A stretch of DNA of 64,000 nt from a virus (Duplodnaviria; Caudoviricetes), in IMG/VR virus record IMGVR_UViG_2565956686_000002, positions 24,656 to 88,655 of that record. The stretch is one strand, 5' to 3'. How positions within the stretch are numbered: the first letter of the stretch is position 1; each line of letters opens with the position of its first letter. A model generated the notes under the pieces. That model was not told the origin of the DNA. It made no database searches and saw only the letters and a program-made list of their open reading frames with translations. Shown here one piece after another: positions 1 to 64,000 of the stretch. A program made the translations under genes and the position numbers.

Positions 1-29
1 GTTGCTGATGAAGCACGGGCAGGTGCTGC

Positions 30-821
30 ATGAAAAAAACACCTAAGTTTCAAATCAATGATTTAATTTTGAAAAAGAAATCTAATCATGTTTTTCAGGT
101 CGTTAAGGTTTTCAATATAGGAAAAAGAACGAGTAAGTATCGGTTACTCAACCTCTCTACATCGTCTGAAACAGCACATCTTGAATCACAGATCGAACGT
201 AAAGCAACGATTAAAGAGGCTGAGGCGAATAAGCGTTTGCCTGAAGAAAAAATCCAGCCTATTGAGAAGATAGTTCTGTCAAGTATTGGCCCATACAAAG
301 ATCATTGGGCAATTGTCTATATTGAACTTAATTCTACCTATAGCCTTGGCGGTGGACGAATTACATTAGTTTGTGATGATTTCGCTGGAAGTAGTTTTTT
401 TGGTCATGTAGGTCAAGCCTCTTTTAAAAAGTTCATTGCACAATGTGATGAATATTATTTGATAAAAAAACTTTTCCCTAAATTGATGGAAACCGTTCCT
501 GTTCAAAGTGGTGAGGAATTTTTTGAATGGTTTGCAACAAGCTATCTTGATGATCTTAAAGATGCACGTAAGTCTGGTGAAATTACTAAAAAGAAATTGC
601 GTTCCGCTTATGAAGATATTTCAGATAAACAGTTTAATGGAGCTGCACACCTCTACGATTTGCTTGATAGCGATTCATTAGAGTTATTAAGTAATTTACT
701 TGGGGATGATTGGTGGTGGGATAAAAATCCTAGCTTACCCAATAGCCACTATGTATTTCTATTAGATATTCTGAAAGATGTCATTGCCGAATTTAAAAAA
801 TTAGATGAGGTGATGGTGTGA
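30..821 (+). CDS. Phage hypothetical protein
   Basis: 263-aa ORF, AGGTG RBS, GTGA overlap with next gene. Confidence 0.7.
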   Translation: MKKTPKFQINDLILKKKSNHVFQVVKVFNIGKRTSKYRLLNLSTSSETAHLESQIERKATIKEAEANKRLPEEKIQPIEKIVLSSIGPYKDHWAIVYIELNSTYSLGGGRITLVCDDFAGSSFFGHVGQASFKKFIAQCDEYYLIKKLFPKLMETVPVQSGEEFFEWFATSYLDDLKDARKSGEITKKKLRSAYEDISDKQFNGAAHLYDLLDSDSLELLSNLLGDDWWWDKNPSLPNSHYVFLLDILKDVIAEFKKLDEVMV

Positions 822-1459
822 AAGAGCGTCCGATTTTATTTAATACCCCAATGGTTCAAGCGATTTTATCTGGTCAAAAGACTCAGACACGTCGAATTGT
901 AAATAAAGCACCTACAACTGAAATAAATCATCGGTTAATTGCCCTAGATAACGGTTGGAGTTGGCAAGTTGATCAACAAGGTATAGTTCCTACTATGCAT
1001 CGTGAAATCGATAATCCAATGGTTTGTCCGTTTGGTCAGATCGGTGATCGGCTTTGGGTTCGTGAGACTTTCCGCTTATATGATTCAGATGAATGTCCAC
1101 ATGCTGATTTTCCATGTGGATGTCCAAAAAATGGCACACCTTTATATAAAGCTTCTCATGATTGTGGTAATGGTGAAAAGTGGAAACCATCAATCCACAT
1201 GCCACGTAAAGCAGCTCGATTATTTTTAGAAATAACAAATATACGTATTGAGCGCCTGAATGATATTACTTCAGAGGATGCCAAAGCAGAAGGATTTGAC
1301 TATTCAACACACCCATCAGCAATTCAAATGGGCTATGCAATTGGTGCAAAAACTAATTTCCGTGTTACATGGGAACAAATCTACGGACAAAATGAGTGGA
1401 ATAAAAATCCTTGGGTATGGGTTCTCGAATTTAAGGTTATCCAAGGCGGTGCAGTATGA
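818..1459 (+). CDS. ASCH/PUA-like phage protein
   Basis: Conserved KERPILF..MVQAILSGQKTQTRR, GDRLWVRE, WKPSIHMPR and NPWVWV motifs. Confidence 0.75.
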   Translation: MKERPILFNTPMVQAILSGQKTQTRRIVNKAPTTEINHRLIALDNGWSWQVDQQGIVPTMHREIDNPMVCPFGQIGDRLWVRETFRLYDSDECPHADFPCGCPKNGTPLYKASHDCGNGEKWKPSIHMPRKAARLFLEITNIRIERLNDITSEDAKAEGFDYSTHPSAIQMGYAIGAKTNFRVTWEQIYGQNEWNKNPWVWVLEFKVIQGGAV

Positions 1460-2316
1460 TAATCCCATCTGCACTAGATGAAATTCAAAAAGGTGCGTTA
1501 TTCGTAATTAACCATTCTGGTGGAAAAGATAGTCAAGCGATGATGATAAAGCTGCTTGAAGTACTCCCTAGAAATAATGTTGTTGTAGTTCATGCATCAT
1601 TGGGAGATATGGAATGGCATGGTGCTTTGGAATTGGCACAAGAACAGGCTTTGTTAGCAAATGTACCTTTCATTGTTGCCCGTGCAAAGAAATCTTTATT
1701 AGATATGGTGATGCACCGTTTCAATGTACGTCCAAATGTTCCTTCTTTTCCGTCATCTGCAAATCGGCAATGTACTAGTGACCTAAAGCGTGGACCAATC
1801 ACCCGTGAAGTGCGTAGATATGCAAAAGAAAATGGATATACCAGGATTGTGAATTGCATGGGTTTACGTGCTCAAGAATCAAGTGGCCGTGCAAAAAAGC
1901 CTGTTTGGAAGGAACACTTTGAACATGGACGTGCTGGGCGGTCTTGGTTCGACTGGTTGCCTATTCATTCACTTACCACAGATGAAGTTTTTCAAACAAT
2001 AAGTAATGCAAATCAAAAGCCACATTTTGCATATCAATTAGGTAATGAAAGACTGAGCTGTGTGTACTGCATTATGGCAAGCCCAAATGACCTAATCCTT
2101 GGAGCAAAGAAACGGCCTGAACTATTTGCGCTTTATTGTTTCTTCGAAAAAATCACAGGTTATTCAATGCATATGAGCATGAAAACCTTGCCAACAATTA
2201 CAGGGATTGAACCAGATTACTCACTACTTTCTGAGAATTTAGATTTGGTGAGCCAAATTTCAATAATCAAATTTAACAGACAGCGTATTCCTATGGTTGA
2301 GGAGATTGCAGCATGA
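1456..2316 (+). CDS. PAPS-reductase-family (PP-loop) protein
   Basis: SGGKDS PP-loop, CTSDLKRGP, GLRAQES, RLSCVYC. Confidence 0.85.
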   Translation: MIIPSALDEIQKGALFVINHSGGKDSQAMMIKLLEVLPRNNVVVVHASLGDMEWHGALELAQEQALLANVPFIVARAKKSLLDMVMHRFNVRPNVPSFPSSANRQCTSDLKRGPITREVRRYAKENGYTRIVNCMGLRAQESSGRAKKPVWKEHFEHGRAGRSWFDWLPIHSLTTDEVFQTISNANQKPHFAYQLGNERLSCVYCIMASPNDLILGAKKRPELFALYCFFEKITGYSMHMSMKTLPTITGIEPDYSLLSENLDLVSQISIIKFNRQRIPMVEEIAA

Positions 2317-3467
2317 CTCAGCCATTCAATTTATATCAAGGTGATTGTTTACAGGTTTTGAAAGAACTTTCTGATAACTCAATAGACAGCATTGTTACTG
2401 ATCCGCCTTATGGACTTAAGTTCATGGGTAAAAAATGGGATTGTGAAGTACCAAGCATTGAAATTTGGCAAGAATGTATTCGCGTTCTTAAACCAGGTGG
2501 GCACTTACTAGCATTTGCTGGTACTCGTACACAGCATCGTATGGCTTGCAATATTGAAGATGCAGGTTTTGAGATAAGAGACATGATCGCTTGGATCTAT
2601 GGTTCAGGCTTTCCAAAATCTCATAATCTCGACGGTGAATGGCAAGGTTGGGGTACTGCATTAAAACCAGCGCTCGAGCCAATTACATTTGCTCGAAAAC
2701 CATTGATTGCCACGGTTATACAAAATGTGCAACTTCATGGAACAGGCGCAATAAATATCGATGAGTGCCGTATTCCGTTAAATGGCGGATATAAATCTAA
2801 GGCAAATGGTCGTCCATCTCAGACTGGACAACCAGATAATTATATTTCTTCATGCGCAAATCAGCCAGATACAGTAGGTCGTTGGCCTACTAATCTAATC
2901 CACGATGGTAGTAAAGAAGTATTGGCAAATTTCCCAAATACCTCTAGTGGAAGTAATAACAAAATAAAAGCTTCAAGTAAGGACCAAAACGGTAATACCA
3001 GTAGTTCATTTGGAAAAGAGAGCCGTCCTTATGGCACTGAAACAATTTCTTATGGTGACTCAGGTTCAGCAGCAAGATTTTTCTATTGTGCTAAAGCAAA
3101 TCGCACAGATCGAAATGAAGGTACTGAAAGCTCAAATAAGCCAATGCTGCAGATGAATTCAACAATGCGAGATTGTGAAAATGTTGATTGGTCTAAGCGA
3201 AATGGAAATTTTCATCCAACTGTAAAACCAACTGAATTAATGCGCTATTTGTGCAGATTAGTTACGCCTAAAGGTGGTGTAGTGCTTGATCCGTTTATGG
3301 GGTCGGGTAGTACAGGTAAAGCAGCCATATTAGAAGGCTTTAGCTTTGTGGGTATTGAGCGTGAAGCAGAGTATTTCGCAATTGCTAATGCTAGATGTCA
3401 GTTTGTCAAAGAAGGCGTTAGTTCAAAAATGCCAGATCAGCAAGATTTATTTATGGAGGCGCTCTAA
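2313..3467 (+). CDS. Orphan N6A/N4C DNA methyltransferase (beta class)
   Basis: DPPY catalytic motif precedes HPTVKP and LDPFMGSGST SAM-binding motif. Confidence 0.93.
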   Translation: MTQPFNLYQGDCLQVLKELSDNSIDSIVTDPPYGLKFMGKKWDCEVPSIEIWQECIRVLKPGGHLLAFAGTRTQHRMACNIEDAGFEIRDMIAWIYGSGFPKSHNLDGEWQGWGTALKPALEPITFARKPLIATVIQNVQLHGTGAINIDECRIPLNGGYKSKANGRPSQTGQPDNYISSCANQPDTVGRWPTNLIHDGSKEVLANFPNTSSGSNNKIKASSKDQNGNTSSSFGKESRPYGTETISYGDSGSAARFFYCAKANRTDRNEGTESSNKPMLQMNSTMRDCENVDWSKRNGNFHPTVKPTELMRYLCRLVTPKGGVVLDPFMGSGSTGKAAILEGFSFVGIEREAEYFAIANARCQFVKEGVSSKMPDQQDLFMEAL

Positions 3468-4450
3468 TGCATTACTACGAAAAGAAAATTGGTGATTACC
3501 ATCGTAAAGCAGGTCGCCTTAACATTTTACAACACGGTGTTTATAACTTGCTTATGGATGCTTGTTATGACCGTGAAGCATTTCCAACTGAGACACAGGC
3601 AATTGACTGGGTATGGGCTGAAACTGATGAAGAAATTGCAGCAGTTAAGTTTGTGTTGAAAAAATTCTTCGTTATGAATGAGGAAGGCATTTATATTCAA
3701 AACCATATCCAAGAAGATTTGATTGCATATAAAGCATTTAAAACAAAACAGTCAGACAACGGTAAGCAAGGTGGTCGTCCAAAAGGTTCTAAAAACAAAC
3801 CGAAAACAGGTGATGATTCTAGTGAATCTCAACAGGGAGAACAACCAACTGAACAAACCCAAGAAAACCCAACGGAAAGCGAAATAAACCCACCGCTAAC
3901 CCAAAAAAACCCAGATGAAAGCCAACAAAAGCCTAAACCAATAACCATTAACCAAGAACCACTAACCAATAACCAAGATAGTAATAGTAATGGTAATAAC
4001 GCGAGCGAGGAAAAAGTTGGTTTTGTCCCGATTCAGTTTGCAACCTACCAGGCACATGACAAAGAATTTTATTCGTTACTTGAACTTGCAAGCGAGCATT
4101 CGCAATTTCAAATGGACTTCATTGATCTAGCTGTACCAAGACATGAATCAATTTCATCAACTGATTTTCAAACCTTGCTACAAGATTATTGTGATTTCTT
4201 TGCAGCGAAAAACGATAAAAACACGCCAAGCATCTGGTTTGTGAAATGGCTTACTTGGATTCAAAACAATATTCAAGACGTGATTAAACGCCGTCAAAAA
4301 CAAACCAAAGCAAATCAACCTGTAAATACTAATCAACCAGCTAGGGGCTATTTTGAGCGCATTCTTGATGAAGAACAAAGCGCAAACGTCATTGTGGACG
4401 TAACTCCACAAAAAAAGCTGATAGCTAGTGTGGAGTACGGACATGCATAA
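3467..4450 (+). CDS. YdaU/DUF1376-family phage replication initiator
   Basis: MHYYEKKIGDY..L.ILQHGVYNLLMD N-terminus, NGKQGGRPK, repeat-rich linker. Confidence 0.85.
   Translation: MHYYEKKIGDYHRKAGRLNILQHGVYNLLMDACYDREAFPTETQAIDWVWAETDEEIAAVKFVLKKFFVMNEEGIYIQNHIQEDLIAYKAFKTKQSDNGKQGGRPKGSKNKPKTGDDSSESQQGEQPTEQTQENPTESEINPPLTQKNPDESQQKPKPITINQEPLTNNQDSNSNGNNASEEKVGFVPIQFATYQAHDKEFYSLLELASEHSQFQMDFIDLAVPRHESISSTDFQTLLQDYCDFFAAKNDKNTPSIWFVKWLTWIQNNIQDVIKRRQKQTKANQPVNTNQPARGYFERILDEEQSANVIVDVTPQKKLIASVEYGHA
3856..3978. repeat. Iteron-like repeats (candidate phage origin) inside initiator gene
   Basis: AACCCAA(G/A)AAAACCCA...GAAAGC at 3856 and 3898, then about six 7-bp (T)AACCA(A) units. Confidence 0.5.
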
Positions 4451-5195
4451 AATTACGATTCAGGATATCCGCATCCTAATTTCAGATTTACGTGTAATTC
4501 ACGCTGCGCAATTCAACAAGAATTTTCCAACAACGGGGGATAACGCCGTACCAATGGAGTTTGTTGAATCTAAAGCGATGGAATGCCTTTGTGATGTCAA
4601 TGTAGATCAGTTTGAACGCGCACGGAACAGATTACTTAAATCGGGTGGAAAGTTTATGCCGTCTTTCTCTGATTTCCGTGATTGGTGCATTGGTGAGACG
4701 TGGATGTCAGCAGATGAAGCATGGGCGCGTGCATGTCGTTTTACAGCTGACAAAAGTGTGCAAATCACTCAAATAACAAAAGTTGCATTGGATGAGGTTT
4801 TGCCAATGATCTTCGATGGATATATGAAACCTGCACGCGAGCAATTTATTAATACATACAATGCATTTGTGGCAAAGGCACAACAAGTGGGACGCACCCA
4901 AGAAATGTATGTACCGCCAAAGCAATTGGAACACAAGAAAAAAAGCCATGCACCAGTGTCTAATGATGAAGCTGTACAGCGCCTTAACGCATTGAAGCAG
5001 AAGCTAAATATTAAGAATCGTACAGTTCTACAACCGCAAAAACTTGAGCAAAAAGAGAACTTGGCAAGTCCAGCAGTACAAGAACCATGGCCTGATCCAT
5101 TTGATCAACCAGACGAGTATTTAGAAGCATGTGAGCGTGACGGGCTGAATGTCCCTAAAACCCTTATTAAGCATATTAATGGTGGTACAGCATGA
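4443..5195 (+). CDS. Putative replication protein P-like helicase loader
   Basis: Follows initiator; FMPSFSDFRDWC motif resembles lambda P family; GGAG RBS before ATG 4443. Confidence 0.55.
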   Translation: MHKITIQDIRILISDLRVIHAAQFNKNFPTTGDNAVPMEFVESKAMECLCDVNVDQFERARNRLLKSGGKFMPSFSDFRDWCIGETWMSADEAWARACRFTADKSVQITQITKVALDEVLPMIFDGYMKPAREQFINTYNAFVAKAQQVGRTQEMYVPPKQLEHKKKSHAPVSNDEAVQRLNALKQKLNIKNRTVLQPQKLEQKENLASPAVQEPWPDPFDQPDEYLEACERDGLNVPKTLIKHINGGTA

Positions 5196-5680
5196 ATCAG
5201 ACCGCAACACAAGCAAATGAGCCAACAGCAGAAAATACGAAATTTAAGAAAGGTGCAAGAGTTCACGTAGATTTTGTAAGTGATTCAAGCACTGAGTTTT
5301 CAGGCAAGCATATTAAAGGTGATGCGATTGTAGATCGTCATGAAGATGGTTATGTCTATGGACAATTGGAACAAGGCACCCCATTTATGTGCCCTGAAAA
5401 ATTTGTACAGCTCACTCCACAAGAGCATATCAAACAAATTCGCGCAGAATTTGAAGCATGGTTAAAAGAACAAAAGCAATATTCGATTTTAATTAATCAA
5501 CATGGAGCAGACTTATTTAATTTTGATTCTATCCATGGCTATGAAAAGTTAGCAGTTGCAGTAGCTTTTGAACTTTGGAAAAAATTCCATCTTTGCTGTG
5601 AAACGAATAAGGTTTTACTTAAAAAACTCCATATTGCTACGACTGCTTTGGCTAATAAAGGCGGTGAACATCATGGGTAA
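5192..5680 (+). CDS. Phage hypothetical protein
   Basis: ORF with ATGA coupling. Confidence 0.65.
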   Translation: MNQTATQANEPTAENTKFKKGARVHVDFVSDSSTEFSGKHIKGDAIVDRHEDGYVYGQLEQGTPFMCPEKFVQLTPQEHIKQIRAEFEAWLKEQKQYSILINQHGADLFNFDSIHGYEKLAVAVAFELWKKFHLCCETNKVLLKKLHIATTALANKGGEHHG

Positions 5681-6359
5681 AAGTCGTGTTTTATGGGATC
5701 AATGGGCGAAAAAGGGTAAGGCTGATTTTTTTGCAATGAATCCACTCGTTGAAACAAAAACGAATCGACATGCACGCGCACGTAGAGCACTAGATAAGAA
5801 AGTGATTTTACCTTGCGCCGTGACAACACAAGAACTAAATGGAGATCAGTTACACCAAGGCAGTACAGGCGGATTGGTCATTACAGGCAAGGATTTTGTC
5901 ACAGTGAAACTGCCATATGGCATCAGTGCTAATGACATTTGGCGTGCAACTATTGATGAAAGTACAGGTAAACAACGCAATAGCTTATCAATGGGTGCAA
6001 AGAAATTTAAACGCCGTGTAGTTGAAATCTATGCACCAATCTTTAAAGCAATGAAGTGGAAAGCCATTTCACAACAATGTGAGATTCGATTAGTTATACA
6101 GCCACCACGAAAAAATCGTAGTTACAGTGCGAGCACATATCCGCGCTTTGATATTGATAACTATCCAAAACTGCTAATCGATTCGCTTAAAGGTACAGAG
6201 TTACTTTTTAAAGATGACAACATTTTTGTGAAAGAAAAAATTGAATTTGCAGAACCTACTGAAGATGGTTGTGTATGGCTTTCATGTGTATTTATCAACG
6301 AAACAAATTGGCTTGATAAGAAAGTGAACTTCGACTGGCTTGCTGGGAGAGTTGCATAA
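5673..6359 (+). CDS. rusA: RusA-family Holliday junction resolvase
   Basis: LPYGISAN and DIDNYPKLLIDSL...DDNIF motifs. Confidence 0.8.
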   Translation: MGKSRVLWDQWAKKGKADFFAMNPLVETKTNRHARARRALDKKVILPCAVTTQELNGDQLHQGSTGGLVITGKDFVTVKLPYGISANDIWRATIDESTGKQRNSLSMGAKKFKRRVVEIYAPIFKAMKWKAISQQCEIRLVIQPPRKNRSYSASTYPRFDIDNYPKLLIDSLKGTELLFKDDNIFVKEKIEFAEPTEDGCVWLSCVFINETNWLDKKVNFDWLAGRVA

Positions 6360-7060
6360 TGGCTAAAAGAACTGATTTAGAAAAACGAGTCTTGATCGGT
6401 CGTAAACTTGCACTTGCAAGAGAACGCCGTGGGATGCTTCAACACGAAGTTGCTATTGAATTGTTTGGTGTTGAGCAAAAGAACCGAATTAGTGAAATGG
6501 AGAACGGTAAGACATTACCAGATGCTGAGTTACTGCAAGTCATGTGCAGTATGTATCGGGTCTCTGTCGATTGGGTATTAGGTTTTACGATTAATCCTGA
6601 ATTAAACGAAACTGAATCTGTCGCAGGTGTTCTGTTCAATAGTGTTGGCGATATTTTGGCAGATAACCTAAATGCGATTACAGCACAGATTTCTTTGTTA
6701 TGTGCAAGACATATCAGCTCGTTTCCCAAGGCGCTACAGGTACAGCTATTAGAGCAATCAAAAATAGTCGCAAAACAATTTTTGCAACTTGATCGCGTTC
6801 AACAAGAGAAATTACAACCTGTAATGATGGATTTAATCCAAACAATTCAGGAATGTGATAAAGAGCGTGCAGTTCAATTCAATCATATTGCCAAAGGTTT
6901 GGAAGATATTTCAGATCGTGATGAGGGTGAAATTCAAGAGAAAATACTTCAAGACTTAAAGAGTCAACGTAAAACACGTTTCACTCAAACAACTTTACTT
7001 ACTGATGAGAAAGATGAAGCTCAGTTCGATTTCTTTTCAGGTGATGCACTGAGTAATTAA
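6359..7060 (+). CDS. XRE-family HTH transcriptional regulator
   Basis: LARERRGMLQHEVA...ISEMENGKTLP...VSVDWVLG. Confidence 0.85.
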   Translation: MAKRTDLEKRVLIGRKLALARERRGMLQHEVAIELFGVEQKNRISEMENGKTLPDAELLQVMCSMYRVSVDWVLGFTINPELNETESVAGVLFNSVGDILADNLNAITAQISLLCARHISSFPKALQVQLLEQSKIVAKQFLQLDRVQQEKLQPVMMDLIQTIQECDKERAVQFNHIAKGLEDISDRDEGEIQEKILQDLKSQRKTRFTQTTLLTDEKDEAQFDFFSGDALSN

Positions 7061-7062
7061 CT

Positions 7063-7905
7063 ATGGCAGTGCAATCATATTCACAAGAAATATGGGATCG
7101 ACTCAAATTAGTTTATGAGTCATCCCCTAAGATCACATGGCAAAAACTAGTTGATCAAGTCGGTGAGGAGTTAGGCTGTGAAATGCCTTCTCCTTCAGTT
7201 GTGCGCCGTAAAGCAATCGCTGAAAAATGGAAAAAGTGCGCGAAAAATCTAGTCAAAAAGAATGCTAAACAGATCAATGATGAGATTAAAAATTTGACTA
7301 GTAAAATGACTAGTCAGAAAGAAGCCCAAGATTATGAAAATAAAGAGGAAAATGGTAGTCAAAAATCCGTCAAAAATCCGTCAAAAGTAAGTGTGTATGA
7401 TGATGAATTTGCAAGAAATGCCCAACGTAGCAAAGTTGCAGATACAAATAAGCTCACAGCGACAAGAATCATTCGTGAAAATCGACTTCGTTCTGTGAAG
7501 TTAGCAAGCTTAATTGATTCATCATTAGATAGTTTGGTGAGTGTAAGAAAAGACTTTCAGGAATTGGATTTAAAAACTGCAACTGAAGATGACATAGGAA
7601 TGATTAAGTTCAAGATGGCAGTTACGTCTCAATTTATCGAACAAAACTTAAAACAAAGTATCAGTATTGCGAATGTAGCGAAAATAGATGCCATGTTTTG
7701 GGGATTAACGGAAGAGGACCTGAAAGACCAATCGGAAATACAGGCGAAACGCTCTGCTGTTGTGGCTGGAGCTGAAGAACGAATGAGACTTGCAAAAGAG
7801 AAAATGGCCACTGATAAAAAAGCAGCCTTTGCACGTAAGTTAGCAATGATTGAGGCAGGGGATCCAGAACCTGATCAAGATGAAGAACAAGAGGCAATTG
7901 CATGA
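7063..7905 (+). CDS. HTH-containing phage protein (candidate terminase small subunit or late regulator)
   Basis: N-terminal HTH-like segment ending VRRKAIAEKWKK, helical C-terminus. Confidence 0.45.
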   Translation: MAVQSYSQEIWDRLKLVYESSPKITWQKLVDQVGEELGCEMPSPSVVRRKAIAEKWKKCAKNLVKKNAKQINDEIKNLTSKMTSQKEAQDYENKEENGSQKSVKNPSKVSVYDDEFARNAQRSKVADTNKLTATRIIRENRLRSVKLASLIDSSLDSLVSVRKDFQELDLKTATEDDIGMIKFKMAVTSQFIEQNLKQSISIANVAKIDAMFWGLTEEDLKDQSEIQAKRSAVVAGAEERMRLAKEKMATDKKAAFARKLAMIEAGDPEPDQDEEQEAIA

Positions 7906-8594
7906 TCAAAACAAATTTAACTCATAGAGAATTGTGTGAAGTCGGCGCTGCGTTGTTGAGAAAACCTGAATCTGCTAATGGACATGGTTGCCATTTTTCA
8001 ATCGTTGAGCCGTCGTGCTATGGAGAGAATCCCGATGTATTCGGTGTTCGCCACGGTAATGGATACGATGTCGGTACAATTCTATTAGAAGCTAAAACAA
8101 GCCGTTCTGATTTCTTGGCTGATAAGAAAAAACCACATCGTATTGAACCAGCAACGGGTGTTGGTAAATGGCGTTATTTCATTTGCCCGACAGACCTAAT
8201 TCAACCTGAAGAATTACCAGAGCGATGGGGATTGATCTACGTTTCTAATGGTAAACGCTGCAAATACATTAAAGGCGCAATGGCTGTACCTAAAGAGAAG
8301 TATGACAATGAATGGAATCAAAATTCTCAATATTGGCGCAATGGTAAAGCATTAGAACAAAGCTTTATTGATTTTGCATTTAATGATCGAAACGTACAGA
8401 ACGAGTTCAATTTATTGACGATGGCTTTAGCTCGATTAAGAGATCCTGAAAAGATCCTTTACATGCAAAGAAATTTCACTCGGTTAGAAATGGAATGCCA
8501 AAGACAAGCGCATGAAATTCAGAAGCTACAACAAGATGCAAATCTCAATAATTGCTTACAGAACATAGAAAAAATTAAGGTGCAAAGTTTATGA
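7902..8594 (+). CDS. MmcB-like PD-(D/E)XK nuclease-family protein
   Basis: ENPDVFG...LEAKTSRSDFLADKKK, ELPERWGL. Confidence 0.75.
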   Translation: MIKTNLTHRELCEVGAALLRKPESANGHGCHFSIVEPSCYGENPDVFGVRHGNGYDVGTILLEAKTSRSDFLADKKKPHRIEPATGVGKWRYFICPTDLIQPEELPERWGLIYVSNGKRCKYIKGAMAVPKEKYDNEWNQNSQYWRNGKALEQSFIDFAFNDRNVQNEFNLLTMALARLRDPEKILYMQRNFTRLEMECQRQAHEIQKLQQDANLNNCLQNIEKIKVQSL

Positions 8595-9274
8595 AAACCA
8601 ACGAAAAAAATGAATACAAAGTAGGTGATTTTGTTTTACCTGTTTCACTTAAATATACAAATCAGGTTTGTGAACTAACTGAAGATTTGGGTTATGACTT
8701 TAAATATAAAACTAAGTCTGGTGGGTGGGGCTTTATTGTTAAATCCTATTTACCTACTAGATGGAGACATGCTACAGGTGATGAAATTACAAGTGGAATA
8801 GCATCTCAAATCCAGATAGTGAAAAGTTTTATTGCTGAATATGGTCTATTAAAGGCTATGGAAGTATTAAAGAATGCACCCGAAGGTTCAACACATCATG
8901 ATTTAGTTACAGCAGAGAATATAGACTTATATTTTAATTCTAAAGATCACCTAGAGTGGTGTGATTTAGAGCTTAAGTGGTGTTTACCTAGATTTCATCA
9001 TACGAATGAAATGATTATGGGAATGATAGATATTGCCGAGCTAAAACGTCTTTTTGAAAATATAGATTTAGTAAATAAAGTAGGTGGACCAAAATCTGCT
9101 AAAGCCCAAGTAAAACAAGCCAAAGAATATGGATATTCAACATTTTCTATTCCAATTGAATTGAATGGATCAATTGTTATGGGATGTTTAAATATTGATA
9201 AGTTAGAACAAGCTCTTTCTGACCACGATCAACTATTCGGAAATATCGAAACGTTGGGAGGTGAGCATGTTTAA
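8591..9274 (+). CDS. Phage accessory hypothetical protein
   Basis: ORF with YKVGDFV and RHATGDEI modules. Confidence 0.65.
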   Translation: MKTNEKNEYKVGDFVLPVSLKYTNQVCELTEDLGYDFKYKTKSGGWGFIVKSYLPTRWRHATGDEITSGIASQIQIVKSFIAEYGLLKAMEVLKNAPEGSTHHDLVTAENIDLYFNSKDHLEWCDLELKWCLPRFHHTNEMIMGMIDIAELKRLFENIDLVNKVGGPKSAKAQVKQAKEYGYSTFSIPIELNGSIVMGCLNIDKLEQALSDHDQLFGNIETLGGEHV

Positions 9275-9518
9275 GGACGGGGATTTTCTTGTCTATAAAG
9301 ACCAAAATAAATACAAAAACTGCCTGTTCAAAATTATTGATGATGTGGATGCAGTTGCAATAGCTGTGGAAGATGGGAAGGAGTGCTTTGTTTACTTTGC
9401 CGATATGCGATTAGCAACAGAAGATGAAATCGCAGCAGGTCATAGAATAGACCATATCGGTGAGCCTAACGGATTGGGAACAGACTCAGACATAGTCAAC
9501 CACAATACAAGGTTATAG
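9267..9518 (+). CDS. Phage accessory hypothetical protein
   Basis: GGAGG RBS; FKDGDFLV, RLATEDEIAAGHRI. Confidence 0.65.
   Translation: MFKDGDFLVYKDQNKYKNCLFKIIDDVDAVAIAVEDGKECFVYFADMRLATEDEIAAGHRIDHIGEPNGLGTDSDIVNHNTRL
9451..9473. repeat. 23-bp direct repeat copy 1 (ACCATATCGGTGAGCCTAACGGA)
   Basis: Identical to 9922-9944. Confidence 0.9.
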
Positions 9519-9528
9519 GGGATTAATC

Positions 9529-9630
9529 ATGTGTCCATTATGCGGTAGATCAAAAGGTGGTTTAGTTTGCGGTTATTGTGGCTGGGTTCCAGAAGATAAG
9601 AAATTTGAGTTTGAACAGGTGAGTAGATGA
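9529..9630 (+). CDS. 33-aa zinc-ribbon microprotein (MCPLCGRSKGGLVCGYCGWVPEDKKFEFEQVSR)
   Basis: Not in ORF track; AGGGGA RBS, two CxxC pairs, ATGA coupling to next ORF. Confidence 0.7.
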   Translation: MCPLCGRSKGGLVCGYCGWVPEDKKFEFEQVSR

Positions 9631-9959
9631 AAGTTCAATTAAATGAGAAGTCTAAAGCCGAATTTATTGAGCATATTGCCAAAGATTCAATAACTTGTTG
9701 GTTTGATGGTGATGAGTTTGTTATGCCAAGTGGTCAAGGTCGTACCGCAAGAGGGATTGTTTTAGGTAAGTTGATAGCTTGGCAGCACCAACAGTCAAAA
9801 GTTGATGATATTCAGAAACGCTTTGATGCGATCAAACAACTTATCAATGAGTATCACCAACATAGTTATAGAGAGTCAGATGATTTCGTATTTTATTTAG
9901 AGCAAGCACTTACAGGCACAAACCATATCGGTGAGCCTAACGGAATGGATGAGAAATAA
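9627..9959 (+). CDS. Phage accessory hypothetical protein
   Basis: ORF, coupled start. Confidence 0.6.
   Translation: MKVQLNEKSKAEFIEHIAKDSITCWFDGDEFVMPSGQGRTARGIVLGKLIAWQHQQSKVDDIQKRFDAIKQLINEYHQHSYRESDDFVFYLEQALTGTNHIGEPNGMDEK
9922..9944. repeat. 23-bp direct repeat copy 2
   Basis: Identical to 9451-9473. Confidence 0.9.
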
Positions 9960-9960
9960 A

Positions 9961-10323
9961 ATGTTAGAAAAATTTATTCAATATTGTCATTCAAAACATG
10001 AAGGTTTGAGTGATTACTACATCACTCAGATATATAACAACATGCAAGAATTGTTATATGTTCAGTTTTTAGAAGTAGAATTGCAGACTCAATTAAAACT
10101 AAATGAAAGCTTGGAGCAAAAGCTGAGTCAAGATAGTCAAATACTTCACAACATTATTGATATGGAAACCAGAAAAACTCAGAAATTGCAGAATCGAATC
10201 AATCATGTAATGAGTTTATTTGGTTGCCAGCAGGTAGTTAATCCAAACGATATTATTGAAGCTTTAACAGGTGATATAGACCAATCACTTTGCGATGATG
10301 AGGTTTGCCATGAATCAGTTTGA
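9961..10323 (+). CDS. Phage coiled-coil hypothetical protein
   Basis: ORF starting immediately after upstream stop. Confidence 0.6.
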   Translation: MLEKFIQYCHSKHEGLSDYYITQIYNNMQELLYVQFLEVELQTQLKLNESLEQKLSQDSQILHNIIDMETRKTQKLQNRINHVMSLFGCQQVVNPNDIIEALTGDIDQSLCDDEVCHESV

Positions 10324-10750
10324 AATAGGAGAAAAAATTTTATATTTAGGTATTTATGGCAATGAGTTTAATTTAGTTGATGAGGTCATTGGTATTGAGG
10401 ACGATGAATATCTTAATAGAAAGAAATACATGATCAAAAATACTGAGTCTGGTGAAGTTATAAGTCAGTATGGTACCAACTACAGGAAAGCGACTAAAGA
10501 AGAAGTCGCCGTAGGGCATAGGTTAGAATCAAACAACGGTCAAGCAATAAGGGTTTGTAATTTAAATAACTATTCTCGAAAGTCTTTCACTATGGATAGA
10601 CAAATCAAGCAATCAAAAAATGAATCTTTGTTAGAGTATTTAAACAGATGTGAGGAACAAGTAAAGCGTTGGCCAAAGTGGAAAATCGAGAGCATTCGAG
10701 ATGCTTTTGGTCTCAACACAATTAAAGGAAAACAAGCTGGAACCATATAA
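10310..10750 (+). CDS. Phage accessory hypothetical protein
   Basis: GAGG RBS; FEIGEKI, RKATKEEVAVGHRL. Confidence 0.6.
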   Translation: MNQFEIGEKILYLGIYGNEFNLVDEVIGIEDDEYLNRKKYMIKNTESGEVISQYGTNYRKATKEEVAVGHRLESNNGQAIRVCNLNNYSRKSFTMDRQIKQSKNESLLEYLNRCEEQVKRWPKWKIESIRDAFGLNTIKGKQAGTI

Positions 10751-10778
10751 AATGTTAGAGCTAGGTATGGCGCAAAAT
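10738..10778 (+). promoter_or_regulatory. Putative late promoter (TGGAAC...CAAAAT)
   Basis: Repeated motif; hexamer ends 39 nt after first G; hairpin 10774-10805 covers RBS. Confidence 0.7.
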
Positions 10779-10808
10779 CACTCTATGTAAAAATAGGGTG
10801 ATTTTTTT

Positions 10809-13031
10809 ATGTCTAATTCAGCAAGTGGCTTACAGTATGATGAACTTGGGTTTCTTATTGGCCTGAAGCAAACAGGAAAAGACGTATCCAAAATTGATAA
10901 AAACGTGGAAGTAATCCGCGATATTTTAATTGGTTTGCACAAAGATATTGAGAACCAATATTCGCGACAAGAGAACCAACCAAAACCAAAATTAAGCGCG
11001 TTAGAACAAGCACTCATTGATGCCCAGATTAAACCAGCTGATTTTTCTGATCTAATCCGCGAACAGGCAAATCCTTTAGTTCAATCTTCACTAGCTTTAG
11101 ATCGAGTTGCTAAGTCTATTGAGGACTTAATAGCTGAATCAACTAAAACCGAAGATAGCAAACCACAGCCTAAAGCAAAGCCTAAACGCCGTGCGATTGA
11201 AATCAATAGCACTGAGGACGTTATAAGAGAATTTGGCAATACTGGTGAACGTCGACGTGATGCTAATGGGCGTTTCATAGGAGCTAATTCAGAACAATCA
11301 ACATTGGGTAAAGTTGCTCAAACGATTGGTACAGCGATTAAAGGTGTAATGCCTTCGAATCCCCAAGGTGTTGACCCTACACTTGACGCAATTAATGAAG
11401 TTGCGACTGTACTATCACCAGTAAAGCGAGCTGCTGGATTTATGCTACGTCCGCTTACTGGTTGGATGAAGTCACGCAAACGCAATGAACCCTTGCCTAA
11501 AGAACAAAGTGACCATAACCGTAAACAAGTAAAGTTACTTCAGCGAATTGCTGATAATTTGCAATCTAGGGGCGGTCTACTAGGTGGATTAGGAAAGCTA
11601 CTTGGTGCTGGTGGAGGTTTACTGGGGGGCCTTTTGGGTGGTCTACTTGGCAAGGGTAAAGGTTTAGGTAAAGGTCTAGCTAAAATCCTCAAATTTGGTA
11701 AAGGTTTACCTGTAATTGGTGCATTACTCACTGCTATGTCATTTAGTGATTGGGGTACTAAATCAACTAAAGAAAAGGGCGGTACTGTAGGTTCGGCTGT
11801 CGGTGGAGTTGCTGGTGGTGCGATAGGAAGTATCTTTGGTCCCGTTGGAACAATTGCAGGGGCTGCAATAGGTTCATGGGTGGGTGAGAAGCTAGGTGGT
11901 ATCGTTGCGCCGTATGTAAAAGAATGGACGGATTCTTTGATTGACGCTGATATACCGTCAATGATTTCAAATCTTGTAAAAGTTGCTTTGAAACTTACAC
12001 CTGCTGGAATGGCTAAGTCACTGTATGACTGGGGTAAAGAAAAATGGAATGAAAAATTTAATGGACAACCTAATCCAACTTACCTGTTAAGAAGCCAGTA
12101 TGGTGGGAAAGGTGAAAATGGTGGGGAACCAGTTAAGTTTGGAGCTGCTGCAAATAATACAAATAGCTCAGCTATTACGAAGATTGTGACTCCTAGAAGT
12201 GGTAGGTCAAATATAGTTGAATTAGCTGATGGTTCGGTGGTTAAGCGCACTGGTAATAGGAACTGGAGAAATAATAATCCTGGCAATATTGAATATGGCG
12301 AATTAGCAAAAAAATATGGAGCAATAGGTTCTGATGGTAGATTCGCAATTTTTCCAGATTATGATTCTGGTCGAAATGCAAAAGAGCATTTAATCTTTGA
12401 GAGTAACAGGGCAAAAAGTTTGTCTACTAGATTAGATTATGGGCAAGGCTTAGGATATAAAGATAAAACTTTAAAGCAAACAATAGCTTCATATGCGCCC
12501 ATTGAAGATAATAACGATACATTAAAATATCAACGGAATATATTGGCCGCGGTTGATGGACAAAATAAGAAAATGTCAGAATACTCTGCTGCGGATAGAA
12601 AAAAAATTATGGATGCAATGGAAAAAGAAGAAGGTTTTTCGATTGGGAAAACTCAGATAATCCAAAACGCAAAAGTAACACCTCAAAATAGTGTAATTTC
12701 AACCAAAAAGTCATCGCCATTAGCACATTCAGAGATTTCGAAAAATGCAGAATCAATCGTACAAAAGGCAAAAGACAATGTACCAGTATTGAATATGCAA
12801 TCTTCAATTAAACCTCTAGCTGCACGCACAAACACTTGGGAAGCTAGTTATAGACCTCCAAAAGTTGATACAAATGTGCTTCCAGCAAAAGAATTTTTAA
12901 CATCACCTACACCACAGGAGGTTATTGTTACCAATCAAAATAGTGGTAATATCAATCAAAATGTGAGCAATAGAATGTTAGCTCATGCGATTACAGGTGG
13001 ACTTGGGATGGGGGATAAATGGAACGGTTAA
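10809..13031 (+). CDS. Tape-measure/Sit-like virion protein with lysozyme-like domain
   Basis: Gly-rich membrane-like segments, RNWRNNNPGNIEYG motif, late promoter. Confidence 0.65.
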   Translation: MSNSASGLQYDELGFLIGLKQTGKDVSKIDKNVEVIRDILIGLHKDIENQYSRQENQPKPKLSALEQALIDAQIKPADFSDLIREQANPLVQSSLALDRVAKSIEDLIAESTKTEDSKPQPKAKPKRRAIEINSTEDVIREFGNTGERRRDANGRFIGANSEQSTLGKVAQTIGTAIKGVMPSNPQGVDPTLDAINEVATVLSPVKRAAGFMLRPLTGWMKSRKRNEPLPKEQSDHNRKQVKLLQRIADNLQSRGGLLGGLGKLLGAGGGLLGGLLGGLLGKGKGLGKGLAKILKFGKGLPVIGALLTAMSFSDWGTKSTKEKGGTVGSAVGGVAGGAIGSIFGPVGTIAGAAIGSWVGEKLGGIVAPYVKEWTDSLIDADIPSMISNLVKVALKLTPAGMAKSLYDWGKEKWNEKFNGQPNPTYLLRSQYGGKGENGGEPVKFGAAANNTNSSAITKIVTPRSGRSNIVELADGSVVKRTGNRNWRNNNPGNIEYGELAKKYGAIGSDGRFAIFPDYDSGRNAKEHLIFESNRAKSLSTRLDYGQGLGYKDKTLKQTIASYAPIEDNNDTLKYQRNILAAVDGQNKKMSEYSAADRKKIMDAMEKEEGFSIGKTQIIQNAKVTPQNSVISTKKSSPLAHSEISKNAESIVQKAKDNVPVLNMQSSIKPLAARTNTWEASYRPPKVDTNVLPAKEFLTSPTPQEVIVTNQNSGNINQNVSNRMLAHAITGGLGMGDKWNG

Positions 13032-13387
13032 TTTTAATAACTTTATCACTACTTTTTTATAGTACGGCTCAAGCCCAATATTTCAGCTTAAGTGGTGTGA
13101 TTAAAGAACAAATTGCACCACCTGAGCTAACTATTGACGAAAAACCACATAAATATTTGGGATTAGTTTTGGATAAACCAATCCCTATGAACGTATACAG
13201 TGAGGATACTGATGAAAAAAAACTATTTAAAAATGTGACAATAGTTCAAGTCGGATGGAAAGGAGATCTAATAAAGTTTAAAGGTAAGAAAGTAAATCTT
13301 TTATCACAAAACTGTATTAATTCACAAAGTGCACATATCTATACTGATGTTATGTGCGAAATTGAAAAAATTAATGTGATTAAATAA
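13019..13387 (+). CDS. Secreted protein, DUF4431-like
   Basis: Signal peptide ending AQA; LVLDKPI, KGKKV, AHIYTDV pattern. Confidence 0.55.
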   Translation: MERLILITLSLLFYSTAQAQYFSLSGVIKEQIAPPELTIDEKPHKYLGLVLDKPIPMNVYSEDTDEKKLFKNVTIVQVGWKGDLIKFKGKKVNLLSQNCINSQSAHIYTDVMCEIEKINVIK

Positions 13388-13426
13388 AATAATATTTGAC
13401 TTAAATTACATGGCTTTCTATGTAGT

Positions 13427-14602
13427 TTAAGTCAGCAATTGAATCTGTGAATCAAGATTTATAAATTGATTAAAAAAATCTTCATCTATTACTAAAGTCG
13501 CTTTTGTCTGTTGTACTTTTACACCTAATTTCGTTTCAATCATTCTTGCAACTATGTCCTCTCCATCAATCAAAATAATATTTTGATTTTTAAGATTTCT
13601 AGAGTATTTAATAGCTGCATTAGAAAACTTAGAAGTGGTCATAAATATTCCATTATTTGCATTATTACCTACCATTGCACCAACAAATGATTGAACGTCT
13701 GGACTTCCGATTGAAGTTTGATCATAACGTTTACACTGAATAAAGTGTTGTTCAAAACCTCCTATAGCTCTTCTTATTTTTACAATACCATCGACACCAC
13801 CATCACCTACTTTACCATTATGAGTAATCATATCTTTAATTTCATCAAATTCAGTTTTAGCGATACTAGCAATAAGATGCAAAGAGAATAATTCAAATTG
13901 AAATGGTGTGAGAGATTTTAATTTTACTAATAGTTCTTCATTTAATGTTTTTTTCGATTCTTCCAGTAAATTAACCAACTTCCTAATTTCTATCGCAATG
14001 CTAATTTTATCAATTGGGCTCAAATCACCTGAGTTAAACTGAGAGATTTTCGAAAATCTATCATAATTAGTTAAATTAAATGTAAGTCGATTATGAAGTT
14101 CACTAATAAAATCATTCAGTAAAGGATCACCTGATTTTCCATATAGTACAGTATTCAAGCTTTCTTCAAGCTCTAAATATTGTCCAATTTGGATTTCACG
14201 GCTATGAAAATTGAATTGATTGCAAGAATAATAAGAACTAAAAAAAACTATGAAATTATGATAATTTTTTAAAGCTTTTAGTCGTTGAAACGTTATCTCT
14301 TCTTGCAGTAAAAAGTTGATTTCTTCTATATTAGGTACGCGTCCACCACTTTCAGTAAAAGTAAATAGTTTTAAATACAGCATCCATTGATAACAAATTT
14401 CGTGAACAGCAGTAGGAATGTTATATATTTTTTTGCTAAATTTTGGCGGTTTTCCTTTTTTAATTTCAACTTTACTAAAGGAACCAAGTTTCTCGACAAT
14501 CTCTTCTAAAAAATAATATTCATTGTTATTGATGCTCAGAGTCTTTTTTAAAGCAATTGAGAACAATTCTGAGAAACTAGGTAAAGTCACGCTTCTATCC
14601 AA
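13427..14602 (-). CDS. mrr: Mrr-family restriction endonuclease (moron)
   Basis: C-terminal FELFSLHL...GDGGVDG...IQCKRY...VQSFVGAM...GIFMTTSKFS; opposite strand, AT-rich; start uncertain (TTG). Confidence 0.82.
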   Translation of the reverse strand: MDRSVTLPSFSELFSIALKKTLSINNNEYYFLEEIVEKLGSFSKVEIKKGKPPKFSKKIYNIPTAVHEICYQWMLYLKLFTFTESGGRVPNIEEINFLLQEEITFQRLKALKNYHNFIVFFSSYYSCNQFNFHSREIQIGQYLELEESLNTVLYGKSGDPLLNDFISELHNRLTFNLTNYDRFSKISQFNSGDLSPIDKISIAIEIRKLVNLLEESKKTLNEELLVKLKSLTPFQFELFSLHLIASIAKTEFDEIKDMITHNGKVGDGGVDGIVKIRRAIGGFEQHFIQCKRYDQTSIGSPDVQSFVGAMVGNNANNGIFMTTSKFSNAAIKYSRNLKNQNIILIDGEDIVARMIETKLGVKVQQTKATLVIDEDFFNQFINLDSQIQLLT

Positions 14603-14783
14603 ATTTTATATTAAAAAATTGATTATAATTCGATCTATGAAGTAGTACCATATTGATGTCTTATTTATCAGCCTATTTTTTCTTATAAGAAAGATATCTT
14701 GTTTATAGAATTTGAATGTTTAGCAATTCGATGAAAAGCAAAGCCTCTAAAAAGTAATGATATAAAATGAAACACTAAGTTGT

Positions 14784-14824
14784 TGGAACTTCTAAATTAA
14801 CAGTTTTTGATATTAAGTGAGAAT
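14784..14824 (+). promoter_or_regulatory. Putative late promoter (TGGAAC...GAGAAT)
   Basis: +39 spacing; 14-bp hairpin 14820-14850 before ATG 14854. Confidence 0.7.
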
Positions 14825-14853
14825 AGCTCTATATTTTATAGGGCTATTCTTAT

Positions 14854-16080
14854 ATGGGTACTTTAAACTTAACGGCAGTCACACCTGATACGCCGTATAT
14901 CAAAAAAATCAAATCAGCTTTGGAAAAGGCAACAGGTCAAAGCATTCCACTGGTTGAAATTAAAAAGGTTCAGCGTAAAGGTGGTGTAAGCGTTGTACCT
15001 ATCTTTTTCGTCTTTGCTGGTGGACAAGAGCTAACACTATTTGCTCGTGCAAGTGCAGATGTCTTCAAATCTGAATTGAACGGAAAAGAGATCGTTTTAC
15101 CAGGTGATTTCAGTGACGATTACCAACAGACTTTTGATAACGCCGTTTCTGGAATGGCTAAGTTGATTCGTGAATCACAAGCCAAAGTTGAGCAACTAAA
15201 CCAAAAAGAAAAGGTCAAATTGCCACCACGAAAAAATCGTAGTATCCAGCAGCAAATCAGTGATAAGCGCGAAGAAGAAACACAACTTGATCAAGAGTTA
15301 TCTAATCTGACAGCACAGCGTGATCAATTACTTGAGCAATTGAAGCAGGCAAAAGCACAAAAGGAGGGTGGTGAAGCCACTCAGGGAAAGCAGATAGCTG
15401 AGGGAAAATCCTCAGCTTTTGATTCAGTCGATTGGGATGAAGAACAGCACCCTAGAGATGAAAATGGGAAATTTAGTGTAAGATCAAGCCATTCTAAATC
15501 TTTGGATGCTTCTGTGACTGAAAAGCATTTTAAACAGCCAAGTGAAACCTTTAGCATTTATGACGCTGGTGTGCCATTAATGGAGCCTGATACTTCAACA
15601 CCACTGAAAAAAGCAATTATTGATGTGGAAAATGGGATTAGAAATAATGAATTAGAAACAGGCGCTGCTTTCAATTCAGATGGTGTGATTTTGTTTAAAA
15701 GACAAGGATTGCCTGATCAGGTTACTTTAACTGATCATGAGTTAAGTTTATTGAATAATGCAGTTTTTAGTCACAATCACCCTAAAGGCATGCCTTTTTC
15801 TATTGCTGATATTCGTATGGCGATTACATATAACATCAAGGAAATACGCGCGGTAACACCATATTTGAGATATTCCATGTATCCTAAGAATCAATGGTGT
15901 AGTAAAGCTGCATTAATTGCTACAATTAATGATGTGAGTTTAGATGCTAATAAATTTGTAAATGAACAAGTACGGCTAGGCGAAATCAATCCTCAATTTG
16001 CAGAAGCAGAATATTTGCACTATATTTGGGTTAAGGTGGCTGATCGCCTAAACTTGAATTATGGGAGAGAGCGATCATGA
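14854..16080 (+). CDS. hdf: Hdf-like (DarA_N) head protein fused to JAB/MPN-like domain
   Basis: N-terminal DarA_N-like region and coiled coil; WDEEQHPRDENGKF; C-terminal E...SHNHPKGMPFSIADI. Confidence 0.65.
   Translation: MGTLNLTAVTPDTPYIKKIKSALEKATGQSIPLVEIKKVQRKGGVSVVPIFFVFAGGQELTLFARASADVFKSELNGKEIVLPGDFSDDYQQTFDNAVSGMAKLIRESQAKVEQLNQKEKVKLPPRKNRSIQQQISDKREEETQLDQELSNLTAQRDQLLEQLKQAKAQKEGGEATQGKQIAEGKSSAFDSVDWDEEQHPRDENGKFSVRSSHSKSLDASVTEKHFKQPSETFSIYDAGVPLMEPDTSTPLKKAIIDVENGIRNNELETGAAFNSDGVILFKRQGLPDQVTLTDHELSLLNNAVFSHNHPKGMPFSIADIRMAITYNIKEIRAVTPYLRYSMYPKNQWCSKAALIATINDVSLDANKFVNEQVRLGEINPQFAEAEYLHYIWVKVADRLNLNYGRERS
15384..15417 (+). other. Putative -1 ribosomal frameshift signal
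   Basis: In-frame G-GGA-AAG, 5-nt spacer, stem AGCTGAGG/CCTCAGCT; -1 frame stop at 15399-15401. Confidence 0.6.
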
Positions 16081-16280
16081 TGACTCATGAACAAATTGAA
16101 AAACTCTATGAACAACGCAATCAGGAGTTAAAAAAACAGGGTTTTGCTGCTGAGTTTGATGGGCCTGTATCAGAAGCAATTCAAGAAGATTTACTTTCAG
16201 ATTTTCGCAAGGACTTAGCCAAAACACTTGCAAGTATGCTAAGTGAGGGTGTTAGTTTGGGAAAGCCTGTCCAACGGTAA
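16077..16280 (+). CDS. Small hypothetical protein, possibly extended to 16360 by -1 frameshift
   Basis: ATGA coupling; in-frame G-GGA-AAG at 16259-16265. Confidence 0.6.
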   Translation: MMTHEQIEKLYEQRNQELKKQGFAAEFDGPVSEAIQEDLLSDFRKDLAKTLASMLSEGVSLGKPVQR

Positions 16281-16384
16281 AAGTTCTAACCAAGTCAGAG
16301 ATCGAATCATTGCGTCAAAACAAACGTGAAGCTCATGCAATTATGATGCAACTTAACTAACAAAAAATTAAACTAATTCTTTCA

Positions 16385-16412
16385 AAAAAAGGCTACTTCG
16401 GTAGTCTTTTTT
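16385..16412 (+). terminator. Intrinsic terminator
   Basis: AAGGCTAC-TTCG-GTAGTCTT plus T tract. Confidence 0.8.
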
Positions 16413-16414
16413 AT

Positions 16415-16455
16415 TGGAACAAGAATAAAAATTAGTAGCTCTGAAGCAATAACCT
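16415..16455 (+). promoter_or_regulatory. Putative late promoter (TGGAAC; -10 atypical)
   Basis: TTGGAAC directly after terminator, upstream of baseplate operon. Confidence 0.5.
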
Positions 16456-16479
16456 AAACATAAAGCTTTGGAGTCAGCC

Positions 16480-16845
16480 ATGTATCTTAATTATCAATCT
16501 GTGATTGTCGATATTTTCATTATTACTTCATTCATTTTGCACGTATTTCTAGCATTTGGCAGCATTAAAACAATGTCTGGACCTTTATCAGCTTTGTTAA
16601 ATAAGGGTGTTACGGATGTAATTTTTAAGAAAGTAAAACGATTGATTTTTGGTTTGTCATTTCTCTGTTTTTGTCTTTCTTGTCTTGTTACTTGGCGAAG
16701 CTATGAATTGCTTTTATTCCTGAATGTGAATGGCTATGGACTTTATATTCTTTTAAGCACTTTTTTACTCTATAGCTTTGCAATTTTAGCAGCATTCACT
16801 TTCTGTAAATTGTTGTTGATGACAGCACAAAGGTCAGGCTTATGA
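16480..16845 (+). CDS. Membrane protein (about 3 TM helices)
   Basis: Hydrophobic segments; GGAG RBS. Confidence 0.65.
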   Translation: MYLNYQSVIVDIFIITSFILHVFLAFGSIKTMSGPLSALLNKGVTDVIFKKVKRLIFGLSFLCFCLSCLVTWRSYELLLFLNVNGYGLYILLSTFLLYSFAILAAFTFCKLLLMTAQRSGL

Positions 16846-17180
16846 TCGATTACAACAAAATCTTAGCAATGATTGCGCATTGGTTAGAGTCAGAGATCAA
16901 TGGATATATTGGTTCAGATTATGGCCCAGACTTTAATAGCTTATTTTTAGCACCACTCAGCGCACCAGTCGCCAATACCTTTATTCAAAAAATGAAAAAC
17001 GATATTCCAATCCTAAAACAGTTAAGCGCAGATCAATTTCAGATGTGGGCACAAGACGAAGGTTTTGAGACCAAAATTATCTATTTAAGAATTGGTCAAC
17101 AGATCGTAATTAATTTAAATGAAGTGCGCGAGAAGCAATTAGCGCGAAATGGAGAAACCTTCGATGTTGACGCAAGCTGA
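16842..17180 (+). CDS. Baseplate wedge protein (gp25/PmgA-like)
   Basis: WL....NGYIGSDYG motif, precedes baseplate J-like gene. Confidence 0.55.
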   Translation: MIDYNKILAMIAHWLESEINGYIGSDYGPDFNSLFLAPLSAPVANTFIQKMKNDIPILKQLSADQFQMWAQDEGFETKIIYLRIGQQIVINLNEVREKQLARNGETFDVDAS

Positions 17181-18606
17181 TTTTGAAGCACGATTGATTG
17201 CCAATATAGATGATTTTGAAATACTGGAACGGTATAACGCACAAGATCCAATCGTCCTAAAGTTCTTACGCTCTTTAGGTGCATATCTAGCATTATTCGG
17301 TCAAGAATTTGAAATCTCAGAACTTGAACCATTTGTAAAAACTCGTGATCGTTCAGTTATAGCGGATGCGACGAATAAGGGTATTCTACCTATTGGGATG
17401 CCAACACAGCATATTTTGGAGGTTATCAATCGATCAGCGAATAGTATTACACTCAGCCAAGGACGATTAATTGAGGACAATAGTGGTGGGCGGTATTGGA
17501 GATTATTACAACCAGTCACAGTTCAAGCTGGGTCTACTGGGGAAGTAACAGTAGAACAAAGTGAATACAGAGAAGTGCAATACACCGTCGCAAATTCAGA
17601 GACTTTTCATCGTGTCGAACTAAAGTTGCAAGATGATCTGGCATTAGCTGGATTGACTGTTCGTGATAATACAAATCAGAACTATATTCAAAAAAAACGT
17701 TGGATGAATGTAGCACCTTTGGAATATGCATTTAATCTTACAACGGACAGCCTACGCCGTATATTTATTGAGTTTGGGGATGATGACAGAGCAGGTCGAA
17801 CAGCTGCAGCAAACCAGACGTTTACTTTTGGTATTCTTGAGACCTATGGTGACGTTGACGTTTCAAGGCTAAAAGATGCCTCCTTAGCTGAGGTTTTAAC
17901 TTTAGATGAAACTAAAGTATCAGTACGTTTTAAACAAGGAGCTGTAGTTCGGCAAGGTGCAGACCCACTTAATATTTCACAGTTAAAAGTGCTTTCGACA
18001 TATCCTGCACTCTATGATGAAAATGCAGTTTTCTTAGGTAATTTTGATTACTTAGTACGGCAAAAGTATATGGCCCGATGCCACTATATCGCCGTATGGA
18101 ATGAGAACGAACAGAATCGATATTACGGTGTTACTTACCAAGATATTAACCATTTACATATCGCCATAGTTGCAAAGAATAATTTAGAGCAAGCAAGCTT
18201 AGAGCAAGAAATCATTCAATATATTGGTCAACTTGATAGTCTTTATAAAGAGAGAGTACGTGTTCATATCGTGGAAGAAAAACCATTTATTATCACTCTT
18301 AATGGCCGTTTAGCTTCTGTACATGACTTAGATGGAGTGAAAAGCCAGATTAAAGGGTTATTGATTGAACGCTATGGTCGGACGCAATTAAGATCAAATC
18401 GTTGGTTAATGAATGGCTTTAATACACAAGAAATTTCTACACAACTCAGAAAAAATATTGTCGCCTTTCAAGATAACATTAGTGATTTCTCTGTAAATGT
18501 TCCAAAGATTTTGAATAAACCACATGAATGGGTCTTTGTTACTAATGAGAGTATTACACTTAATATTGAGCGAACAGCAGAGACAGGTGAAGCATGGTTC
18601 CTGTAA
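17164..18606 (+). CDS. Baseplate wedge subunit (J/BplA-like)
   Basis: IEFGDDDRAG motif, GADP, size and context. Confidence 0.7.
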   Translation: MLTQADFEARLIANIDDFEILERYNAQDPIVLKFLRSLGAYLALFGQEFEISELEPFVKTRDRSVIADATNKGILPIGMPTQHILEVINRSANSITLSQGRLIEDNSGGRYWRLLQPVTVQAGSTGEVTVEQSEYREVQYTVANSETFHRVELKLQDDLALAGLTVRDNTNQNYIQKKRWMNVAPLEYAFNLTTDSLRRIFIEFGDDDRAGRTAAANQTFTFGILETYGDVDVSRLKDASLAEVLTLDETKVSVRFKQGAVVRQGADPLNISQLKVLSTYPALYDENAVFLGNFDYLVRQKYMARCHYIAVWNENEQNRYYGVTYQDINHLHIAIVAKNNLEQASLEQEIIQYIGQLDSLYKERVRVHIVEEKPFIITLNGRLASVHDLDGVKSQIKGLLIERYGRTQLRSNRWLMNGFNTQEISTQLRKNIVAFQDNISDFSVNVPKILNKPHEWVFVTNESITLNIERTAETGEAWFL

Positions 18607-19229
18607 GTTTTACTCGACCAATTGATGAGCAGCCAAACAACCACACAGGCTTAGAAACAGCAATGTCAAAGGCTTTTAAACAGGTCTTTGCAGACGTTTA
18701 TCAGCAAAGATTACAGGATGTTTTGGACTATGGAGCGCCACATTTAGGCAGTCGAACGGTTGTAGATCGTTTTACAAAAAAGGACGGATTAGTAGTTTTG
18801 CGCCGTCCAATTACTTCAGATACGTTAATGCAAGTGATTTATGCGAATTGGTCAAGTTTGGCAAGTGAGCGTGGATTAGGGTTCCTTGAATTTGTATTGA
18901 GAATGATCTGGACAGATAGATGGCAAATAAAAAGAATGTGGCATCCAATTAATTTAATTAATAGCTACCCGTTGTATTTAACTGATGAAGAAAAACCTGA
19001 TCATTTTCTAACTAGCCGTATTCAAATATCAATTGATGATTCAATAGAGCTTTCTGAAATTATTGAATTGTCACCAATTTTAAGAAGATTAGTACCAGCT
19101 AATATTGTAGTAAAAGTGATTGCAACAGGATTAGAAACAGACCTAGAAAGTCATACGGACCTAAGCATAGCTGTAATTGGCAAAAGCTATTTGATTTATG
19201 ATGAAAGTGATGGGATAACACAAAATTAA
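18594..19229 (+). CDS. Baseplate wedge subunit (I-like)
   Basis: RGLGFLEFVL and RLVPANIV motifs, follows J-like gene. Confidence 0.55.
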   Translation: MVPVSFTRPIDEQPNNHTGLETAMSKAFKQVFADVYQQRLQDVLDYGAPHLGSRTVVDRFTKKDGLVVLRRPITSDTLMQVIYANWSSLASERGLGFLEFVLRMIWTDRWQIKRMWHPINLINSYPLYLTDEEKPDHFLTSRIQISIDDSIELSEIIELSPILRRLVPANIVVKVIATGLETDLESHTDLSIAVIGKSYLIYDESDGITQN

Positions 19230-19244
19230 TTGTCCATTAATAAT

Positions 19245-19322
19245 TGGAACTCAAGAAAATGAAGTTCACCTAACAATGTTTTTATGTATTTGTTTGATGA
19301 AACAACATAAACCATTGTTAGG
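19245..19322 (+). promoter_or_regulatory. Putative late promoter plus long RBS-occluding hairpin
   Basis: TTGGAAC; CCTAACAATG (19269) pairs with CATTGTTAGG (ends 19322). Confidence 0.5.
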
Positions 19323-19330
19323 ATTTATAC

Positions 19331-19786
19331 ATGACTCAAGACAATAATGAAGAAATTGCACTAACAACCGATGTGGGTAGTGATGGTGATCTTCTTGTGG
19401 AGCAATTCTTAGGGTTCGCAGATAAAGATATTGGCGACGAAGAATTTGAAAAATTAATGGCTGGTCAAACGGTAGAAGGCGTAACAGCCTATAAACCAGC
19501 AACCTATTACAGAATTTCAGCCGATCCTAGCTCTACTGACTATAACGAACCTTTTGATATTCATCTCCATTTCCAAGATGGTCCAACATTTGTTGATGGT
19601 ATTAATGGCGCGACTAATGAATCGTTATTAAAGATCCTGATTCATCGCACCCAATACCTAGACAGTAAATTCCCATCAGACCAGAACAAACAAGCTATTG
19701 CTGCTATGCAATCGGCTTTGGATGCATTTGATGCACGCACAGCAGAACGTCAAGCGCGTGGTGTTGAAGGGCAACCAGTCGAATAA
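19331..19786 (+). CDS. tad1: Tad1-family anti-defence nucleotide-signal sponge
   Basis: FQDGP..GING.TNESLLKILIHR...FPSDQN..A....AL....RTAER.ARGVEG matches recalled Tad1 pattern. Confidence 0.75.
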   Translation: MTQDNNEEIALTTDVGSDGDLLVEQFLGFADKDIGDEEFEKLMAGQTVEGVTAYKPATYYRISADPSSTDYNEPFDIHLHFQDGPTFVDGINGATNESLLKILIHRTQYLDSKFPSDQNKQAIAAMQSALDAFDARTAERQARGVEGQPVE

Positions 19787-19798
19787 CCGTTTGAACTC

Positions 19799-19831
19799 AG
19801 CCCTTTGCAAATTTGCTTAGGGCTTTTTTTT
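19799..19831 (+). terminator. Intrinsic terminator
   Basis: AGCCCT..GCAA/TTGC..AGGGCT plus T tract. Confidence 0.65.
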
Positions 19832-19849
19832 CTTACTGAGGATATTGAA

Positions 19850-20047
19850 ATGCGTATGAGCAGAATAATGATAGCTAGTGCTATTGGAATGATGGCAAGT
19901 AGGATTGGTTCGGCAGTTGAAGCGACTCCTTTATTAGGAGGTTCTGTTTCTCCATTCATGTTTGAGACTAAAGCAGTCGGCAGCAAACCAAACAAAGTTA
20001 GTCAAAAGAAACGCCGTATGAATGCACGCCGTAAGGGGCATAAATAA
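19850..20047 (+). CDS. Small basic protein
   Basis: GAGG RBS; Lys/Arg-rich C-terminus. Confidence 0.55.
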   Translation: MRMSRIMIASAIGMMASRIGSAVEATPLLGGSVSPFMFETKAVGSKPNKVSQKKRRMNARRKGHK

Positions 20048-20059
20048 AGGGGTATAAGG

Positions 20060-20320
20060 ATGAGTTGGATAGTTTCATTTTTATTAGGTCTTGTATTTAT
20101 AGCAACTTGTAGCATTTGGATCGTTGCCATTATTGCTTCATATCAAGTTCAAAATTATTTGGACATTGAAGAAATAGTAATTGATGAGGAAATAACCAAA
20201 GAGTTTAAACCTTTACTGGCAGAAGCACTTAAAAATATGGAGCCTGTGAAGATCCATCCTTTTACTGAACTGCCGAAGGTTAAAGCTTCTAATGAACTTC
20301 CTATTATTAAAGTTAGGTAA
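20060..20320 (+). CDS. Small membrane-anchored protein
   Basis: N-terminal TM helix, AGGGG RBS. Confidence 0.55.
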   Translation: MSWIVSFLLGLVFIATCSIWIVAIIASYQVQNYLDIEEIVIDEEITKEFKPLLAEALKNMEPVKIHPFTELPKVKASNELPIIKVR

Positions 20321-20335
20321 TAGAGGTAATTTTAA

Positions 20336-20629
20336 ATGAATCAATATCAATCTAAACAAATTACTGTACAAGCTATTAGCGTATTGAACGCACTTGAGTT
20401 GTCTAAAAATGATTGGAGTAAATTACCTGGATGGTTTAAAAAACACTTCCAGCAAGGAAATATTCTAATAGGTGCTAAAGAGATATTGGTCAGTGCTAAA
20501 GGATTTAATCATTGGGCAAGAGTGGAACACGTAATTTTGAATCATTGCAATAACTCATTGGAAGTTATTAAACAATCTGATTTTGATGAGAAATTTGATC
20601 TTTTAGGTGGTGAAGATAATGCTAACTAG
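20336..20629 (+). CDS. Small phage protein (divergent YRKKPV..IEA family)
   Basis: YQSKQITVQA...LPGWF...DFDEKFD pattern; GAGG RBS. Confidence 0.5.
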   Translation: MNQYQSKQITVQAISVLNALELSKNDWSKLPGWFKKHFQQGNILIGAKEILVSAKGFNHWARVEHVILNHCNNSLEVIKQSDFDEKFDLLGGEDNAN

Positions 20630-20849
20630 AATTTACTGTAGTAAACACCAAACCTCGCAATATGTAGATTTAGCGGAAATTGATTCAATCGAAGTTTCAG
20701 ACTCAGATTATGGCCGTGGTGGTTATACATATGGAAAAAGTGAATATTCCAGTGTAATGATTGGACTCAAAAGTGGTCATTCTTTAAATATGACAATTAA
20801 AACCGCAGATATTGAAAAGCTTTTAGTGTTGGAACACAACAAAATTTAG
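20619..20849 (+). CDS. Small hypothetical protein
   Basis: GGTGG RBS, overlap with upstream gene. Confidence 0.5.
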   Translation: MLTRIYCSKHQTSQYVDLAEIDSIEVSDSDYGRGGYTYGKSEYSSVMIGLKSGHSLNMTIKTADIEKLLVLEHNKI

Positions 20850-20870
20850 CCTTAACCAGACTGCAAAAAT
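20830..20870 (+). promoter_or_regulatory. Putative late promoter (TGGAAC...AAAAAT)
   Basis: +39 spacing; hairpin GCCCTAATA/TATTGGGGC before ATG 20903. Confidence 0.7.
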
Positions 20871-20902
20871 GGCCCTAATACATAATCTATTGGGGCTTTT
20901 TC

Positions 20903-21826
20903 ATGTCTGAAACGGGTCGAAAAACGAAAAGGATTACATACAATCTTCATGAACGTGGTCGCAGTCATTTGGGGAAGGACCGCAGCAATGTTGATATGAA
21001 TGAAATGATCAGACAGATCAATAGTCCACAAGTACAAGAAATGGTTAAAACAGGGACTTTGTACGGCTATAACGGTCATGAAATTCGCAAACGTTATGGG
21101 ATGAATCCGCCTGATTCAGTCATTATTGATGGCAAGGTGGTTTATTTAGAACGCTCATTTAGAACAATCGAAGCTCATGCAGATAAAAACGGCAATGTTA
21201 CTCATGTTACTGAGTTCTTAGATAACGAATCGGGTGAATATGCGCGGAAACAATATCTTGCGCGTGTAGGTGGATTTAGTTCGGCACAAAACTATAAGCG
21301 AGCTGGCTTAGGTTTAATCCCCGTGGGGTTTTATGGCTTTGATTATGTGACACAGCCGAACTACACAACCAATGTTGGTGATGGTCAATTATTTGATGGC
21401 TTAGCCATTCCAGTTGAACAGGATGGATTAATTGCAGCGTTTGATAGCACCACGGACGTTAATTTACTTTCGCCGTCAGAGGCAATGATTGCTCATTTAC
21501 TAGAACAGCAAATTGTACGTGACTTTGACAATATCCACGCTCAACTACAGCTTTTACAAATGAATGGTCAAGCACTAGACCAAATTGAGGAATTAGCTGA
21601 TCAAATAGCACGTAAAGAGAAACGACAAGCGATTCAAGATCAACGGGAACAAGATTTATGTTCTGGCTTAGTTGGTGAAGTACGATCATTTGATTCTGTT
21701 TGCGCTGAAGCTGAAGAACGTCTTACAGCAAGTGATTTAGCACGTATGCGAATCAGCGGTGAAACACCTAAAAACAACAAAGCAAGACCACGCATTTTTA
21801 AGAGTATGTTTGGATTTGGAGGGTAA
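20903..21826 (+). CDS. Prohead maturation protease (P1 Pro-like)
   Basis: LYGYNGH, NGNVTH, GGFSSA, GFDYVTQPNY motifs resemble recalled P1 Pro. Confidence 0.75.
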   Translation: MSETGRKTKRITYNLHERGRSHLGKDRSNVDMNEMIRQINSPQVQEMVKTGTLYGYNGHEIRKRYGMNPPDSVIIDGKVVYLERSFRTIEAHADKNGNVTHVTEFLDNESGEYARKQYLARVGGFSSAQNYKRAGLGLIPVGFYGFDYVTQPNYTTNVGDGQLFDGLAIPVEQDGLIAAFDSTTDVNLLSPSEAMIAHLLEQQIVRDFDNIHAQLQLLQMNGQALDQIEELADQIARKEKRQAIQDQREQDLCSGLVGEVRSFDSVCAEAEERLTASDLARMRISGETPKNNKARPRIFKSMFGFGG

Positions 21827-21832
21827 TCACTT

Positions 21833-22639
21833 ATGTCATTACCTAAAGACTCACTCAAATGTATTCAAGATGCTTGGTATAAGCTTTTAGTCGATTTTCG
21901 GGCATGGTATATGCCTGAAACCATTCAGACAGAAGAATGGAAAAAGCGAGATATTCGAACAGCAATCAAGAGTTGCCCGTCTCGAATGATGGATGACTCA
22001 GAAGCAATGCTTGCAGAATATCGCAAAAGCCAAAATGCAGAAGTTGTAGCTGGAGCAACGGCATTCATGCCTATTATGTTGACTGCTACAGCGATGTTAG
22101 ATCAACCGCCTGATACGATGCAGCTTTTACCAATGCCTTATTTTGTGCCTGTAGTGATCGGCGATAAGCAAGTAAAAATCCGACTCATCGCCAAAACAGT
22201 TAGAGCACAACTAGCTTTCTACGCAACCAATGCACACGATGCGCGTTCTGTATGCGATCAATTTTGCACTTATGTACAAGATGAAGATAAACGCCGTTTC
22301 CAAGTGCCTTTTGATATGGGCATGAATCATATTGAAAAAAGCACATTTACCATAGTTGAGAATCAATTGTTTCCTTCGCCTGTGCCTAGCGAAGCAATTA
22401 ACCTGTCTATCTTCACGATTGATGCTCAATTAGTAGGCTATGCACCACAAATTATAGGACTTGGTGGTCCTAACGATAATACGACGGACAACGGCTACAA
22501 TCCGGACGGTTCAGTAGTTGATAAGCCAATTCAGGATCTAGTTGTCATTCAGGCTGATCAATTCTCAAGTGATGGCCATGCACGTGTTTTAGCAGATCGT
22601 GAAACTGGCGATATTACAGTGGAGCGTATCGATGACTGA
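21833..22639 (+). CDS. Virion protein (P1 gp24-like tail completion/stability)
   Basis: Context and recalled similarity. Confidence 0.5.
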   Translation: MSLPKDSLKCIQDAWYKLLVDFRAWYMPETIQTEEWKKRDIRTAIKSCPSRMMDDSEAMLAEYRKSQNAEVVAGATAFMPIMLTATAMLDQPPDTMQLLPMPYFVPVVIGDKQVKIRLIAKTVRAQLAFYATNAHDARSVCDQFCTYVQDEDKRRFQVPFDMGMNHIEKSTFTIVENQLFPSPVPSEAINLSIFTIDAQLVGYAPQIIGLGGPNDNTTDNGYNPDGSVVDKPIQDLVVIQADQFSSDGHARVLADRETGDITVERIDD

Positions 22640-23141
22640 AATTATTAAGATTGATGCGCGTGTAACTGGATTCTCTAATGATGAAATACGATTGATTAGT
22701 CTTTGTTTTGCAGATTCTGGTCAAATACTTGTCCAAAAAACAGATATTTTCACGGCTTTACCTTTACGTCCAGATCAACAAGCAGACACGATCGTAGTGA
22801 CGGATTCACCGAATTTAATCCAAAATTGGCAATTAAAATTTGACGCACAGCAGCATTTAGAAGAAGTGATCAAGGTCTATCAGGCAAGCTTTAGAGCTGG
22901 TTTGGTTGAGTTTGAGAAGTCATTAGAACGTTATAACCCAATGAATATTTTACAGGTGCGTAAGATTGATAAAAACGGACCACAGCAAGAGTTTGATAGT
23001 AGCTCACTAGATAACGGACATATTGCTGCACTGATTTCGATATGGGCAAGTCATAAAATCGCTATTTCTCATGCAGTCACATCAAAAGAGGAAGTTAAAG
23101 AAGAATACATCGATAGAACCATGTTGCCTTTTAGTATTTAA
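22632..23141 (+). CDS. Phage hypothetical protein
   Basis: GGAG RBS before ATG 22632. Confidence 0.6.
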   Translation: MTEIIKIDARVTGFSNDEIRLISLCFADSGQILVQKTDIFTALPLRPDQQADTIVVTDSPNLIQNWQLKFDAQQHLEEVIKVYQASFRAGLVEFEKSLERYNPMNILQVRKIDKNGPQQEFDSSSLDNGHIAALISIWASHKIAISHAVTSKEEVKEEYIDRTMLPFSI

Positions 23142-23176
23142 CAAGGCACTCATACCTTGTTAAATTGAAGCGTTTC

Positions 23177-23572
23177 TTAAGCTAGCTTTTTTTGTTCGAT
23201 AATAGCATCTGGTCTTAATTCATCACACTTAACATCACCTAACGAGTCAAACTTGAAAGTTTTCTTAATGGTAACGATCCCAACATTTGTATCATTAGCA
23301 TTGATATAGACTGGTGTACCATGTCGTGCAGTAGGCGTACTATCATCATCTTTAGTTGTTAAAAATGGTACATAACAGGCTGCTTTAAAGTTATTTGGGT
23401 TTTTAACGATAACATTCCAATATCTATAACCATCATTCCAGCTATTCATTCTCTCTATATCGATCAGTTTAACAACACTACCAGGTGCACCTCGGACTTC
23501 TGCTTGAGCAGCTGGACTAAAGAAAATTAAAGTAGATAACGCACCTAAAATTAATTGTTTAAAAAATCCCAT
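23177..23572 (-). CDS. Secreted protein (moron)
   Basis: Signal peptide ending AQA, AGGAG RBS, antisense to late genes. Confidence 0.7.
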   Translation of the reverse strand: MGFFKQLILGALSTLIFFSPAAQAEVRGAPGSVVKLIDIERMNSWNDGYRYWNVIVKNPNNFKAACYVPFLTTKDDDSTPTARHGTPVYINANDTNVGIVTIKKTFKFDSLGDVKCDELRPDAIIEQKKLA

Positions 23573-23669
23573 AATGTGTCTCCTAAAACTAACTCCAAAT
23601 AAATATTATATGAGTTGAAGATAAAAATAATACTCCTCATATGAGGTTGTTTTAAATTTGACAAATAAT

Positions 23670-23710
23670 TGGAACAATTCAAAATAACAATAAATTTAGA
23701 AACTTAGAAT
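23670..23710 (+). promoter_or_regulatory. Putative late promoter (TGGAAC...TAGAAT)
   Basis: +39 spacing; imperfect hairpin ending about 23739. Confidence 0.7.
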
Positions 23711-23740
23711 GAAAAATAAAATCCAATTTCATCTAGTTTA

Positions 23741-25729
23741 ATGGCCTTAAAACCGCTTAAAGACATCCCAGAATGGTGGGAACTCTGCGCACGTTATCGT
23801 TATGACATTTATGCCTTTGCAGTAGAGGCATTAGGTGTTACACCGACATGGCAGCAAGAGTTACTTTTCGAATCAATCCAGTTTGATGGTAGTCGAACAT
23901 CTGTAGCTTCAGGTCATGGTTGCTTTGGTAAAGGCACAAAAATACGTTTAGCCAATGGAAAGTGGAAACGTGTTGAAGAAATAACAATAAATGATGCGGT
24001 TATGGGCACGGATGGCTTCTCACCACGGGAGGTCATTAAAGTTGTTCAGGGATACCAAGAGCTTTACCAGTTTGAATATGCCAATGGTTCAAAGCATATC
24101 TATAACAAATCTCACATTCTTTGTTTAGTTTCTCTTGAAACAAAAAACGGTTGGAAAGCTGGCGATACCATTGAAGTCCTGGTATCGAAATACCTTGAAT
24201 GGCCTGAAGAAACCAAGCGCCAATTTGCTGCATATGAACTAAAACATAGAAAATTCCAGCCTGTAAAAATTAACAATGTCACAGCCTTGGGAGAGGGTGA
24301 TTATTACGGCTTTGTCCTTGATGGTGATGCAACTTTTCTAACCGCGGATGGCATGGTTCACCATAACACGGGTAAAACTGCATCGGCTGGTATCGTTGCT
24401 TTATGGCATCTATTGTTCTTTGATGAATCCATTACGATGTTCACTGCTCCTCAAATCGGGCAGTTAAAAAAACAAGTCTGGAAAGAAATCAGTATAAACC
24501 TGTCACGTCTTAAGGCTGGCCCACTTGGTTGGCTTGCAGATTATGTCGGTTATCAGTCTGAATTGGTCTATATCAAAGGCTATAAAGAAAAGTGGTATGT
24601 CTTTGCCAAAACAGCACCTAAGCATCAGCCAACTAACTTGGCAGGGAACCATGCTGATAATTACTTGCTTTGGGGTGATGAGGCAAGTGGTATTCCTGAT
24701 GAGGTTATGGATGTTGTCCTTGGCGCATTGACGCATGAGGATAACAGAGCTGTTTTAACTTCACAGCCGACACGTAACGCAGGTTTATTCTATGAAACGC
24801 ATCATAAATTAAGCCATAGAGCTGGTGGAATATGGATTGCTTTAACGTTCAATGGTGAAGAATCACCACTTGTAAGTAAGCAATCATTAGGAGAACAACG
24901 ACAAAAATACGGGAGCCGTGACGATCCACAATACCAAATCCGTGTTTTAGGACAATTCCCAGACCGTGCCGATGAATTCCTGATCACAAAACGACAAGCC
25001 GAAGAAATGTATGTCGGTGCATCGATTTTTGAGGAACACATTTTTGGATACGTGATTACGGTCGACGTGGGCGGTGGTGTTGGTCGAGATGATTCTGTTA
25101 TTGCAGTGTCTAAAGTTTGGGGTGAGGCTCAATGGGGAGATAGAGCACGCCGTGTTGAGGTTGTAGATGTTCCACTCTGTAAGAACAAGGATGACATCAC
25201 AGAGCTATTTGCCAAAATCAATGAATGTATTTTGAAATATCCGAACGCAACCTTGGTTGTTGATGATAATGGCGCTGGTAAAGGTTTAGGGCAACTGCTT
25301 AAGAAGCATGGTATTTGGTACATGCCTGTTTATTGGGGCGGTGCTTGCTTCAATAATGACAATCGAAAAGAGTATGTGAACAAACGTGCATTGGCTTATG
25401 TTTGTCTGAAACGCGCGATTGAAACTGGTCGTTTCAAAGTCAAAACTAAGAAATTCTTAGTGAAGGTTCAAGAGCAGATTATCAAGATACCTTACACTTT
25501 TGATGAGCACAGTCGTTACAAGATTCTAAGTAAAGATGAAATGAAACGGAAAGGGATTAAATCGCCCGATCTTGGTGATGTTTTTGCATTCTTATTCTTA
25601 GAAAATGTGTTCTATACAGAAGCCTTTGAGAATGTCGTCATTGCAGATGATAGTCCTGAAGCACAGGAACGTGCAGAGCGTAAATCTAGGTTTGACAAGT
25701 TGAAAGAGGCAGCGAAGAACATTGATTGA
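23741..25729 (+). CDS. pacB: Terminase large subunit (PacB-like) with intein
   Basis: Split Walker A SGHG/TGKT, Walker B GDEASG, RNase H-like VDVGGG, SPDLGD. Confidence 0.92.
   Translation: MALKPLKDIPEWWELCARYRYDIYAFAVEALGVTPTWQQELLFESIQFDGSRTSVASGHGCFGKGTKIRLANGKWKRVEEITINDAVMGTDGFSPREVIKVVQGYQELYQFEYANGSKHIYNKSHILCLVSLETKNGWKAGDTIEVLVSKYLEWPEETKRQFAAYELKHRKFQPVKINNVTALGEGDYYGFVLDGDATFLTADGMVHHNTGKTASAGIVALWHLLFFDESITMFTAPQIGQLKKQVWKEISINLSRLKAGPLGWLADYVGYQSELVYIKGYKEKWYVFAKTAPKHQPTNLAGNHADNYLLWGDEASGIPDEVMDVVLGALTHEDNRAVLTSQPTRNAGLFYETHHKLSHRAGGIWIALTFNGEESPLVSKQSLGEQRQKYGSRDDPQYQIRVLGQFPDRADEFLITKRQAEEMYVGASIFEEHIFGYVITVDVGGGVGRDDSVIAVSKVWGEAQWGDRARRVEVVDVPLCKNKDDITELFAKINECILKYPNATLVVDDNGAGKGLGQLLKKHGIWYMPVYWGGACFNNDNRKEYVNKRALAYVCLKRAIETGRFKVKTKKFLVKVQEQIIKIPYTFDEHSRYKILSKDEMKRKGIKSPDLGDVFAFLFLENVFYTEAFENVVIADDSPEAQERAERKSRFDKLKEAAKNID
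23921..24367 (+). mobile_element. Mini-intein (149 aa, no homing endonuclease)
   Basis: Starts CFGKGT, has SHIL block B, ends HHN followed by Thr. Confidence 0.9.
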
Positions 25730-25730
25730 T

Positions 25731-25771
25731 TGGAACTGAATACCTAAGAAGCAATTCTAAAATACCAAAAT
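25731..25771 (+). promoter_or_regulatory. Putative late promoter (TGGAAC...CAAAAT)
   Basis: +39 spacing. Confidence 0.7.
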
Positions 25772-25796
25772 AGCTATAGTGATAAATAGGTGATCT

Positions 25797-26732
25797 ATGG
25801 CTATTCAGTTTTATTTAACTAATGCAGGGAAAAACGCAGTTCTCAATGCTGCTAGTATAGGTTTAAATGTTTCATTGAGGCATATCGCTATTGGTTCAGG
25901 TAAATATGATCCTTCAAATCCTATGTCATTAACCAATACGGCACTTGTATCTGAAATTGAGCGCTATCCTTTAAATGGAGGAAGTGTAGAGCCTAATTCT
26001 CAAACTTTAAGATTTATTGCAAATATTGAACCATCTCAAACAGCAGATGGTTATGAAATAGGGCTAATTACTGATCAGGGTGTTTTATTTGCTATTGCAG
26101 CTACAACTTTCAATACTCCATTAATTCGATTAGTTGCGAATATTGTTTCAATAATTTCGCTTGGAATGTTACTAACGAATATTGATATTTCAAATTTAAA
26201 GATAAGTATTGATCCATCTACGCCGATCATGGTCGCCTTAATGAATCAGCACTTAGAACATAATAATCCACATCCTCAATATGCTCTTATTTCAGCATTA
26301 AAGAATGCATTAGACCGTATAGAAGTATTAGAAAATAGAATTGTAGAAGATATTAAAATTGGGGATATTTACGTAACAACGAACAATTTTGCTAATAGTG
26401 ATGAAGTTGCAGCGCACAAAAAGTATGGAAAATGGGGACGAATTGCTGAAGGTAAGACCTTAGTCGGTTTGTCAACTAACCTAAGTGATCCTAGTTGGAC
26501 AAGAATTGTTGGTACAGAATATGGTGAATATACACACAAGCTAACAATTGATGAAATGCCAAAGCATGAGCATGAGTTCCCATCACAACAACAAGATAAC
26601 TACGATAACTCAGCGGTAACTAATACGAGCGATAATGGGAATAGATTTAAAACGAGTTCCGCTGGTGGAGATCAACCTCACAATAACGTTCAACCTTCTA
26701 AGGTTGTAGGTATGTGGCTACGAATAGCCTGA
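25797..26732 (+). CDS. Tail fibre/collar protein
   Basis: LTNAG, HIAIGSG, EIGL..QGVLFA N-terminus; HKLTIDEMPKHEH...PHNNVQP C-terminus. Confidence 0.78.
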   Translation: MAIQFYLTNAGKNAVLNAASIGLNVSLRHIAIGSGKYDPSNPMSLTNTALVSEIERYPLNGGSVEPNSQTLRFIANIEPSQTADGYEIGLITDQGVLFAIAATTFNTPLIRLVANIVSIISLGMLLTNIDISNLKISIDPSTPIMVALMNQHLEHNNPHPQYALISALKNALDRIEVLENRIVEDIKIGDIYVTTNNFANSDEVAAHKKYGKWGRIAEGKTLVGLSTNLSDPSWTRIVGTEYGEYTHKLTIDEMPKHEHEFPSQQQDNYDNSAVTNTSDNGNRFKTSSAGGDQPHNNVQPSKVVGMWLRIA

Positions 26733-26767
26733 ACTCATTTAATTACGTGTATTACAGGTAATCTACA

Positions 26768-27040
26768 ATGATTAATGAATATCGAAATGCGATCAGAGAC
26801 CTAATCAATAAGAACATTCAGCAGGGAAAGCTGAATAGTCTTATTGTCTGGGATGTCAAATCAGATGAAGCACAAGATCCAACATTATTGAGCTTCAGGA
26901 TTTATGGTTCACGTAATCACACAGATGTGATTCAGGTCGCTTGTGGTGTGTCTGGAATTTGGGAAAAGTTACCTGAAAAACGAATTGCAGTACCTTTAAT
27001 CTCTGACGTAATGCGCTTACGCCGTGAATACCAGATGTAG
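26768..27040 (+). CDS. Baseplate LysM/X-like protein (P1 gp26-like)
   Basis: DPTLLSFRIYG motif. Confidence 0.55.
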   Translation: MINEYRNAIRDLINKNIQQGKLNSLIVWDVKSDEAQDPTLLSFRIYGSRNHTDVIQVACGVSGIWEKLPEKRIAVPLISDVMRLRREYQM

Positions 27041-27048
27041 GTGTCAGC

Positions 27049-28197
27049 ATGTCGAATAATGAAGTATTTCAAGATGCATACAATCAAATGCAAGAAGCAC
27101 TTAAAAACGGCAAATTGCGTCGATATGCTAATAATCAGTTTAGTCGCAATGAATCGCAACGAAATAAGGAGTTTAATCGCGATTTTAAACGACCAGCTCC
27201 AAAGTTTCTAACCACTAATGATATTGATGATGTTAAGAACTATGATGCAGGACAAATCCTAAGACTGACCCTTGGTAATCAAGGTGGCATCATTGAGTTG
27301 GATACTCAGGATTTACGTGCATTTAAGCAGAATATTGAATTTATTGAATCCCTATATAAAAAGAAGGGTAAAAAAGGTGTTGTTAGTAAAGGAATCACAG
27401 CCAAGCAAATTATTGATGCTAGTCATCCTGATGATGTAGATCGTGCAAATAAACAGATTTATATAGCTGCGCCATTAAGTCAAAAAAATGGTGTAGTTCA
27501 TTTTTTAACAAATGCTGGTCCACAAAGCAAAGTTCAAAATCATCATGTGCATGTTGAATTTCTTGCGTTTCAAAATTTAAAAAACACAATAGGATATACA
27601 GCACAAAATGCCAAAAACTTACTTAATTTTGGTCGATTAAAATTTGAATGTGATTGTGAGCGACATGATTTTTTTGGATATCGCTATATTGCAACGATTG
27701 GTGGTTATGGCTATGGTCGACCAGAACATGGCTATCCCAAAATCCGTAACGAGCTTTTAGTTGGCGTTGCATGTAAGCATGTATTGCGTGTAATGGACTA
27801 TATTCGCTCACCAATGGGTATTGCTTATATATCAAAACAAATAGAAAAGGCGCGAATTAAGAAAACAACAAAACAAGATGAAGAACGTCAATATTCAACC
27901 GATGTACAGATTCAAGATCAGCTTGATCAACAAGGTAGCCCTCGAACAATCAAAGCAGATCATGCTGCTGCTGAGCGGCGAATGATGCGTAAATCACAAG
28001 AGATGGCAAAAAAACATTGGGCTAAGGATTTAAAAGAACTCAAAAAACTCACTGATAAATTATCTGATGTTACTGATATGCAATCCAAGCAGTTACAAGC
28101 AAGGCAGCAAGCTTTAGGAAAAGGGTTATCTGAACAAGAACTTGTAGCAGTAGAGGCATACATTACAAACATGATGGCTCAACGAGGTAAAAACTAA
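27049..28197 (+). CDS. SWIM-like zinc-finger phage protein (P1 gp25-like)
   Basis: FECDCERH...YRYIAT...YPKIRN...VACKHV. Confidence 0.65.
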   Translation: MSNNEVFQDAYNQMQEALKNGKLRRYANNQFSRNESQRNKEFNRDFKRPAPKFLTTNDIDDVKNYDAGQILRLTLGNQGGIIELDTQDLRAFKQNIEFIESLYKKKGKKGVVSKGITAKQIIDASHPDDVDRANKQIYIAAPLSQKNGVVHFLTNAGPQSKVQNHHVHVEFLAFQNLKNTIGYTAQNAKNLLNFGRLKFECDCERHDFFGYRYIATIGGYGYGRPEHGYPKIRNELLVGVACKHVLRVMDYIRSPMGIAYISKQIEKARIKKTTKQDEERQYSTDVQIQDQLDQQGSPRTIKADHAAAERRMMRKSQEMAKKHWAKDLKELKKLTDKLSDVTDMQSKQLQARQQALGKGLSEQELVAVEAYITNMMAQRGKN

Positions 28198-29069
28198 TGC
28201 TAAATAGTGCAGTCAATCGAGTAGCAAATGGCCGTCATTTAGCTGCAAGACGTGTTGTCATGAATACGCTAGGGAGTATTCCAAGCCAAGTATGGCGTAA
28301 GCGAATTGTGTATAGCAATCCAGCAGATGCTGGTCTACCTGTAGATCCGCTTTCATTCGAAGCGAATGCCTTATCAATCCAAGATGAACCCAATTATGAA
28401 TATGATCATTTAGGTTTTGCCTATGTTCTTGCAGACAAGTTTAACGGGGGGATGATTCATAAAAATAACAGTATGAATAACCCAAGTGATTTGACCTTAA
28501 TTGTTCAAATTGCTGCTTACAATGCTGATTTAGATACTTTGACAGAGCAGATTAATGAGATACCAGATACGCAATTTCAAGAGGGTGATTTGCTGGCTTT
28601 GATGATCTATGAAGGATTCATTGTATGGTTTGAAATCGTTGGAATTACTGGGCAAACCTTGATGTCAGACTTTGGTAAAAAGTATGTTTTAAACCGCCGT
28701 GATGAGTTAGGTATTGATCCGATTCAGAGCGAAGTAGAGTTAAGGGTGGCCATCAAAGTGTTAAGAGATCTAATAGAGTTCAGACGAGGCGAAGTTTTTA
28801 ACACAGGAATTAGCTTTACTGACAAAGAAAATAATCAAAGTCTTGAACTTACTGATGATATGCAGATCACAGCTCAAGTGAAATCAAATGCTGGTCAACT
28901 GATTGCTACGTTGGATGTTCAAAAAGATAGTGATCAAATCGGGCGTGTTTGGGTGGAATCAATAGCAGATAGTAGCCAATGGCCGTTAGATTATGCCCAG
29001 TTAGAAGTCACAATTAAGCAAAATGATGTCGTCATAGGCGAACATATATTGCCTTTCAAAGTGGTGTAA
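28197..29069 (+). CDS. Head-tail/neck protein with C-terminal beta-sandwich domain
   Basis: Context; C-terminal FRRGE...ITAQVK...WP module. Confidence 0.45.
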   Translation: MLNSAVNRVANGRHLAARRVVMNTLGSIPSQVWRKRIVYSNPADAGLPVDPLSFEANALSIQDEPNYEYDHLGFAYVLADKFNGGMIHKNNSMNNPSDLTLIVQIAAYNADLDTLTEQINEIPDTQFQEGDLLALMIYEGFIVWFEIVGITGQTLMSDFGKKYVLNRRDELGIDPIQSEVELRVAIKVLRDLIEFRRGEVFNTGISFTDKENNQSLELTDDMQITAQVKSNAGQLIATLDVQKDSDQIGRVWVESIADSSQWPLDYAQLEVTIKQNDVVIGEHILPFKVV

Positions 29070-29071
29070 CC

Positions 29072-30304
29072 ATGAAAACAGCAGCTCATATTAATTTATC
29101 TGGTGATCGTCCGAATCGTTGGGGGGCAGTGAAAGGCAATTTATCTGATCAGACAGATTTAAAGGAAGCCTTACAAGGCAAAACAGGTCAAGAAGAAACA
29201 ACTGCATTAGCTGAAAACTTAAATCAAGTACAAGCTTTGGCTCAAACGAACGAGCTAAAAATTGGTACAAAAGCAGATCAAATTGATTTAGAAACGACAC
29301 AAGTTCAAATTGAAAATAATCGTTTAGCTATACTCACGAAAGCTGATATTCAAGCTTTAGCGTTACTGACTCAATTAGTTGATACAAAAGCAGATCAAGC
29401 ATATGTTAATCAGCAGATTGCTGATCTAGTTGGGTCAGCTCCAGAAGCTTTAAACACAGTTTACGAGCTTGCAGCTGCTATACAAAATAATCAAAGCATA
29501 ATTGATACACTCAATCTATCAGTAGCGAATCGCATTCGATTTGATATTGCGACGCAAGCGCTAACTGAACTTCAAAAGCAAAATGCGCGTACAAATATTG
29601 GTGCAGAAAAGCTTGGGACAGCTCAGGAACTGGTTAGTCAAATCACAGCACAAAGCTTAGGCGCAGCTACAGCTGCCCAAGGTTCAAAAGCTGATAGTGC
29701 TTTACAGAGTGCAGATGTCGCAACAGTCGCATTAACAGGGCTATTTTCCAGCTTAGCAAGTCAAAACAAAATCTTTGATGTGATATTCAATACTTACGCC
29801 TTAGGTTCGAATGCTGAAATATCTGCTTCGGATACGCTTGGGCAAATGCTTGGAAAAATCCAAGCACAAATTAAGAATATAGGGAATGGAAGCAGTGGTT
29901 TTAATTGGGTCAATGCGGATCAAATATCTGGACTCACTTTGACGGCACCGGTTCAGCACAGATCATTAAAATTTGCAAAAAAAGATGGGATGCTTTGGAT
30001 TTGTGGCTGCTTATATGTTTCAGGTACAACGCAGCCATCAACTAAGTTTTTCAATATTTCAAATGCTGGCTATATGGTTGAACAACACTTGACTAATATT
30101 TTTGGAGCTGAGTCACAAGTTGCAGTATGCAACGCTAATATTTATTGGAGTAATCCAGGTAATGCTCCTACTAACACAAATTCATTGGCAATGTTCTATG
30201 TGTTAAATACTGACTTATATTTAAAGCTGCCCGTTACATTTAATTCATTTGGTGGATGGATTGCATTTAATCCAACCCCAATTGGGCGTTTAGTTAATCC
30301 TTAA
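29072..30304 (+). CDS. Fibre protein
   Basis: WGAVKGNLSDQTDL, TKAD repeats, LVGSAPEALNTVYELAAA. Confidence 0.7.
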   Translation: MKTAAHINLSGDRPNRWGAVKGNLSDQTDLKEALQGKTGQEETTALAENLNQVQALAQTNELKIGTKADQIDLETTQVQIENNRLAILTKADIQALALLTQLVDTKADQAYVNQQIADLVGSAPEALNTVYELAAAIQNNQSIIDTLNLSVANRIRFDIATQALTELQKQNARTNIGAEKLGTAQELVSQITAQSLGAATAAQGSKADSALQSADVATVALTGLFSSLASQNKIFDVIFNTYALGSNAEISASDTLGQMLGKIQAQIKNIGNGSSGFNWVNADQISGLTLTAPVQHRSLKFAKKDGMLWICGCLYVSGTTQPSTKFFNISNAGYMVEQHLTNIFGAESQVAVCNANIYWSNPGNAPTNTNSLAMFYVLNTDLYLKLPVTFNSFGGWIAFNPTPIGRLVNP

Positions 30305-30312
30305 TAGTGTTT

Positions 30313-30352
30313 CGGAACTGATAAGAATAAAATTAGATTTTTCTTTGAAAAT
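30313..30352 (+). promoter_or_regulatory. Putative late promoter (CGGAAC...GAAAAT)
   Basis: Variant motif, +38 spacing. Confidence 0.5.
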
Positions 30353-30385
30353 ATCCATATCAAATCGTTTGAAGTAATAAAGACA

Positions 30386-30688
30386 ATGACCTATTTAGTT
30401 TTCAATGAAACAGGGAAAAGTACAGGTGATAAGGAAATGGTTGGACAATGTACGTCAGCCATTTTTAATTACCAGGTGCTTGGTGCTGGTGCAGTGGTTG
30501 ATTTTTTCGGTAGTAATCATCCTAGTCCAAGTATTGATAATGAGGAACACTGGTCCCCAATAGTAACAATTACCGCAGGTGTTCCAGATACGGAACCTTT
30601 TCGGCAACATGCGTGGGATAAATTGCGATTTGTCGTCATGGCTGGTACCGATGTAGAAATTTATGTTTCTAGTGGTGTGTCTGGATAA
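30386..30688 (+). CDS. Small virion protein (possible decoration)
   Basis: Beta-rich 100 aa, own promoter and terminator. Confidence 0.55.
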   Translation: MTYLVFNETGKSTGDKEMVGQCTSAIFNYQVLGAGAVVDFFGSNHPSPSIDNEEHWSPIVTITAGVPDTEPFRQHAWDKLRFVVMAGTDVEIYVSSGVSG

Positions 30689-30710
30689 TCAACAAATTAC
30701 TACTTATATG

Positions 30711-30738
30711 AGTCCATCAATCATGATGGACTTTTTTT
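30711..30738 (+). terminator. Intrinsic terminator
   Basis: AGTCCATCA/TGATGGACT plus T tract. Confidence 0.75.
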
Positions 30739-30764
30739 ATTTTTATCATTTCTTAATTTGCTAT

Positions 30765-30804
30765 TGGAACTCCATAAATTCGACATTTTTCAACATGCGA
30801 AATT
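30765..30804 (+). promoter_or_regulatory. Putative late promoter of capsid gene
   Basis: TTGGAAC, CGAAAT(T) at +37/38, hairpin GAAATTAGGTT/AACCTATTTC. Confidence 0.6.
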
Positions 30805-30845
30805 AGGTTATCAATTTTCAAAAACCTATTTCAAAGGTGAAAAAA

Positions 30846-32609
30846 ATGTCAGTTTTATCTGATCCTCAAAGTGCACTTTATCAAGCGCAATTAGCAGCTA
30901 CTACACAATGCCAAAACTATTTTTATAAAAATGGTGAAGCTGGTTTTGACAGTGTGAATCATATGGCTGAGACTCGACCAACTGCATTAAATGAAATTTT
31001 AAATATTGTTGGCTTTGATAGTGCAGCAGATGTTGATAATGCGATTAAAGTTGGACTCTCACAATATCAATATTGTCATGGTGGTGATTTACCACATGCA
31101 TCCGTGTTGGCCACTGCTTTAGATGCTGGTTTATGCATGGCAAAAAAAGTAAGCGGTTTTACTGGTACACATAAACAAAATCTTGAACAATTAGAATCAG
31201 GATTCGATGATGTAAGTAATACACATCATGAGTCTGTCAGTATTGTGCCAGCTATGACCGTTGCAACGATTGCAACGTTAATTGCCTTTGCTTCTCCCAT
31301 TATTGCCTATATTCCGAATAGCAATGGTTCGAATGAAGTGCCGATTGTTGCAGCGCGATTTACTACTGATCGTGCTTTTGGTGCGATGGCAAAAGGTGAG
31401 TATTTGGATGGTGTAAATGCATCTAAACCATACTCTGAAGGTCGTTTCCGTTTTGTGTTGGATAATGGTGGTGCAGGTACAACCTATTCAACAACTGCAC
31501 GTACAAAATATGCGAATTATGCAGATAAAACACCAGACGTAAATGCACCATTATTACCTTTTATCGGTGGCAGTATCTCGATTCGCATCAACGGGAAAGA
31601 AGTTGCGCACACACGTAACCGCAGTAAGTCGAAATTGGCTGGTCAAATTTCTGCAATTACTGAGAAATCAGCAAAAATCGCAGGTGCTGAATATAGCGTG
31701 ACTGCAAGTACAATTAACTTGGATGACAGCACAATCTCAGTAACCTTCAACCAAGCATTGCCGAATGGTGTAAAAGCGGAAGTGTTCTTGGTCGCTGATT
31801 ATGAAGCGAAAGACGTAAATAATAAGTTTAAGCTTGATCCTGTTGGTATCAGTATTTCGCCTGAATATGAAACGATGGTGAGTTCACCAATTGTCACTCA
31901 AATCCATGCATCAAAATTATTAGTGAATCAGATCACTAATGAGTTGAATATCGGCTTTGTTGGAACCGCATTGTCATTAATGCAAGGCAAAATTTATCTT
32001 GAGCAAACAGTGCGACTACTTGGCGAAGGCAAAGAACGTGCACAATACAATGATCGTGAATTTACGTTCGATGCAAGCCGTGGTGTTGCTGGTAATTTAG
32101 CTGCTGCATATAACACTTCGGGGGACTTGTTTGGCGAGCTAATGAAGTATATTGAAGCTGCAAAAATTGGGATTGTACAAGATTCAGGTGGTGCAACCGT
32201 AGGCTTTGATTTGTACGTCGGTGATAGTGCAAAAGTGTTCTTTGCTCAATTATCGGCTGACAAAATGCCAGTCAAAACAGGTGCCACGGCTGGTCATGGT
32301 CAAATCGTGCGAATTGGTACTTTAGCTGATGGTACCAACGTTTATCATTTGCCAACCTCTGCTGGTGTTCTGGTTGAATCTGATCAAACTTTTGAGATGG
32401 AGTTAGTTGGTCGTGGCAGTGAACCTGTACGCAATCCGCTTGTCGGCTTCATTGAAATGCCATTAACCGTGAGTGAGGCAACGCCTGATCCGCGTGAAAG
32501 CTTACTTGCTTTGATCGGTTCTCAAGCTGCTGAATTAAATCCACTCGACCGTTATGCAGATCAGTTTGCATTACTCAAAGCAATCAATATGCCACGATTA
32601 AAAAGTTAA
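30846..32609 (+). CDS. Major capsid protein (P1 gp23-like)
   Basis: Size, FGAMAKGEYLDG..YSEGRFRF segment resembles recalled P1 gp23; strong terminator downstream. Confidence 0.8.
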   Translation: MSVLSDPQSALYQAQLAATTQCQNYFYKNGEAGFDSVNHMAETRPTALNEILNIVGFDSAADVDNAIKVGLSQYQYCHGGDLPHASVLATALDAGLCMAKKVSGFTGTHKQNLEQLESGFDDVSNTHHESVSIVPAMTVATIATLIAFASPIIAYIPNSNGSNEVPIVAARFTTDRAFGAMAKGEYLDGVNASKPYSEGRFRFVLDNGGAGTTYSTTARTKYANYADKTPDVNAPLLPFIGGSISIRINGKEVAHTRNRSKSKLAGQISAITEKSAKIAGAEYSVTASTINLDDSTISVTFNQALPNGVKAEVFLVADYEAKDVNNKFKLDPVGISISPEYETMVSSPIVTQIHASKLLVNQITNELNIGFVGTALSLMQGKIYLEQTVRLLGEGKERAQYNDREFTFDASRGVAGNLAAAYNTSGDLFGELMKYIEAAKIGIVQDSGGATVGFDLYVGDSAKVFFAQLSADKMPVKTGATAGHGQIVRIGTLADGTNVYHLPTSAGVLVESDQTFEMELVGRGSEPVRNPLVGFIEMPLTVSEATPDPRESLLALIGSQAAELNPLDRYADQFALLKAINMPRLKS

Positions 32610-32615
32610 TCGTAT

Positions 32616-32649
32616 ATGACAAAGGCGCTTAAGTGCGCCTTTGTCATTT
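32616..32649 (+). terminator. Intrinsic terminator-like hairpin
   Basis: ATGACAAAGGCGC/GCGCCTTTGTCAT. Confidence 0.75.
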
Positions 32650-32681
32650 CTATCTAATTTATAACAAAATGGTGAAATACG

Positions 32682-33257
32682 ATGGCTGATGTAAATGAAG
32701 TAAAACCAAAACAACGTAGTCAAAAACCAAAAGCAGTTGAACCAGTTCAACAGGTTGCTAATCAAAATACATCTAATGGAGAAAATACTCCAAAAGACAC
32801 TGATATTGATGTGAAAGACAATGCAGCTAAAACGGAAGACGCAAATTCTAATAGTGAAGCTGCAAAAGCAGAAACATCATCTTCACAGGCTGAAATTCAG
32901 CAAGTAGAGCAAAAAAAAGAAGCTGGTGAAAGTTCAGACGCAAATGCTTCCGAATTAAATCAAGATCCTAATAAAGATGCTACGCCGTCTACTGAATCTG
33001 ATCCAAAGCCTAACAACGAAAATATTGTTGTAGAAAAAGCAGCCACTCCAGAATTAACTGAACCTAAAGGATTGGTTATCGAAGTTAAAAACAGTGGTGT
33101 CAAATCGGTTTATGAACCGCTTACAAAGACATCAATTAATGCAGGTCAGACGGTTCAAATTGCCTGTGCAAATTTAATGGTAAAGCAGGGTGTGCTTAAT
33201 AACATTAAGCAATTTAAAGACCTTGGCAAAAACTTAGAGGTTTTAAGCAATGACTGA
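32682..33257 (+). CDS. Hypothetical protein with low-complexity N-terminus
   Basis: ORF; C-terminal VYEPLT module shared with next ORF (IVEPLT). Confidence 0.65.
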   Translation: MADVNEVKPKQRSQKPKAVEPVQQVANQNTSNGENTPKDTDIDVKDNAAKTEDANSNSEAAKAETSSSQAEIQQVEQKKEAGESSDANASELNQDPNKDATPSTESDPKPNNENIVVEKAATPELTEPKGLVIEVKNSGVKSVYEPLTKTSINAGQTVQIACANLMVKQGVLNNIKQFKDLGKNLEVLSND

Positions 33258-33516
33258 GTTCAATGGAACAAATCCGCTTCTTGATGCGTTAGGTGATCAG
33301 CCTACAATTCGAGATGTCACAATCAACAACAATACCAGCTTCAAAATCGTTGAGCCGTTGACTGGTTTACAGATTCAAACTGAGACTATTGTTCGGGTGC
33401 ATGGTGAAGTTGCATTTCAGCAAATTCAAAACAATATTGTCCAGCTCAATGAACTTAAACAAGAAGAAGCAGTCACGAGCACAGACGTTATTGTGAATGA
33501 GGAAACTGCTCAATAG
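33250..33516 (+). CDS. Hypothetical virion protein
   Basis: GAGG RBS. Confidence 0.6.
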   Translation: MTEFNGTNPLLDALGDQPTIRDVTINNNTSFKIVEPLTGLQIQTETIVRVHGEVAFQQIQNNIVQLNELKQEEAVTSTDVIVNEETAQ

Positions 33517-33519
33517 ACA

Positions 33520-34050
33520 TTGACCAACTGCGCGATTTCAAATGGTGTGCTGAGCTATACGGGAGGCTTAGCACTTGAAGAAGGGAATACGTCTGCTGAA
33601 CTGTTACCTTCTCTATTTGCAACAAAGCCTTTTAATGCTGGTGAGGAATTACAATTTACTGTAAATCCAAATACGACAAAGAAATTACTGATTGCATTTG
33701 ATTTAGGTCCGAAAATCGGTGAGTTTAGTGATGGATCTGCTGTTGTAAAAGAGCGCCCTGATATTCAGAGAATTCAGTTGTTTAGTGGCCGATCTGCACC
33801 ACAAGGCAATATTGATACAACAGCTTTAACAAGTAGTTATATTGTTGGAATGAAATTGCTCACTGATAAGCAGGCATTGCTCACAATCAAAGATGCTAGT
33901 ACAGAACAAGAATTGGCTAGTTTAATTGTTGAAGCACCAAATTTCTGGGCTGGACATTTTACCCGAATTTGGATTTATGCAGAACTTGAAAACATTGAAT
34001 CTGTATTTAGTTTACCTTTTGCGGTTCCGAATTCGAATTCTGGAAAATAA
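33520..34050 (+). CDS. Hypothetical beta-rich protein
   Basis: ORF with TTG start, possibly read-through partner of upstream gene (same frame). Confidence 0.5.
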   Translation: MTNCAISNGVLSYTGGLALEEGNTSAELLPSLFATKPFNAGEELQFTVNPNTTKKLLIAFDLGPKIGEFSDGSAVVKERPDIQRIQLFSGRSAPQGNIDTTALTSSYIVGMKLLTDKQALLTIKDASTEQELASLIVEAPNFWAGHFTRIWIYAELENIESVFSLPFAVPNSNSGK

Positions 34051-34065
34051 CATTCTGCGAAATTG

Positions 34066-34091
34066 AAAACTCTGCTTATGCAGAGTTTTTT
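34066..34091 (+). terminator. Intrinsic terminator
   Basis: AAAACTCTGC/GCAGAGTTTT. Confidence 0.75.
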
Positions 34092-34093
34092 AT

Positions 34094-34133
34094 TGGAACA
34101 TTCAAAAATCTGAATTTTGGCAAAGCGCAAAAT
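34094..34133 (+). promoter_or_regulatory. Putative late promoter (TGGAAC...CAAAAT)
   Basis: +38 spacing, right after terminator. Confidence 0.65.
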
Positions 34134-34163
34134 AACTAAAACGTTTAGCCAAAGGCAAACAAA

Positions 34164-34426
34164 GTGAACACAACAAAGATATTAGGTGAGGCTGTTGGCA
34201 TACAAAGCCAAGGCACAGTAGATAAGACCGAAACACAAACTAAAGAAGGGCTAACCTCAGCCTTAATTGTTGGTCGATTTAAGCGTGGTCGAGTAGATAA
34301 GCCAATGACCATCCATCAAGGTAATATTCGCGGTCAATTGGGCTATGAGCCAACAAATATTGATTATCAAGCTGTACAGGATTGCTTAGATACTGGTGTG
34401 CCAAGTATCCAAGTTTTACGTGTCGG
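34164..34426. repeat. 263-bp direct repeat copy 1
   Basis: 16 mismatches (hand count) versus 54763-55025. Confidence 0.92.
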
Positions 34427-34451
34427 GCCAACTTTAGATATGCCAGGTTAA
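34164..34451 (+). CDS. Tail sheath N-terminal module (split sheath, part 1)
   Basis: LGEAVGI...IVGRFKRG..KP.....N....LG...QVLRV is typical of sheath N-termini. Confidence 0.65.
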   Translation: MNTTKILGEAVGIQSQGTVDKTETQTKEGLTSALIVGRFKRGRVDKPMTIHQGNIRGQLGYEPTNIDYQAVQDCLDTGVPSIQVLRVGPTLDMPG

Positions 34452-34461
34452 TGGAGCCATT

Positions 34462-35745
34462 ATGACAAATTTAAAATTAACCAGTAATGGAGCTTTGATA
34501 CTGGGTGGCAATGGCGCTGCGGTATTAAGCTTGTTTTTTGATACCTATAGTTATCTAAAAGATACAGATATTGAAGTCGCATTTTTTAGTAAAGTCACTA
34601 CGCCGACTTCACTATTAGACATCACCATGCGTTTGCGAATCATCGATTCAACCACTGGTGATGAAGTGATTAAAATTCAGGGTGTCGTTGATGGGGATCC
34701 TGAAAATCCAGCAACGATTATTGCGGTTGCAGACGCTACTGAACAATTTGAACAATTTGAATTGCATATCAATGATGCTTTAAGTGCAATTTTATTGAGT
34801 AGTGCATTCAATCCAGTGAATAGTTTAGGACGTAAGACTGAGATTCTATCGTTACCAGATGAAGAACCAGACACTTTTAACGCTGATCAAACTTATACAC
34901 TGATTACCAATTTAGTGGATAAGCCAGCTTATTTAGCATTGCCAACTGTCATTGAAATAGATGTATACGTGGCCTTATTACGTGTGGCTGAAAAATTAAA
35001 TATTCCACTCGATGTTGAGGTTGACTCAACTATGACAGCGGAACAAGTCGCTCTATTTGCTGAAAGTTTAGATGCCCAAACACATCAAGTTCAATTGATT
35101 TGGTCGCCGAATATATGCCGTCCACGAGATGCCATTTCATTACGGGGACGTAAAATTCCAGCTCGGTACATTGGTCAATACATTGGTGACAAGCTGCTGC
35201 GTAATGCTCGAACGAATGCTCAAGGTTTTGCACCTATTCATTATGCCGTCGCTTGGAAAGACTATCCTTTTAAGAAAAAGGCTTTAGAGCTTCGTCCAGA
35301 TGTTGTCCTCGATGAACCAACTTTGGAAATGCTTGCTCAAGCAAAAGTGAATGTCGTTCGTCCAATTAAGTTTGAGCGTGTCTTGTATGTCTTAAGTGAT
35401 GTGCTTACTCAGCGTCAAAGTAAAAATAGTGCATTGCGCTTGGTGAATGCTGCTGAAATTGCTATGCGCACCAAAAATGATGTTGTCGACATTCTAAAGA
35501 ATCATATGTTGAAACCAACTGAAGATTATTTAGATAAAGCGAGTAAGGAAATAGACAAATATTTGTCTGACGCTGCGACTTCGGGCTGGTTAAAACCTGC
35601 TGAAGATTTGGATGGAAAACCTTTCGCATTCAGCTTAATTCCTGACAAAGATTATCCATTTGAACGAGTTCGTTTGTATTTGGCACGCCGTCCAGAAGGC
35701 GCGACCCGTGCTGTGATCTTTGATGAAGATGTATTAGTTAAATAA
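34462..35745 (+). CDS. Tail sheath protein (main part)
   Basis: LAQAKVNVV, SDVLT, RPEGATRA C-terminal pattern; own GGAG RBS. Confidence 0.7.
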   Translation: MTNLKLTSNGALILGGNGAAVLSLFFDTYSYLKDTDIEVAFFSKVTTPTSLLDITMRLRIIDSTTGDEVIKIQGVVDGDPENPATIIAVADATEQFEQFELHINDALSAILLSSAFNPVNSLGRKTEILSLPDEEPDTFNADQTYTLITNLVDKPAYLALPTVIEIDVYVALLRVAEKLNIPLDVEVDSTMTAEQVALFAESLDAQTHQVQLIWSPNICRPRDAISLRGRKIPARYIGQYIGDKLLRNARTNAQGFAPIHYAVAWKDYPFKKKALELRPDVVLDEPTLEMLAQAKVNVVRPIKFERVLYVLSDVLTQRQSKNSALRLVNAAEIAMRTKNDVVDILKNHMLKPTEDYLDKASKEIDKYLSDAATSGWLKPAEDLDGKPFAFSLIPDKDYPFERVRLYLARRPEGATRAVIFDEDVLVK

Positions 35746-35758
35746 ATAGGTGATAACA

Positions 35759-36535
35759 ATGTTTGGCGCAAAAAATCCGTTTAATTTAAAACCACAAGAA
35801 AATGTATTACGCGACTTTGATTCTGCTGCAGCTGGAATTACAAGTAGCGTGAATACATTGACTAGTTCAATTCGTGAAGAACTTTCATTTATTGAGCACG
35901 TTCGAGAAATGGCTTTGAATATCGTATCTGATCTAGTTGATGCGGTTATTGACAATACTTTAGATGACAATGAATTGCCGACTGACCGTCTTGATTTTCT
36001 TATTCTGGATGCCTTAGATGGTGCAGATGATGAAAATGGTACGTTGGAAAATGCATTAGTTGCTTCCATTGATGATGCACTTTCAAGTTTTGGTGTAGAT
36101 GACTCAGTGATTGCTGAAATCTTTAGCGATAATATTGAAGCTGCTGATGCTGCAATTGAAGCTGCTGCAAGCACAGTAATTGCCAATATGCCTGATGAGG
36201 GTGATCCATTAGATGAATTAGTACGTGAGTTTATCTATGGTGAACCAGACGAAGAAGATGGTTTTGACTCGGCTAGTGGTAAGAAAAAGCTTTCTCGTGG
36301 TCAGATGACGACGAAAAGTGTAGGTGGCCGTAAAGTGCGTTATAAAGCGATTGCAGCAATCCGTAATGGTGTTAAAAAGATCGTGAATAAGCGATTACCA
36401 GGTCAACGTATCCGTCTTTCAAGTGACCAAAAAGCTGGACTAAAGAAAGCGAGTTTAAAAGCGCGTTCAGCGAATTCATTGCGAAAACGTATGAAGTCGT
36501 TGCTTAAAGGTAAAAAGATTGGTCTATATAAATAA
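35759..36535 (+). CDS. Prohead core/scaffold-like protein
   Basis: Acidic body plus basic IRNG.KK...RLSSDQKAGLKKA tail. Confidence 0.6.
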   Translation: MFGAKNPFNLKPQENVLRDFDSAAAGITSSVNTLTSSIREELSFIEHVREMALNIVSDLVDAVIDNTLDDNELPTDRLDFLILDALDGADDENGTLENALVASIDDALSSFGVDDSVIAEIFSDNIEAADAAIEAAASTVIANMPDEGDPLDELVREFIYGEPDEEDGFDSASGKKKLSRGQMTTKSVGGRKVRYKAIAAIRNGVKKIVNKRLPGQRIRLSSDQKAGLKKASLKARSANSLRKRMKSLLKGKKIGLYK

Positions 36536-36552
36536 TCAATAGAATATAGATT

Positions 36553-36584
36553 AAAAAAAGGCTGCGAATATGCAGCCTTTTTTT
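36553..36584 (+). terminator. Intrinsic terminator
   Basis: AAAGGCTGC/GCAGCCTTT plus T tract. Confidence 0.8.
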
Positions 36585-36587
36585 ATT

Positions 36588-36628
36588 TGGAACAATGAGG
36601 AATTAGTCTTGGTTCAAGTGATCAGAAT
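36588..36628 (+). promoter_or_regulatory. Putative late promoter (TGGAAC...CAGAAT)
   Basis: +39 spacing. Confidence 0.7.
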
Positions 36629-36658
36629 ACTTATATCCAATAAGATTTGAGAATAACG

Positions 36659-37306
36659 ATGCGTCAAGTCAATCCAATGCTTTTAAATCAAATGAAGGCA
36701 GATTCGATAGCAATTCAGCAATTAGGTTCGCCGATTTTGTCATGCCAAGGCATGTTGGTCCCACAAGGTTTAGAAGATTACCGTTTTTTAATTAAAAGCT
36801 GTCCACGTCCAATTATTAGTAATGAAGATCCAGCGGAAGTCCAATATCCGGGTGGCTATACGGGGATTGTGGCTGGACCTCCTAAAACACATTACACAGG
36901 TAATTTACAATTACTGGTTACTGAAGCAGGGCACGATCAACTTTTTGCTGAATACATTGTGGCAAATAAAGGCATGATCAATTGTGATTATTATGATGGT
37001 CATGTCGCAAATTTTACCCGTGCATACTATCTGGAAAACTGTGCAATTCGATTTGAAATGGCCGAATTCGATACGGATAGTCGATCTCAAGTAATGACCG
37101 TTTCATGTCCGATTGATTTCAATTTCTTTGGTGGCTTCGCAAAAATTGGGAGTAATGGCACAGTATTACCTGGTCAGCGTGGAGTCGCTGGTATCGAAGG
37201 TCTAATTAACCGTGTTCAGAATGTCGTAAACGCTGCACAGTCAGCAACAAACTTAGCTCGTTCAGCGACTGGTGTAGCACGACAAATTGGTTCTTTATTT
37301 GGGTAA
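36659..37306 (+). CDS. Tail tube protein (P1 Tub-like)
   Basis: Recalled similarity to P1 tube; beta-rich. Confidence 0.65.
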   Translation: MRQVNPMLLNQMKADSIAIQQLGSPILSCQGMLVPQGLEDYRFLIKSCPRPIISNEDPAEVQYPGGYTGIVAGPPKTHYTGNLQLLVTEAGHDQLFAEYIVANKGMINCDYYDGHVANFTRAYYLENCAIRFEMAEFDTDSRSQVMTVSCPIDFNFFGGFAKIGSNGTVLPGQRGVAGIEGLINRVQNVVNAAQSATNLARSATGVARQIGSLFG

Positions 37307-37311
37307 CTGCT

Positions 37312-37758
37312 ATGCAATTGTTACCTGATGATGGCTCTCTATGTCCAAAGGTGATTGCTGGTTCTATCGAAGTACTAGCAACGACCTTTTATCAAAAATT
37401 ACAGATGAAAGGTTATTCACTTCTTATTGAAGATGTCACGAATGCTTTGGTAGAAGAAACAATGCGTTATGCAGGTTGGGCAAAGCTGACCTGTCAACGT
37501 GGTTCAACCAGTATTATCACGGTTGACAAGAACATTGTTCTTGAAGGTTTTGAGTGGGTCATTATTGAACCATGTCTAAGTGCAAACTGTGACTTGATTC
37601 AAGCGCAACTTGTCGAAGCTTCAAGAAGTATGGGCGGTGACGGCTTTGGCATGTCAGTGAGTGAAGCTGAACAAGCATATAATCAAGCAAAAGAGTTAAT
37701 GCCTAAAAATGCTTTTGTGGAACCTCCATTTAGTTTTAAAACTTTAGGGGGCAATTGA
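37312..37758 (+). CDS. Head-tail connector-like protein
   Basis: Helical 148 aa in morphogenesis operon. Confidence 0.45.
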   Translation: MQLLPDDGSLCPKVIAGSIEVLATTFYQKLQMKGYSLLIEDVTNALVEETMRYAGWAKLTCQRGSTSIITVDKNIVLEGFEWVIIEPCLSANCDLIQAQLVEASRSMGGDGFGMSVSEAEQAYNQAKELMPKNAFVEPPFSFKTLGGN

Positions 37759-38654
37759 TGCGAATTGCGATATTGGCAACCAATAAAATCATTTCTGCGT
37801 CTGAATTGATGATTGCAACACTAAGAACTGATCTTGTTCCTGTGCCTGTCAGTATCGAGTTTGCAGTCAAGTATACAAAGGAACTCAATGATCAATTGGT
37901 GGATGGGGCTGAAATCATAGTGAATGATATTCCATATCCATTTGAGATCGTTTACTCACATCCTGTTAAGTCTCAGACGATTAAAGATAATTCTCGAATT
38001 GGCGCGATTTCATGTATCGCCGTGTTCAAAGGCTGCAAAAAGATATTAGAGCAGACAAAAAAGGCTGTGATTTTGGAGCAGACTTCTTTTAATGCTGCAT
38101 ATCGTGCATGTGGTGCCTCTAATATTCGCTTGGGTGATGATATACCTTTACCTGAATTTATTTGTCTCAACGGTACCTTGATTTCAGAGCGTATAGCACT
38201 TTATTTACAACAAGAAGCTGCGGTGATTTGTTTCAAAGAAACAAAGATTTGTATTTTAAAACTCGATGCGCTTTTTAAACAAGTAGCCGTTCTGAAATTA
38301 GATCCTAGTGAAATCCAATGGTTTAACAGCGATCAAATTGAGAAGTTTCAAAAGTCCTCTTATGTCTCAGTTGATCAAGATGGTTCAACTGTTATTGGGG
38401 ACGATACGACGACAAAAGGACAATCAGTTGTTCAAAAAGCTGGTCTTGATGCACGACAGTTAAAGAATCTTGAAAAGGTACTAATTCCGCGTGGCGTGGT
38501 TCATCGTTCGTTAAGTCTTGAAGTAAACGCTGGCGATATAGTCGAAGTAGAACATAAGAAATATGTGATTTTGACAGCAGCTCATGAAGTAGAAACAGGT
38601 GCTATTGGTGGCAATGTCGGTTCAACAACAAAGCTTTGGTTAGCAAGTTTATAG
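37758..38654 (+). CDS. Baseplate hub-like protein
   Basis: Precedes spike gene; size and context. Confidence 0.5.
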   Translation: MRIAILATNKIISASELMIATLRTDLVPVPVSIEFAVKYTKELNDQLVDGAEIIVNDIPYPFEIVYSHPVKSQTIKDNSRIGAISCIAVFKGCKKILEQTKKAVILEQTSFNAAYRACGASNIRLGDDIPLPEFICLNGTLISERIALYLQQEAAVICFKETKICILKLDALFKQVAVLKLDPSEIQWFNSDQIEKFQKSSYVSVDQDGSTVIGDDTTTKGQSVVQKAGLDARQLKNLEKVLIPRGVVHRSLSLEVNAGDIVEVEHKKYVILTAAHEVETGAIGGNVGSTTKLWLASL

Positions 38655-39137
38655 GTGACGATGATGAACGGTTTTAAAAAAGCAAGAATCCTCAGTTACG
38701 ATGCGCAAAACCGAACTGCAAAGATTCATATACCCGGTCTTACCGATGGCGCAAGTACGGGCTTAACAGCAACTTTTGCTTATCCCGTTGGTGATAGTGA
38801 TAAAGATACTGAGCGCGAAATTTTAGAGGGAGAGGATGTTTATATCTTCTTTGAAAATAATGAGCAATCGCGTCCTGTCATCGCATTCTATAGCAGTCAT
38901 AGCAAAGGTGCGGTGGTCGATACACGCCGTATACGACAAGAGAATATCGAGCTTTTAGCGCGTAGCAAGGCAACCATTGAAGCGCCTTCAATTCATTTGA
39001 GAGGTGAAACGAAGATTACAGGCAACGAACAAGTCACTGGAAACGTCATCGTTGGTTCTGGTGCAACAGGCGTATTTTCAAATGTATTTGGGAAAACGCT
39101 AACCATAGCAGATGGCATTGTGATTCAAATTTCATAA
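38655..39137 (+). CDS. Baseplate spike (gpV/gp5 OB-fold)
   Basis: AKIHIPGL...EGEDVYIFFE...PVI and C-terminal beta-helix repeats. Confidence 0.75.
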   Translation: MTMMNGFKKARILSYDAQNRTAKIHIPGLTDGASTGLTATFAYPVGDSDKDTEREILEGEDVYIFFENNEQSRPVIAFYSSHSKGAVVDTRRIRQENIELLARSKATIEAPSIHLRGETKITGNEQVTGNVIVGSGATGVFSNVFGKTLTIADGIVIQIS

Positions 39138-39154
39138 AATTTTAAAGGTGATGT

Positions 39155-39568
39155 ATGAGTGAATTAAATGTTCAATATCTTCAATCATTAGAAGATCATA
39201 TCAATGCTGTGCAGACTTGCGAAGATCTTCAAAAGGCGGTAGATACCGTGATGAATGCTTTAGGTGATCAATTGCAAGCCTTGACCGATGAATTAGAAAT
39301 AGTTGGGGCGATTCAGGAATTATTAGAAATCCCGAACAACCTTGCAAAAGTTATTACGTGGATCCAAAAATATATTGAATTGGTTTTGTCACCAATGTAC
39401 CAGCCATATTTAAAATGTGCAGCGCAAATTGCTCAATTAATAGCTAAAATTCAGCAACTGCAAGCCACTATCATGGATAAGATGAATTCAATTACTAATT
39501 GTTCTGTGAATATTCCAGCGATTAATTTCCCTGAAATTATTCCCCCTGTAGTGCCGACCGTACCTTAA
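39155..39568 (+). CDS. Hypothetical helical protein
   Basis: AGGTG RBS. Confidence 0.6.
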   Translation: MSELNVQYLQSLEDHINAVQTCEDLQKAVDTVMNALGDQLQALTDELEIVGAIQELLEIPNNLAKVITWIQKYIELVLSPMYQPYLKCAAQIAQLIAKIQQLQATIMDKMNSITNCSVNIPAINFPEIIPPVVPTVP

Positions 39569-39577
39569 TTTTGTTAT

Positions 39578-39618
39578 TGGAACGACCAAACATTCAAGCC
39601 AATTAACTTAGCCAAAAT
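39578..39618 (+). promoter_or_regulatory. Putative late promoter (TGGAAC...CAAAAT)
   Basis: +39 spacing; hairpin AGCCAAAATT/AATTTTGGCT. Confidence 0.7.
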
Positions 39619-39647
39619 TACGTTAATTCTTAAATTTTGGCTTAATT

Positions 39648-41192
39648 ATGGCTGCTTCAGACATCCTTTCTTTGTTGTTGGGAACAAATGCGAATAGCAT
39701 CCCTCAGCAAGTGGTTGATGCTAACCAAGAAGTCATGGCGCAAATGTATGATTCCGTTGCGCCTTTTTCGCTTGGGACACATACAACACAGGAAAACAAG
39801 AAAAGAACACGTAAAGAAATTCTGACCAAGTGGGAGCAAATGCTAAAGTTCGCTCCCGTAGCAGAGGGCATTGGTATTCATGTCATGGCTGCACTTGGAG
39901 GTGATACACATACGGGCCAACAAATATTTATTACGCCTACAGAGCGATTGCGTGGGGAAATAGGCAAAACTGAAAAAGCGCAATTAGAAAAACTACAAAA
40001 GCGTATCAAACCAATAGAAACTATCATAAATAAATACATCACGAAGCTATGTTCTGAAGGTATTTCCTTTGGGGATGCATATGCCCGTGTATATGGTAAA
40101 AAGGGAGTAGGCGTTACTGACTTACTTAGTAATGAATATACTTATGCGCCACAAATACAGGCATTTGAGCAAGGTAGTAAGACAGTCGCTTACTTTGCAC
40201 TGAATCCAAAAAACTGGTCCAAAGTCATGACTAAGTTGAATCACACACAGATGGTTCGGATGAAGTTGCCACGGATTCAAAATGTACCGCAATTTGATCC
40301 AGTTGAAGCTAGTTTAATTTCTCAAATGCTTGAAGGTGATAATCCAGAAGAATTGCCGATCTTACCTGCACAGGTCGGTGGCTCATTTCTCTATTCAATT
40401 GAGAAAACCTATGATGATGTCATCCTTGCCTTAACCACGATGAACAGTCAGCAAGTTGCTGATGCAGTCAATCAAATGTTTTTGACGCTGAACATGGCTG
40501 GTATGCCTCCAGCACAACGTGATGCTTATATCCGTGGTCTTGAGGGAATGCTAAAAGATCATGAGAAGTTCGTGAAAAATGCAATGGAAGGCGGTGAGGG
40601 CATTTGGAATACCAAATATCACGTTTTACCGACATGGGATGAAAAGCAGATTCTTAATCCTGTGGGGGATATTAAAGGCCAACGTAATTCTCCAGTAAAT
40701 ATCGAAACCTTTATGATCAATGTCCGTCTACTTATGGGCGGTATTGGCCTTGATCCTTCAATGGTGGGCTGGGCTGATATGCTTTCTGGTGGAATTGGAG
40801 ATGGGGCATCCTTTCATACCTCAAGTCAAATCATGCGCCGTTCCATGTATATTCGCCAATCGGCTGTTCAATTCGCCAATGATATTATGCATATCGATTG
40901 GGGTTATTGTTATAACGAGCAATTTGAAGCAGGTGAATTAGATTATCCGTGGCAAATTGAGTTTTCTAGTACCCAGTCAGCAGCTGTGACAGAAGAAAAT
41001 ATCAATAAACAAACGCAGATGAATACATCCTTGCTTAAAATTCAAGTCATTAACTCACTCAAAGAATCCGATTTAAGTGAGGAAACGATGCAATATATTT
41101 TAGAAAAAGATGCTGGTTTTAACTATGACGATTCATGTCGAATAGCAGCTGATATTGCGAAATCTCGTCTCAATGGACAGGGTGAACAATAA
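39648..41192 (+). CDS. Portal protein (P1 Prt-like)
   Basis: FGDAYARVY, GGSFL, GLDPSMVGWADMLSGG.GDG motifs. Confidence 0.8.
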   Translation: MAASDILSLLLGTNANSIPQQVVDANQEVMAQMYDSVAPFSLGTHTTQENKKRTRKEILTKWEQMLKFAPVAEGIGIHVMAALGGDTHTGQQIFITPTERLRGEIGKTEKAQLEKLQKRIKPIETIINKYITKLCSEGISFGDAYARVYGKKGVGVTDLLSNEYTYAPQIQAFEQGSKTVAYFALNPKNWSKVMTKLNHTQMVRMKLPRIQNVPQFDPVEASLISQMLEGDNPEELPILPAQVGGSFLYSIEKTYDDVILALTTMNSQQVADAVNQMFLTLNMAGMPPAQRDAYIRGLEGMLKDHEKFVKNAMEGGEGIWNTKYHVLPTWDEKQILNPVGDIKGQRNSPVNIETFMINVRLLMGGIGLDPSMVGWADMLSGGIGDGASFHTSSQIMRRSMYIRQSAVQFANDIMHIDWGYCYNEQFEAGELDYPWQIEFSSTQSAAVTEENINKQTQMNTSLLKIQVINSLKESDLSEETMQYILEKDAGFNYDDSCRIAADIAKSRLNGQGEQ

Positions 41193-41905
41193 TGACTTTA
41201 CACTTAAATATTTCTAAAGGTCGAAATACAAGTGGTGTATGGACTGGAATGCCAATCGATGAGGCTTTAAGGCAATACCAGAAAATTTACAGTTGGGGGA
41301 CGTTATCTTCATTACATTATGGTGTATGGCTTGAACCATTCGATGAGGACGGGAAAATAGCAAAAGAGTCAATTGAACTGATTGACTCATATGATTTAAC
41401 GCATCAAGAGGCTGGAAATTTCAATGCATTTGAAAAAGGAGAAAAAGGATTTTTAGCTGGTACTAAAATCGAAAGTATTCCATTGATGGATAACACAAAA
41501 TTGCCTTGGCTTTGTCAGAGTTTGGATTTATCTGTTTTAGATGCTCAAACAGATAGCGTACAAATTGGTGCATTTCAACTCAATCACATCACTGGAAATA
41601 GTTCGGGTGAAATATCAATTCCATTCATTGAAACACGTAATGCATCAATTCTGAATAGCGCTTTGGCAATAAAAGCGATCATGTTTCCTGATGGTGAGGA
41701 TGGGGGGACGCAAGCTTTACCAAATGATTATTTGATGCGTATGACAATTTACATTTACGATAAACATAGTATTTCTACACGAGTGTTTGAGGTCCAGCAT
41801 TTAGTCGCCTTACAAACAGGAAGTATTCCACTTGATGCCACGAATCGAAATGGAGTCGGTATCGTCACGCTGAATTTTATAAAGATGTTCCCAATGTTGA
41901 AATGA
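41192..41905 (+). CDS. Tail tube initiator/baseplate protein
   Basis: ISIPFIET, DGGTQALPNDY tube-like motifs. Confidence 0.5.
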   Translation: MTLHLNISKGRNTSGVWTGMPIDEALRQYQKIYSWGTLSSLHYGVWLEPFDEDGKIAKESIELIDSYDLTHQEAGNFNAFEKGEKGFLAGTKIESIPLMDNTKLPWLCQSLDLSVLDAQTDSVQIGAFQLNHITGNSSGEISIPFIETRNASILNSALAIKAIMFPDGEDGGTQALPNDYLMRMTIYIYDKHSISTRVFEVQHLVALQTGSIPLDATNRNGVGIVTLNFIKMFPMLK

Positions 41906-41906
41906 T

Positions 41907-41947
41907 TGGAACAGCTCAAGAAGAATCATTTATTTAAGTGCAAAAAT
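41907..41947 (+). promoter_or_regulatory. Putative late promoter (TGGAAC...AAAAAT)
   Basis: +39 spacing; hairpin TGTCTCAAT/ATTGAGGCA covers GAGG RBS. Confidence 0.72.
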
Positions 41948-41982
41948 TGTCTCAATCAGAAAAATATTGAGGCATTTTTTCA

Positions 41983-43884
41983 ATGCGAAATATCGACATA
42001 TTTACTTTATTACATGAACCACACACTAGCCGTTTAGTACAGGGTTTTGATTCTGTGAATAGTGGTGCTTGTTCAATTGGAGTAGTCAAAGGGCAATGCC
42101 GTCAACTTAATGCGATTTTGACAGAATCGGCAACGGAAGAAGATCAGTGGCGTATTGTAAATTTGAAGGGTTCAATCAATAGCATTGCAGCCTTTGATTC
42201 AGTTGCCGTTTTGGGTGCTGTTGATAATGATCATGCCAGTGCATTAGCACAAATGCAGTTTGGGCGTATGTTTGATGCCATTGAAGATGATGTAATTGAA
42301 ACTAATACCAACGGTCTATTGCGACATTTAGCAACACCGCAATTTCATAAGCATAAGCAACTTATTCATCGAGATCATTTAGTCGCATTGCAAGATATTC
42401 CATGTGCTGTATTACCAGGATGGGACGGTATCGAACTAACAACACATGAAGGAAAAACAGCAAATCTACTATTAGACATGCAACTTCATGATGACAATAC
42501 CGAACTATTATCGAGTTTTGATGGGTTAGCCAATTTGCTTGAATCAATTGGAGTAGAACATCCTGATTTTGATTCAATCATTGTTGAGTATCAATATCTC
42601 GATAAGTTAATTGATATGCTGCATACAGCTATGCAGACAGCGTCTAAAGGCGGTGTAAAGGTTCTAAATGTAGATCGTAGTGAAAAGCCATTTCGACACA
42701 AAAAAGTGCTGAATGTCGCCGTTTCTTATGATTTTGAAGATGGGCAATCCATTACGATTCTATTCCATAATCCTGATCGTGACGCAAAACGGATTTCGCC
42801 ACAAGACACTTTATTGTCGTGGAAGATTCTTATGAATAAGCGTGATGTAACAGGCGTGATTCAGCCCAACCAAGGTGAAGGTATTGCATTACCTGTACTT
42901 GCTGGACGTGTTGTTAAATTGATTAATCAGAACAGTGCACGGTTTAAACGTACTCAAGCTAAGAAAGCTGAAAGTGCGCAAACTTTAGCTGATACTGAAC
43001 AACGTATTGCAGACAAGCAAAATCAAAAGACCGCTTTATCTTCAGAAATTCAGGGGCTGCTTGATCAAATTGATGGTTTAAATAAGCAAAATAATGGTCA
43101 AGCACCAAATGCTGATACTGATGCAGTGGTAAATACTGAACAATCTGCAAATACAAAAGCTGTGACAAAAGCAGAAGCTCGTCAAATTTATGATGCTTTA
43201 GATATTCGACATCGTTGGTTGACGGGTGGTACCACGGAAGAATTCTATAACCAGAATTATCCAACTGGAATTAGCGAAGCGCTTACAGATGCAAAAAATC
43301 TACTTGAACGTCCATTTGGAAAAGTTGCATTGGCAAATGGATTAAAAGATTCAATTGAACGAATGATTGCAACTGTAGAAAAGACAATTGAGCGCTGGAA
43401 TAAAGGCTTAAGTGAGGATTCATCAAAAGCCAAAACCTATCCGCCCATTGAGAATTTAGGCAATGGTTATTACAAAGCATTCAAAAACGATAAAAAGCTT
43501 GATGATTGGACAGCCCATATCAATACAAATGGTGAATGGGAAGTTTCAGCAAACAATGCCTCATCTCGAGCATGGAACAATGGCTATGGGGCACCACGTT
43601 TCTTTAAAACAATTGAAGAAATGATTGCCAAATACCCAGCATTTGCTGCTTTACCTGCAATGTTACCCACAGATGATAATGCAAACGCTAATAGCAATAA
43701 TGATGATGCAGACTATCTGAATAAAGTCATTAAGGGTGAGGTTGATTTTTCTAAAGCTAGTGAAGTTGAAAGTCAACTAGAATCAATTGGCAGTCGCTTA
43801 ACACCTGAAACCAATGATCTATTTGAACAGGCTGTTTCAGCTTATTCAATGTATCAAGTCAATCAAGCTGCTTCAGTCAATTAA
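41983..43884 (+). CDS. darA: DarA-like internal head anti-restriction protein
   Basis: DGQSITILFHNPD...LMNKRDVT...NSARF (DarA_N), coiled coil, C-terminal DYLNKVIKGEVD (DarA_C). Confidence 0.8.
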   Translation: MRNIDIFTLLHEPHTSRLVQGFDSVNSGACSIGVVKGQCRQLNAILTESATEEDQWRIVNLKGSINSIAAFDSVAVLGAVDNDHASALAQMQFGRMFDAIEDDVIETNTNGLLRHLATPQFHKHKQLIHRDHLVALQDIPCAVLPGWDGIELTTHEGKTANLLLDMQLHDDNTELLSSFDGLANLLESIGVEHPDFDSIIVEYQYLDKLIDMLHTAMQTASKGGVKVLNVDRSEKPFRHKKVLNVAVSYDFEDGQSITILFHNPDRDAKRISPQDTLLSWKILMNKRDVTGVIQPNQGEGIALPVLAGRVVKLINQNSARFKRTQAKKAESAQTLADTEQRIADKQNQKTALSSEIQGLLDQIDGLNKQNNGQAPNADTDAVVNTEQSANTKAVTKAEARQIYDALDIRHRWLTGGTTEEFYNQNYPTGISEALTDAKNLLERPFGKVALANGLKDSIERMIATVEKTIERWNKGLSEDSSKAKTYPPIENLGNGYYKAFKNDKKLDDWTAHINTNGEWEVSANNASSRAWNNGYGAPRFFKTIEEMIAKYPAFAALPAMLPTDDNANANSNNDDADYLNKVIKGEVDFSKASEVESQLESIGSRLTPETNDLFEQAVSAYSMYQVNQAASVN

Positions 43885-43897
43885 GGAATAGCAATAC

Positions 43898-44206
43898 ATG
43901 AATGCCTTAGAAAAATTAAAGCTCACGAAAGAACTACGTGCTTTACTTGAACAGATCCCGAATCTTAAGGGGATGGAAAAACTTCAAAGTACAAAACGAT
44001 TGAGAGAATTGATTGAGTTACTTGGCGGACAGGCGAATCAATCAGTCAATAAATTATTTCAGTCTATTATTGATGGTGACGTTAAAGTATCAATTGAATT
44101 ACTTAAGCAAGTTCGTAGTGAAGCTGAAAAGAATTTGAATGATCCGTTATTGATTGAAGCCGTTAATGTCCTTATTACTCAAGTAAATGAGTTGGTTGGA
44201 ACATAG
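43898..44206 (+). CDS. ddrA: DdrA-like protein
   Basis: Follows darA; ALEKLKL...GMEKL..T.RL.EL...LG pattern. Confidence 0.6.
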   Translation: MNALEKLKLTKELRALLEQIPNLKGMEKLQSTKRLRELIELLGGQANQSVNKLFQSIIDGDVKVSIELLKQVRSEAEKNLNDPLLIEAVNVLITQVNELVGT

Positions 44207-44237
44207 CAAGCGAAACCCATTCTGAAGCTCTCAAAAT
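44197..44237 (+). promoter_or_regulatory. Putative late promoter (TGGAAC...CAAAAT)
   Basis: +39 spacing; hairpin AAAATAGTCC/GGGCTATTTT. Confidence 0.68.
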
Positions 44238-44269
44238 AGTCCTAAATGGGCTATTTTTTTGTGCGTGAA

Positions 44270-47200
44270 ATGAGCAAAGTTAAAAATGTTACTAATGGAT
44301 CAGAAGCGATAAATGCTATAGATATACTTGCTGATTCCCTACAAAAATACCGTCAAGATAATTTCGACTTTCTATCTGGGGAACCAATAGCTGAGATTAA
44401 ATCTGGGCTAATCCTGCCAGATGCAGAAGGCAAAATTATTAAAAATGCTATGCAGTGGTTAAGAGACTGGTTTGTTGAGAACAATCACGGGCAAGAATTT
44501 CTAAATGAGCAATTAGGAACTGTGATTATTGCACCCAGTGGCATTAAATCTGCAATGAGTCATAAGCCAAAGCAAATTGATATTCAAGGTTTACCAGCTT
44601 TACCCCTGATCATTGATAAGGCCAGAGTCTTAAGCCGATCTATGGATGATGATGGTAAGCCACTTGAAAATATTATCGTTGCAGCACCAATTAAAATTGA
44701 TAATCAAAAGTGCTATATGGTCGTGCGTTTGAGAAGACACACTGAAGATAAAAATGATAAACCAAGATTTTATACTCAGGCAATCATGATTGCTGAAGAC
44801 AAAAAAAAGGGGAACATCCCTTCAGACCAAGTGGCTGGGCAAAATAATTTGCTTACCCAAAATGGAGGACGCTCCCGTCTTATTAATGTATTGCAAGATG
44901 CGTTGCATGTCAATCCAGTAGTTGAGCCAATAAAAATAAAAGTTTATGGCTGGAAGGCTGTAGATATGGCTAAAAATTTGTCCTACGAACAATTAGAGAT
45001 ACTCACTCTGAAAACTCAAAAGGAACATTTAATTCCAGAAAATCAGAGGGTAGATATTAATATTTACGATAAAAAAGGGCGTAAAAAATTAGATGTTTTA
45101 AGTTGGGCTGTACATTACAAACTAAAAGAGCCGAAGACTAGCCAGAGTGAAAGTGATAAGCCGTTAGATCATGAAGATATATTGCGGATTAGAGAAAAAT
45201 TTCAAAAAGATTATGAGCAAGGCGCATTTGATAGTGTAGATGGATTCGATTCAATCGAATTAGATAATCAGGATCTACTAGGTACAATAGACAAGTTGAT
45301 CGAAGCGGTTGAAAACTATCATTTAGAAAATTCAAAATTCTTAACTAATAAGCCTACCAGCTCAAATCCGTCTGAGCAAATTAAAAACAAAATGGCCACG
45401 ACCCTTATGACCAGTCCGATCTTTGATAAATCAAAGGGTAGGATTGAAACTGGAGGTCGTGACCATCTATTAAATATACCTTATGATCCTTTGACTATCA
45501 ATCATGCGTTCCGTGGTCGATCTAACAACGTCAAAACAGCCAAGGGTACTAAGGTATCAACTGTATTTGCAGTGTTAGAAGCTGATCAAGTGATTGCTTC
45601 ACATACGGCTACAGGCGCTGAAAACCCTAGTTATCCTCAAGAACTACAACCACGAGATCGTAGTCGAGAATCTTCTCAAGCGTGGGTACAAAAAACTTCA
45701 AATACGCTTGATCCTGAAAGTCTTGGCCGATCAGGTCGTGCAGATACTGGTGCGCCTATCATTGGTGATGATCTGGTGGTTGAGTCTGGTAATGGACGTA
45801 CTATGGCAATTCAGCTTGCATATGAGCGCGGAAATGCTGATGAATACAAAGAATGGTTGATTGATGAAGCAGAATATTTTGGCTTTAGTGCGGATCAAAT
45901 CAACCAATTTAAACAGCCCATCCTTGTGCGTATTCGTACCTCTGAAATTGATCGTATTCAATTTACAGTAGAAGCCAATCAAGATGATAAGTTGTCCTTT
46001 AGTGCGACTGAACGAGCAAAAACAGATGCAAGACGATTAGATGAGAACCTATTGTCATTGTTTACACCTGGTGAAGATGGCGACCTAATCACTGCAAGTA
46101 ATCAGAAGTTTATCCAAGGATTTTTAAGGTCTTTAGGTGAAACGGAAGCAGCTCAATATATCGGGACAGATGGAAAGCCAACACAAGCATTAGTCACACG
46201 TATGAAAGCTGCAATATTCAGCAAAGCTTATAATGATGACCGACTTCTTGAAATGATGGCAGACCAAACGAAGCCAGATTTGCAAAATATGCTAAATGCA
46301 TTAGGTGTAGCAGCTCCAAAATTTATTGAAGCGCAAGCCGTCAGCCGTGGTGACGTGCAGGATGTATCAAGTTCTATTGTTGATGGTATTGAGCAAGCAC
46401 TTGATAAGCGAGTGACAAATGCAATTATTGATGCAGCGAATACGATCTTGGCAGCAAAGCAAAATGATCAAGATATTGTTGAATTTGTAAAACAACAGGG
46501 TTTATTTGGTGATCTTGGCGAAGGCGTGCCAGAGCTTGCAGTATTCTTATCTAAGAATAGTCGCAGCGCCAAAAAGATGAGTTTGCTATTCAAAGCAATG
46601 GCAGAGTTTGCAGAAAAAGAAGCGATTGATGGGCAAAACATGGGGCTTTTTGGTGAACCTGAACCTGTCAGCATCAAAGATGCAATCAATTACGCCGTGA
46701 AAGTGATTGAGGATAATTATGGTGATAATGCCAATCTGAGCATGTTTGATTCTATTGATTCACTTACGTCAATAGATGAAAAAGCACATGCTGCAGCTAC
46801 ATCACCTCATAATGATTTAGACTTTCCAACAGCAGAACAAAAGCAATCTGGTGAATATCAAAAAGGGCATTTATCGATTGGTGATTTAAAAATTGCTATT
46901 GAGAATCCAGCAGGTTCAATCCGTTCAGGAACTGACCCTAACGGGAATGAATGGCAAATCACGATGAAGCATCACTATGGTTTTATTGAAAATACTACTG
47001 GTGCCGATGGTGATGAAATTGATGTTTTTGTGAAAAATCATTTGGCCGTTGAACCTAAATGCGCCTATATCATCAAACAGTTAGATATTAACGGACAGTT
47101 CGATGAGCAAAAAGTCATTATTGGTGCTGAATCAGAAGAAGAAGCGAAGGAAATTTATTTATCAAATTATGAAAAGGGTTGGCAGGGCTTAGGAGGCATC

Positions 47201-47638
47201 AAGAAAATATCTATGGCTGATTTGTTGAAGAAGATTCAACATACTTGGTCAGAATTCGATTCTTGGGCTAGAGATGGAAGCTATGATCACATCCCTATAG
47301 ATCAAGTAATCATTGAAAATGCACCTAAGATAGTTGAAAGTAAAATTGACAAAGAGGACCCGATTGTAGTGCTTGAAACACACGGGAAATATCATCTTGT
47401 CATTGGTTTAGATCGAATTATGTTGGCTAAGCAAAGGCATGAAAGATTTATTCCAGCAATCATTTTTGATAGTAAGGATATATCTAAATCAATTATTCAA
47501 AGCGCTATTAAGCAAGCTGGTTCGAAAGTTGACCCTGTTGCTTTAGCTGCACTTATTTTAGATGAATTAGAGAAAAGCCTAGTCAATAGTTTTGATGATA
47601 TATCGAACCCCATTTTAGATATTCTTTATGTAACATAA
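44270..47638 (+). CDS. ddrB: DdrB-like polyvalent protein (LPD-like, ddrB-ParB, inorganic-pyrophosphatase-like, ParB-like domains)
   Basis: YPQELQPRDRSR...GAPII...VESGNGRT; IAIENPAGSIRSG.D..G..W...HYG...GADGDEIDVF. Confidence 0.8.
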   Translation: MSKVKNVTNGSEAINAIDILADSLQKYRQDNFDFLSGEPIAEIKSGLILPDAEGKIIKNAMQWLRDWFVENNHGQEFLNEQLGTVIIAPSGIKSAMSHKPKQIDIQGLPALPLIIDKARVLSRSMDDDGKPLENIIVAAPIKIDNQKCYMVVRLRRHTEDKNDKPRFYTQAIMIAEDKKKGNIPSDQVAGQNNLLTQNGGRSRLINVLQDALHVNPVVEPIKIKVYGWKAVDMAKNLSYEQLEILTLKTQKEHLIPENQRVDINIYDKKGRKKLDVLSWAVHYKLKEPKTSQSESDKPLDHEDILRIREKFQKDYEQGAFDSVDGFDSIELDNQDLLGTIDKLIEAVENYHLENSKFLTNKPTSSNPSEQIKNKMATTLMTSPIFDKSKGRIETGGRDHLLNIPYDPLTINHAFRGRSNNVKTAKGTKVSTVFAVLEADQVIASHTATGAENPSYPQELQPRDRSRESSQAWVQKTSNTLDPESLGRSGRADTGAPIIGDDLVVESGNGRTMAIQLAYERGNADEYKEWLIDEAEYFGFSADQINQFKQPILVRIRTSEIDRIQFTVEANQDDKLSFSATERAKTDARRLDENLLSLFTPGEDGDLITASNQKFIQGFLRSLGETEAAQYIGTDGKPTQALVTRMKAAIFSKAYNDDRLLEMMADQTKPDLQNMLNALGVAAPKFIEAQAVSRGDVQDVSSSIVDGIEQALDKRVTNAIIDAANTILAAKQNDQDIVEFVKQQGLFGDLGEGVPELAVFLSKNSRSAKKMSLLFKAMAEFAEKEAIDGQNMGLFGEPEPVSIKDAINYAVKVIEDNYGDNANLSMFDSIDSLTSIDEKAHAAATSPHNDLDFPTAEQKQSGEYQKGHLSIGDLKIAIENPAGSIRSGTDPNGNEWQITMKHHYGFIENTTGADGDEIDVFVKNHLAVEPKCAYIIKQLDINGQFDEQKVIIGAESEEEAKEIYLSNYEKGWQGLGGIKKISMADLLKKIQHTWSEFDSWARDGSYDHIPIDQVIIENAPKIVESKIDKEDPIVVLETHGKYHLVIGLDRIMLAKQRHERFIPAIIFDSKDISKSIIQSAIKQAGSKVDPVALAALILDELEKSLVNSFDDISNPILDILYVT

Positions 47639-47768
47639 GTTGATATATTTATTTCTTGAATAGACTGAAGCCTAAATTATAAAAAATTAATTTAGGCTTA
47701 TTAGAAACAATATTGATTATTTGATAGGTTTTATTTATTTTTAAATAACATAAAGAATTGAGTTAAAC

Positions 47769-49145
47769 ATGGAAAGTGAAGTAGATTTTTCAATATGTAT
47801 CAATTGTGTAAATGATGAAATTTTAGAAGAGATCATTAAAGAAAAAAATGAAATACATAATTGTTCAGAGTGTGAGAAAAGAAATATTGCTATTCGTTGT
47901 GAAGACTTAGCTAAATTACTAAAAGAAGTAATTGAAGAAAATTTTACTCTAGGTCCTTATAAACCTTATTTTAATAATGATAGCGATCGTCCTGATTTTG
48001 TCCAGAGTGGGTTGAGTCTTCAGGAAGTCATCGATGAGATTATGGGACGTGAAATTTCATTTGGAGAGGAATTGATAGATTTGATAATTGATTCTGAATA
48101 TTGGCACCCAGATGATTTTGATAACTGCTTTTTCTCTGAAGATGAAAATTATGTGGAAAATCGATATGACAATTTAAATCTTCAGGGGCAATGGTATCAA
48201 CTGATTAAAGAACTTAAAACACAACGAAGATTTTTTAGTGATAATGCTAGAAACTTATTTCATTTCCTTTTTAAAGATTTAAATAAATTATGTTGTTATA
48301 GGCCAGTTAAAAATACAAACAAACAGTATGGCTTTGGTCAAGAAAAAAGAAATGTGATAGAAGTACTCCCAGTCAACACGAAAATTTATAGAGCACGTAG
48401 AGCAAATTCACTTAGAGAAAGTGAGCATTATATATTGAATCCAATTCAAGAATTAGCTCCACCACCAATGGAATATGCCCAGCAAGGGCGAATGAATGCA
48501 AAAGGCATATCAAATTTCTATGGAGCATTTGATATAGACACTTGTATAGCTGAAATGCGTCCATCAATAGGAAGTTATATTGTAGTAGGCGAGTTTGAAA
48601 CTACAAGAGAACTGAAAATTCTAAATTTTGAATACTTGGAAAATTCATATGGACATATAAGTTATTTTGCCCCAGATTACCAAGATCAAGCTGCACATCG
48701 AAGATTTTTGAAAAAAATACATAAATTAATTAGTTCTCCAATAATAAATGGTCACGAGGATGAATATCTAATAACACAAGTACTAGCTGAATATTTAGCT
48801 TATATGCATCCAGAAAACTTTGATGGAATTTCCTTTAAGTCAACACAATCTGAAGTAGGTACTAACATAGTACTTTTTCCCAAAAAACCAATCGCAGTTG
48901 AAATTTATTCTTTTGATTCAGATATTGATTTTTTCGGAAAAGATGCTATTTCAATTGAAGATAAACTTGTTGAGACTAAAGATGAATTAAGTAAGTTTAA
49001 AATTAGATATGTGTCAGAAAGTGCAAGTTTGCATCAAATTCAAAAAGTCGCTTATACATCAATAAAAAAAGAATTTGATTTTATTCAACGCTCAGGAAAA
49101 TCAGGTATAGCCTTATTAGAAGAACTGATAGACGAAGGATATTAA
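47769..49145 (+). CDS. RES-domain protein with N-terminal Cys4 domain (moron)
   Basis: CINC/CSEC; IYRAR, GRMNAKGISNFY, IAEMRP, YLITQVLAEY, DGISFKS, GTNIVLF; AT-rich. Confidence 0.88.
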   Translation: MESEVDFSICINCVNDEILEEIIKEKNEIHNCSECEKRNIAIRCEDLAKLLKEVIEENFTLGPYKPYFNNDSDRPDFVQSGLSLQEVIDEIMGREISFGEELIDLIIDSEYWHPDDFDNCFFSEDENYVENRYDNLNLQGQWYQLIKELKTQRRFFSDNARNLFHFLFKDLNKLCCYRPVKNTNKQYGFGQEKRNVIEVLPVNTKIYRARRANSLRESEHYILNPIQELAPPPMEYAQQGRMNAKGISNFYGAFDIDTCIAEMRPSIGSYIVVGEFETTRELKILNFEYLENSYGHISYFAPDYQDQAAHRRFLKKIHKLISSPIINGHEDEYLITQVLAEYLAYMHPENFDGISFKSTQSEVGTNIVLFPKKPIAVEIYSFDSDIDFFGKDAISIEDKLVETKDELSKFKIRYVSESASLHQIQKVAYTSIKKEFDFIQRSGKSGIALLEELIDEGY

Positions 49146-49154
49146 TTATTTAAA

Positions 49155-49195
49155 TGGAACGTCATAAAAATCATACACTTTACAGCCTTTAACAT
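49155..49195 (+). promoter_or_regulatory. Putative late promoter (TGGAAC...TAACAT)
   Basis: +39 spacing; long hairpin 49181-49229 covers GAGG RBS. Confidence 0.7.
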
Positions 49196-49228
49196 GAGGA
49201 CGTTAAAAAATCCCATGTTGAGGGTTGT

Positions 49229-52200
49229 ATGTCCATATTTGAAAATAACTTTGCCTTAAAACCATCAAATGTTCTTAGTTCGCTAGATCAATTAATTCAA
49301 ACGTTACAAAGCATAGATGAAATAACCGTTTACTTTAAAAGAATCATTTCGGGTGAAATTGAAATTGATTTAGGCGAAGCAAAAAAAATCTTATCCTTGG
49401 CAAAAACAGACAAAGATAATCAATATCTTGGTCAAGTTGCAGACTATGTTTTAAATGACTCAGTCCAAAAACTAGACTCTAATTTACAAGCTTATATCGT
49501 TAAACAAACGGCCAATGAACCAATTGCTAAACTAAATCAAGCAATTGCTTATTATGCTTGTGAGCAAGAGCTCATCGAATACATCACCAAAAAAGGGAAG
49601 TCTTTACTTGTAATTTCTTTAGCTGGTGTACCTGTCAAAACAGCAAAAGAATACGATCCATATGCCTTTATTTATAACCAACACACATTAATCCGTGCCA
49701 AGCATATTCTCGAATTACCAGATTCATTACTTACAGATGATCAGCAATTAATTAAAGAGGTTTTCTCTAATGTTACAGATACCGATTCAGATTTGGCACA
49801 ACTTAGCGAACTTCGTCGCGGATCAGGAAGATCAGCAATTTCTCAGTCTGAATCAAATGGAGATGGAGCAACGCCTTCAACAACAGGAACAGCTTCTGTT
49901 GAGCAAGGGCTATACCGAAACGGTAGTATTGGCGTATCAGAAAATAATGATGCAAGTTTACTTGGCGCAGGAAATAGAGGAAATGAACCTTCAAATGGGG
50001 GAAGTCCAACCAGTCTTGCAGGGGATGACAGCAGCGGAAGCCGTGCGATTTTTAACTCAGGATCACCTACTAGAGACAAGCGAAATAAATCAATTGTTCA
50101 ATCTGCTAAGTCAGTTAGAGTTGAGCTAGAAGGTAAAGCAAAATTACAAGCTGAGGCAGAGGGAACACCTACAGAATGGGGATATCCTGAAAATATCAGT
50201 GAAGCATTACCCTATCTGTTACCCGAACAATGTGATGATATTGTCAAAGCAGAAAAACGCTTAATCATTGATAATGCTAACGGCATGTTATTTACCAATG
50301 GTACTGGTACAGGAAAAACCTTCACTGGTTTGGGAACCGTCAAACGATTCTTAAATTCTGGTGCTCAAAATATTCTAATTATTACTTTAAGCGACAAAAT
50401 TGCTCGTGACTTTGTGAAGTCGGGGAAGCCTTTAAATATTGATATTCATCAATTATCAAGTATTCAGGATAACGGTAGTAATTCAAATGTTGTGGTCACG
50501 ACATATGCGAACTTTGGGCAAAATAAATCTTTAGGTAAGAAAGATTGGGACCTTATCATTGTTGATGAAGCACATACATTAATGCAAAGCGCTGACGGTG
50601 AAGTAACCACTGCATTAGATAACTTAAGGGCTTTATCTGGGCATCATGCAGGTTTCTACACTTGGGCAAAAATGCGGTTTTCTGAGCGAGATCCTTATGC
50701 ATTACCTGAGGAAGAACGTACCGATGAGATGATCAAGGATTGGAATGCTTTTATCCATGATTATAAGGTTGAATGGGAAAAGAATTGGACAGAACAATCT
50801 GGGAAACGTGCAAAAGTCGTTTTCCTATCTGCAACACCATTTTCCTATATCAAAACAGTGGATTGGGCTGAGGGTTATCTCTTTAATTTTACATCACCAG
50901 CATCACAATTTAGTAACGATTCATATGGAGGCTATAACTCAGGCGGTGCGCGTGAGCGATTCTATATGTCTAATTTCGGCTATAGAATGAGATATAACAA
51001 ATTGACCCGTCCAGATGGGGGAGTTGACCAAGGTGTTTTTGAAAGACAATTTGCTGAAAGCCTGAAATCTACTGGGGCATTGGCTGGACGTGAACTAGAA
51101 TTAAAATTTGATTATGACCGTAAATTTGTATTGATCAAATCTAACATTGGTCAAAAAATTGATGAAGGTTTGGACTACCTTTGGGATGCTAAAGATGCCA
51201 ATGGAAATAGTCGATTCTCTGATTTGAGTAGCCTCGTGAATAAGCGATTTGACTATCTTTCGCGCCGACGGTTGCTTGAGGCAATTAAAGCAGAAGAAGG
51301 CATTCCATTTTTCAAAAAGAATTTAGCTTTAGGGCGAAAAGTAATTATTTTCCACGATTATAACGATGGTGGAGGTTTTAGACCGTTTGCGTTTACAGAT
51401 GATCAATTTAAATCGATTGATGGTAAATATAACGAAGATGCAGCTGCACAATATCAAGAGTTTGCTCAAGAACGATCTGATTTAGTCCGCTTAAATTGTA
51501 ATTATAATTCTCCACTAGTAACACTACGCCGTGCTTTCCCAAATGCATTGTTATTTAATGGCCGTGTTTCTAAGAAAGATCGTCAAAAAAACGTTGATCT
51601 ATTTAACCAGGATAATAGTGGTTTTGATATTTTGATCGTTCAATCAGATGCAGGTTCTACTGGTATCTCACTGCATGATACAACTGGGACACATCAACGG
51701 GTGAATATCAACATTGGCCAACCTATTAAGCCAGCCAAGCTTCGTCAAACTGAAGGGCGTATTTATCGAGTTGGGCAAGCTTCGAATGCGATTCAGCGTT
51801 ATTTTACTACAGGCACAAACTGGGAACGGACTGCATTTGCTGAAACTATCGCAGGGCGAGCTGAGACAGTAGATAACTTAGCCAAGGGCGAAGATGCTTT
51901 AGTGAGTATTAAGCAAGCGCTTATCGAAGCATATGAAGAAGCCGAATATCATGAGCCTTCGCTTATGGATGGCGTAGGTGGGAAAGCTTACGATGAAGAA
52001 AATGCACGTATTGCGCGCTTATCTCCTTTCGATAAAGCGATGACTTATTACTATGCAAAAGGTAAGCGTACCGAAAGCCGAAATAATCGTGAGGGTAAAG
52101 AGTGGTATGCAACGCCTGAACCGCTAGGTTTAAAAATGCTCGAATGGGCAGGTGTACATAAGGGCGATGATGTACTTGAACCAAGCGCAGGCGATGGGGC

Positions 52201-52939
52201 TATAGGGCGATTTGCGCCTAATGATGTCAACCTGACCATGATTGAACCAACTGAATCATTGGCAAGTCGTGCAAAAATGGCAAATACAGGTGCGAATGTA
52301 ATTGTTAGTGGTTTTGAGGTCCACGGTACTAATAACAAGTATCATGCAATTGTGATGAATCCGCCGTTTGGAAATGCTGGATCCTTGGCAATTAAGCATG
52401 TTCAGAAAGCGTTCCAACACTTATATGATGGTGGTCGAATCGTGGCACTCATTCCTCGTGGTGCAATGGATGAAAAGCTTTCTAGTTGGATTGCAAACGA
52501 AAAAGAAGCCTATCAAGTTGGTGAAATCACATTACCTTTAAGTACATTTAGAAATGCTGGAACCGGTGTTAATACTCGTATTGTGATTATTGAAAGACAT
52601 ACAAGTCCAGAAGATGCACCAACTTATCCAAAAAATATGAATTTCTCACATGCAGAAAGTCCTGAACAACTTTTTGAACTTATTCGTGATGCACAGATTA
52701 AACCGCGGAAATTGCGGATTGATGAGCAGCTTGAACGTTACGGGCTATATATGCGAACTGAGCGTAGCAACTATGTTTTTAATGGCGATGGATTAAACGT
52801 TGATTACATTAAAAAGATTTTAACAAGCTATTGGTTTGCTGAAGTAAATCAATTTGGTGAAGTCGTAATGGCTTATAACAAGTCAGCTGAGATCATTAAG
52901 AAAATTAAAGAGTTCGAAGCCACTTTACAAGCTGCATGA
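49229..52939 (+). CDS. darB: DarB-like SF2 helicase-adenine methyltransferase fusion
   Basis: GTGTGKT, DEAH, SATP, QTEGRIYR; LEPSAGDG and NPPF. Confidence 0.82.
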   Translation: MSIFENNFALKPSNVLSSLDQLIQTLQSIDEITVYFKRIISGEIEIDLGEAKKILSLAKTDKDNQYLGQVADYVLNDSVQKLDSNLQAYIVKQTANEPIAKLNQAIAYYACEQELIEYITKKGKSLLVISLAGVPVKTAKEYDPYAFIYNQHTLIRAKHILELPDSLLTDDQQLIKEVFSNVTDTDSDLAQLSELRRGSGRSAISQSESNGDGATPSTTGTASVEQGLYRNGSIGVSENNDASLLGAGNRGNEPSNGGSPTSLAGDDSSGSRAIFNSGSPTRDKRNKSIVQSAKSVRVELEGKAKLQAEAEGTPTEWGYPENISEALPYLLPEQCDDIVKAEKRLIIDNANGMLFTNGTGTGKTFTGLGTVKRFLNSGAQNILIITLSDKIARDFVKSGKPLNIDIHQLSSIQDNGSNSNVVVTTYANFGQNKSLGKKDWDLIIVDEAHTLMQSADGEVTTALDNLRALSGHHAGFYTWAKMRFSERDPYALPEEERTDEMIKDWNAFIHDYKVEWEKNWTEQSGKRAKVVFLSATPFSYIKTVDWAEGYLFNFTSPASQFSNDSYGGYNSGGARERFYMSNFGYRMRYNKLTRPDGGVDQGVFERQFAESLKSTGALAGRELELKFDYDRKFVLIKSNIGQKIDEGLDYLWDAKDANGNSRFSDLSSLVNKRFDYLSRRRLLEAIKAEEGIPFFKKNLALGRKVIIFHDYNDGGGFRPFAFTDDQFKSIDGKYNEDAAAQYQEFAQERSDLVRLNCNYNSPLVTLRRAFPNALLFNGRVSKKDRQKNVDLFNQDNSGFDILIVQSDAGSTGISLHDTTGTHQRVNINIGQPIKPAKLRQTEGRIYRVGQASNAIQRYFTTGTNWERTAFAETIAGRAETVDNLAKGEDALVSIKQALIEAYEEAEYHEPSLMDGVGGKAYDEENARIARLSPFDKAMTYYYAKGKRTESRNNREGKEWYATPEPLGLKMLEWAGVHKGDDVLEPSAGDGAIGRFAPNDVNLTMIEPTESLASRAKMANTGANVIVSGFEVHGTNNKYHAIVMNPPFGNAGSLAIKHVQKAFQHLYDGGRIVALIPRGAMDEKLSSWIANEKEAYQVGEITLPLSTFRNAGTGVNTRIVIIERHTSPEDAPTYPKNMNFSHAESPEQLFELIRDAQIKPRKLRIDEQLERYGLYMRTERSNYVFNGDGLNVDYIKKILTSYWFAEVNQFGEVVMAYNKSAEIIKKIKEFEATLQAA

Positions 52940-52940
52940 T

Positions 52941-52981
52941 TGGAACTTGTTTATTTTTACTTATTCAAATAGATCAAAAAT
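52941..52981 (+). promoter_or_regulatory. Putative late promoter (TGGAAC...AAAAAT)
   Basis: +39 spacing; hairpin AGCCTTAT/ATAGGGCT. Confidence 0.7.
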
Positions 52982-53006
52982 AGCCTTATTAAGATAGGGC
53001 TTTTTT

Positions 53007-53849
53007 ATGGCAAATGACATCAATGGTGTTCAGGCAGCAAATGCTGATAAGACAACTTTACCCGTGGATTATAGTGCTGATCCATTCTGGGGTTATGTGT
53101 CTAAACATAAATTTGCTGAGTTTAATCTATGCACGATGGAACGTGATGCAGAAACTAAAGAACCAATTTTCTCGTACGACTTGTCACAGCCGACTATTCG
53201 AGCATTCTTGACTGATGGGGATATTAGTTTTGAAAGCCAATGGCAAACGCCGTTTGAGAACTCTAATCCTGAATTAAAAATGCCTATGATGATGGCTGCT
53301 CTACAAACTGGGCAAGCTTTGGCTTCAGGTGGCGCTGCTGGTACAGCGATTCGAAACAATTTGGGTGATGCTGCAGCTGATCTGATTAGTAAGGGATTTC
53401 AACCATTAGCTGATTTTGCAAAAAGTGTTGAAGGCAAAACCAATCTTAATAAAGTCAATACAACTCAAGTCTTTCTTTCTACAGCTTCAGTTCATCTTAA
53501 CTTAAGTGTTTTCTTTATTGCTTTAAAAGATGCTCGAGCAGAAGTCGAGAACAAATTGATGTATCTCCAGTCTTGGTCATTACCGACTCATTTATCACAA
53601 GGTACCGTTTTGACAGATTTAATTTCAGAGGGCGGAGAAGGTCTGTTTTCCGGGTTAATTCCTCCCTACATCACTGTCACCACACACGGCAAAACTTATA
53701 TGCCTTTTATTCTCCAAAGTGTATCAGCGCCGATTGTTGCACCCATTGACAAAGAGGGTAATAGACTAAGCCTTACTGTGAATTTAAGCCTGATTAGTCG
53801 AGCAGCTTGGGATGCTAAAGATGTTCGTAAACTATATAAAGTCGAATAA
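53007..53849 (+). CDS. Baseplate/tail tube-junction protein
   Basis: Context; ILQSVSAPI...VNLSL pattern. Confidence 0.5.
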   Translation: MANDINGVQAANADKTTLPVDYSADPFWGYVSKHKFAEFNLCTMERDAETKEPIFSYDLSQPTIRAFLTDGDISFESQWQTPFENSNPELKMPMMMAALQTGQALASGGAAGTAIRNNLGDAAADLISKGFQPLADFAKSVEGKTNLNKVNTTQVFLSTASVHLNLSVFFIALKDARAEVENKLMYLQSWSLPTHLSQGTVLTDLISEGGEGLFSGLIPPYITVTTHGKTYMPFILQSVSAPIVAPIDKEGNRLSLTVNLSLISRAAWDAKDVRKLYKVE

Positions 53850-53859
53850 AGGATAGTAA

Positions 53860-54558
53860 ATGTTAAATTTTGATCCGATACATATTGGTGGGCAAACCTA
53901 TCAGTTAAATGAAATTACTTTTAATGAAGCGTTAAAAGTAGCTGCAATTGATCCTAAATTGAATGAAAAACGGATAACGTCATTTTTGTCCCAAGCTTTG
54001 CAGAATCCACAATCACCTTTGTTGATGACAGCTCAAGAACGATATTTCTTGATGATTAAATATGTTCAAAATCAGACTAATACATTATTTTCAACAAATA
54101 CTGATTTTTCGAATTGCTTTAAAGAAAATTCTGATTGGATTCATGAAGTATCAGAAGTCGGGGTAACTGTACGCCAGGTCTGTGGCAGTGAAGCAGAGTA
54201 TTTAGAAGCACACTGCATGAATGCAGCAGAATGGATTGCCTGTTTATTAGCATTCCAGATTAAGTATGAAAATCATGAGCACTTAGGGCAATTCCCAGAC
54301 CGTAGTGCTATCGATCAAGTTTATAAGCAGCAATTTTCTCAACGTCTTGGCTATTTAAAAACGCTTCCTCAGAGTGAATTTAATCTGATCTATCTGGATT
54401 ACTTAAAGCTAAATAGCAAGCTTTTTACTCATTTAGAGTTGAGTGTGAACAACGAAGGTTTCGTAGTACAAAGAGGTGCAGATGACGCGCCTATCCGATT
54501 TCGTGCCTCTACCTGTTTTATCGGAATCATCAAAGAGCTGGACAAGTCATTTACTTAG
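53860..54558 (+). CDS. Tail/baseplate assembly protein
   Basis: AAGGA RBS; MTAQERYFL motif. Confidence 0.5.
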   Translation: MLNFDPIHIGGQTYQLNEITFNEALKVAAIDPKLNEKRITSFLSQALQNPQSPLLMTAQERYFLMIKYVQNQTNTLFSTNTDFSNCFKENSDWIHEVSEVGVTVRQVCGSEAEYLEAHCMNAAEWIACLLAFQIKYENHEHLGQFPDRSAIDQVYKQQFSQRLGYLKTLPQSEFNLIYLDYLKLNSKLFTHLELSVNNEGFVVQRGADDAPIRFRASTCFIGIIKELDKSFT

Positions 54559-54766
54559 TACAGCTCAGAATCTATCAAACCATTGCAAGATGTCATTATT
54601 CGATGCGTTAAGTTTACCTGTAAGTTTTGAAGCAGATTATTATGCTTCAGATGCTTGGGACGAGCGAAAAAAAGAAATAGAAATTGAAGCACAACGACAC
54701 AATGCATTATTCAAACTTGGCAATGAAGTCATTAAATGTTTCAACAATATGAGTGCTAGAAGATGA
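54482..54766 (+). CDS. Small tail-assembly-associated protein
   Basis: AGAGGTG RBS before ATG 54482, ATGA coupling downstream. Confidence 0.45.
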   Translation: MTRLSDFVPLPVLSESSKSWTSHLLSTAQNLSNHCKMSLFDALSLPVSFEADYYASDAWDERKKEIEIEAQRHNALFKLGNEVIKCFNNMSARR

Positions 54767-55025
54767 ACACAACAAAGATACTAGGTGAGGCTGTTGGCAT
54801 ACAAAGCCAAGGCACAGTAGACAAGACCGAAACACAAACTAAAGAAGGGCTAACTTCAGCCTTAATTGTTGGTCAATTTAAGCGTGGACGAGTGGATAAG
54901 CCAATGACTATCCATCAAGGTAACATTCGCGGTCAATTGGGCTATGAGCCTACAAATATTGATTATCAAGCTGTACAGGATTGCTTAGACACGGGTGTGC
55001 TTAGTGTTCAAGTTTTACGTGTCGG
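54763..55025. repeat. 263-bp direct repeat copy 2
   Basis: Matches 34164-34426. Confidence 0.92.
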
Positions 55026-55368
55026 AGGAATGATTGTAGATCCAGAAGTTCCTCATATCATTAGTTGTGAAGGTGCGACTGAGAATATAAGCTTTTTCAT
55101 AACTGGGAATTGGCAGATTTATATCGACGATGAAATAGAGCCATATTCTGGGAAAATTTCAAATGCATTAAGTCAGCTTTTTTCCGCTGGAAAAATAACA
55201 GGTGATTGGGATGGAGTGATGCTTATGCAAAATATTGATAATGTTCCACATAGATTTAAATTTTTCCCGATAGATGAAAACGTAACTCATGTCGCTGCTA
55301 CAAATAATCCTACATTTATCGAGCATGAGGATGGCAGTCTGACCTTCTGCTTAGCTGCAATAGCATAA
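54763..55368 (+). CDS. Second sheath N-terminal module fused to distinct beta-rich domain
   Basis: 85/88 aa identical to 34164 ORF, then about 113 unrelated residues. Confidence 0.75.
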   Translation: MNTTKILGEAVGIQSQGTVDKTETQTKEGLTSALIVGQFKRGRVDKPMTIHQGNIRGQLGYEPTNIDYQAVQDCLDTGVLSVQVLRVGGMIVDPEVPHIISCEGATENISFFITGNWQIYIDDEIEPYSGKISNALSQLFSAGKITGDWDGVMLMQNIDNVPHRFKFFPIDENVTHVAATNNPTFIEHEDGSLTFCLAAIA

Positions 55369-55382
55369 AATACATGAATTCT

Positions 55383-55408
55383 AAGCCACCTTTTTAGGTG
55401 GTTTTTTT
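55383..55408 (+). terminator. Intrinsic terminator
   Basis: AAGCCACCT/AGGTGGTTT plus T tract. Confidence 0.78.
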
Positions 55409-55410
55409 AT

Positions 55411-55451
55411 TGGAACATCATCTCAATCATAGAATTTCAATCCTTCAAAAT
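55411..55451 (+). promoter_or_regulatory. Putative late promoter of lysis cassette (TGGAAC...CAAAAT)
   Basis: +39 spacing. Confidence 0.72.
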
Positions 55452-55493
55452 AAATCTAATATTTAAGCAAATTACAAAATTTTAGGATGCGAA

Positions 55494-55778
55494 ATGTCTG
55501 AATACACTGAGGCTGCAATTGAAACTTCGAGTGCTGTAACGGCAACTGCAGCTAAAACAACAGTATTTGGTGGTGTTGCTACAGCAAGTGCAAAATTCTT
55601 TGGACTAGATCCAATTACATTTATTGGTTTAGTTGTTGCTATCGGCGGTCTAATCATCAGTATTTTTAGTTTTTTAATTAATTGGTACTACAAGCGGCAA
55701 GAAAATAAACGTGCTGAAGAAATCCATAAATTAGAACGAGACAAACTATTGGGGAAGTTAAATGTCAAACAAGACTAA
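55494..55778 (+). CDS. Holin
   Basis: TM helix, INWYYK motif, upstream of endolysin. Confidence 0.8.
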   Translation: MSEYTEAAIETSSAVTATAAKTTVFGGVATASAKFFGLDPITFIGLVVAIGGLIISIFSFLINWYYKRQENKRAEEIHKLERDKLLGKLNVKQD

Positions 55779-56292
55779 GTTATGGGTAGGCATCACTGGG
55801 GGGATTTTTGCGGTTAGTGTTGTCGGTGTTCAATGGACCCAAGAGCGTGAAGGTACCGTGTTAAAGCCTTATTATGATTCTGGGGGTGTGGTCACTGTCG
55901 GGACAGGAACTACGGTTTATCCGAATGGGGAGAAAGTAAAAATAACAGATACACCGATCACTAAAAAACAGGCTACAGAATTTCTTCAGTATCACATGAA
56001 AGGTGATGTTGCTGTTCTAAACCAATCTTTAAGAGGTGTGAAGCTTTCACAAGATGAATATGACGTTTACGCAGACTTTGTTTATCAGTACGGGCGTAAT
56101 ACTTGGTCAAATTCATCAATGCTTCGTAATCTAAAACAGGGCAAATATGTTCAGGCCTGTAATTCATTACTTCTCTATAAATACATCACAAAAAACGGCA
56201 AGAAAGTAGATTGTTCAATTGCCGCTAATAAATGTTATGGCGTTTGGAGTTGGCAAGTTAAACGAACAAAAAAGTGCTTGGGAGTGAACTAA
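55762..56292 (+). CDS. SAR endolysin (GH24 lysozyme)
   Basis: N-terminal Gly/Val-rich anchor, E-x8-D-x5-T triad (EGTVLKPYYDSGGVVT). Confidence 0.9.
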   Translation: MSNKTKLWVGITGGIFAVSVVGVQWTQEREGTVLKPYYDSGGVVTVGTGTTVYPNGEKVKITDTPITKKQATEFLQYHMKGDVAVLNQSLRGVKLSQDEYDVYADFVYQYGRNTWSNSSMLRNLKQGKYVQACNSLLLYKYITKNGKKVDCSIAANKCYGVWSWQVKRTKKCLGVN

Positions 56293-56703
56293 ATGTATCT
56301 ATTACTTCTAATTTGGAATAACAAACGCTGGGCAATAATCATTATTTTATTGTTTCTGCATTTGGCTCAGTTGGCACACGTAAATTATCTTGCTAACAAA
56401 ATCAAAAAGACAAACTCACAATGTGAGCAACGTGTAGATGCAGTGAAAGGCAAGCTGATTGATATGTATGTTAAGCAAGCCCAACAATTAAACAAAGTTA
56501 GTTTAAATCTTGCAGCTAAAGAGATTGAAATTAATGAACATTTTGAGACAGTACGTTATGAAAAAGAACGCATCAAAACTAATATTGTTTATCGTAATGT
56601 GTGTAGCGATGTTGCAGGTCGCAGCTTGCTCAACGATGAAATTAAAAGCGTCAACACCGCCATTACCCGTCAACTTAACAGCGCCATTGCCAAAGCTCAA
56701 TGA
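56293..56703 (+). CDS. Inner-membrane spanin (Rz-like)
   Basis: N-terminal TM plus coiled coil after endolysin. Confidence 0.7.
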   Translation: MYLLLLIWNNKRWAIIIILLFLHLAQLAHVNYLANKIKKTNSQCEQRVDAVKGKLIDMYVKQAQQLNKVSLNLAAKEIEINEHFETVRYEKERIKTNIVYRNVCSDVAGRSLLNDEIKSVNTAITRQLNSAIAKAQ

Positions 56704-56821
56704 GTTAAAAGGAGATACTGGAGGTGATTGGCTAGATTGGGGTATTGATACAGTTCAGAAATATTCATTATGCGTGCAACGCGTTTCAGCGTTAATAGAA
56801 GCAAACGAGCCCTCTAAATGA
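56558..56821 (+). CDS. Outer-membrane spanin lipoprotein (Rz1-like)
   Basis: Overlaps i-spanin in +1 frame; lipobox VAAC; Pro-rich segment. Confidence 0.7.
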   Translation: MKKNASKLILFIVMCVAMLQVAACSTMKLKASTPPLPVNLTAPLPKLNELKGDTGGDWLDWGIDTVQKYSLCVQRVSALIEANEPSK

Positions 56822-56902
56822 AGGCTCGTACAATGTGCAAAAATCTGCGCTAAAACTGAAAGATAATGTGTTTTCTGAGCAAATATTTTCACAATTATAA
56901 GT

Positions 56903-57136
56903 TTATTCAGTCACTGCAACAAAACCTTTCAGTTTTCGGCGATATAAAGTCAAATATCGTTCAGCATCATCTTTTGTGTGAAACTCTTTAGCACCTTCTT
57001 TCTTTTCTGAAAAAATGTACTTCTGATTGTACATAGCACTGATGTCAGAATAGTCTTGATAATCTTCAAATAAGTCAGTCTCTATGTGCATATATTTATT
57101 GCCATTTTTAAGATAATAGGGTCTCATACCAATCAC
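56903..57136 (-). CDS. Small hypothetical protein
   Basis: Coupled to upstream minus-strand ORF. Confidence 0.55.
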   Translation of the reverse strand: MIGMRPYYLKNGNKYMHIETDLFEDYQDYSDISAMYNQKYIFSEKKEGAKEFHTKDDAERYLTLYRRKLKGFVAVTE

Positions 57137-57336
57137 CTTTTCTTTTTCTGTTGGTTCACTATTTCAGGTGCTTCAAGCTGTGCAATATCGTCATAAATTG
57201 GATCTTGACTAAAATCACTGTCTAATTCTTGAGTTACTTCCTCAAATGATTCTTGAATTGAGTCATCAAAAGTGTCTTGTGCGAAGTTGTCTTGGGGGAA
57301 GTCTTGGTTTTCGATAGGGATAGATTTAGAGGCCAT
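57133..57336 (-). CDS. Small highly acidic protein
   Basis: Asp/Glu-rich; SOS-type box just upstream. Confidence 0.55.
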   Translation of the reverse strand: MASKSIPIENQDFPQDNFAQDTFDDSIQESFEEVTQELDSDFSQDPIYDDIAQLEAPEIVNQQKKKR

Positions 57337-57347
57337 AATAGTTACTC

Positions 57348-57368
57348 TTGATTAAGTTACAGAATCAA
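57348..57368. promoter_or_regulatory. Acinetobacter UmuDAb-type SOS operator
   Basis: TTGA-TTAA-GTTAC-AGAA-TCAA fits TTGA-N4-GTWAC-N4-TCAA. Confidence 0.7.
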
Positions 57369-57425
57369 GTTTGATCTTATAGCCATCATTTAATAAATTC
57401 AAATTCAAAGGATTGTGGATAAAGT

Positions 57426-57452
57426 AAAAAGCGACATTTCGTGTCGCTTTTT
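57426..57452. terminator. Bidirectional terminator
   Basis: AAAAAGCGACA/TGTCGCTTTTT. Confidence 0.75.
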
Positions 57453-57469
57453 AAACTTTATGTAAAACA

Positions 57470-57709
57470 TTATTTACTAGATTTTAAGTAATCTTCTTTA
57501 TCGTTCTCTATTGCTTCAGAGAATTCATGTGATAACTTGTAATCTAAAATAGCTTTTGCTAATGATTGAATTGCTTCAGCATAAGTGTCAGCTTGCAGGT
57601 TTATTTTTAACAAAGCACAACCAACTTCCCATTTTTGCTTATCTTCTTTCCATAAAATAAGGAATGAGTGTTGAAGTGTATCGTTTATGAATTGCCCAGT
57701 TGATTTCAT
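57470..57709 (-). CDS. HicB-like small protein
   Basis: LILWKED..WEVGC....QADTYAEAIQSL..AI..Y resembles HicB N-terminal domain. Confidence 0.5.
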   Translation of the reverse strand: MKSTGQFINDTLQHSFLILWKEDKQKWEVGCALLKINLQADTYAEAIQSLAKAILDYKLSHEFSEAIENDKEDYLKSSK

Positions 57710-57713
57710 ATAT

Positions 57714-59108
57714 TTACCTTAATCTAGCCTTTAACTGTTCAACTTTTGAAAGCGCTTTAAGGGCATCATCAATTTCTATTGGATTTTCAGAGACGGACTT
57801 TTCCAAATAATCATGATGTCGTGTAATTTTCTTAAATTTCCTATTTTTTATGTTTGATATGATTTCATCATCTAGCAATAAATCTTCAATCATATTCATC
57901 GCAATTTGAAGATCTTCAAATGACACTTGTACATAACCTTCGGTTACATCATTAGATTCATCTGTAGCATGGTTTACAAGCTTTTTAATAGTGTATGAAC
58001 CAATGTTTAAGCTGTTTGCAACGCTGGAAAATGTTCGTCTTAAGTCATGGTATGTAAATGTAATACCAGTCAACTCTGCAATTTTTAGCCTAGCTTTACT
58101 TCGATTTGCTACATGACCGACACCTTGCCTAGCTTGGAAAACATATTTACCACCACCTGAACGTTCAAAACGTTGTTGCATTATGTAGTGTAGAATTTTT
58201 CCCATTGGCAGAGTCAAAGGCTCACCATTTTTAGGATCAATTGATGTGATTGAGCCATATTTCAGATCGACATGAGACCATTCGATTGTCTCTGCTTCTT
58301 CTCTACGAAAACCAGTAAGTAAAATAGTTAATAAAAAATCTTGGTTGGTATAAGCATTATGATTCTTATATTGTTGTCCGACCCATTCTGTAGAAACTAC
58401 AGCATCTAACCAGTCTTTCATTTGATTACTACGAATATAGTTTTTTCTACGCTTAATTTTATTCCACGATTTTTTTGCTTTTAAAGTATTAACTGGATTT
58501 GAGACATCAATTATATTTTTATCATTTACATCAAGATAATGCTCAACTGAGAAATTAAAAACAGCCCTAAAGAAACGCATTGCTAAATTTGCACGTGCTT
58601 TAGATCGTTTTGACAATTCAGCATGTTTCTCTTGAACCATCTTGCGTGATATATCGATCAGTTTTATGTCACACCATTCTACTAAATAGTCTGTTACGCA
58701 TTGATTATAGTCATCTAAGGTATTTTGACTAAGCTCTCGTTCTGTTTTGTAGGCGGTGTAGGCATCTAATAGGGTAGGTTGCTGATCTGCTTTCGCATAA
58801 TCAGCATACATTTCCTTTTTAGCTTCTTGTTTTTCTAGATTCGGGTTAATACCTTGGGCCATCAATCCTAGTAATTTAGTTGCTTGGTCACGTGCCTGTG
58901 TAGGTGTGATTTCTCCATGTTTGCCGATAGTGACTCGTACTGAGGATTTGCCGTTACCAATGCGACGCTCAACCACATAAACTTTGGAAATGGTAACTCG
59001 CAACGCAAAGCCAATCAGCTCTGAATCCCTATAGATAACCTGCTTATCAGGTGATAAGGGCAAAGAATCAACAAATGTTTTTGTGAGCTTTGTTCTTTCA
59101 GAGGTCAT
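57714..59108 (-). CDS. int: Tyrosine recombinase/integrase with arm-binding domain
   Basis: RDSELIGFALRV N-terminus; TGFRREE, HDLRRT, VNH, EGY catalytic motifs. Confidence 0.95.
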   Translation of the reverse strand: MTSERTKLTKTFVDSLPLSPDKQVIYRDSELIGFALRVTISKVYVVERRIGNGKSSVRVTIGKHGEITPTQARDQATKLLGLMAQGINPNLEKQEAKKEMYADYAKADQQPTLLDAYTAYKTERELSQNTLDDYNQCVTDYLVEWCDIKLIDISRKMVQEKHAELSKRSKARANLAMRFFRAVFNFSVEHYLDVNDKNIIDVSNPVNTLKAKKSWNKIKRRKNYIRSNQMKDWLDAVVSTEWVGQQYKNHNAYTNQDFLLTILLTGFRREEAETIEWSHVDLKYGSITSIDPKNGEPLTLPMGKILHYIMQQRFERSGGGKYVFQARQGVGHVANRSKARLKIAELTGITFTYHDLRRTFSSVANSLNIGSYTIKKLVNHATDESNDVTEGYVQVSFEDLQIAMNMIEDLLLDDEIISNIKNRKFKKITRHHDYLEKSVSENPIEIDDALKALSKVEQLKARLR

Positions 59109-59163
59109 AGTGTATGATCACGTGTGTTTGCAATAACTCGCAATAACATACAATATTTTTAAC

Positions 59164-59182
59164 TGCCTACATAGTGCCTACA
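59164..59182. repeat. Candidate integrase arm sites TGCCTACA-N3-TGCCTACA
   Basis: Tandem 8-mer between int and tRNA. Confidence 0.6.
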
Positions 59183-59265
59183 AAAAAACGTATTGCAATG
59201 AAAAATGTTTTTATGTAGAATCAGCATCAAGTTAAAGCATTGTATTAATTGTATTTAACTTTATA

Positions 59266-59342
<77 letters not shown>

Positions 59343-59349
59343 TATATCG

Positions 59350-59382
59350 AACCTCGTAACTATTTGAGTTATGAGGTTTTTT
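59350..59382 (+). terminator. Intrinsic terminator after tRNA
   Basis: AACCTCGTAACT/AGTTATGAGGTT plus T tract. Confidence 0.75.
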
Positions 59383-59469
59383 ATTGCCTATTGATTGGGT
59401 TTCTCACTACTTTTTATAGACCGTAATGTGGTCTATCGGTTCGATAATCCGATGGTCTATCTGTCTGAT

Positions 59470-59488
59470 TGCCTACACAGTGCCTACA
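59470..59488. repeat. Candidate integrase arm sites TGCCTACA-N3-TGCCTACA
   Basis: Same tandem 8-mer on the other side of the tRNA. Confidence 0.6.
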
Positions 59489-59741
59489 TATATTCTATGA
59501 TTTACCCCCAGATCGTTTTCCAAGCATTTTGTCTTGCCGTGCGATTTAGGCATGTCGATGAGCCATGCTCTTAATGTCATCGCATCGTAAAACGCATGGG
59601 AAAACATGATGTGTATGGGGGAATTGTGAGATTGCTTAGATTCCTCGTTTGGGGCAGGAGTTCTAGGGGAAGTTGCTGAATGGCGTGGGGGAGTTTTGCT
59701 TGTAGAGAACATATTTGTCAGCTTTGCCATTCAGTCTTGTA

Positions 59742-60653
59742 TTAGTTGATATATGCCTTTAGCCCATCCATCAACTCACTTTGTAAAATGTCAGGACTGA
59801 CGACATGAATATGTGGCATCCAGTAACGAATCAGTGAAAGAAGTTGTAGAGAACTGACATACTGACTACTAATGAGCAAAGCCCCATTATCCATTTCTTT
59901 GACAATTTGTTGATGAGGCAACAAGCTTCGTTGTCTAAAATGATCTGCAACTTCGGCACTAATGGTTAAAATGGCTTCCTGTTTGTCCTGTCCAAACCAG
60001 ATACTTTCTTCTGCTTCTAATTGAGTCAGTATTTCTTTGCTATGTTGGAAAATGGATTGATCGCTGTGAACAACAACGTCTTTGACAAAGCTGAGACGAT
60101 AGGCTTTCAACTTCTCATCTTTGACTGCTGCCAAATACCAACAGCTACGATGATTAATCAGTTTGTATGGTTCAAGTAGATGATAGCGACCTTTATAATA
60201 CAGTGTGACTTTGTGTCGATTTAGAATTGCAGGTTCAAGTTGCTCAAATAGAGCCTTGAACTTTGTGCCATCTTCATTGAATTGCCCTTTACTTTCATAC
60301 ACAGATTTTGCATTTTCATTCAATATTCTGCGTAAGAACTGTCTATCCATATTGGGGAATAAATCAGAAACACCCGAAAGCATAGAGAAATGGCGAATAT
60401 CATCGTCATTCAACTGCCCTAAATAATTATCGGGGAGTGTATAAAGTCCTTGCTCATTCAGCCCAAGCATCGGTAATGCCACCATTAAACGCTCATTAAT
60501 ATCACGTTGTATAGTGCGTTTACTCACGCCATATTGTTCTGCAAGCTGCTTGCTATCTAGTGCTTTGCCTTCGTTAAGCTGAGACAGCATGTCAGTGATC
60601 CGTTGTGCTAGTTTGACGTGTGCATTTTCGTTATCTGTCATTAGTTTTTCCAT
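59742..60653 (-). CDS. HTH-WYL-WCX transcriptional regulator
   Basis: LAEQYGVSKRTIQRDI; LEPYKL....WYLAA...KAYRLS. Confidence 0.92.
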   Translation of the reverse strand: MEKLMTDNENAHVKLAQRITDMLSQLNEGKALDSKQLAEQYGVSKRTIQRDINERLMVALPMLGLNEQGLYTLPDNYLGQLNDDDIRHFSMLSGVSDLFPNMDRQFLRRILNENAKSVYESKGQFNEDGTKFKALFEQLEPAILNRHKVTLYYKGRYHLLEPYKLINHRSCWYLAAVKDEKLKAYRLSFVKDVVVHSDQSIFQHSKEILTQLEAEESIWFGQDKQEAILTISAEVADHFRQRSLLPHQQIVKEMDNGALLISSQYVSSLQLLSLIRYWMPHIHVVSPDILQSELMDGLKAYIN

Positions 60654-60689
60654 AAATCATGCTTTCTATATCTATAGTATCTGCATAGA

Positions 60690-60794
60690 TAGACAGGTAG
60701 TGTCGCTCTCCATAAAAATTATGTCATATCCCAATGAAAGCTATTATTTGATTCTTTTTTCCATTGTCCTATTTGCAACGACATCACCTGTCTA
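60690..60794. promoter_or_regulatory. Pair of GACA-N5-TGTC boxes (candidate WYL operators)
   Basis: TAGACAGGTAGTGTCG (60690) and CGACATCACCTGTCTA (60779), inverted, 14/16 match. Confidence 0.55.
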
Positions 60795-60916
60795 CCCCTC
60801 CTGTTAATCTTTAGACATCACAAACAGGAGCGTGAATAATGAATCAATCATGCAATATTATTTATTTAAATCATAAGTTTATTATCTATATGGGGTGTAA
60901 TAAGCCAAGTTTTGTG

Positions 60917-60962
60917 TAGATATTATCTTCATGGTGATTCAATAAAGGAGCAAACACCATGA
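60917..60962 (+). repeat. 46-bp leader repeat copy 1
   Basis: 43/46 identical to 63791-63836. Confidence 0.85.
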
Positions 60963-61081
60963 TGAAACGTTACTCAAAACCTAACGACCTATATGATGTG
61001 ATGGTGAAGATTTTCAACGATATGAGAGCGTTACCACTAGACCATGTGCTTTCTAGCATAAGTCAGTAAGGTAGCAATATC

Positions 61082-61300
61082 ATGGAAACTTTACGGCAAT
61101 GGTTAGTACAACAGCGTAAGCAGAAAAATCTAACTGAACGATAGTTAGCAAGAATCTTGGATAGACCTGTTTCATATGTACAGGATATTGAGCAAGGTCA
61201 ATATATTTTAGGCATTGTAGAATTTCTAGAATACTGTAAGGCTTTAGATGCTGATTACATGATGGCTATAGAAATCATTCAGAATGAATTACGAAAGTAA
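61082..61300 (+). pseudogene. XRE-family HTH pseudogene (in-frame TAG at 61142)
   Basis: METLRQWL...LTER*LARILDRPVSYVQDIEQG; paralog of convergent XRE gene. Confidence 0.75.
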
Positions 61301-61315
61301 TCTTAATAAAGGCAT

Positions 61316-61570
61316 TTAGCCTTTTGCTTTCTTAATTTCCTCTTGAATCAAATCCAAGCCAATTTGAGGATTAATCCCAAGCGTATTGCAGTACCAGACA
61401 TATTCAACAATATCCAAACGTCTCTCGCCTTGTTCGACTTTTTGTATGTACGAATGAGGTTTGTCCATGCGTTCAGCCAAGCCACGCATGGATAAATGAT
61501 GTAATTTGCGTTCACTCTTGAGCCAATTGATCAGAGTTCGCATCTCGTCAGTGTAGATACTATTTGTCAT
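61316..61570 (-). CDS. XRE-family HTH regulator
   Basis: LSMRGLAERMDKPHSYIQKVEQGERRLDIVE; AGGT RBS before ATG 61570. Confidence 0.85.
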   Translation of the reverse strand: MTNSIYTDEMRTLINWLKSERKLHHLSMRGLAERMDKPHSYIQKVEQGERRLDIVEYVWYCNTLGINPQIGLDLIQEEIKKAKG

Positions 61571-61641
61571 GTACCTATTTTGAATACATTGATCAAATGT
61601 ACCCAAAAATGATACATTTCTAGTACCTAAAGTAGATACTT
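61569..61641. promoter_or_regulatory. Three GTACC-N7-RATAC operator-like boxes
   Basis: At 61571, 61599 and 61623, overlapping the XRE gene start region. Confidence 0.55.
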
Positions 61642-61745
61642 TTTGGTTGCATTTTCTCCATTGTTGATCACGTGATTTGGGGCTGCTAAAAATACTTATC
61701 AACGTTATATAGACGTTATTCTGATTGTGAACTAAGGTTAATAAA

Positions 61746-62819
61746 ATGGATTCATCACAAATAAATGATTTTCAACAAGAGCCTATTCGTAAAGTTTCGA
61801 TTCTTTTAGGAATTGGTATTTTTGTTATGCCTTATATTTTTTCTTGGTTTACGCTAAGGGAAGGCTATAGTAAATTAGCTAAAATTATTAGTTTCACTTG
61901 GTTAGCTGTTCTTCTTGCTATGCTATTTATTGCTGCACCTAAATCAGAGAACTCATCTAATTATCAAACTGAGAAAACAGTTAAAAATATAGAACAAAAT
62001 GAGCAAAAAACTGAAAATTCTGGAGAAGAGCTAGAGACTGAAAACTCTAATACATCAAATGATTATCTTGCAAATCAGGATAGTAAATATACTGATGTTA
62101 ACTCTATAGGAAATAAGGTTAGTTTTTTTGAAATTTGGAAAGCTGCAAATAGTCCAGATGCTACAGCACAAGATATTTTCTATAATTATTATCCAAATAC
62201 TGATTTTAAAAATGAATTCGAAAAGAAAGATGCTTTTGAAAGTATTAAATCAGAAATAGAAGATGAAATGGAAAAATATAAAGGTATTGAATATATCTCT
62301 ATTCCTATTATTGATAGAGTGATTTATCCAAGTGTTCGAGAAAAACAACCTAGCTTTACTGCTTTTGTTTCTCCAGATTGGAGCATTTTCTTAGATTATA
62401 ATTTTGAAAAACAAGGATTTTTATTATATGGAGGTAAATCACATAGAAAATGCTTTAATGAGGAACAAGTACATGGATTTGAAATTGATTCAGAAAGAGA
62501 ATGCTTTATACCTATATCAGAAGATATGAAAATTCCGAATCATCATGATGAAAGATTAGCATTATTTATCAAAAATCTAGATGAGAAGAAGCTTATTGCA
62601 TATACGGGTAGAGTTTATGCAAAATTGGATGAACCTTCTTCATATAAAGAAAATTCAAAAATAGATATTTTAGGAGCAGAAATAGAGTTAAAAATCAGAG
62701 AACCTTATCTTGAGTTTGAGTCTCCAGAAAAGATAAATGAATTAAGAGAACTTAAAAAAGAAATTCATTCAATGTTTAATGGAGATGTCATTTATAGATT
62801 TAAAATGGGAGATATTTAG
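61746..62819 (+). CDS. Membrane-anchored hypothetical protein
   Basis: Two N-terminal TM helices. Confidence 0.7.
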   Translation: MDSSQINDFQQEPIRKVSILLGIGIFVMPYIFSWFTLREGYSKLAKIISFTWLAVLLAMLFIAAPKSENSSNYQTEKTVKNIEQNEQKTENSGEELETENSNTSNDYLANQDSKYTDVNSIGNKVSFFEIWKAANSPDATAQDIFYNYYPNTDFKNEFEKKDAFESIKSEIEDEMEKYKGIEYISIPIIDRVIYPSVREKQPSFTAFVSPDWSIFLDYNFEKQGFLLYGGKSHRKCFNEEQVHGFEIDSERECFIPISEDMKIPNHHDERLALFIKNLDEKKLIAYTGRVYAKLDEPSSYKENSKIDILGAEIELKIREPYLEFESPEKINELRELKKEIHSMFNGDVIYRFKMGDI

Positions 62820-62957
62820 AATGAATGAAATATTAATATTGGAATTATCTACTTAAACTGATTGTAAAAAAATTGGACAAACTGTTTGATGATTGTATCC
62901 ATTAGTGGTACTAAATAATTAAGATTACTAGGCTTTTAAATTGTAAAAGGATGCTAT

Positions 62958-63410
62958 ATGAAAAAGTTTCTTTTAATTTCAATGCTATTTCTATGTGCTA
63001 ATGCAGTCTATGCTGCTCCAAATATATGGAAAATAGGATATGGACAAGGTCTCGCTGAATATTCAATTCAAGATGCCAAAGGTCAGACATTATGGGTCGT
63101 CTGTAATGAGGGTGCAGGAGATGAATATGATCATTCTGCACGGTTCGAGACAAAGAGCAAGAGTTATGAAAATACTGACTCTAACTACCCACTCACTTTT
63201 CTATTAGATGGCAAAACTGAAGTTGCGCCATCAGGAACAACCAATTGGCGCAATGGTGCAAATGCTTGGTATGAATTTTCTCATGGTATTGCCAAAGCCA
63301 AGAAAATAGAGGTATTCGTCAATAATAAAAAGGTGACTACTTTTACTCCAGTTGCTAGCAGCATCAAAAGTGTTGCGAAAAATATCTTATCTTGTAAAGC
63401 AAAATGGTAA
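62958..63410 (+). CDS. Secreted hypothetical protein
   Basis: Signal peptide, AAGGA RBS. Confidence 0.7.
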   Translation: MKKFLLISMLFLCANAVYAAPNIWKIGYGQGLAEYSIQDAKGQTLWVVCNEGAGDEYDHSARFETKSKSYENTDSNYPLTFLLDGKTEVAPSGTTNWRNGANAWYEFSHGIAKAKKIEVFVNNKKVTTFTPVASSIKSVAKNILSCKAKW

Positions 63411-63747
63411 ATCATTTCAATTAAAATCAAAGGATTCAATTACGAAATTTCTAAATCTACTCGCTGTAATTTCTATACTCTCTATGTCTTCTGCATACGC
63501 TGCAACATTAAATGTAAAAATGAAGAAAAATACTCAGTGGGGAGAAGAGTCAGCTCAATTAGCAACTGATAAAGGACTCATTTCCATTTATGCCCTAGAG
63601 TTAACCAAGAAACAGGCGAATGATCTGAATACGCTGAAAAAAGGTAAGTGTGTTCAAATCAAAGCCAAAGATCAGACTTTAGAAAAATCAGAGGGTGTAA
63701 TATCCATTATGGAATTTGAGTCTGCAAAAACAGTAAAGTGTAAATAA
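63352..63747 (+). CDS. Secreted hypothetical protein (true start uncertain)
   Basis: Signal-peptide-like segment ending AYA; no clear start codon near it. Confidence 0.5.
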   Translation: MLAASKVLRKISYLVKQNGKSFQLKSKDSITKFLNLLAVISILSMSSAYAATLNVKMKKNTQWGEESAQLATDKGLISIYALELTKKQANDLNTLKKGKCVQIKAKDQTLEKSEGVISIMEFESAKTVKCK

Positions 63748-63790
63748 ACCAAATGCTGCATACATAAATTGTAATCGTCCTCATTTGGCA

Positions 63791-63836
63791 TAGATATTAT
63801 TTTTATGGTGATTCAATCAAGGAGCAAACACCATGA
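63791..63836 (+). repeat. 46-bp leader repeat copy 2
   Basis: Matches 60917-60962. Confidence 0.85.
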
Positions 63837-64000
63837 AAAAACATTATCCAGAACTTGAAAAAGTATGTGAGGTTATAGACAACATTCCTCACCCTAAATG
63901 TCAAAACTTGGCGAATAGTATCCGTATCTGTAATAGCATTGATGCCAGTCATCAGGAAAAAGCTGCTGCTGTACTGATTGCAGCCTTACAATTTATTTAA
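63833..64000 (+). CDS. 55-aa small protein (MKKHYPELEKVCEV...)
   Basis: AAGGAG RBS; ORF ends at window edge. Confidence 0.6.
   Translation: MKKHYPELEKVCEVIDNIPHPKCQNLANSIRICNSIDASHQEKAAAVLIAALQFI

Follow-up and report, generated by a model that had tools for sequence, protein, structure and literature searches.

The window, by which we mean the whole stretch of 64,000 nucleotides that was analysed, is an Acinetobacter/Moraxellaceae-type prophage of a distant P1-like myovirus. The genes and sites considered here are listed below, an arrow marking a predicted or mapped scissile bond.

14854..16080, plus strand: Hdf-like capsid anchor (residue 1 to about 185; PHROG 'Hdf-like antirestriction', residues 2-172) followed by a 218-residue C-terminal domain; FDS189 (nt 15418-15426) at the anchor/extension junction
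20903..21826, plus strand: Pro-family prohead protease, from homology to P1 Pro and the T4 gp21 fold; candidate self-cleavage sites FDG164 (nt 21392-21400), FDS180 (nt 21440-21448) and FDS263 (nt 21689-21697)
22599..23141, plus strand: 180-residue protein encoded directly upstream of the large terminase; FDS132 (nt 22992-23000)
30837..32609, plus strand: major capsid protein with N-terminal propeptide, 61% identical to the ABMM1 'head vertex protein'; FDS37 (nt 30945-30953), FDS60 (nt 31014-31022) and predicted maturation site GFD124↓D (nt 31203-31211); FDA411 (nt 32067-32075) within the mature fold
35750..36535, plus strand: P1 gp21 homologue, 28.8% identical to P1 gp21; FDS23 (nt 35816-35824) and FDS172 (nt 36263-36271)
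39648..41192, plus strand: portal protein (portal PHROG, E 9.6e-186); weak candidate site MYDS, residues 33-36 (YDS, nt 39747-39755)
41983..43884, plus strand: DarA-like internal head protein (Pfam DarA_N, residues 195-318, E 1.4e-25); FDS22 (nt 42046-42054), FDS71 (nt 42193-42201), FDA97 (nt 42271-42279), FDG179 (nt 42517-42525) and FDS196 (nt 42568-42576)
44246..47638, plus strand: DdrB-like polyvalent protein of 1130 residues, from its Pfam domains, all above Pfam cut-offs (LPD3 66-169, DdrB-ParB core about 424-835, InPase 864-997); FDS328/334 (nt 45227-45253), FDS834 (nt 46745-46753), FDS1004 (nt 47255-47263), FDS1074 (nt 47465-47473) and FDD1116 (nt 47591-47599)
47769..49145, plus strand: HEPN/RES-domain protein, encoded after the DdrB-like and before the DarB-like gene (Pfam RES, residues 228-379, E 6.7e-16); FDS382 (nt 48912-48920)
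49229..52939, plus strand: DarB-like helicase/methyltransferase cargo protein (weak similarity to P1 DarB; Pfam ResIII, Helicase_C and MTS)

In order to quantify the recurrence of FDS, we translated 73 of the 89 open reading frames (ORFs) of at least 80 residues (19,752 residues in all); the 16 others, which lie inside or cross longer ORFs, were left out by eye. FDS was observed 19 times for 3.18 expected (Poisson p 1.5e-9) and ranked first among all tripeptides for over-representation, the runner-up being LEQ with p 1.6e-4. None of 2000 within-protein shuffles reached 19 (mean 3.2, maximum 11). The initial annotation had counted 14 occurrences in six predicted head proteins, a figure that rises to 15 because the DdrB-like protein carries five and not four; its count of four in the remaining genes was right (ORFs 5192, 22599 and 23177(-), and the RES protein at 47769). 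A head set was defined a priori from homology to phage P1 virion head proteins (Hdf, Pro, capsid, portal, DarA, DdrB and the DarB-like protein). The proposed enrichment in head over tail proteins was observed, with 13 FDS in 4,818 residues of this set versus 6 in the 14,934 residues of the rest (Fisher p 6.3e-5) and none in the 2,943 residues of seven tail proteins. Outside the window, 2,133 ORFs of at least 200 residues from the same genome contained 122 FDS for 117.6 expected (ratio 1.04), and none of them carried three or more.

The signal is restricted to Phe at position P2, as neither phi-D-[SGAD] nor phi-E-[SGAD] in general was enriched in the window. The residue at the P1 position of the recurrent motif is Asp and not Glu, FES having 0 occurrences in the a priori head proteins, and the P3 residue is small (Gly or Ala in 9 of 15 sites). 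The motif repeats in the capsid propeptide (three sites), in the N-terminus of the DarA-like protein (five) and after the protease domain of Pro (three). F-D-x is also conserved within folded regions (capsid FDA411 and TerL FDG48), and FDS1074 of the DdrB-like protein lies within a strand of its AF2 model, so the motif by itself does not define a cut.

Relatives were then compared, namely ABMM1, Xanthomonas phage Rb1 and six fetched genomes (including G238, G032, G183, G150 and G136); these genomes are kin, and counts across them are non-independent. FDS was the top tripeptide in three of the six fetched genomes (G238, G032 and G183) and among the top six in the other three. Their sites were found in Pro and in the capsid, gp21-like, DarA-like and DdrB-like proteins, while their tail orthologues showed one FDS in each of the G238 and G032 sheath proteins and otherwise none. 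The conservation on which the initial annotation had made its idea depend was recovered at matching places in homologues, that is in the capsid propeptide, the protease linker, and the DarA, DdrB and Hdf junctions. Sites survive at 30-60% identity while neighbouring residues vary. Three of the window's sites align with phi-Glu-Ser sequences of phage P1, the mapped cut of gp23 among them.

Pro is composed of a protease domain (about residues 1-156) followed by a disordered linker and a pair of long helices. It is 25.6% identical to P1 Pro over residues 39-307 (tblastn E 6e-16; blastp E 6e-21). Pfam and PDB sequence searches returned no match for Pro, and its fold was thus taken from prediction. 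The AF2 model of residues 1-156 superimposed on T4 gp21 (5jbl) with Z 10.7 and an rmsd of 3.5 over 131 aligned residues, the next structural matches being herpesvirus proteases (Z 5-5.7); Foldseek gave E 1.3e-3 for this fold. Pro is a P1 Pro homologue whose modelled structure has the T4 gp21/herpesvirus assemblin fold. Residues H59, S126, D147 and D181 were invariant in 27 diverse homologues, D181 being present in 67 of 76 alignment rows. The spacing of H59/S126/D147 resembles that of H77/S153/D178 in SPN3US, as given in the accessible part of PMC5694885. Invariance and spacing suggest that Pro is likely a serine protease with H59/S126/D147 as catalytic triad. The candidate sites of Pro map to linker 154-183, a low-confidence part of the model, and to the helix break (191-256/263-285); the FD sites of Pro align with GMFE↓S and TLFE↓S of phage P1 Pro.

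The residue class at these sites divides the Pro family. C-terminal regions of Pro from P1, D6 and JK004 contain 4-7 phi-E-[SAGD] and zero phi-D-[SAGD], and those from the window, ABMM1 and Rb1 contain phi-D 3 to 5 times and phi-E once at most. Among the matches listed (150 of 347), phi-D-[SAG] was present in 128 of 141 Pro representatives with a C-terminal region, the Glu type in 3 of 141. Asp thus appears to be the common state of the Pro family as sampled by these listed matches. The initial annotation had supposed that this lineage switched to Asp; the 128/141 count among the listed matches, together with the Asp type of Rb1, speaks against a state peculiar to the window's lineage. The window's own peculiarity is the narrowing of P2 to Phe. 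The residues flanking S126 are GGF-S-[S/T] in 133 Asp-type sequences versus GGW-S-W in P1, D6 and JK004; as determinants of the S1 pocket they are a lead only, the three Glu-type sequences being related and the comparison confounded by ancestry.

In the capsid protein, the Asp of the third propeptide site is residue 124 counted from the program-picked GTG (FDD at 123) and residue 121 from the MSV start of the homologues. It aligns in a global MAFFT alignment of these distant proteins with E120 of phage P1 gp23, which is cut at MLE120↓S121 as mapped by Edman sequencing (PMC9024508). The initial placement of the Asp of SGFDDV at about residue 121, opposite the MLE/S cut, is thus borne out. The alignment rests on common length and architecture plus the bridge offered by Rb1, whose major capsid protein is 25% identical to that of the window; tblastn did not detect P1 gp23 from the window capsid even at E 10. 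Both FDS37 and D124 were kept in 54 of 54 capsids for a mean identity of 0.53 over residues 1-135, and 50 of the 54 propeptides had at least three FD[SDGA]. Cleavage at D124 would yield a mature capsid protein of 49.7 kDa, compared with 49.3 kDa reported for phage P1 in PMC9024508. FDA411, within the mature fold, is probably not a cleavage site. The ABMM1 paper reports gel-band LC-MS/MS identifications; the text available of it gave neither band sizes nor protein termini, and mature N-termini or peptides were seen neither for this phage nor for any relative.

FDS23 and FDS172 divide the P1 gp21 homologue into an acidic part (25-173, pI 4.1) and a basic tail (174-261, pI 12.0). Both were F-D-[S/G/A] in four of the five fetched relatives that have the protein, G183 having F-D-A and then a C-terminal Y-D-A. 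PHROG, Pfam and Atlas yielded no function for this protein, initially labelled 'core'; the P1 record annotates gene 21 as 'baseplate or tail tube'. The portal does contain QMYDSV (YDS at residue 34), as had been pointed out; G238 and G032 retain MYD[S/A], and ABMM1 has LYET instead. FDS of the 22599 protein is kept in ABMM1 and in five of the six fetched relatives, with differing flanking residues. The sites of the gp21-like and 22599 proteins and the loss of the portal site in ABMM1 weigh against the cleavage code proposed below.

The Hdf gene offers a natural comparison of proteins with and without a fused domain. Phage P1 Hdf (200 residues), reported to be unprocessed (PMC12810830), stops where homology to the window protein stops. 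Hdf is short (171-185 residues) and devoid of FDS in G238, G032, G150 and G183, and extended with FDS at the junction in the window, ABMM1 and G136; FDS is thus present in Hdf only with a fused cargo domain. The extension of ABMM1 is a PBECR1 nuclease (E 7.6e-13). The window's extension (191-408) matched no Pfam family, JAB included, at E up to 0.1, and its structural neighbours in the Atlas were phage proteins of the MuF/minor-capsid-protein-2 type, a relationship that we regard only as a lead. The name 'Hdf-JAB' given initially is therefore unconfirmed; an H-N-H-P...S-x-x-D string visible in the alignment may resemble a JAB motif.

All five F-D-x sites of the DarA-like protein lie in its first 198 residues, FDS196 standing at the start of DarA_N; ABMM1 keeps four of the five and G238 all five. 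About residues 1-69 of phage P1 DarA are removed (PMC12810830), and its sequence has LLE68↓A. The DdrB-like protein combines several unrelated effector and LPD domains in a single phage polypeptide, as polyvalent proteins do. SMFD835↓S of this protein aligns with GLFE441↓S of P1 DdrB and MYD↓S of ABMM1, and F834 and D835 were invariant in 24 homologues. The AF2 model of the DdrB-like protein is poor (mean pLDDT 55, with 43% of residues below 50), so that the location of four of its five FDS in segments below pLDDT 50 is only suggestive of linker placement; low-confidence dips at 826-839 and 1002-1011 centre on FDS834 and FDS1004. A Pfam sequence search at E up to 0.01 detected no peptidase or metallopeptidase domain in it. 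Polyvalent relatives with shuffled modules add RelE, PBECR3, ART and MuF-C domains, and F-D-S borders each module. Where InPase is not C-terminal, an F-D-x site follows 7-9 residues after the domain (5 of 5 proteins); such a site also ends the DdrB core (8 of 8 proteins) and stands ahead of RelE (2 of 2). Together with the Hdf junction, these comparisons support the initial suggestion that the motif lies at module borders of polyvalent cargo. The DarB-like protein has no F-D-[SGAD] site and is predicted to stay whole. The RES protein, of which no homologue was found in the six relatives, carries its sole site three residues past the RES domain and is a candidate packaged effector.

Enrichment, conservation of position, alignment with Glu sites of phage P1, the protease fold and placement in linkers lead us to propose, with a probability of about 0.75, that [G/A]-F-D↓S-[V/I/A] is the cleavage code of Pro. 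We infer the cleavage itself, Pro as the enzyme, D↓S as the bond and the injection of the fragments. During head assembly Pro would cut after Asp of this motif, as the phage P1 enzyme does after Glu of phi-phi-E↓S. The capsid propeptide of about 124 residues would be chopped at three sites and then removed, Pro would be freed of its own C-terminal helices, and residues 1-197 of the DarA-like protein would be removed or diced. Fused cargo modules would be split (the Hdf anchor from its effector; the LPD3 part, DdrB-ParB core, InPase and tail from one another), freed from capsid-bound anchors and able to exit with the DNA. The F-D/x code dicing polyvalent proteins that had been imagined initially finds support, by comparison only, in Asp at the Glu positions of phage P1 and in the flanking of modules.

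Could FDS recur without any function in processing? About three FDS are expected in the window by chance, and DarA and Hdf have a DarA_N-type domain in common, but the Poisson p, the shuffles and the background ratio exclude chance, composition or a genome-wide bias as the source, and ancestry of a repeated domain accords neither with flanking sequences that are unlike between sites nor with the persistence of the sites in divergent homologues. Such an origin is hardly credible. Another reading is that F-D-S stays uncut and serves in docking or assembly, for instance as a peptide bound by the portal, the interior of the capsid or a protease exosite, which would target proteins to the prohead. 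Binding sites can indeed take the form of short linear motifs conserved within disordered linkers, and P1 DarB uses an N-terminal capsid-targeting signal according to the available text of PMC9024508. However, one of the sites lines up with the mapped cut of gp23, and up to five sites per propeptide together with sites on both sides of internal modules fit dicing better. Docking would also leave without reason that the Asp/Glu class follows the protease lineage, and we find it very unlikely.

An enzyme other than Pro, either a host protease or another phage peptidase such as the C-terminal domain of the Hdf fusion, might cleave F-D-S. The link between Pro and the sites is drawn from sequence comparison, polyvalent proteins including P1 DdrB are described in the accessible part of PMC5512222 as processed by their own metallopeptidase domains, and the gp21-like protein, if it belongs to the tail, would be out of reach of a protease confined to the head. 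Against this, the motif occurs in the linker of Pro itself, aligned with phi-E-S of phage P1, and the residue at the P1 position tracks the protease lineage in three proteins. Moreover, relatives with an unextended Hdf keep the motif everywhere else, and the DdrB-like protein lacks a Pfam peptidase domain. This alternative appears quite unlikely to us. Cleavage by Pro remains our preferred reading.

If the cleavage code is right, the residue at the P1 position differs throughout an entire branch of P1-like phages and prophages, the ends of mature capsid proteins become predictable, and the sequence lists effectors that are packaged and probably injected (InPase, the DdrB-ParB nuclease, PBECR, RelE nucleases and possibly RES). 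It would also provide an alternative to the self-processing of polyvalent proteins by metallopeptidases and a natural anchor-linker-cargo scheme by which proteins could be loaded into phage heads, and would be relevant to immune systems that sense phage proteases. CBASS is reported to sense T4 gp21 prohead-protease activity through bait loops (PMC12991175). A bolder extension, which we consider unlikely, is that the Pro family contains a large unrecognised Asp-specific class with phi-D↓S as a portable 'cut here' linker, the Glu/Asp change being driven by immune sensors. Such a change of specificity would require that all substrates co-change. Nearly any effector could then be fused to a capsid anchor and released on maturation, and the motif would reveal the injected arsenal.

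Prohead proteases of the T4 gp21 fold whose specificity was found described (T4, phiKZ, 201phi2-1, SPN3US and P1) all cut after Glu (PMC9024508, PMC5694885 and PMC10052503), in agreement with what the initial annotation had stated for T4, phiKZ and P1. No report of an Asp-cutting prohead protease was found in full-text literature searching. T4, phiKZ and SPN3US make Glu-specific, motif-coded cuts in head and ejection proteins, with C-terminal self-cleavage, following codes of the form L/I-x-E or S/A/G-x-E with several cuts per propeptide (PMC5694885 and PMC10052503, from the text available). Pro resembles T4 gp21 (Z 10.7), phiKZ gp175 and SPN3US gp245 in fold and in the proposed use of a short motif code, with several cuts per propeptide, self-cleavage at the C-terminus and processing of ejected inner proteins, and shares the small P3 residue with phiKZ. 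It differs from them by Asp in place of Glu, and the window carries sites at internal junctions, whereas the cuts reported for these phages, as far as the accessible text describes them, make N-terminal propeptides except for the protease's own. The DdrB-like protein matches the polyvalent proteins of Iyer et al. 2017 (PMC5512222) in combining LPD3, DdrB-ParB and InPase; the available text ascribes self-processing to metallopeptidases, unlike the window protein, which has no such Pfam domain and bears protease-type motifs at its junctions. The T4 capsid-targeting sequence likewise places cargo on a head-directed part, from which gp21 frees it (PMC9024508), but the anchors proposed for the window are whole capsid-bound proteins (the Hdf and DarA N-domains), natural and modular. 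A further close system is phage P1, with homologous protease, portal, DarA, DdrB, Hdf and a DarB-like protein, three candidate sites in the capsid propeptide, the same residue number for maturation, a near-equal mature mass, Ser at P1' and Val at P2'. The window departs from it by Asp for Glu at the P1 position, by a P2 residue fixed as Phe (Leu, Ile, Phe or Met in phage P1) and by extra fused modules in Hdf and DdrB, each bordered by the motif.

Of 89 ORFs of 80 aa or longer, 73 were kept for analysis (the other 16 were nested in or overlapped longer ORFs). They contain 19 copies of FDS (Phe-Asp-Ser), 15 of which lie in six predicted head proteins:

14854-16080, Hdf-like protein, one FDS
20903-21826, Pro protease, two FDS
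30837-32609, capsid protein, two FDS
35750-36535, gp21-like protein, two FDS
41983-43884, DarA-like protein, three FDS
44246-47638, DdrB-like protein, five FDS

The initial annotation had correctly placed four copies elsewhere and had counted 14 in the six proteins, missing one in the DdrB-like protein. The flanks define a longer motif, with Gly or Ala at P3 in 9 of the 15 sites, then F-D-S, and Val, Ile or Ala at P2' in 12 of 15. FDS is the most over-represented tripeptide of the window (19 observed against 3.18 expected, p = 1.5e-9; the tripeptide ranked second has p = 1.6e-4), and none of 2000 within-protein shuffles reached 19. Outside the window, the 2,133 long ORFs of the same genome hold 122 FDS for 117.6 expected, and none of them carries three or more. 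Neither FES, LDS, YDS, MDS nor general phi-D or phi-E patterns (phi, hydrophobic residue) are enriched in the window. Proteins assigned to the head solely by homology to phage P1 virion head proteins contain 13 FDS in 4,818 aa, compared to 6 in 14,934 aa for the remaining proteins (p = 6.3e-5), and seven tail proteins contain none in 2,943 aa.

In its 3.5-Mb genome the window occupies G000:C2:547116-611115, and its prophage is, as judged by sequence comparison, a distant relative of phage P1. Its proteins matched P1 Pro, Prt, PacB, DarA, DdrB, BplA, gp25 and gp21 in blastp searches, and DarB weakly. Among isolated phages the closest is Acinetobacter phage vB_AbaM_ABMM1, most of whose structural proteins are 45-77% identical; Xanthomonas phage Rb1 is another relative. 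Acinetobacter and other Moraxellaceae are the source of most homologues of the protease, the capsid and the DdrB-like protein.

The FDS motif is real, strongly non-random and conserved. ABMM1 has sites at matching positions, with different flanks, in the capsid, Pro, gp21-like and DarA proteins and in the homologue of the 180-aa protein encoded at 22599-23141, just upstream of the large terminase (TerL) gene. We aligned 54 capsids: the window protein, that of ABMM1 and 52 database homologues with identities as low as 42%. Over residues 1-135 their identity to the window averages 0.53. The first capsid FDS is present in 54/54; at the third site Asp is found in 54/54 and Phe in 51/54, while the second shifts by about 5 residues among subgroups. 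At least three FD[SDGA] occur in the propeptide of 50 of the 54, some with extra copies within an insertion. In a Pro alignment of 76 rows, the Asp residues of the three sites following the protease domain are found in 71, 67 and 57 rows, for a regional mean identity of 0.43, and D181 is invariant across a diverse set of 27. The capsid gene is present in 21 of 301 genomes, including the one bearing the window; from the other 20 we compared six, picked for identity spread (84% to 30%) and long contigs, taking about 60 kb from each (36 kb, up to the contig end, for G078). Among tripeptides in orthologues of window proteins, FDS ranked first in G238, G032 and G183, third in G150, fifth in G078 and sixth in G136, rankings that amount to repeated looks rather than independent tests since the six are kin. 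Their FDS sites are located in the same proteins as in the window, those of the gp21-like and 22599 proteins being mostly retained, and their tail orthologues contain one FDS in the sheath of G238, one in the sheath of G032 and none otherwise.

The gp21-like gene, like its P1 counterpart, has the sheath and tube genes on either side, and its product is sharply bipartite, FDS172 dividing an acidic part (pI 4.1) from a basic 88-residue tail (pI 12.0). The reported start of the capsid ORF is a GTG; as homologues begin MSV or MTV, the start is probably the ATG three codons downstream. ABMM1 (L002:16609-26964) and G136 encode a giant protein of 3,200-3,450 aa that matches, over its first 160 residues, a separate 160-aa ORF of the window (38655-39137); the giant protein contains no FD[SGAD], for 2.0 expected. 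Conserved F-D-x also occurs within folded regions, at capsid residue 411 and TerL residue 48, so that accessibility must matter. Such dependence is usual for proteases of this kind.

The DdrB-like protein relates the motif to module junctions. Its Pfam domains are:

residues 66-169, LPD3
residues 433-564, ddrB-ParB
residues 864-997, InPase

FDS328 and FDS334 precede the core, FDS834 marks its end, with F834 and D835 invariant in 24 homologues, and FDS1004 stands seven residues past InPase. The AF2 model, of low quality overall (mean pLDDT 55), has short confidence dips at 826-839 and 1002-1011 centred on FDS834 and FDS1004; it places FDS1074 within a predicted strand, and this copy may not be a site. 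Among 308 homologues at E<=1e-10 we considered the best 120, examined 21 of differing architecture and ran Pfam on 7. In these chosen architectures F-D-x was found 7-9 residues after InPase in 5/5 proteins with a non-terminal InPase (window included), at the core end, 400-407 residues past the ParB start, in 8/8, about 50 residues ahead of RelE in 2/2, and between the core and every preceding module regardless of module order. Two FDG matches of homologue P0357 fall inside its ART and InPase domains and are probably not sites.

A similar arrangement is seen in Hdf. The proteins of G238, G032, G150 and G183 are 171-185 aa long and devoid of FDS; those of the window (408 aa), ABMM1 (313 aa) and G136 (318 aa) are longer, with FDS directly past the Hdf homology. 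The fused domains differ, being a PBECR1 nuclease in ABMM1 (L003:24126-25067, gene 77, annotated as a TPR protein) and an extension with MuF / minor-capsid-2-like structural neighbours in the window. P1 Hdf is reported to be unprocessed, and Hdf and DarA to be attached to the inner face of the capsid (PMC12810830), which would explain why cargo is joined to its anchor through a cleavable linker. No F-D-[SGAD] is present in the DarB-like helicase/methylase. The Dar-like operon also includes, between its DdrB-like and DarB-like genes, a gene for a HEPN/RES-domain protein (47769-49145) with a single FDS three residues past the RES domain; its homologue is absent from all six compared relatives. 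This protein is a candidate packaged effector.

The window Pro had no match when its sequence was compared with Pfam and the PDB. An AF2 model from 27 homologues (mean pLDDT 73.9) comprises a domain (1-150), a low-confidence linker (154-183) containing FDG164 and FDS180, and two long helices separated by a break that contains FDS263. The domain resembles T4 gp21 (Z 10.7, rmsd 3.5 over 131 residues), herpesvirus proteases following well below. When 1.84 billion representatives were searched with a profile, 347 matched at E<=0.001, and 141 of the best 150 extend at least 80 residues beyond the protease domain. These 141 contain 526 phi-D-[SAG] for 110 expected and 79 phi-E-[SAG] for 104 expected; 128 were classed as Asp type, 3 as Glu type and 10 as ambiguous, although Glu-type relatives may rank below the best 150 of the 347 because the profile was made from Asp-type sequences. 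The earlier idea that this lineage switched to Asp is therefore too narrow, and the local feature of the window is the Phe at P2. The residues on either side of the putative nucleophile (window residues 125-127) differ by class, the sequence being GGF-S-[S/T] in 133 Asp-type proteases and GGW-S-W in phages P1, D6 and JK004. Full-text searches of a limited literature collection returned no report of a prohead protease cutting after Asp, and the texts covered gave no peptide-level data for any Asp-type phage.

The best reading of FDS is a predicted cleavage code of Asp type, belonging to a head protease of the P1 Pro family, which would serve at the junctions of fused head cargo as well. The T4 gp21, phiKZ and SPN3US enzymes are reported to cleave after Glu and to trim their own C-termini (PMC5694885, PMC10052503). 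P1 gp23 is reported to be cut at E120/S121, giving the mature N-terminus SVAAEM (PMC9024508); in a three-way alignment this AMLE|SV faces SGFD|DV in both the window and ABMM1 capsids, as the initial annotation had suggested for the window. GMFE|SAD and TLFE|SLI of P1 Pro align with FD sites of the window protease, and GGLFE441|SV of P1 DdrB, at the end of the conserved core, with SMFD835|SI of the window and QMYD|SL of ABMM1. P1 DarA contains LLE68|A, and no density is reported for its residues 1-69 by cryo-EM (PMC12810830). Cutting P1 DdrB (L005, OP279344.1, 19981-22968) at GDIE708|AS would leave an N-terminal piece of 77.2 kDa (computed), close to the reported 76-kDa processed form (PMC5512222), so that Pro might cut there in place of the metallopeptidase of DdrB itself. 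The Rb1 capsid, 25% identical, has three phi-D-[S/G] sites within its first 115 residues, and further ones occur in an Rb1 internal head protein and DarB-like protein. In the region past the protease domain, phi-E-[SAGD] occurs four to seven times in P1, D6 and JK004, where phi-D-[SAGD] is absent; in the window, ABMM1 and Rb1, phi-D-[SAGD] occurs three to five times and phi-E not more than once.
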